Positions 1-25,516 of a stretch of DNA of 25,516 nt are shown one piece after another. The notes beneath the pieces were generated by a model that was not told the origin of the DNA, made no database searches, and saw nothing but the letters and a program-made list of their open reading frames with translations. Positions within the stretch are counted from its first letter, which is position 1; each line of letters opens with the position of its first letter. Source of the stretch: Candidatus Bathyarchaeia archaeon (lineage in GTDB: Archaea > Thermoproteota > Bathyarchaeia > Bathyarchaeales > Bathycorpusculaceae); the NCBI GenBank assembly GCA_049512075.1, contig JBEKXL010000031.1:1-25516 (forward strand), written 5' to 3'. The position numbers and the translations under genes were made by a program.

Positions 1-32
1 GCCCCGGCCTCCATCTCCAAGGTTATCTCCAT
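1..32 (-). CDS. 5' fragment of a gene leaving the window (MEITLEMEAG...), possibly tnpB or tnpA
   Basis: ATG at 32 about 20 nt downstream of the TATA-like box, in-frame ATG at 14. Identity inferred only from the adjacent hairpin. Confidence 0.35.
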   Translation of the reverse strand, partial: MEITLEMEAG

Positions 33-120
33 TTTCGTAACACACGCTCGGTATAAAGGCTTAAGTGGGGGAATTCACCGCCCGGGGCAAGCCCCGGGGT
101 TCTCTTCCCCCACACCCTTG
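1..120 (-). mobile_element. Probable left end of an IS200/IS605-family element, truncated by the window edge
   Basis: Perfect hairpin CCCGGGGC-AA-GCCCCGGG (81-98) inside an outer stem GTGGGGGAA/TTCCCCCAC (65-73/105-113), in the AATTCA..hairpin..TTCTC context typical of IS200/IS605 ends. On the minus strand it is followed by TATA-like CTTTATA (~52-58) and an ATG at 32. Confidence 0.6.
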
Positions 121-270
121 AAATAGACTCATTGAAAGTCCTTGCGAAAGAATAAAGCTCTAGGACGATTCCATAAGAAACAGCAGTTCTGGAAAGTGAT
201 CCAACGACCGAAGGAGCGTATCAAGACCTGTCTTTGATACGCGCACGTCTTAACTTGCGGAGAAACAATG

Positions 271-870
271 CTAATTTAGCGCTTTCTGCAATCTCAACTC
301 GTCTCTCACTGGCAGTCCGCCTATTCCCTGCAGGACCGTTCCATGTTTTTCGGCTATGACGTTAGGCTTCACTTCGTAAATCTGGAAGCCGCGCGACTGA
401 TAGAAGCCCAAAGCGGGTAAATCATCGTTTGAAGTTGAAACAAGCACCTTGCCTTTTCCCAGCCTTCTAGCTTCACCTTCAACCTTTTCAATCAATCTGC
501 TACCGATTCCACAACATTGGTATCTTGGCAGAACGCCCAGTGCAACAACTATTAGCGCATCGCTTGCAGGTGAAAATGAAATAAACCCGATTGTGCCGGT
601 TTGCACTTTGGCAACATAAGCTGGCAGTTCTGCAACTGCGAATCTTCTGTCAAAAGTCAACTGCTCCGCCTCTCCCCAAAATCTCCTGACAAACTTGCGA
701 ATAGTCGACCTTTCCCCTTCACCCGTTACCCTACGCACTGTGAACATCAGTTCTGCTTTCTTCGCATGAGAAGCGCATACAGTTTCTGACTTCACGTGTT
801 CCGCACAGAGCAGTCTTCCACAAGCACTGCACCTGTAAATTGCGTCTTTCTCACAGTAGTCGCAACGCAT
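271..870 (-). CDS. GNAT-family N-acetyltransferase with N-terminal Cys/His zinc finger
   Basis: Acetyl-CoA motif A (LGVLPRYQCCGIGSRL) and motif B (NDDLPALGFYQSRGF). N-terminus CxxC-x7-CxxC-x4-CxxH...CxxH. Confidence 0.85.
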   Translation of the reverse strand: MRCDYCEKDAIYRCSACGRLLCAEHVKSETVCASHAKKAELMFTVRRVTGEGERSTIRKFVRRFWGEAEQLTFDRRFAVAELPAYVAKVQTGTIGFISFSPASDALIVVALGVLPRYQCCGIGSRLIEKVEGEARRLGKGKVLVSTSNDDLPALGFYQSRGFQIYEVKPNVIAEKHGTVLQGIGGLPVRDELRLQKALN

Positions 871-1399
871 GTACTGCTCCTCTATTTCAGGACAAAGAGA
901 GATAGTACAAGACGATATAAAATATTAGGCATATACGTATCCCTAGAATGGCTAAAAGTGTTTTAAAAGTGGTTTAGACTATGGAAAAACCCTGATCCCT
1001 GCAGGATCTGGCGTAGCTTCCATCATCTGCCATCCCTCAAAGCGACCAAGATTTGCTTGTCAAACAAGCCCACATCACACGAAAGAGAGCAAAGGAACAA
1101 TAAGAACCGTCTCACATCAATTCAGGAACAAACATTTGTGCCACCGTACACCCAAACCCGACAAATCACTATTCAGAATAGACTTTATGATACTATGTTT
1201 ATCTGTGATTCTAGTCTAGAAAGTCCATAAAAAAGAGGGAAGAAATAGCTAGTCATTGTCAAAGTAGCTATTAACATTATGGCGAAAGCGTAGAATAGAA
1301 AAACGATTAAAGCCTTCAGGTTATGCTGTAATATGTAATACAAGAGTAATCCACAAGTTTTAATTGATTGATTGTCTCTTCTTAATTGTTGAAAGGAGA

Positions 1400-3334
1400 A
1401 TGTCAAGTAGGGTATTTTTTGGAATATTATTGTCATTGTTGTTAATAGGCATGCTAATATTGGCATTCAACATTCAACCAGTTAGGGCACAGCCTTCGAC
1501 CATCATAGTTCCCAGTGATTATCCAACGATACAAGCAGCAGTGAACGCTGCGCAACAAGGAGATAACATAACTGTCATGGAAGGCATCTACTATGAAAAT
1601 GTTGTTGTGAATAAATCCGTGGCTTTGGTAGGAACCTTTTCTGTGCAACCTATTATTGAGAACAATTTTACGGGAGTTGCCGTTTGGATTCAAGCACCCA
1701 ATGTAACAGTCTCAGGGTTTATGATACGAAACAGCCAAACAGGCATCTTGCTTGACCATTCTAATAACAGCCAGATATACGGAAATGTCTTAGCATTCAA
1801 CAGTGCTGGAGCCATTCTGAACAACTCCTGCAACAATGTAATCAGCAGCAACGTGCTACTAAGCAATGTAGACGGCATAGGGATAGCAGGGTCATCTTGT
1901 AACAACACAATCGAGAGAAATGAAATCACACAGGGATATATCGGAATCAACGTATCCTACAGCGCCAGTAACAATACGGTAATAGACAATAGCATTATCG
2001 GATATGGAAACGACGAAATTCAATATGGAGTTCAAATATCTTCTACTTCTGACAATGTGATTTCTGGAAATACTATTATAGCAAATCGTTATGGAATATC
2101 TATCTCTTGGTCAGCTGACATCACGGCAACAGACAACACACTGATAAGAAATACGCACGTGGGTTACAGCGTAGGGTTTGGGGATCAGGGATATAGCATT
2201 TATCTTGACCACGCTGACAACTGCTCATTCGATGACAACGAACTTGACCTGAATATGATAGGGTTTTATTTTTGGGAATGTCGCAACTGCACTCTATCAG
2301 GCAACATCTTGAAAGACAACGATGTCGGATTTCAAATGTGGGGAAGTTCTCTTGAATACTATCTTCACACAATAGATACGTCAAACACCGTGAACGGTAG
2401 ACCCATCTACTACTTGATAAACCAGCACGGAGTAGTGGTTCCTAACGATGCTGGATGGGTAGCGACAATAAACTGTTCAGACATTGCGGTTGAGGATCTG
2501 ACGACAGTGCCTAACTTTGATGGAGTGCTGTTCGCCTACACCGAAGACTCTGTCATTATCGATTCCACGTTGTCAAACAATTTTGACGCCGTTATGCTGT
2601 CTTCATCGTCGAACTGCACTGTTTCCAGAAACGTGATAAGTAATAATGGATACGCCGCCATCTATTTTGATGGATCGGTTGATTGCACGATGACCGAGAA
2701 CAATGTGTTATACAACTTCTGCGTCTTTGGCATGAGGCATAATTCAACTGAGAACAGAATATTCCACAATAACTTCATCAACAACAGCTGGATAGGCTCC
2801 TTTGACCCCTGCCAAAATTCGATGGACAACGGAATTTCAGAAGGAAACTACTGGACTGGTTACAATGGAATTGATTCTAACAATGACGGCATAGGAGACA
2901 CTTCATACTCGCTATGCCCAAGCAACAATGACAACTATCCTTTGATGGGAACATTCTCTGATTTCAACGTCACTTTGGAGCATTATGTTCAGACAGTTTC
3001 CAACTCTACAATATCCGATTTTCAATTCAACGGTACCGCGATAAGCTTCAACGCTTCTGGTGAGAACTGGACAACTGGCTTCTGCAGAACCTGCATTCCA
3101 ACAGCTCTCATAAAGGGAACCTACAGAGTCTTTGTCAACGGAGCAGAGGTACCGTACACCCTGCTGCCAGAATCCAACAGCACGAACAGCTATCTGTACT
3201 TCACATATCACCATTTAACACAAGAAGTAACCATAACACCAGAGTTCCCATCGTTCCTAATTCTGCCACTATTCTTGATAGCAACACTATTGACAGCTAT
3301 AGCGTACAAGAAGAGAACCAACAAGAAGAACTAA
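1400..3334 (+). CDS. Secreted right-handed beta-helix (NosD/CASH-type) surface protein with PEF-CTERM-like anchor
   Basis: Signal peptide, VPSDYPTIQAAVNAA start of domain, Asn-rich beta-helix repeats, GNYW..Y.G.D.N.DGIGD motif, C-terminal PEFP + TM helix + basic tail. ATG at 1400 preferred over the non-canonical 1364 start. Confidence 0.88.
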   Translation: MSSRVFFGILLSLLLIGMLILAFNIQPVRAQPSTIIVPSDYPTIQAAVNAAQQGDNITVMEGIYYENVVVNKSVALVGTFSVQPIIENNFTGVAVWIQAPNVTVSGFMIRNSQTGILLDHSNNSQIYGNVLAFNSAGAILNNSCNNVISSNVLLSNVDGIGIAGSSCNNTIERNEITQGYIGINVSYSASNNTVIDNSIIGYGNDEIQYGVQISSTSDNVISGNTIIANRYGISISWSADITATDNTLIRNTHVGYSVGFGDQGYSIYLDHADNCSFDDNELDLNMIGFYFWECRNCTLSGNILKDNDVGFQMWGSSLEYYLHTIDTSNTVNGRPIYYLINQHGVVVPNDAGWVATINCSDIAVEDLTTVPNFDGVLFAYTEDSVIIDSTLSNNFDAVMLSSSSNCTVSRNVISNNGYAAIYFDGSVDCTMTENNVLYNFCVFGMRHNSTENRIFHNNFINNSWIGSFDPCQNSMDNGISEGNYWTGYNGIDSNNDGIGDTSYSLCPSNNDNYPLMGTFSDFNVTLEHYVQTVSNSTISDFQFNGTAISFNASGENWTTGFCRTCIPTALIKGTYRVFVNGAEVPYTLLPESNSTNSYLYFTYHHLTQEVTITPEFPSFLILPLFLIATLLTAIAYKKRTNKKN

Positions 3335-3337
3335 CAC

Positions 3338-3350
3338 TCTCTTTTTCCAT
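3338..3350 (+). terminator. Putative oligo-T archaeal terminator
   Basis: CTCTCTTTTTCC directly after the stop codon at 3334. Confidence 0.4.
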
Positions 3351-3603
3351 GCCTCAACCTAGACCCGTTGCACGCACAAATTACACCACACGCGAATCCT
3401 TTTCAGCCCATCACTTGAACGCCGAATTTAGGAACACACATGCGTCCTAAGAATGTTCAAGACATGTGATGTCTGTTACAAATTGAATTGTGCACTAATG
3501 GAAGCCATCTAGTCGCGCAAACTTTCATGCCCCGACCAAAACGTGAAAAACTATTTAACTTCAAAGGTTCAGTACTGCTAGAAAACAGCGAGGTTTTCAA
3601 CAT

Positions 3604-4125
3604 ATGTGCATCCTGGGCAAAGACAAGTTAAAGGAACTGATTGACAATTACAAGTGCGTGTACCCGTACGACTACAACCTGCTCGACGGAGACGGGTACA
3701 TCTTAACAGTAAGGGAGGAAACAACTCTCAACTACATGGAACACAAGAACCTAGTTACTCACGAAATCGTCTTCACACTGCCAAACAACGTTGCCAATTT
3801 GACCGCTAAAAGCAAGTACGGCAGAATGGGACTCTCGTTCCTGAACGCTGCGAAAGTTCACAGCGGATTCGTCGGAAGACTCGCGTTAGAGCTTGTAAAC
3901 CTCAGCAACGACCGCCGCCCCATAACAATCAAACGCGGAGACCCGTTCATGCACATAGAATTCGTAACAAGAGAAGGAGAACCCTCGCCGTACATGGGAG
4001 AATTCCAGTTTCAATACCTGTCAGAAGATGAAATGCAAATGTACATCCCAATCCTGAAGAAAGTTTTCCCAAACTACGACGAACTGGCGAAGACGTGGCT
4101 AAAGAATAAACGTTTACTCATATAG
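3604..4125 (+). CDS. dcd: dCTP deaminase / trimeric dUTPase-superfamily protein, divergent
   Basis: AKSKYGRMGL (cf. RSSxxRxG), HSGFVGRLALELVN (cf. DPGFxGxxxLEL), C-terminal PYxGxFQ. TATA-like TATTTAA at ~3552. Confidence 0.7.
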   Translation: MCILGKDKLKELIDNYKCVYPYDYNLLDGDGYILTVREETTLNYMEHKNLVTHEIVFTLPNNVANLTAKSKYGRMGLSFLNAAKVHSGFVGRLALELVNLSNDRRPITIKRGDPFMHIEFVTREGEPSPYMGEFQFQYLSEDEMQMYIPILKKVFPNYDELAKTWLKNKRLLI

Positions 4126-4191
4126 AACTCAAACCACGCAAGGGAATTTGGCAGGATAGGACTTGCCTGGCCATGAACGGTTTTTCTTGTC

Positions 4192-5469
4192 CTAGCTAGA
4201 AGTATTCGGCTTTTTGGCCTCGGCATTTCTGAAGAACGTAAAGTACAGTGAACTGGAGACGAGATATGTCACGGTCATTATAAGAAAAGGTGTGAAGAAA
4301 TCGCTGCCCGTCATCATTGCGCCTGAGATTGTAGCGGTCGTTGCTCTCGGAATTTGGTCTGACATCACCATCAGACCGTTCGTCGTGGCACGCTCTTCGG
4401 CAGTCACTGATTCCATCTGAAACGTTGTTCCGATGGGACCCGCCATGTTCATCAGAGAGGTTCGTACAATGTAAGAACCCCCTGCCCATGTTAAGTTTGG
4501 AGACAACGAGGTAAGCATGATAAAGGGCATTGAAAGGTATTGGCAAAGCACGACGAACCTGACTCTCGTCATCCTTTTCGACAATGCAGGCGTTAGAAGT
4601 GTGGCGATGCCCAGTGTTATGTTGCCCAGAGACGAAATGATCCCCACCTGTTCTGGCCCAGCGTTGTATCTCTGTTTGAAAAACGGGTTGACAAGCGGAA
4701 TCACGAACCCGGCGCCAAGGCCCGTCAGTGCGGTCGGTATCATGAACTTAATTATCGTCTTTGAACTCTTTATGTTCCTCAGCCTTAGAAAATCGACCAT
4801 CCTCTGCCGTTCATACCTCTTCGTCTGCTTCACTAACAAGACAGGGAAGACGACGGCTAGTGACAGTGCAATCGATATTGCCAACGAAATTCGATATCCG
4901 GCAGCTGAGCCGTTCAACCCAGTCGGCAACCCCATTGAAAGGTTGAACAGGTCAGGCAAGAAACCACCAATCAAGCTGCCGACAACCGCCATAGTTATCG
5001 ACAGTGCTGACTGAAAACTGAACAGATAGGTACGCTCCTCCATGCTACTGTTCTCCACCATAAACGGTGTCGCAGCAACCGAAGCCAGAGTCCCAACCAA
5101 GCCTGAAGTAACGCTTGCAGCCAGCAAATTTCCCGGCTGCAAAACCAAGATTTGAGCGAGATTGACCAAGTTTGCCGTCAGTCCTATCAAGATGGCTTTC
5201 TTGGGGCCGATACGCTCACAGAGCAAGCCGGCGGGCAAGGCAATGAGGCCCGTTGCAATGGCACCTACCGTGAACATGTTACCGATGAAGTTCATCTGAA
5301 AACCCACTTCGTGCAGATTAAGGTACAGATAGAACAATACTGCCCAGATTCCAGATCCCAAGCCTTGAAAAACAGTGGCTACGAGATAGAGTTTGGCGTT
5401 GCGGCTGAGCGTACCTAGACGATTAACATACTTTCGAACCCCAGCGGCAGGCTGCAAAGCTTTTTTCAC
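4192..5469 (-). CDS. MFS transporter
   Basis: About 12 hydrophobic segments in 425 aa. Motif A-like GLLCERIGPKK. Confidence 0.9.
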   Translation of the reverse strand: MKKALQPAAGVRKYVNRLGTLSRNAKLYLVATVFQGLGSGIWAVLFYLYLNLHEVGFQMNFIGNMFTVGAIATGLIALPAGLLCERIGPKKAILIGLTANLVNLAQILVLQPGNLLAASVTSGLVGTLASVAATPFMVENSSMEERTYLFSFQSALSITMAVVGSLIGGFLPDLFNLSMGLPTGLNGSAAGYRISLAISIALSLAVVFPVLLVKQTKRYERQRMVDFLRLRNIKSSKTIIKFMIPTALTGLGAGFVIPLVNPFFKQRYNAGPEQVGIISSLGNITLGIATLLTPALSKRMTRVRFVVLCQYLSMPFIMLTSLSPNLTWAGGSYIVRTSLMNMAGPIGTTFQMESVTAEERATTNGLMVMSDQIPRATTATISGAMMTGSDFFTPFLIMTVTYLVSSSLYFTFFRNAEAKKPNTSS

Positions 5470-5634
5470 CGATGAGATTCGTTACCATAAACTTTCAGAC
5501 ATAAATATCTTCTCAGTGCGCGCCAAAATTTGTTTCCGAATAACTCGGCAATATGCACATGCGACGTGCGCTAGCCTGTCCTCTCCTTGCAAGTTTCTGC
5601 TCAAACATTTGGCGCGCACATCTTGATTTTGTCT

Positions 5635-6948
5635 CTATTTCTGGAAAATGTGAATTTCTCGTCCGATCTTGTGTCTTTCAGCTACATCAACGAGGGATGT
5701 CATTTTGGTCAAATTCTCGTGTGCAGTGTCGTCTCTGGGAAGAACCTCTTTCGGAAATGGATAGACTCTCTTGAAACCGACTGTCACTGCTTTTTCTTCA
5801 ATGTGCATTGTGACCGGTTTTCCTGAACGCGTTTTTATGTAAGGTGTTACGAGCACCAGCCGTCCCTCTTTTTTCAGTCTCTCGTGTGCCTTTTCCAAGA
5901 AATCACAGTATAGAGGTCTGAGCCTGTCGATGATCTTTGTCGCGTAGGGTGTAGTTGCAATGTGCCGTAGCGCTGGACCCAGATCGGGTTCTGTTGCTAT
6001 GCAGTCTACCTCTTGTTGAATTCTTTCCGCCAGTCTGCGCGAGTCTCCTTGCAGAACCGTGTATTCTGCATCTTCCAACGCGTACTCTTTTTTGAGCCAC
6101 TCGAGATTCTTCCGCGAAGCTTCAACACACCACGGGTTCACGTCCACTCCGATCACTCTTGCCTTAGCTAGAAGTGCTTCCTGAAGGATTGTGCCAACCC
6201 CGCAGAACGGATCGAGCAGAGATTTTCCAGCCGCGCAGAAAGCCAGGTTTATCATGATTCTTGCCAGTCGCGGCGGTATAGCAAATATCTTACGTTGAAT
6301 TGGTCTGCCTATGTCGCGTTTCTGAAATTCGAACGGATCATGCACGCCTACAGTGGTGGATACCACCGTCTGTTCTTTGCCTATGCAAAACAGTACTTCC
6401 GCTTTCCTTTCAACCAAGCCTTTTCTCAACACTTCAACGTGGCTCAGTTGAGGTTGTCGTCTGCTCCTGGGAAAGCCCATGAACCCTGACTTCCTACCGT
6501 GAGCCGCCAGCTCATGCTTCAGGGAGCTTCCGACAAACCGTTGCATCCTTCTTGAAACTGGATGAAAAGACCGCTCCGCGTAGTACACGCTTACACCAAA
6601 AACAGATTTTCCAGAAGCGGCTTCAACCATTTCATCAACTATACCGCTTGCGCAAAGGCTCATCCTAATTTGCGCCTGAGCCTGCTTGCTCTCTTTAAGA
6701 AACGCTTCTTCCACGGTCCAAGTAGCAACGTTCGTGACAACCTTGCCTATCTTTATGATTCCACCCAGATCAGCAACAACTGAGGCACCCAAACCCCTGT
6801 TGACGTTAGCGGTGAAGAATGCTGGTGTCAACTCATACAACTCAAACCCGCAGTTTCTCGCTTCCAAATACGCGACAAGCTCCGCTAGGGACAGCTTCCA
6901 ATTCTTCCCTGGAACAAACACGTAAGTGTTCTGACTATCGAGCACCAT
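5635..6948 (-). CDS. Trm11/TrmG10-like SAM-dependent RNA methyltransferase
   Basis: IPPRLARIMINL, LLDPFCGVGTIL, GVD, IATEPDLG motifs. Start placed at ATG 6948 because the upstream in-frame part looks like a separate remnant. Confidence 0.75.
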   Translation of the reverse strand: MVLDSQNTYVFVPGKNWKLSLAELVAYLEARNCGFELYELTPAFFTANVNRGLGASVVADLGGIIKIGKVVTNVATWTVEEAFLKESKQAQAQIRMSLCASGIVDEMVEAASGKSVFGVSVYYAERSFHPVSRRMQRFVGSSLKHELAAHGRKSGFMGFPRSRRQPQLSHVEVLRKGLVERKAEVLFCIGKEQTVVSTTVGVHDPFEFQKRDIGRPIQRKIFAIPPRLARIMINLAFCAAGKSLLDPFCGVGTILQEALLAKARVIGVDVNPWCVEASRKNLEWLKKEYALEDAEYTVLQGDSRRLAERIQQEVDCIATEPDLGPALRHIATTPYATKIIDRLRPLYCDFLEKAHERLKKEGRLVLVTPYIKTRSGKPVTMHIEEKAVTVGFKRVYPFPKEVLPRDDTAHENLTKMTSLVDVAERHKIGREIHIFQK

Positions 6949-7014
6949 GCTTAGACATGTGAGTACTGTTGCCTGACGCATAAGAGAGTAATGGTTTGAG
7001 ACAAAAGAAGCATT

Positions 7015-7148
7015 CAAAATGGCGCTTTCTAGCGTGCGCTTGAGTAACTCGCCTATCAGCTCAGATGGCCGCACCTTTTCACGCCTGCGAAGCTCCCGGT
7101 AGGCGTCCCAGACTTGAGAATCATTAACATGTCTGTTTGTTTCTTCAT
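7015..7148 (-). pseudogene. Frameshifted ribbon-helix-helix-like small protein remnant
   Basis: ATG 7148 reads MKKQTDML. Restoring one base near 7123 continues as DSQVWDAYRELRRREKVRPSELIGELLKRTLESAIL, a strand-helix-helix pattern. Confidence 0.45.
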
Positions 7149-7295
7149 GTTTTCATTACAATGCAACATTACATCTGATGTTACAATTGTGGAGTAGGGA
7201 GGTCTGCTTTGAAGGGCAGACCAGCCTGTTTTCTTCATGATTTGTTACGAAGCAGCATTAAAAATGACGTTACAACTGAAAAGAGGGGGTCGACT

Positions 7296-7379
7296 TTGAA
7301 GGGTATGTATGGACGGCTTGAGATTTTAGTCGGGAAGATGTTTAGAGTTGCAGTTCTTGGCGAGTGTGCCGTTACATAG
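7296..7379 (+). CDS. Putative 27-aa small protein (MKGMYGRLEILVGKMFRVAVLGECAVT)
   Basis: SD-like GAGGGGGT at 7283-7290, TTG start 7296 (in-frame ATG 7305), TAG 7377-7379, then a hairpin and pyrimidine tract. Confidence 0.4.
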   Translation: MKGMYGRLEILVGKMFRVAVLGECAVT

Positions 7380-7430
7380 GAGACTTATCGGGTCTCTCTT
7401 CCCTTTTTTGCGTTTCTTTTTCCCTCTCTC
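7380..7430 (+). terminator. Hairpin plus T-rich tract, putative terminator
   Basis: GAGAC-TTATCGG-GTCTC followed by TCTTCCCTTTTTTGCGTTTCTTTTTCCC. Confidence 0.4.
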
Positions 7431-7845
7431 ATATGGTCTCTTTTTTCTAAACTCAAAATGCATCTTCCCGCAGGACTTGATCGCTTCGGTTCCGACTGAT
7501 AAGTCGCGTTTGCCGAAGTTGCTTAATTCATCGATGCTGTCAAAAGAGGTAAGCGCGCAAGGTTTGTATTCGGACATAAGAACGACCAACAGATTTTTTC
7601 TTGCCTGTTTTTCCCTCGCGCGCACAGATTTTCGATTATCACTACTTACAAGCACAACAATAGACTTAAAGGTTTCCGCAACATTGCGAAGCAAATACTC
7701 GATATTCTTTCTTCGGGAAGTTGCAAGGCCAAAACGTACACTTCTTGTCTTAACTTATCCAAAGAACTCTAGCGTGCGCTGGCAGTAACCCCTGTTCTTA
7801 GGCTCAAAAGCCAGTTTCAGAATTCCTGCTTTAGAATCTTAGAGA

Positions 7846-8199
7846 CTATGAATATTCTCTGAACGTGTAGTTGCATTTTGTGCAACGCAGAAACTGGGTT
7901 GAAGATTCATCTGCACCTCTGGTTTGCACCTGCCACACGTATGCCACGTTGTTCCCGCATTTTGGACATTCCATCCTCACGGTGGGCAGGGTTCTCAGTT
8001 TCTGTTCCTCTTTTCCTATCACTGCCACAAGCTGTGTTGGCTTGTGCTGGAAAACCTTGGCGACTTTGGGTTCGATTTTCTTTGTTGCGGCCGGTTTCTT
8101 GTAGCCGCACTTTGCACAGGTCATCACTAACGTTTTTTCTGTGCCGCTTTTTCCTTTCTTAGCCTCAAGCCGAGAACCGCATTTTGGACAAAATTCCAT
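7846..8199 (-). CDS. tfs: Transcription factor S (TFS, RpoM-like)
   Basis: Two zinc ribbons (FCPKCG..CAKCG; CPKCG..RCTKC) and catalytic QTRGADE. Start at MEFCPKC (8199). Confidence 0.93.
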   Translation of the reverse strand: MEFCPKCGSRLEAKKGKSGTEKTLVMTCAKCGYKKPAATKKIEPKVAKVFQHKPTQLVAVIGKEEQKLRTLPTVRMECPKCGNNVAYVWQVQTRGADESSTQFLRCTKCNYTFREYS

Positions 8200-8279
8200 G
8201 AACCTGTTCTCCGTCTTTCGTTTCTTTAGCCTTAGCAAAGTCTCTTTTAAACTTTTTTATGTTCAGCTAAGTATTCAGG

Positions 8280-8864
8280 CTAAGCCTGACTGGCACCTGA
8301 AGCGACAAGATGCGCGACCCGGAGGGCTTCTGGAATGTTGCTCCGCGTGGAGGTCAACTGAACAATCCTCCGCGCGTCACCTTCGTGGATGCCGCAGAGT
8401 TCCATGTACACTCTTTCGCCTCTGCTTCTTGTCTGCACCTCGAAAATCTGTCCAGCGTCCTGAACAGCTACCCAGCGTTCCGCGATCCTCGGCAGGTTCC
8501 TCAACGCCGCGTGAATCTCTCTGAAATCAGGTTTGTCACGCGTAACAACTATGACCGGCAGTTTTGTGAGGACGTTGAGTTCTTTGATGTTGACAATGTT
8601 GAAGCCGCCGAACGTGACGCCGTCGAGCATTATGATTCTGACCTGGTGGTAGTGCGGGGACTCGACAATCATGGAGGATATATTGTCAGTGGCGTCGAAA
8701 CCGTCAACCTTGACCTTGGTGCTCAGCACTCCGTCGAGCCAGTAGCCGCCGCGGAAGACGACGCCGACAACGGGGGCGTAGCCTTGGTGAGGAGTGAACG
8801 GTCCATCATCGACTCCTAAAACGCGGATTTCACGTTTAATTGTGCGGAACTTTTTTACGGACAA
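8280..8864 (-). CDS. DUF99/UPF0215 protein (endonuclease V-like, putative endonuclease dU)
   Basis: VLGVDDGPF, DGFDAT, LDGVTFGGFNIV, IPEALRVAHLVA. Confidence 0.88.
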   Translation of the reverse strand: MSVKKFRTIKREIRVLGVDDGPFTPHQGYAPVVGVVFRGGYWLDGVLSTKVKVDGFDATDNISSMIVESPHYHQVRIIMLDGVTFGGFNIVNIKELNVLTKLPVIVVTRDKPDFREIHAALRNLPRIAERWVAVQDAGQIFEVQTRSRGERVYMELCGIHEGDARRIVQLTSTRSNIPEALRVAHLVASGASQA

Positions 8865-8968
8865 ACCTTTTCCCCGTTAGCTCCAACACTAAAGTAAGAG
8901 GCAGCAATTATAAACTTGATCAACGGTAACGGCCAAGATGGGGTTGAGCTTTGGGCAGAGGTAGCAGA

Positions 8969-9344
8969 GTGTTCTCGTTTCGGACGGTTCGATGAAGCCT
9001 TGCCGAAGTCTTGGCGGATCGTGATCTGGCTTCGTTGGGGGACGCGTACGTGAACTTCGCACTCCCTCGCGTTGTCGAACAGGAGACGGAAGCCGTTAGG
9101 CGCTCGAGTTAAGGGAAGCGTGCTTGCCGAGGCGTTACGGAAGGCCGGGCTCAGCGACCGCTTGGGCTCGAGCATGTCGAGGCACGCGCTTGCGGATGCA
9201 GCGGAAGCGATGATCGTGTACGCCTGGCTGAACGGTTGCCTCACATTGAATGAAAGCGTCGCGATAATGAGGAAAGGTGAGGACGCGGTTGAAGGTATGA
9301 GCACGCTATTGGCAACGGCCAAAAAAAGGGTTACTTTTCCTTGA
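8969..9344 (+). pseudogene. Disrupted archaeal ribonuclease III-like protein
   Basis: SLAEVLADRDLASLGDAYVNFA (8996-9061; RNase III-like LGD signature) shifts frame at 9062 into SLALSNRRRKP...LADAAEAMIVYAWL. In-frame TGA at 8993-8995. Confidence 0.7.
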
Positions 9345-9615
9345 GCGCTCTGACGAGTTCCTTGCTGAATTCCTTGTTCATCCCACGCGCGTTTTCCAAC
9401 GCGTCCCGCAGCACCTGTTCGGGCTTGGCTGCGCCTTTCGTGCGGACGTAGATTACGGCGTTGGGAGTAAGCGGATGCGGTATGTCGTAGCCAGCCAGAT
9501 CCACGCTTTTTTCTTCCAAGATTTTTTTCTGCAGCAGGTTACAGACGGTGTGACCTGCTCCTTCAATTTCTATTCTCAGTTCGTTTGACGTTTTTTTGAG
9601 CACGTTAACCTTCAT
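9331..9615 (-). CDS. rpoL: RNA polymerase subunit L (Rpo11)
   Basis: EGAGHTVCNLL, AGYDIPHPL signature. Adjacent to csl4. Confidence 0.95.
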   Translation of the reverse strand: MKVNVLKKTSNELRIEIEGAGHTVCNLLQKKILEEKSVDLAGYDIPHPLTPNAVIYVRTKGAAKPEQVLRDALENARGMNKEFSKELVRALKEK

Positions 9616-10216
9616 CCAGACCCTCCTTCCTGTGGGGTATCAGGCCTTTTCCGTAATCGGAGGCTGTTTTGCGTTTTTCGATACTTCCACACTTGGGGCA
9701 GTGCATGCCCTGCCGCTTGGGCTCAAGAAGCGTGCCGCAGTTGGAGCAGAAAGCGTAGACGACGCCGAGGTTCTTGTCTTTAGTGGACAAGTGGTACGTA
9801 CGGTTTTTGTCGCTGACGACTTTGGCCCTTATGATGTCGCCAGCCTTGCACACGTCGTACATCGAGTCCACGTACCTCAACGCCACGTCGGAAACGTGTA
9901 GAATGCCCGTGAAAACTCCGTTGATTTCTTCTCCGCCGATTTCAAAGATACGGGCTCCCGCAGTGTCTGACTGCGCGTTCGAGACCTGTGCTAGGACGGT
10001 GTTGCCCAGGGCAGGAACCTTTGACGGGCCGATGAGCTGATGCACTGAGACGCGCCTATGAACCAGGTCGATGAGAATGCGGCCGATGACTTTGGAGTAT
10101 ATTACGCCGTCTTTAACGTATGTTCCAGCGTCGGGAATGAACTCTTCAATCACGCCTAGACGGTCGCCGGGCACGGCCAGCTGACCGGTTTTCTGTTCCC
10201 CAAGTTTTGAACTCAT
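9605..10216 (-). CDS. csl4: Exosome RNA-binding protein Csl4
   Basis: VPGDRLG..EEF N-domain, S1 domain (GDIIRAKV), LGVVYAFCSNCG..CPKCGSIEKRK zinc ribbon. ATG 10216 preferred over GTG 10243. Confidence 0.95.
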   Translation of the reverse strand: MSSKLGEQKTGQLAVPGDRLGVIEEFIPDAGTYVKDGVIYSKVIGRILIDLVHRRVSVHQLIGPSKVPALGNTVLAQVSNAQSDTAGARIFEIGGEEINGVFTGILHVSDVALRYVDSMYDVCKAGDIIRAKVVSDKNRTYHLSTKDKNLGVVYAFCSNCGTLLEPKRQGMHCPKCGSIEKRKTASDYGKGLIPHRKEGLDEG

Positions 10217-10449
10217 TAAAGTTTCCTTCTGTCTGTCCGTCACGTTCGCGCCAGATGCCTACTGGTATTGACTGAACGTTTATAACTTTACTTTATGTGC
10301 CTATGAATAAACCTTTTGATAAAAAAGCTTGATGATAGAACCCGCCAGGCGAAGTCTCGTTTGCCCTGGACGGATGTTTGGTTTGGGGAGCTTGTGTTGG
10401 AGTACTCAATTCGGGTTTCTTTGAGACTCAAATCTGGGCGCTCGCCGTT

Positions 10450-11802
10450 TCAAGTCATGAATCGCTCAACAACATTGTAGAGCACGCTCGTTCCGAACAC
10501 GAGATTCTCTGTCGATATGCGCTCATCTATTCCGTGAATGGTCTGCTGCATTTCCGAGTATGATGTTTCTGGACGAACAGGATGAAAACCGTAGCACACG
10601 CTGCCCATCTTTCTGAAGAAGCGAGAATCCGTTCCTCCGGTAAGCATAACCGGGGTCGACCTGCTTTTGGGTTCAAACTCTTTCAAGACCTTCACGATCA
10701 TCTCGTAAAGTGGAGTGTTCAGCGGCGACTCGGAGGGGTAATTCGCCTGAATAGTTTCGAAGCTCAACTTGTCCAAGCCTGCATCCTTCAAGAGTTGCTT
10801 TATTTCGCTCAGAACTTTCGTCGGAATTTGACCGGGCAGGACTCGACAGTCAAAGATTGCTTCACATTCTGATGGGATTATGTTTTCCTTTACTCCGCCA
10901 CGGATGATGGTAGGTGTGACTGTCATTCTGAGTCTGGCCCGAAGCTCTTCCGCTAGATATTTTTCCTTGTGAGCCAGCTTGTCCAAGATCTGGTCACTCT
11001 GATTCGGGTTTCTGAGCAGAACTGACAGGTCTCGAAACTTGCTGGACTTTGACAATTCACTCAGGTACTGCTTGACGGTTGGAACAAGCGAGATTTTCGG
11101 GCGGAAGCTACTAATCTTCTCAACGACCTTGTTCATACGCAAGATGGCGTTGTCTGCAGCGCCGGGCACTGAGCCGTGACCTGGCGTTCCACCTGCCTTA
11201 ACCTTGAACCACAGTATGCCCTTCTCGGCAGTGTTTATGGTGTAGGTGTTTTCTCCGTCGATCTTCATTGCCATCCCTGCGCCTTCGTTCAAAACATAGT
11301 CCGCGTACACCTTGTCTGGGTGATTCTGAACAAGCCAACCTGCACCTGCCTCGCCGCCTTTCTCCTCGTCGGCCGTTGCGGCCAGTATAACATCGCCCCT
11401 GAGTTTCACGTTGTTTCTTTTCAGAAGCTTCAACGCCATAACCTCGACCGCCGTCATTCCCTTCATGTCCAACGCCCCGCGACCCCAAACGAAACCGTCT
11501 TTGACCAAGCCGCTGAACGGTTCAACGCTCCATTCTTTCGCATTTGCGGCTACGACGTCCAAGTGTGAAAGCAAGAGCAGACTCTGCTTCCCGCTCCCTC
11601 CCTTGAGTCGAGTCACCACACTGCCTCTTCCAGCCTCGGACTCGAATAATTCGCATCTGAAACCATCCTGTTCTAGTGTTTCTGCAACGTATTTCGCGGC
11701 TGCAGTTTCGTTTCCAGGAGGGTTCGTCGTGTTTATGCTAATCAATCCGCTCAGAAAACTGGTGACTTCCTCTTCGACTTCTCGAAATAGCTTCGCGGGC
11801 AT
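10450..11802 (-). CDS. M20/M25/M40 metallo-hydrolase (ArgE/DapE/aminoacylase-like)
   Basis: SHLDVV, GRGALDMKG, ADEE, NEG, GGTD, HGIDER metal-ligand motifs. Confidence 0.92.
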   Translation of the reverse strand: MPAKLFREVEEEVTSFLSGLISINTTNPPGNETAAAKYVAETLEQDGFRCELFESEAGRGSVVTRLKGGSGKQSLLLLSHLDVVAANAKEWSVEPFSGLVKDGFVWGRGALDMKGMTAVEVMALKLLKRNNVKLRGDVILAATADEEKGGEAGAGWLVQNHPDKVYADYVLNEGAGMAMKIDGENTYTINTAEKGILWFKVKAGGTPGHGSVPGAADNAILRMNKVVEKISSFRPKISLVPTVKQYLSELSKSSKFRDLSVLLRNPNQSDQILDKLAHKEKYLAEELRARLRMTVTPTIIRGGVKENIIPSECEAIFDCRVLPGQIPTKVLSEIKQLLKDAGLDKLSFETIQANYPSESPLNTPLYEMIVKVLKEFEPKSRSTPVMLTGGTDSRFFRKMGSVCYGFHPVRPETSYSEMQQTIHGIDERISTENLVFGTSVLYNVVERFMT

Positions 11803-11985
11803 CTCCTCTTCACCTGCTGTTCAGTTTATGACGCGGATTGCTTAAGACTTTCTGCTCAGACCGATGAACGATTGTGTTTCGAAATCTCAAGTTCGAAGCC
11901 CAGAAGGGGAACTGAAGGGTGAGGCACAAAAGAAATCAGGAAAGAAAACTCACGGTGGATGTTCAGGAAGTTGCGTTTGTTCGCA

Positions 11986-12558
11986 CTATGGAGACCCTCC
12001 ATATGAGCCGTTGTGAAGTTCAGGGATGATGGCATTGAGGTTTCGGTCCTCGAAATATGTCCCTCCAGCAGTGTTTTCTGCGGGCTTGTACGGAAAGAGT
12101 TGCAGTTCCGTTGAGCCTTCCCCAATGACCTTGAAGGTTATCGTGATCAAGACGCCGTTTCCATTAGCATCTGTACCGTTGCCGCTGTATATCAGGCTGT
12201 CGACGAAATAGACGCCTGCGGTACGCGGTGACGTGTCGTTATTCGCGCGCGCTCTCTCATTCATCAGGAGCATGGTCTGTCTGACCGAGGGTAGAAATGG
12301 CCCTTCCACGGTGGTGGTAGCGTTTAAGACAGTAGGATCGTATCGAAGATCTACCTGCACAGCAAAAACATTAACGCAGTTTTCAACAGTCACGTTAACA
12401 GTAAAAGTGTCGCCAACAGTGAGTCGCCCGACATTTTCAGGCTCTATCCTGATGGCGATCGGACCTGATCTGAGCGTGAGTGCAAGAATTGCGGCAACTG
12501 CGCCGACCAATAGTATTAGTACGATGACTACGATGGCTATGACATGGTTTCTTCGCAT
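11986..12558 (-). CDS. Membrane-anchored single cohesin-domain protein
   Basis: Basic N-terminus plus long hydrophobic helix. Cohesin pattern VGDTFTVNVTVEN..VFAVQVDLRYDPTVL...EGPFL...GNGVLITITFKVIGEGSTEL. Confidence 0.8.
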   Translation of the reverse strand: MRRNHVIAIVVIVLILLVGAVAAILALTLRSGPIAIRIEPENVGRLTVGDTFTVNVTVENCVNVFAVQVDLRYDPTVLNATTTVEGPFLPSVRQTMLLMNERARANNDTSPRTAGVYFVDSLIYSGNGTDANGNGVLITITFKVIGEGSTELQLFPYKPAENTAGGTYFEDRNLNAIIPELHNGSYGGSP

Positions 12559-12673
12559 GCGGCATCTGATGTAGGTGTTCTCACTCGTGTTTTTATTGTT
12601 TATGGAACCCTGTTCGTCAAAATTAGGTGACCGAGTTTAGTGTGGTCATCTTGGCGCGCGTGAGTTTTAAGGT

Positions 12674-12850
12674 TTAATCATGGAGGCGGGGCTGGCGGTA
12701 GAGGCGGCAGTGTTGTCGTGGCTTTCTTCTACGCAACACCAAGACGAACAGCGCTCCAACGATGAATAGAACAACTATTATTATAATTATCTGCGAATCC
12801 GAAGCCAAAGCCCCACCGCCACCCCACATGTTGGTTTCAGTAAATGTCAT
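12674..12850 (-). pseudogene. Orphan C-terminal membrane-anchor remnant of a surface protein, or a small TM protein
   Basis: MTFTETNMWGGGGALASDSQIIIIIVVLFIVGALFVLVLRRRK. A one-base frame change near 12722 gives the tail ATTTLPPLPPAPPP-stop. Confidence 0.55.
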
Positions 12851-12871
12851 CGTTAAGGATCAGCGCGCGCT

Positions 12872-13558
12872 TCATCCCCTCCTTATGACATAGAGATCAA
12901 CTGTGAACTCATGCCTCCTTTTTGTGTGAAAACTGAACATGTACGGGATAGTCATAACCATAGGGTAAACGGCTTTGATGCATCTGCCGCGTTTCTCAAC
13001 GAACCTTCTAAAAAAGGGCGAAGCGGAAACTTGAAGGACGTCATCTCTGTGAGGTTTCAGTTTTCTCGTCAACGCGGTGTTATCTTGTGTGCTTTTGTGA
13101 AGTGAGTAGACAGCTTTGCCTGAGTCAAGGGCTTTTTCAAGAAACTTGCGGTCTGCGCCTCTTTTTTGCACGCCGAACGGCGGGTTTTGCAGCGCCGTGT
13201 CGAACTCTCCGCAGACTGCGTCTATGTCCGCGGTGACCCATTGCACTTTATCTTTCAATCCCGTGTTTGCCGAGTTTTCACAAGCGACTTTCACCGCTGT
13301 TGGGTCTATGTCCACGCCTACAACTTCTCTTGCACCTAGGAAGGCGGCTCCCAAGGCGAGTCTTCCGGTGCCGCAGCCTAGGTCCAGAACGGTTTTGTCC
13401 ACGATGTCGCCATACGTGTAGGCTGCCATGTAGAGCATTTGAGCTGCTACGCTGGCGGAAATCGTGTATTGTTCGAGGTTTGGGTTGGGTGTCGGGTGCG
13501 GCTTGATGTTCGAAAGCAGAATTTCCAAATCTAGCTTTCGAGCAAGCCTTTTCTGCAT
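12872..13558 (-). CDS. METTL5-like N6-adenine RNA methyltransferase
   Basis: LEQY, VLDLGCGTG, GVDID, NPPFG, YSLH. Conserved position after dph2. Confidence 0.9.
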   Translation of the reverse strand: MQKRLARKLDLEILLSNIKPHPTPNPNLEQYTISASVAAQMLYMAAYTYGDIVDKTVLDLGCGTGRLALGAAFLGAREVVGVDIDPTAVKVACENSANTGLKDKVQWVTADIDAVCGEFDTALQNPPFGVQKRGADRKFLEKALDSGKAVYSLHKSTQDNTALTRKLKPHRDDVLQVSASPFFRRFVEKRGRCIKAVYPMVMTIPYMFSFHTKRRHEFTVDLYVIRRG

Positions 13559-14532
13559 AGTTCTTCCCAGGTCAATTTGCCAATAACTACTAGTGCTTCG
13601 TTTATGGTGAGGATAGGCTTTCTGAATCTGGCAGCATCGTCAAGCGATATTCTTGGGCAGGCCGTGTTTACAAAAGCGTCAACCGAAGGAAATTCCATGA
13701 GTGCGTCAGGCGTGATTTCTTTCATGGCGAAAAGATGTGTTGTCTTTCCTTCTTTTTCGAGTTTCTCTTTCAGTTGCAGTGCTTCTTCGAGTCTTTTTTG
13801 TCCGGGTTTCAGTCCGATCAGAACTGCGAAGGTCTTCGCTTTTTTTGCTTCTTGCACGTGTGCCCATCTTTGTTTCAGTATTGTTTCGGCTTCTTTGTCC
13901 ACGGAGGCGGCTGTGTTGTCGTAGGGATCAACAACTATGGTGGGCTTCGAAGTTGAAAGGGCTACGCCTAAGGCGTGAAATCGTCCGCCGCCGACGAAGA
14001 GGAAGGCCTCAACATCCTTCGCGATGGACACGGCGTTGCTGTAGTCACATCCGATGACTTGGCCGGGATAACTCAGGCGTCCAGTGTCGCCTATTACAAC
14101 GATTTTTCCCTGACGGGTTAGAATCTCTCTGACTTCGTCGAGGGTTTGTACGTGTTGAACTGTTGTGGCTAGGCCTATTTTTCGCCATTTTTCCAGCATC
14201 GGCAACGCTTTTTCGACGGCCGAAGGAACGTTCAGGGTTGCTCGGGCTTCAACGTAAATCGTTGGGAACCGCTCGTACTTCACTAGTTTAGAGTGGCCGT
14301 AATGAATTATCAGGTCTACTCCGAGGTTTTCGGCGTCTGCTGTTGCTAGGTCACACGCGCCGTAACACGGGTCTGCGGAGATTATCGGTAGGACTCCGAG
14401 CTTTTCGATGGTCTTCGCTATGCGGGGCGCTTCGGGTTTCAGGCCTTCTGGGAACTGGATTAGAACGCGTTTTGCTCCGAGTTTAAGGATTTCCTGTTTA
14501 ACTCTTTCCTCTTCAAAATCGAACTGTTTCAT
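13531..14532 (-). CDS. dph2: Diphthamide synthesis enzyme Dph2
   Basis: QFPEGLK, PCYGACD, GQVIGC, NTACPRI (three Fe-S cysteines). Confidence 0.95.
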   Translation of the reverse strand: MKQFDFEEERVKQEILKLGAKRVLIQFPEGLKPEAPRIAKTIEKLGVLPIISADPCYGACDLATADAENLGVDLIIHYGHSKLVKYERFPTIYVEARATLNVPSAVEKALPMLEKWRKIGLATTVQHVQTLDEVREILTRQGKIVVIGDTGRLSYPGQVIGCDYSNAVSIAKDVEAFLFVGGGRFHALGVALSTSKPTIVVDPYDNTAASVDKEAETILKQRWAHVQEAKKAKTFAVLIGLKPGQKRLEEALQLKEKLEKEGKTTHLFAMKEITPDALMEFPSVDAFVNTACPRISLDDAARFRKPILTINEALVVIGKLTWEELCRKGLLES

Positions 14533-14602
14533 TCCGGTACCTTCAGCAAAGATTGCAGAAAATGAAATTTGAGTGTGGAAAGAAAGGTGTTCGTGTGAGG
14601 GT

Positions 14603-17059
14603 CTATTCTGCCCATTCCCAGTCTTGTCTTGGTTTCAGAATTGGATGCCCGAGGGCTCTTGCTTCCTGTTCGGCGAGCCTTTCTAGAATTATCTTCTGTT
14701 CCACGCTCGCAACCAGTTTCTTCGTGGCTATCACTGCGTCATTGTTCACTGAGATGCTGTCAATTCCCATCCTGACCAGGAACTCTGCGAAGTCCGGCAG
14801 GTTTGACGGACCTTCTCCGCATATGGACACTGTTGCGCCGTTTTCGTGAGCGACTCTGATGAGGTGAGCGATTATTCTTTTGACGGCTGGGTCTCTTTCG
14901 TCGAAGTATCCCATCAGTCCCAGGCGTTCTGAGTCTCTGTCAATCATGAGTATTCCCTGAGTCATGTCGTTTGAGCCTATTGAGAACCCGTCTGCAAGTT
15001 TTGAGAATTCATCTGCGAGTATGGCGATTGAGGGTGTTTCAGCCATGAACCACACTTTGAAGTCTTTCGATCTCTCCAGGCCTTCTTGACGCATGATTTC
15101 CAGCACCGCCTTTGCTTCCCACAGGGTGCGAACGACTGGAAGCATGACCCACACGTTTTTCAGGCCCCATTCTTTTCGACATTTGACGATGGCTTGGCAT
15201 TCAAGTCTGAAGGCTTTCTCGTACCATTGGCTTATGTAGCGGCTGCAGCCTCTCCATCCAAGCATCGGGTTGGCTTCTACGATTTCGTATTTTTCTCCGC
15301 CTTTCAGGTCTCGGTACTCGTTTGTTTTGAAGTCGCTGAAGCGCACGACAACCGGACGTGGCATTATCCCTCTTGCAACGGTCGCCATTCCTTCTGCGAG
15401 TTTGTCGACGAACTCTTGGCCTTGTCCTGTTTCGACGAAACGCATCGGGTGTTCGCCGATGTAGCTAGCCAAGATGAATTCGATGCGCATTAGTCCTATG
15501 CCCTCGAAGGGCAGGTCCTTATACGCGTCTACTTTTTCCGGCACTCCCAAGTTCATGTAAATCCTGGTTGCTGTAACGGGCACCGACTGGAACACGCCCG
15601 TACCGACCGCTGTTGAGCCTGCAGCTGCTCCTGCGGCTGATGAAAGTTGCTGTGTTAGTGCTTCCATTATTCCTTCGTAGACGACGCCGCTTCTCGAGTC
15701 TACCGTGTACTGTTTTCCGGTTTTCATGAGTTTTGTGGCGTTTTCCGTTCCGACAACGCATGGTATCCCTAGTTCGCGGCTTACGATTGCCGCATGGCAT
15801 GTTACTCCGCCCTTGTCAGTTACTATTGCGCCAGCTAGCTTCATGAAGGGCACGTAGTCCGGGTTGGTCATTTCCGTGACGAGAATGTCGCCTTTCTGCA
15901 TGACGTTAGCCGCTTCTTCAGTGCTTGCCACGACTTTCGCCGTGCCTGCGCCGAAGCCTCGTTTGCCGGCGGCGATTCCTTTGACGACGACTTTCAATGC
16001 TTCAGCTTTCTTGGTTTCTTCCACTTCGCCTCTTGCCGGCGCTTGGTCCACCTTTGCGGACCAGACTGTTTCGGGCCTTGACTGTACTATGAAGACGTTG
16101 CTTGGGTAGGGTATGTCCTCGTCTATTGCCCATTCGATGTCTTGAGGTTTTCCGTAGTGGCTTTCGATGCGTTTTGCGAGTTCTGCAAGTTTTTGGATTT
16201 CCTCGTCGTTTATGCACGGCTTGTTCTGCTTTTCCCTGGGCACTTCCGCGTGTATTGTGTCTCCGGTTTTCGGGTCGCGGATGTACTGGACGGTTTTTTT
16301 GGCTAGTCGTTTTTCAGTTACCTTTAGGGATTCTTTGTCGACAACGAAGTCGTCCGGCGTGACTGATCCTGACACGACGGCTTCGCCTAGGCCCCAGTTG
16401 CCTTCGATGACTATTTTGGTCGGGTCGCCCGTGACGGGGTTCAAGGTGAACATGACGCCCGCGGCTTTGGAGTTGACCATTTTTTGGACTCCGACGCTTA
16501 TGAAAACTTTTTCGTGGGCGAAGCCTTTCTCGTTTCGGTAGAAGATGGCGCGTGGTGTGAAGAGGCTGGACCAGCACTTCACCGTGTTGGCGATTACAGC
16601 GTCAGCGCCTTTGACGTTTAGGAAGGTTTCCTGTTGTCCAGCGAAGGATGCGTCTGCCAGGTCTTCGGCTGTCGCGCTTGATCTGACGGCAACGAACACG
16701 TCTTTCATGTTGAGTTTCTTGCACAGTTCCTCGTAGGCTGATTTTATGGCTTTTTCGATGTCTTTGGGCATGCGTGTTGACTCTATCAGTTTGCGGATTT
16801 TCTTGGAGGCCAGTTCACCCTGCTTGGGGTCGTCGGGCGTGGTCATCGTTTCGTTTATGATGTCGTAGATTTTGGCTGCTATGCCCGTTTCTTCGATGAA
16901 TTTCTTGTAGGAGTAGGCTGTTATTGCGAAGCCCGGTGGAACCGGCAGACCGGCGTATGTCATTTCGCCCAAGTTCGCGTTCTTGCCTCCGACGGAGGGA
17001 ATGTCTGTTCTTCTTAAGCCCCCAAACCAGATTACCAAGTCTTTGCGCATTTCACTCAA
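14603..17059 (-). CDS. ppsA: Phosphoenolpyruvate synthase (pyruvate, water dikinase)
   Basis: VGGKNANLGEM, VAVRSSATAED, TCHAAIVSRELG phospho-His motif, FSIGSNDMTQ. Start at 17059 (TTG) or 17050 (ATG). Confidence 0.96.
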   Translation of the reverse strand: MSEMRKDLVIWFGGLRRTDIPSVGGKNANLGEMTYAGLPVPPGFAITAYSYKKFIEETGIAAKIYDIINETMTTPDDPKQGELASKKIRKLIESTRMPKDIEKAIKSAYEELCKKLNMKDVFVAVRSSATAEDLADASFAGQQETFLNVKGADAVIANTVKCWSSLFTPRAIFYRNEKGFAHEKVFISVGVQKMVNSKAAGVMFTLNPVTGDPTKIVIEGNWGLGEAVVSGSVTPDDFVVDKESLKVTEKRLAKKTVQYIRDPKTGDTIHAEVPREKQNKPCINDEEIQKLAELAKRIESHYGKPQDIEWAIDEDIPYPSNVFIVQSRPETVWSAKVDQAPARGEVEETKKAEALKVVVKGIAAGKRGFGAGTAKVVASTEEAANVMQKGDILVTEMTNPDYVPFMKLAGAIVTDKGGVTCHAAIVSRELGIPCVVGTENATKLMKTGKQYTVDSRSGVVYEGIMEALTQQLSSAAGAAAGSTAVGTGVFQSVPVTATRIYMNLGVPEKVDAYKDLPFEGIGLMRIEFILASYIGEHPMRFVETGQGQEFVDKLAEGMATVARGIMPRPVVVRFSDFKTNEYRDLKGGEKYEIVEANPMLGWRGCSRYISQWYEKAFRLECQAIVKCRKEWGLKNVWVMLPVVRTLWEAKAVLEIMRQEGLERSKDFKVWFMAETPSIAILADEFSKLADGFSIGSNDMTQGILMIDRDSERLGLMGYFDERDPAVKRIIAHLIRVAHENGATVSICGEGPSNLPDFAEFLVRMGIDSISVNNDAVIATKKLVASVEQKIILERLAEQEARALGHPILKPRQDWEWAE

Positions 17060-17582
17060 CAGGCTTCACCTCTTCCGGCTTGGATTCTGGTTTGGTTTTC
17101 TCAACCACTATTCTACACGGCATCGGAAGTTTGGCAGCGCCGCGTTTCAGGGACTGTCTAGCGAGTTCAACTGCGTCGGCGTTAACATGGACGCTTATTA
17201 TTGTCTGTTGGGGCCTTACGCGGGCGGCAGTTCCTATGGGTGTTCCGAAGGATCTGCGCATGCCCTGTTGAAGTCTGTCTGCGTGTGCTCCGAAAATCAT
17301 CTTGTTCTCTCTGAGGATTGTGTGAGGGTAGGGGCAGACCTGTAACTGGTAATTGTTCACGAGTTTTTCCATCAGTTGACGGTTTGTTGCTATCCGTGCC
17401 GCTTCTAGGGCGTTGTGGCGGATCTGTGCGCTCTGCAAAGATACGAGTTTGGCTTCGTACTCGAACTTGGCTTTTGTGTCTCCCATGGTGAATTTTGTTA
17501 TCTTCGGCGGTGGAAAGCCTCTCACAAACTTTTTCCGGGTGTAAGCCTGTCCCTTGACAGGTCTGTAATTCTTTGCGTGCAT
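17052..17582 (-). CDS. rpl10e: 50S ribosomal protein uL16 (L10e)
   Basis: QIRHNALEAARI, YPHTILRENKM, ADRLQQGMRRSFG, AAKLP. Confidence 0.96.
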   Translation of the reverse strand: MHAKNYRPVKGQAYTRKKFVRGFPPPKITKFTMGDTKAKFEYEAKLVSLQSAQIRHNALEAARIATNRQLMEKLVNNYQLQVCPYPHTILRENKMIFGAHADRLQQGMRRSFGTPIGTAARVRPQQTIISVHVNADAVELARQSLKRGAAKLPMPCRIVVEKTKPESKPEEVKPVE

Positions 17583-17833
17583 TTTACATTCCCCTTGTGA
17601 AAAACATGACCCACATATTTAAGCATTAACGACTGAATGGAAGACACTCTTGAAAATGGCGCGCGCTTGCACGGGCTGGTTGAGCGAAACCCAAATGAAA
17701 CTTTCAGGGAATTCCTGAAATACACTTGTCAGCAGCAGTGAAGGAGGTTCTCGAACAGCAAGAACAGAGCTAATGGAGTGAAAGCCCAGCAAGGGGTTCA
17801 GGGAAATTGAGCTACGTAACGCCTTCGCTCGCG

Positions 17834-18784
17834 CTAGGGCGCGCGTTGGAACCATTCCACGAGCTTGTTTATCCCTTCCTCCAGAGAGAATTTTGATTTG
17901 TATCCGAGCATTCTCTTCGCTTTTTCGATAGAAGCGTAACTGTGTCTTATGTCTCCTTGTCTAGAACTTTTGTAGATGGGCTTCAGTTGTTGTTTGCCCA
18001 GTTTTTCTTGGAGCCTTTGAACGAGTTCATTTATTGTGTGGGGTATGCCTGTTCCAATGTTTAATGCTTCGCCAACTGCTTTTCCGGAGTTTAGAGCGAG
18101 CATGTTGGCTTCGACAACGTCTTCAACATAGACGAAGTCTCGCGTTTGGCCTCCATCCCCAAAAATTACTGGGCGTTGGCCTCGTGACAGCTTGTTCAGG
18201 AATATTGTGGTTGCACCGCTGTAGACGCTGAAGGTTTGTCTGGGACCGTAGACGTTGAAATAGCGCAGGCAAACTGTCTCAAGCCCATATGCACGATAGA
18301 AGACTTTGGCATAGTTTTCCGCCGCAAGCTCAGCAACTGCGTAGGGCGAAACAGGATTGGGCGCCAAAGTCTCGCCCACAGGCAGGGTCTCTGTGCTGCC
18401 ATAAACTGAGGCTGAAGAAGCCTGAATGTAGCGCCTTACCCCTGAGTCAAGCGACGCCTTGAGGAGGTTTAACGTTCCGCCCACATTCACTTCGTTTGCC
18501 AAGAGCGGGTTTTCAAGAGAACGGGACACGCTGACCACTGCGGCTTCGTTGAACACGACATCTACGTCTTTGACTAGACGTTTAACAACGTTGAAGTTAC
18601 GAACGTCGCCCCGGACAAAGCGGAATCTTCGGTTACGGTTGCAGTTTTCAATGTTTTCCAGAAGCCCCGTGTATAGGTTGTCTAGCACGGTGACTTCTAT
18701 GTCTTGATCTGTGAGCCTGTCTGCGATGTAGCTGCCTATGAAGCCCGCTCCACCAGCAACAAGAACGCGGGAAACCTTGGTCAC
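17834..18784 (-). CDS. Extended SDR NAD-dependent epimerase/dehydratase (GalE/WbpP-like) with altered catalytic motif
   Basis: GGAGFIG, ASSASVYG, LRYFNVYGPRQ, GDGGQTRDFVYV. YxxxK reads YAVAE. Confidence 0.88.
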   Translation of the reverse strand: MTKVSRVLVAGGAGFIGSYIADRLTDQDIEVTVLDNLYTGLLENIENCNRNRRFRFVRGDVRNFNVVKRLVKDVDVVFNEAAVVSVSRSLENPLLANEVNVGGTLNLLKASLDSGVRRYIQASSASVYGSTETLPVGETLAPNPVSPYAVAELAAENYAKVFYRAYGLETVCLRYFNVYGPRQTFSVYSGATTIFLNKLSRGQRPVIFGDGGQTRDFVYVEDVVEANMLALNSGKAVGEALNIGTGIPHTINELVQRLQEKLGKQQLKPIYKSSRQGDIRHSYASIEKAKRMLGYKSKFSLEEGINKLVEWFQRAP

Positions 18785-18861
18785 GTTTTCTGTACACCTC
18801 TTGCCTCTCCTCTTTCCAGAAGAAAGATATAATGGTTAGCGTGCGGTCGAACGTTGCGCGC

Positions 18862-19153
18862 TGGCTTGTCCCTAAAATGGTTAAAAATGGTTTTTATTCT
18901 TCTTTTGTCTTTTCGCGTTTGATATGGGCTTGTTTTCTGGGCAAATCTTGGCCGCGCGCTAAGATGGCAAATCAACGGGTTCCAACAAATCCTGAAGGAA
19001 GTAGAGTTTTTCCATAACACGTTGAGGCTGCACCTAGCCCGTTTGGAACTTCAAGGCACGCAAGAGGACCAAAAACAGATGCACACCTCAAAACTGCCCC
19101 CAAACCCGAAAACAAGACTTATAGCCATTTTAGACCAATTTCGGGACAAGGCA
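18862..19153. mobile_element. 292-bp MITE-like non-autonomous element
   Basis: Imperfect terminal inverted repeats TGGCTTGTCCCTAAAATGGTTAAAAATGG vs TGCCTTGTCCCGAAATTGGTCTAAAATGG (24/29, extending to 35/45). GCGCGC on both flanks (18856-18861, 19154-19159). Second copy at 25396. Confidence 0.78.
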
Positions 19154-19357
19154 GCGCGCTGAAGTTTTTTTGAAATCGAACATCGAAAATACGCCCGCAA
19201 CAGCCAGGGCCAGTATCAAGGGTTTCCAAAGAGGCCGCCTACCCAAGCTTGAACAATAGAGGCAAGATTATTCGCGCGCGCGACTCTTATCCGTCTTTTG
19301 TAACGACATTCTATCCAGCACACGTTGAAGGCTCGCTAAAACGGTGAACAAGCACAA

Positions 19358-20416
19358 CTAGGGATAAAGGGTTTTCAACGTAAAGTCCACCCAGTAGACG
19401 CCGTTGCAGTTGGGTATTTCACCAAACAGTCTGTTAGCTATGGTTTTGTAGGGGTCCGCCAGTTTGGACCACCATGCTCTGTCAGAATCGTAGCCTATTT
19501 GGAAGCCGATGTTTGAAGACTGGAAACGGGTTGCCCACTGATTGAATTCATCAACCAAAGCATCTATGTTCGGGAAGCCTTGGCTGTCATCAACGAACAC
19601 TAAGCCCACAGGGTGAATTGTCGGCATTTTTTCGATGAGCCAATGCTTCAAGAATAGCTGGTAGCTCGAGTTGTACGATTTGACCTCGTTAAGCCAACTT
19701 AGTGCTTCCTCGCTGGTGACGGCTCTGCCGTCTGGATACTGTCCCGACTGTAACCATTCAACGTCCACGCCGAAGCCTATAACGCAGGAATGGTGTTGGT
19801 AGCGTTGCAGAACAAGATTGATGAGCGTACTCACGTTCGCATCCGCAGGCTCAACCTGCAGCCAAACCTTCAAACCAGCCGCATCGAAATCGTTAAAATA
19901 CTTCTCATTCTCGTCAGTGTGGGAAAACATTATGTTTGGATAAGCCACCGAAGAATTAAAAGTGAGGTGACATTCCTGACCCACTATCTCGCCAAGAATC
20001 CAAATCCCACTAGGAACAGAGTTTCCAATCTTTGAAGCCATGTCCTCTGCCACATTAACCCAGTAGCTGGGCTCCACTTCCGTCTGAAACTCATACGGAG
20101 AACTCCTCCACCCCGCAAGAACCTGACTTACGCCGATGCCAGTCTGTCCGTAATGCACAGCCAAAATCACCAAGTCACCCAAATCAACTTTGCCATCACC
20201 GTTAATGTCCGCGTTGCTGTTCCAACGTGGATCAACCGGCCCCGAACCGAAAGCGCTTGCAAGAATTCTCAGGTCCAAAAGATTGACCGCCCCGTCACCA
20301 TTTATGTCTCCAAGAATCGCCGCAGCTAAGCTGCCCGTCCGAAACTGGACGGCGAAAATCAATAGGCTCGAAAACAACAACGACAGCAACAGGCATGAAA
20401 GAACTCTTTTCGACAT
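19358..20416 (-). CDS. Secreted dockerin-containing protein with putative TIM-barrel glycoside-hydrolase-like domain
   Basis: Signal peptide, duplicated Ca-binding loops GDINGDGAVNLLD / ADINGDGKVDLGD, then ~260 aa with VWLQVEP, GFGVDVEW, LKHW, FVDDSQ, FQIGY, WVDF motifs. Confidence 0.75.
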   Translation of the reverse strand: MSKRVLSCLLLSLLFSSLLIFAVQFRTGSLAAAILGDINGDGAVNLLDLRILASAFGSGPVDPRWNSNADINGDGKVDLGDLVILAVHYGQTGIGVSQVLAGWRSSPYEFQTEVEPSYWVNVAEDMASKIGNSVPSGIWILGEIVGQECHLTFNSSVAYPNIMFSHTDENEKYFNDFDAAGLKVWLQVEPADANVSTLINLVLQRYQHHSCVIGFGVDVEWLQSGQYPDGRAVTSEEALSWLNEVKSYNSSYQLFLKHWLIEKMPTIHPVGLVFVDDSQGFPNIDALVDEFNQWATRFQSSNIGFQIGYDSDRAWWSKLADPYKTIANRLFGEIPNCNGVYWVDFTLKTLYP

Positions 20417-20616
20417 TTCTCACTCAGTATTCCGAGTATGCTGAGCAGGGAAATAACAGTTGCGTAGACTGGTTTCTAGCCTCGCGCCACTGTTCTTTCG
20501 GTTTCTGTTACCGCGCGCGCACATTCTTTTTCTGCCTGACCACTTTAACTCTACTCTCCCCCCTCAGCAAGGCCGTCTCAGAAACAGCTTTTTAACGGCA
20601 AAAAGCCCCTGTTGAC

Positions 20617-20760
20617 TGTGGGCTTGGCGAACCGTGTTGTTTCAAGGCGAGATCGGACCATTCTGTCTAGGAAATTCAACCAGTCCTCCTAGCTTTTGGA
20701 AATCTCGCTGGAAAGGACATTCATTCCCTCATGAAAAAGGCCGGTTCGCTAGGCTCCACA
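20617..20760 (+). ncRNA. Candidate structured non-coding RNA of unknown family
   Basis: Closing stem 20617-20634/20742-20760 with G-U pairs, nested stems, TATA-like TTTTTAA ~25 nt upstream. Confidence 0.5.
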
Positions 20761-20843
20761 AATTCGCGTATGCAATGAGAGATGACGATCATATTAAGCA
20801 CATGAACATTCAGGCCTACCTTCAGAGTGAACACGTTGACTTT

Positions 20844-20990
20844 GTGAAGGAAGACATTTTCGTGAACATCACGCTCTGCCGTGTTCCAGATGATTTGTTA
20901 CGGGAGTTTGCCCACAAAGTGGTTGTCAACTATCCAGACGGCATGAGCGAAGCCGTACAGGATTTGATGAGGAGGGCGTTGAAGGAATGA
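20844..20990 (+). CDS. Small ribbon-helix-helix-like protein (48 aa)
   Basis: VNITLCRVPDDLLREF...GMSEAVQDLMRRAL fits the RHH strand-helix-helix pattern. GTG 20844 chosen; TATA-like TATTAAG at ~20792. Confidence 0.6.
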   Translation: MKEDIFVNITLCRVPDDLLREFAHKVVVNYPDGMSEAVQDLMRRALKE

Positions 20991-21169
20991 GCAGGTTTCC
21001 AAGATGCGAAGAAGGCAGCTGCGAGATTGTGCCGAGCGTCAACAACCGTGAACTGTCGCTTAAACGGGCTGAGGATGAAGTACGTTACGGTAGGCTTTGG
21101 GCCGAGGTTGAGCTGCCAAAACTCTTGGCTTACAAAGAACCGAACAGAGAAGACAACAAGCAGCCGTGA
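20987..21169 (+). CDS. Hypothetical protein, 60 aa
   Basis: ATGA overlap with the upstream stop; SD-like GAGGAGG and GAAGG upstream. Confidence 0.5.
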   Translation: MSRFPRCEEGSCEIVPSVNNRELSLKRAEDEVRYGRLWAEVELPKLLAYKEPNREDNKQP

Positions 21170-21262
21170 TTCCGCGTTAAGAGTTGTAGGATTCAGGTGT
21201 TGACAGCATAGCGCGCGACTCCCGAAAAAGTGAACTGGTTTAGAGCGGACGAAGGCTGCGTG

Positions 21263-22120
21263 TTAGGTGAACTCTTTTCTCTCGAAGAGGATTAGTCCCA
21301 GAACCCCTGTGACGATGAAATACAGTGCTATGATTACGAGTCCTTCCGGAACCGATGCGGCGAAAGTGGTGATAGTGATCGTACGAGGGCCAAAGTGCTC
21401 GACAGTCACAGTGGTGTGAGGCGGATAGGGCACGGTTAGTATGCTTCCTATTATTTGTCCCCCGTAGGTCAGGATGAACCAGGGCTCAACCTGAACGAGA
21501 TCTGCGACAAGCGACTGGATGAGTGTGAACACGAACAAAAAGAGGATAGCAGTCACGATAATGGACATTGAGCTGCTCTTGAACAGCGAACTGAAAAAGA
21601 AAGTGACCCCGAGGACAGCCACAAGATAGAACCATGCAAAGAGCACAGAATAGCCGAATTGGTACGGCACGTTTATGCCAAAGTAGTACATCCCGTTGCT
21701 GACCGTGATCGCCGTGAACACAACCAATATTACGGTAGCCGCGATGAAAGCTGCCAACCACTTACCCACATAAATGGACGACCTTCTAATCGGGTTCGGA
21801 ACTCCAAAGTAGCCCGTCTTGTTCTGAAATTCTCCTGAAATGGCATCGCCACCGAAGAAAATGCCGGAAAGCACGATGACGAAAGTGACGGAATTACCCC
21901 ACCAACCAGAATAGAACGACAGGTCAGAAGCTAGAAAGCCCACAGGACGATAGTACCCTACTATGAAAGTGAGAAGCGCACCTATCAGAAGAGTTATGAT
22001 TAGAAGTATGAAGAACCTGCGCGACCTGAAATAATCCAGAAACGTGTATTTCAACGTGATGCCAACCTGCGTCAGGCTGCCCGGCACCGTGTTCGCGGAT
22101 ACAGTTTCTTTCTCGTTCAT
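21263..22120 (-). CDS. ABC-2 type exporter permease
   Basis: Six TM segments; DAISGEFQNKTG and PIRRSSIYVGKWLA motifs. Confidence 0.9.
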   Translation of the reverse strand: MNEKETVSANTVPGSLTQVGITLKYTFLDYFRSRRFFILLIITLLIGALLTFIVGYYRPVGFLASDLSFYSGWWGNSVTFVIVLSGIFFGGDAISGEFQNKTGYFGVPNPIRRSSIYVGKWLAAFIAATVILVVFTAITVSNGMYYFGINVPYQFGYSVLFAWFYLVAVLGVTFFFSSLFKSSSMSIIVTAILFLFVFTLIQSLVADLVQVEPWFILTYGGQIIGSILTVPYPPHTTVTVEHFGPRTITITTFAASVPEGLVIIALYFIVTGVLGLILFERKEFT

Positions 22121-22126
22121 GCTTGA

Positions 22127-23086
22127 TCACAACGTGCTCGTGATTAGCTTGAGATACGCGTCTTCGAGCTCCGATGACGCGGGCCTGTAACTGATCACCC
22201 CAATGTTCATTCCCACCAAGTCAGACAGAACCCGTTCCTGCACATCCAAGCCTCCGCTGAACTTAATTCTCAGAGTTTTATCGTCTTTCATCTCTGCCGT
22301 GACCACGTCTGCAAGAGTTGCTATTTCTCTGGTCACTAGCCCCGTGTCGATGGGACGTTGCAGCCCGACCTCCACGATGTTTTCTCCGCCTGAAACCTTT
22401 GCCGACACGTTGGAAATCGTGTCATAAACGATCAGCTTGCCATGATCGATCATTGCGACTTCATCGCAGACTTCCGAAACCTCACTGAGAATATGGGAAC
22501 TCATGAAAATCAACCTCTCCTTGCGCTTCAAGGATTTCACGATGTCCCTGACTTCGCTCATTCCACGGGGGTCAAGGCCGTTGGTGGGCTCGTCCAGGAT
22601 GAGTATGGTTGGATCGCTCAATAGTGCAGAGGCAATGCATATTCTCTGTTTCATTCCCTTAGAAAGCTTGCCAACTCTCTTATCCATCCATTCTTCCATT
22701 CGCACTTCAGAGACCGCTTTCTCAATTCGCCCACTTCGCTCTGCCTTAGGCACTCCCCTAATCTCGGCGATCATCATAAGCGCTTCCCTAGGCGTTAGCG
22801 AAGGGTAAATCTCAGGAGTCTCAATCAAAGTACCCACAGACTCCAACGCTTTCTTCTTGTCAGTGTGCACGTTCACGCCGTTTATCAGAGCCTGCCCAGC
22901 GGACGGTCTAATTAGATCAGTAAACATTTTGAGAGTAGTCGTCTTCCCCGCACCGTTCGGACCCAAAAACCCCACACACTTCGACCCCACAAGCTTCAAG
23001 CCCAAATCCGAAACGGCAACAAACGAACCGTAACGTTTGGAAAGATTCACAGCCTCTAATGACAGATCTGTCAAGGTAACCAGCAC
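22127..23086 (-). CDS. ABC exporter ATP-binding protein
   Basis: Walker A GPNGAGKTT, signature LSKGMKQR, Walker B ILILDEP, H-loop SSH. Confidence 0.95.
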   Translation of the reverse strand: MLVTLTDLSLEAVNLSKRYGSFVAVSDLGLKLVGSKCVGFLGPNGAGKTTTLKMFTDLIRPSAGQALINGVNVHTDKKKALESVGTLIETPEIYPSLTPREALMMIAEIRGVPKAERSGRIEKAVSEVRMEEWMDKRVGKLSKGMKQRICIASALLSDPTILILDEPTNGLDPRGMSEVRDIVKSLKRKERLIFMSSHILSEVSEVCDEVAMIDHGKLIVYDTISNVSAKVSGGENIVEVGLQRPIDTGLVTREIATLADVVTAEMKDDKTLRIKFSGGLDVQERVLSDLVGMNIGVISYRPASSELEDAYLKLITSTL

Positions 23087-23311
23087 CCACCCATTAAGTA
23101 CTTGTCGATCGCAGTTATCTTCAGGCTGTTCACCATATCTTCAGGTCACCATGCAAACCGCAAAAGGTGATCGCCACACTCAGGGGGCGCGGTTATTAAG
23201 CTTTTTCCAGAATTGAACACAGTTCCAACAAAAGCACATGGCGCTTGCGGCGCCCAGCGAAATAGCACGCACGCCTGAGTCAGAACTTTTCCTGCGTCAC
23301 CGCACGCGAGA

Positions 23312-23352
23312 GTTCAAACTGTTTGTACAAGTCCGTTCAAACTATTTGTACA
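23312..23352. promoter_or_regulatory. Tandem near-palindromic operator-like repeats
   Basis: GTTCAAACTGTTTGTACA (23312-23329) and GTTCAAACTATTTGTACA (23335-23352), 17/18 identical. Confidence 0.55.
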
Positions 23353-23425
23353 GACACTCAGAAACGTACAAAAACGTAGAATTAACTCCTTCGGCGGCTT
23401 ATCATTTTCCTGGTGATGAGAGGGG

Positions 23426-23758
23426 ATGGCGAACATAAACGTTCAGCTAAGGAATAGCGGAAGAGATAGGATAGCCATAGTTGCGGAAATTCTGGAGATG
23501 GCACGCCAAGGAGTGCTTAAGACCAACATAATGTACAAGGGAGGACTGAATTCGCATATGCTGAACAAGTACCTCGGGCTCATGATGAACGCCAAACTGC
23601 TGGAGAAAGTCTTGATGAACAACAGAGTAGTGTACAAAGCAACCCACAGGGGCACGGAGTTCCTGTACCACTGCTATGAAATCGAAAGACTGCTAGAAAC
23701 CGAGAACGTTGCAAACAAACCCGACGGAAGAATCCAACTTCTTCCAAGCAGTCCATAG
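23426..23758 (+). CDS. Winged-helix transcriptional regulator (archaeal ArnR1-like/HTH_45 type)
   Basis: RDRIAIVAEILE..KTNIMYKGGLN..YL..L..YKATHRGTEFL pattern. SD-like GAGGGG. Confidence 0.85.
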   Translation: MANINVQLRNSGRDRIAIVAEILEMARQGVLKTNIMYKGGLNSHMLNKYLGLMMNAKLLEKVLMNNRVVYKATHRGTEFLYHCYEIERLLETENVANKPDGRIQLLPSSP

Positions 23759-23867
23759 CGCACGCTCATCTTTATAAGTAATGCGGGGATATACTAGGGA
23801 AAGATGTGCCGATAGGTCATTGCAAGACTGTTTTCTCGTGAAATGGTTTGCTTTTGCTTAGCGCGCG

Positions 23868-24071
23868 ATGAAGGAAGTCATATTGTTGCTGAATTTCAAG
23901 GATGTTAGGAAGTGCAGAAATTCCGTAGAACTGAATGAGTTCATCGAAAAGTACGCTGCCCAGGGAAACCCGTCAAGCGAGAGTTTCGATAGCATATACT
24001 GGAACCTGTTCGAAGAATGGAAAAAAGCCTTAAAGGCGAAACCCGGACGCACACTTCAACGCTCGCGCTGA
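23868..24071 (+). CDS. Hypothetical protein, 67 aa, possibly a remnant
   Basis: ORF with protein-like composition. TATA-like CTTTATAAG at 23770, but stops lie between it and the ATG. Confidence 0.35.
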   Translation: MKEVILLLNFKDVRKCRNSVELNEFIEKYAAQGNPSSESFDSIYWNLFEEWKKALKAKPGRTLQRSR

Positions 24072-24132
24072 GCGCACGCTAGCACGTTTGCCAAATCCCT
24101 GCCAGCTCGTCTTCACGTCAAATCAGTTCTGT

Positions 24133-24444
24133 CTAGATTTTGCCCAGAATAGTGTTCCTCAGCTCCGCGTATTTCTTCTCAAGGTCTTCTTTCAGCGTGG
24201 CGGTTTCTGAGGTCAGTCTGGCCTTCACCTGCGTGTTCAAGTCTTTTGCTTTCATGATGTCCTGGTCTATTTTTTCCAAGTCATGCTTCGCAGAATACTT
24301 TAGTTCTTCAGCCTTCTTCAACGCCTCCACCTTGATCTTTTCAATGCTTGCCAGTTGACCTCTTATGTCCACTTCTCTCTTGCCGAGTTCTTCCCGCATC
24401 TTGGTCAGCTTTTTCTGGAATTCAAATTCAAAAGACTCGCTCAT
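24133..24444 (-). CDS. Small charged coiled-coil hypothetical protein
   Basis: 103 aa, E/K/L-rich with heptad character. Confidence 0.75.
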   Translation of the reverse strand: MSESFEFEFQKKLTKMREELGKREVDIRGQLASIEKIKVEALKKAEELKYSAKHDLEKIDQDIMKAKDLNTQVKARLTSETATLKEDLEKKYAELRNTILGKI

Positions 24445-24656
24445 TATCCAGCACCTTCTACTCTAGAGCGGTATTGGCGTAGCATAAGCCTTTCGCGGGC
24501 GCGAGCAAGAAAAGGGGAGCTTACTAGTTTCCCAAGTTTGCCTATCGAGTATTCTGGTCTCGCGCTGAGGAAGATTAATCCTGGAAGCGCGCGCTGATGA
24601 GAGGAGAAGCCCAGAAGCAGAAGCAAAACATTGAGCCCGTGTGCTAACAGTTTACC

Positions 24657-24896
24657 CTACTTGTCTATTTCAAGAAGCCGAAGTGAGCGAATTAGCGAGA
24701 TTTCTCGCTCCGTTACTTCTTCAGTCTTTCTAACTGTTTCCTCCGTGGCTGAAGACGCGAAAGCCACTTTCCTTCCAAAAGGGTTATGGGGAGCGCGCAC
24801 AAACACAACTGGGCACCCTTCATTTTCACAAGAATATTTGGATTTGCTATCTTTAACCAAGGGTTTGCCGCACTGTGGACAGTTCACCATCTTCAT
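24657..24896 (-). CDS. Small zinc-ribbon protein
   Basis: CPQCG-x11-CENEGC. Start at ATG 24896 or 24890. Confidence 0.65.
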   Translation of the reverse strand: MKMVNCPQCGKPLVKDSKSKYSCENEGCPVVFVRAPHNPFGRKVAFASSATEETVRKTEEVTEREISLIRSLRLLEIDK

Positions 24897-25074
24897 CACG
24901 CAACACGAATAACGTTCCCACGAACGATTATACAGGTTATTTCGAACTTGACAATATAGCAAGAACAGACAAATCAGCTGAACCAAAGCCTACTTAGCGC
25001 ACGCTATTCTTGCCTTCGTCGCTCTTGTTTTGTCAATTTTTGAAACCTTAACCGCGCGCGAGTAAGAGTGAATG

Positions 25075-25258
25075 TTTCGTGGAGAGAACCTCTAGAACTA
25101 GGTTCCACAAGAAATAAAAGCGGTTTTTCGGTAATCTTGTGTGGAGAGTACCCAAGGAGAAGGGAGAACTAGTTCGCGGGGAGAGTGTCATACTAGGAGA
25201 AAGGAGAAACCTGGAATTCCCTGCGGGAAACCCCAGAATTCTGTTGGCACTCTCCATT
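25075..25258 (+). ncRNA. Candidate structured RNA with seven GGAGA motifs
   Basis: Serial hairpins, 11-bp stem 25180-25190/25245-25255, GAAA tetraloop, TATA-like AAACCTTAA at ~25043-25051. Confidence 0.45.
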
Positions 25259-25395
25259 AAATAAGTTGGTTAACCTAGGCCTAAAAAATTTGTCCAGAAC
25301 TAATCAAAATCTGTAATGATTCTTCACTCAAAAAGCCCGTTCTAACAGGTGCAGCTGGGCCTTTCGTTGTTAGAAATGCAAACGTTAACGCGCGC

Positions 25396-25516
25396 TGGCT
25401 TGTCCCTAAAATGGTCTAAAATGGTTTTTATTCTTCTTTTATCTATTGGAGCTTGATTTGGGCCTGGTTCGTAGGCAAATCCTGACCGCGCTGAAAGCCG
25501 GCAAATCACGGGGTTC
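25396..25516. mobile_element. Second, truncated copy of the MITE-like element
   Basis: Colinear with 18862-~18983: near-identical first ~45 bp, then diverged but alignable. Again preceded by GCGCGC (25390-25395). Confidence 0.78.

Follow-up and report, generated by a model that had tools for sequence, protein, structure and literature searches.

Comparison with described systems

HIP1 (GCGATCGC) and other highly iterated palindromes of cyanobacteria are short, perfect, lineage-specific and over-represented throughout their genomes, and in these respects they resemble the GC palindrome described here, which was noticed in a 25,516-nucleotide stretch of DNA (hereafter the window) from a Candidatus Bathyarchaeia archaeon. 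In the portions of the HIP1 literature available to us, HIP1 is abundant in genes also and is conserved, and a spread by substitution tied to orphan methyltransferases has been proposed (PMC4390886, PMC5861425, PMC13756078), while the title of a reference cited in PMC4390886 links HIP1 to excision events. The analogy with HIP1 that was drawn in the initial annotation of the window holds insofar as the GC motif is also an iterated palindrome found genome-wide; it fails in that the GC motif is almost entirely non-coding, decays neutrally and appears to be born as insertions at junctions, while a search of the genome for a C5-methyltransferase was negative.

TA-targeting cut-and-paste transposons and MITEs (Tc1/mariner/IS630 type and some IS5 groups) combine a TA with the palindrome formed by two tips, and GCGCGC is here the real tip of an IS/MITE family with TA flanks; the excision footprints of TA transposons are palindromic in eukaryotes. 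The archaeal motif differs from such elements in that either the enrichment or the IS can be present without the other, and in that small indels lack a target duplication. REP/BIME sequences with RAYT transposases are likewise extragenic, lineage-specific and present in hundreds of copies; REPs, however, are imperfect hairpins of 20-40 nt whose 5' tetranucleotide is conserved and for which there is a cognate Y1 transposase gene, whereas the GC unit is 8-14 nt long, perfect and without arms. The GC clusters of fungal mitochondria, as far as the available text of PMC4478555 describes them, are scattered GC-rich palindromes in non-coding DNA with fast turnover, sporadic occurrence and no transposase of their own, in all of which they resemble the archaeal motif, and a related mitochondrial report, in the part available, speaks of 'palindromic microsatellite repeats' (PMC7218506). 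The mitochondrial clusters are, by the same portion of PMC4478555, ~30-45 nt long and reportedly constrained and expressed, whereas the present units of 8-14 nt are found in an archaeal chromosome and at deletion junctions. Within the texts and excerpts that they covered, our literature searches returned no published description of the GC palindrome.

Occurrence in the window and in the genome

The iterated GC palindrome is confirmed and extends genome-wide, and the interpretation first attached to it is partly supported. The 20 GCGCGC loci originally reported in the window were recovered exactly, as 26 overlapping matches that collapse to those 20, compared to 100 dinucleotide-preserving shuffles that averaged 7.08 and gave 13 at most, none reaching 26; AGCGYRCGCT likewise occurs at each of the seven positions at which it had been seen (expected 0.11, shuffle maximum 2). 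Approximately 17 of the 20 loci had been placed in non-coding DNA, a figure close to the 15-18 obtained from ORF mapping: on a crude map of greedy ORFs of at least 90 aa, 15 loci are intergenic, in a total of 5,174 bp. The others are 7553 and 7618 (ORF 7348-7788) and 24793 (ORF 24657-24986), in ORFs without a Pfam match, 12245, inside an ORF with a cohesin domain, and 17839, within the final codons of the epimerase gene. Three AGCGYRCGCT copies had been described as touching stop codons, and two of them do, as the copy at 12862-12871 adjoins the stop codon of the gene at 12872-13558 (minus strand) and the copy at 23757 overlaps that of the ORF at 23426-23758 (plus strand); the contact at 24071 was not confirmed because no ORF of at least 80 aa in the window ends there. 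The features of the window are as follows, with a strand given where one applies:

5518..5523: solitary GCGCGC in spacer 5470-5634, with a second copy at 5612-5617; both copies are present in the sister species G002, and the 5612 copy also in G003, shifted
7031..7040: AGCGTGCGCT, which a single transition separates from A(GC)4T; a further copy lies at 7771-7780
12654..12660: solitary GCGCGCG in the variable spacer 12559-12871, identical in G002
12863..12870: A(GC)4T at the edge of a conserved block, adjoining the stop of 12872-13558 (minus strand); in G001-G004 homology starts immediately past this run
17659..17666: (GC)4 at the left edge of a variable segment with recurrent events; the run has 8 bases in the present genome (G000), 6 in G002 and reads CGCGCG in G003, and the DNA to its right is different in each
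17667..21134: segment of ~3.47 kb with the epimerase gene, a MITE, a dockerin-domain gene and others, absent from G002
18856..19159, plus strand: MITE of 304 bp with inverted-repeat ends GCGCGC-TGGCT-TGTCCCTAAA, whose GCGCGC tips occupy 18856-18861 and 19154-19159; CGCGCGC also occurs internally, at 18953-18959
19273..19282: solitary (CG)5; in strain X7, 3,072 bp replaces 19274-19280, where the window reads GCGCGCG
20512..20520: solitary CGCGCGCGC in the divergent spacer 20417-20633
21211..21217: TA-GCGCGCG in spacer 20991-21262; the form in G002 is degenerate, TAGCGCGTTT
23757-23766 and 24071-24080: decayed relatives (AGCGCACGCT)
23861..23867: TTA-GCGCGCG, with the counterpart TTAACGCGCG in G002
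24587..24594: A(GC)4T where homology with G002 is interrupted; split, with about 113 bp in G002
25053..25060: solitary (CG)4, where G002 has CCGCGTGCG; a decayed AGCGCACGCT lies at 24996-25005
25390..25516, plus strand: left end of a second MITE copy with the tip GCGCGC at 25390-25395, truncated by the contig end

The enrichment persists across the 2.73-Mb genome after Markov correction, the check suggested at the outset, with GCGCGC ranked first among 4,096 hexamers by zero-order, first-order and maximal-order ratios. In non-coding DNA (502 kb, delimited by crude ORF calls) its frequency is 2.6 per kb, 14 times the first-order and 20 times the zero-order expectation, as compared to 0.245 per kb and 1.26 times expectation in coding DNA. 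Non-coding (GC)4 and (GC)5 exceed their first-order expectations 97 and 275 fold, whereas other dinucleotide repeats do so just 3-23 fold. The unit is a perfect palindrome, (T)A(GC)3-5T(A), and the non-coding runs measure 6 (320 runs), 7 (118), 8 (220), 9 (145), 10 (86), 11 (3) or 12 bases (2), with a steep fall past 10. Where (GC)n is bordered by A or T on both sides, A(GC)4T accounts for 98 of 144 runs and A(GC)5T for 44 of 61; flanks are random past two bases on each side, and a TA on the left is uncorrelated with one on the right. AGCGCT itself is under-represented in non-coding DNA (0.65 times the first-order and 0.50 times the maximal-order expectation), and A(GC)3-5T is enriched. The number of runs per spacer follows a Poisson distribution with no preferred spacing.

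The motif is not general to the class, as at least 20 copies of AGCGCGCGCT were counted in 17 of 301 genomes, belonging to five families, the kin genomes among them being mutually non-independent. G089, which belongs to another family, lacks the IS described below and is assembled as one contig of 1.98 Mb, has 1.53 runs per kb of non-coding and 0.11 per kb of coding DNA, over a range of lengths that resembles that of G000 (6 bases, 29 runs; 7, 20; 8, 23; 9, 20; 10, 20; 11, 4; 12-14, 3); its runs are flanked by TA in 86 of 238 cases and by a repeated flank in 0 of 238. G089 also carries a second palindrome, (AGCT)3, at nine sites, all of them non-coding.

Evolution of sites and association with breakpoints

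Conservation of individual sites was determined from an alignment of G000 with 1.18 Mb of G002 (139 blocks, 699,613 columns), and it was established that the sites are no more conserved than neighbouring DNA and decay neutrally. Among 196 non-coding runs 105 are identical in the two species, 66 substituted, 20 changed by a partial indel and 5 opposed by a whole-run gap, with a mismatch of 12.8% within runs as compared to 7.7% in adjacent non-coding DNA. The small whole-unit indels show no TA duplication.

Runs are associated with breakpoints. A run was observed within 15 bp of 55 of 200 non-coding block ends, as compared to 5.7% of random non-coding positions, so that runs at the edges of conserved blocks are approximately five times over chance, and in 52 of 90 colinear junctions at least one of the four ends has a run. 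Simple indels relative to the sister species number 38, and in 8 of them the short allele carries a GC run in place of 146-776 bp, while the ends of the long allele are without a run; three of these eight, together with the window case below, are polarised as deletions, and the remaining five may be insertions that displaced a run. Three of the eight lie in intact genes, the long allele being the open gene: a 304-aa IlvE-like ORF, in place of which G000 has TA-GCGCGCGC-TA; an XPD-like gene, which is also long in the outgroup G004; and a gene for a surface protein of 1060 aa, where the net change is -306 bp. In some cases the A...T flanks belong to the inserted unit. Within the window, the 17.7-21.1 kb region is missing from G002, where the junction carries CGCGTGCT, and the loss of 17667..21134 is derived, as G003 retains the epimerase gene. 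Approximately ten copies of a ~350-bp unit without inverted-repeat ends are each bounded by runs.

Filler at rejoined DNA as the favoured explanation

The explanation that we favour, albeit tentatively, is that the runs represent short palindromic filler left where DNA was broken and rejoined, with a lineage-specific maker as a candidate source. Since they are found at points of cutting, insertion and rejoining, the runs look like scars of repair or rearrangement rather than regulatory signals. Such filler would mark deletion junctions as well as the termini of inserted or duplicated segments and of one IS and MITE family, and would persist in dispensable DNA only, because an insertion of 8-12 bases, or a deletion within a gene, is usually lethal to that gene. 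Formed runs would receive no selective upkeep and be eroded by ordinary point mutation, the AGCGYRCGCT variants presumably being decayed copies. As all copies are mutually complementary, they may also act as microhomology for later deletions and insertions, which would explain the runs at the borders of variable DNA. We infer that the runs are made during end joining by a lineage-specific activity; possibly both broken ends gain the same short self-complementary tail, and the tails would then anneal and be ligated.

Several points count against this reading. We know of no repair pathway that adds a fixed palindrome, and whole-run indels number just 5 in ~89 kb of aligned non-coding DNA versus ~86 decayed runs, so that births must be assumed to have occurred mostly in DNA that is no longer alignable. 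Runs are almost absent from the interiors of MITEs (5.9 kb contained a single independent run and 4.5 kb contained none, as compared to 1.78 per kb), which a process acting uniformly on non-coding DNA would not predict, unless the MITE copies are young. The TA flanks to the left and right of runs are uncorrelated, and filler leaves the identical TA|GCGCGC junction at the IS tips as an unexplained coincidence.

Transposon termini and footprints as a rival explanation

The strongest competitor, although we regard it as unlikely, is that the runs are the termini and excision footprints of TA-inserting IS and MITEs that end in GCGCGC, joined tips leaving TA(GC)nTA. A transposon target and footprint had been among the options raised for the window, and it proved half right: the motif said to flank the MITE is in fact both tips of the 304-bp element, and in the genome the exact tips of this IS5/IS1182-like IS and its MITEs make up ~18% of runs. 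Inverted-repeat ends that match GCGCGC-N5-TGTYCCTAAA number 64, paired elements (131-1109 bp) number 28 and are mostly flanked as ta|GCGCGC...GCGCGC|ta, and an autonomous copy (C32:7469-8577 of G000) encodes a protein with DDE_Tnp_1 and DUF772. Repeated flanks accompany 160 of 889 non-coding runs, with TA as the outer flank in 56% of these; at one site the entire MITE is present in G002, but G000 retains just the initial 13 bases of a MITE end; and two joined 6-base tips would yield lengths of 6-10, rarely 12. Moreover, six of the 41 nearest genomes carry at least 6 such ends, and these same six are the ones in which the motif reaches 29 copies or more. Nevertheless, the IS is neither necessary nor sufficient for the enrichment. 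G203, with 32 ends, has just 11 motif copies as compared to 4 of a reversed control, and G142, with 22 ends, has 16 as compared to 14, while the motif-rich family f35 (G089, G098, G102, G106, G109) has no transposase homologue, and in G089 no match to PF01609 or PF13358 was found and 0 of 174 run pairs resemble inverted-repeat ends. A deletion that took flanking gene DNA should have taken the transposon tips too, small whole-unit indels are without the TA duplication, and the distance to MITEs is no shorter from solitary runs than from random non-coding positions.

Other explanations

That the runs constitute a GC microsatellite, grown by slippage from AGCGCT seeds and capped by the instability of longer, Z-DNA-prone runs, is improbable. 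Gains and losses of GC are common, as in the 20 partial indels among 196 runs and the additional GC that strains X7 and X8 carry at 17658, and the depletion of AGCGCT beside enriched A(GC)3-5T and the few runs of 16-18 bases in G021 also agree with slippage. The fall in length past 10 is, however, abrupt rather than a geometric tail, whole units appear at deletion junctions without a prior seed, in some cases with their A...T flanks, other dinucleotide repeats show no comparable excess, and the distribution among lineages is patchy.

We find it equally improbable that the runs are selected functional sites, bound by a nucleoid or termination protein, as the initial annotation had proposed, or absorbing supercoiling as a Z-DNA element. 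Their confinement to non-coding DNA, their near absence from MITE interiors and the resemblance of a perfect 10-12-bp palindrome to the site of a dimeric protein would suit such a role, as would a 2-4 times depletion within 50 nt upstream of start codons and a somewhat higher frequency just past stop codons. Against this stand the lack of conservation above neighbouring DNA and of any set position relative to genes, the Poisson scatter without spacing, the similar densities in divergent (1.49 per kb), tandem (1.80) and convergent spacers (2.19), the lack of an Rfam match in the window, and the absence of the motif from most of the class.

Still less probable is a HIP1-like origin, in which a methyltransferase and biased mismatch or very-short-patch repair spread the motif by point substitution, although GCGC is contained in the palindrome and a patchy distribution would suit a mobile methyltransferase gene. 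Coding DNA is unenriched, in contrast to HIP1 as described in the available portions of PMC5861425 and PMC4390886. Differences at runs between species are mostly C>T and G>A (55 of 75), but the share of transitions, 73%, is near the non-coding background of 67%. The C5-methyltransferase search that had been advised gave no PF00145 match in G000 (99.76% complete) and one sub-threshold match only in its motif-rich kin, with no match to Vsr in either; N4/N6 methyltransferases are present, but being found in 38 of 41 relatives they are non-discriminating. New runs, moreover, are whole-unit insertions rather than substitutions.

An assembly or sequencing artefact can be dismissed almost outright, for although several contigs terminate in MITE ends and 43 of 1,445 runs fall in the outermost 200 bp of a contig (versus 1.26% of the genome), this is too few for the restriction to assembly junctions that had been considered, 97% of runs are contig-internal, an assembler would not be misled by runs as short as 8-10 bases, the single-contig genome of G089 also has the motif, and identical sites occur in the assemblies of other species and in contigs from other public sequencing runs, some differing in length.

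Abundance and structure of the GCGCGC motif

The initial annotation had listed 20 GCGCGC loci in the window, and the 26 overlapping matches found upon recounting form exactly these loci, whereas shuffled sequences averaged 7.1 matches and never exceeded 13; the 10-mer AGCGYRCGCT was likewise present at all seven places named for it, where 0.11 occurrences are expected. The concentration in non-coding DNA, put at about 17 loci, was closely recovered, with 15 of the 20 falling within 5,174 bp of spacers and three others inside two open reading frames (ORFs) that have no Pfam match. Counting was extended to the complete assembly of the studied genome, G000 (2.73 Mb in 86 contigs, the window being the whole of contig C31), with genes represented crudely by ORFs called greedily at a minimum length of 90 aa, by which measure 81.6% of the genome is coding. 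GCGCGC ranks first among all 4096 hexamers of this genome against the zero-order, first-order and maximal-order Markov expectation alike. Its density is 2.6 per kb in the 502 kb of non-coding DNA, representing 14 times the first-order and 20 times the zero-order expectation, and 0.245 per kb (1.26 fold) in the 2.22 Mb of coding DNA. Longer alternating stretches of the non-coding fraction exceed the first-order expectation 97 fold for (GC)4 and 275 fold for (GC)5, as compared to 3 to 23 fold for AT, AC and AG repeats of equal length, and AGCGCGCGCT is present in 115 copies against four for its reversed control. Just 43 of 1445 alternating G/C stretches (hereafter runs) are found 200 bp or less from the end of a contig. 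Taken together, the Markov ranks, the non-coding excess and the small number of runs near contig ends establish that the proposed genome-wide enrichment survives correction for composition and is not confined to assembly junctions. In this respect the motif resembles the HIP1-type palindromes of cyanobacteria with which it had been compared; however, HIP1-type palindromes are abundant in coding and non-coding DNA, whereas the excess observed here resides in the latter.

The non-coding runs are distributed over lengths of six (320 runs), seven (118), eight (220), nine (145), ten (86), eleven (3) and twelve (2) bases. Runs of eight and ten bases are preceded by A and followed by T in approximately 70% of cases, the next base outward is weakly biased to T or A, and positions farther out are random; the commonest 8-mers of non-coding DNA are AGCGCGCG, GCGCGCGC and GCGCGCTA. 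Plain AGCGCT is not enriched, at 0.65 times the first-order and 0.50 times the maximal-order expectation. A microsatellite would be expected to change in length by whole repeat units, and such changes were indeed observed (an additional GC at window position 17658 in two strains, and many partial indels of 2 bp), but its lengths should also be open-ended and independent of the flanks, which is at odds with the fall from 86 runs of ten bases to three of eleven and two of twelve, and with the A and T flanks. A few (GC)n runs of 16 to 18 bases were seen in G021, a member of a related genus (C2:8835-8852, C17:582-599 and C18:13586-13601), and the length limit of ten is therefore not absolute across lineages.

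Relative to genes, divergent, tandem and convergent spacers hold 1.49, 1.80 and 2.19 runs per kb, respectively; few runs fall in the 50 nt preceding start codons, and runs are somewhat commoner just after stop codons. A role as terminator or promoter element was rejected, as all spacer classes are similar in run density. Counts of runs in individual spacers agree with a Poisson model, and the possibility that pairs of runs form the stems of structured RNAs was discarded since neighbouring runs have no preferred spacing and the window holds no Rfam match. Stop triplets are present on both strands of the consensus TTAGCGCGCGCTAA, and this may help to explain why ORFs frequently end at runs.

Evolution of individual sites

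The sister species, G002, is syntenic with the studied genome at 88-97% identity, and was compared over 1.18 Mb, aligned in 139 blocks with 699,613 columns. Among 196 non-coding runs present in either genome, 105 were identical, which is close to the neutral expectation, 66 carried substitutions, 20 a partial indel (often of 2 bp) and five a gap spanning the whole run. Mismatches amount to 12.8% within runs versus 7.7% in the surrounding non-coding DNA, indicating that the sites evolve no slower than neutral DNA, and transitions constitute 73% of changes within runs and 67% outside. The YR variants are ordinary decay products of runs. A second difference from HIP1-type palindromes is apparent, as sites of the latter are conserved or maintained and are proposed to be gained by substitution, whereas the present runs show no excess of conservation and are born by insertion.

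A cognate C5-methyltransferase, sought on the suggestion that the motif is driven by methylation, was not found: the studied genome has no match to PF00145, nor to Vsr, and among its motif-rich kin there was a single sub-threshold PF00145 match, in the sister species. PF01555 methyltransferases are encoded by 38 of 41 relatives. Gene presence was compared with motif abundance for PF00145, PF03852, PF01555, PF13358, PF01609 and the transposase described below.

Runs at structural junctions

Runs are frequent where homology between genomes begins or ends. A run lies within 15 bp of 55 of 200 block ends situated in non-coding DNA, as compared to 5.7% of random non-coding positions, and at least one of the four ends of a colinear junction bears a run in 52 of 90 cases. 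In the window, positions 12863 and 17659 are each an exact point at which homology with four other species starts or stops; the run at 17659 is present in three species and two strains, with different DNA to its right in each. The sister species lacks the segment from 17.7 to 21.1 kb and carries CGCGTGCT at the junction, while a further species, G003, retains the epimerase gene, and in strain X7, known from contigs of another public run, 3,072 bp replace window positions 19274-19280; a replacement of 313 bp was also seen in contigs of this kind.

Eight of 38 simple indels have a run in the short allele only, where it replaces 146-776 bp, and the ends of the long allele are devoid of runs. These fillers consist of (GC)3-4, which may be flanked on either side by A, T or TA. 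An open gene constitutes the long allele in three of the eight:

C5:18732-18744 of G000 versus c12:102740-103651 of G002: IlvE-like ORF of 304 aa, intact in G002; 723 bp replaced by TA-GCGCGCGC-TA in G000
XPD-like gene: open in the long allele; the outgroup G004 also has the long allele
Surface protein of 1060 aa: open in the long allele; net change of -306 bp

The 723 bp replacement leaves the IlvE-like aminotransferase gene of the studied genome dead, and the open genes of the long alleles imply that these three runs were created at derived deletions. As only five whole-run indels were found in approximately 89 kb of alignable non-coding DNA, most births of runs must accompany larger structural changes. 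Polarisation of births with G001, G003 and G004 was hampered by most spacers being unalignable at that distance, and with multi-copy repeats by the near absence of runs from the interiors of miniature elements (MITEs).

A unit of approximately 350 bp, present in about ten copies, combines a MITE of a second type and a tail with the 3' portion of a gene that encodes a dockerin-like motif (DVDGNGEVSLPDL...). Every copy is truncated at one and the same base, with (GC)4-type runs on both sides and unrelated flanks, and inverted-repeat ends were not found. Copies include:

G000 C13:8731-9100
G000 C26:22421-22800
G000 C8:6450-6700
about seven more

A transposable element family with GCGCGC tips

Inverted-repeat ends matching GCGCGC-N5-TGTYCCTAAA, whose exact tip is GCGCGC, number 64 in the studied genome, or 92 under a slightly wider pattern. 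These ends pair into 28 elements of 131-1109 bp, 26 of them being 131-502 bp, one 912 bp and one autonomous, and TA flanks many of the paired elements on both sides; the 304 bp MITE of the window belongs to these elements. The autonomous element carries its DDE transposase gene between the inverted-repeat ends, and the short non-autonomous copies share these ends:

G000 C32:7469-8577: autonomous 1109 bp element; 291-aa ORF with DDE_Tnp_1 (6e-17) and DUF772 (5.6e-6)

For the transposase, no NCBIfam insertion sequence (IS) family, IS1182 and IS5 included, gave a score that reached its curated cut-off, and the IS5/IS1182 assignment is consequently a loose one. The relatives of this transposase in named records all belong to Bathyarchaeota/Bathyarchaeia assemblies and carry GCGCGC runs where the element ends would lie. 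By a shared-flank test 160 of 889 non-coding runs (18%) are repeat ends and 729 are solitary, the MITE interiors being nearly free of runs. Clean empty sites were not encountered: none of 30 elements of the studied genome had both flanks contiguous in 1.18 Mb of the sister species, nor did any of four elements in the reverse comparison. At C26:23433 a MITE directly follows a sequence resembling the 3' end of a tRNA gene (...GGTTCAAATCCCCACCGGTCCACCA), and the sister species has no MITE there. At C12:39945 of the studied genome and c4:7245 of the sister species the right junction is shared (GCGCGC|TACTT...) and the MITE interiors differ, which suggests that an element was replaced or inverted in place.

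That GCGCGC is the tip of an IS/MITE family bears out part of the option, raised in the initial annotation, of a transposon target or footprint, and across the 41 nearest genomes motif abundance and IS-type ends coincide. Our first working model accordingly regarded solitary runs as scars of IS/MITE excision; it was dropped as a general cause following class-wide counts and the analysis of G089, a motif-rich genome of family f35. At least 20 motif copies are present in 17 of 301 class genomes, belonging to families f1, f26, f27, f35 and f36; transposase homologues occur in 58 class genomes, of which many are motif-poor. Family f35 is wholly without transposase homologues, and G089, a single contig of 1.98 Mb, has no match to PF01609 or PF13358; conversely, G203 and G142 possess 32 and 22 IS-type ends, respectively, and show no motif enrichment over the reversed control. 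Since the motif occurs without the element, and the element without enrichment, excision scars are refuted as the general cause. Nor is the target duplicated on both sides of runs, as TA to the left and to the right is independent (14 observed versus 12.7 expected for A(GC)4T) and TA duplication is absent at whole-unit indels.

In a 400 kb sample of G089 the pattern of the studied genome recurs: runs occur at 1.53 per kb of non-coding versus 0.11 per kb of coding DNA, with lengths of six (29 runs), seven (20), eight (23), nine (20), ten (20), eleven (4) and 12-14 bases (3); of 238 cases, 86 have a TA flank and none has a flank that is repeated. Nor does any of 174 run pairs resemble inverted-repeat ends. 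This sample (C1:1-400000) has a second palindrome, (AGCT)3, at nine sites in 76 kb of non-coding and none in 317 kb of coding DNA, sometimes directly adjoining a GC run.

IS630 was considered as a TA-targeting agent and rejected, there being one DDE_3 copy in the studied genome and none in G089, G098 or G160. That IS630-type transposase (C58:944-1369) lies on a 1.9 kb contig, and among the 41 relatives the type is found in G000 and G014 only.

Possible origin of the runs

Our tentative reading, to which we would give slightly less than an even chance, is that the runs are short palindromic fillers created where DNA is broken and rejoined. Such fillers would be tolerated in dispensable DNA only, would decay neutrally and would be prone to recombine with one another; as a guess at the mechanism, identical self-complementary tails on both ends may anneal and then be ligated. 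It is a doubtful proposition that several Bathyarchaeia lineages possess a sequence-specific end-healing activity which adds one short self-complementary tail to both ends of a break. This candidate activity could have a protein or an RNA as template, or belong to a mobile agent that has escaped recognition; its tail would be TA(GC)2-3 in the majority of lineages, with AGCTAG as an additional form in family f35. Every repaired break would then be stamped with a fixed palindrome, and accumulated stamps would turn into the genome's most over-represented words and seed later rearrangements; the IS family, whose TA|GCGCGC junction is identical to that of the runs, may itself have acquired its GCGCGC tips from such a palindrome.

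Palindromes of this origin would explain the GC runs at the ends of spacers and gene remnants, the synteny breaks found there and the place of GCGCGC at the top of the word statistics, and HIP-like abundance could thus arise without selection on the sites themselves. If the runs are stamps of repair or rearrangement, they would make past structural change legible in an archaeal group that is uncultured and globally abundant, and would point to an end-joining or mobile activity that has no described counterpart. Our literature searches revealed no description of this motif in archaea, and the passages searched of an archaeal IS survey (PMC13343696) contain nothing on Bathyarchaeia, footprints or this IS.

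Other repeats in the window

Window positions 7121-7340 belong to a second MITE-like family with the core ATTACATCTGACATTACAA, which occupies 34 loci (4.5 kb) in the genome, has copies in the sister species, and lacks both GC tips and internal GC runs. In other metagenomes, contig depth rises 10 to 100 times at window positions 15056-15308, part of a PEP synthase gene, and 18741-19407, which covers the MITE; these jumps probably reflect conserved or repeated sequence from other organisms.
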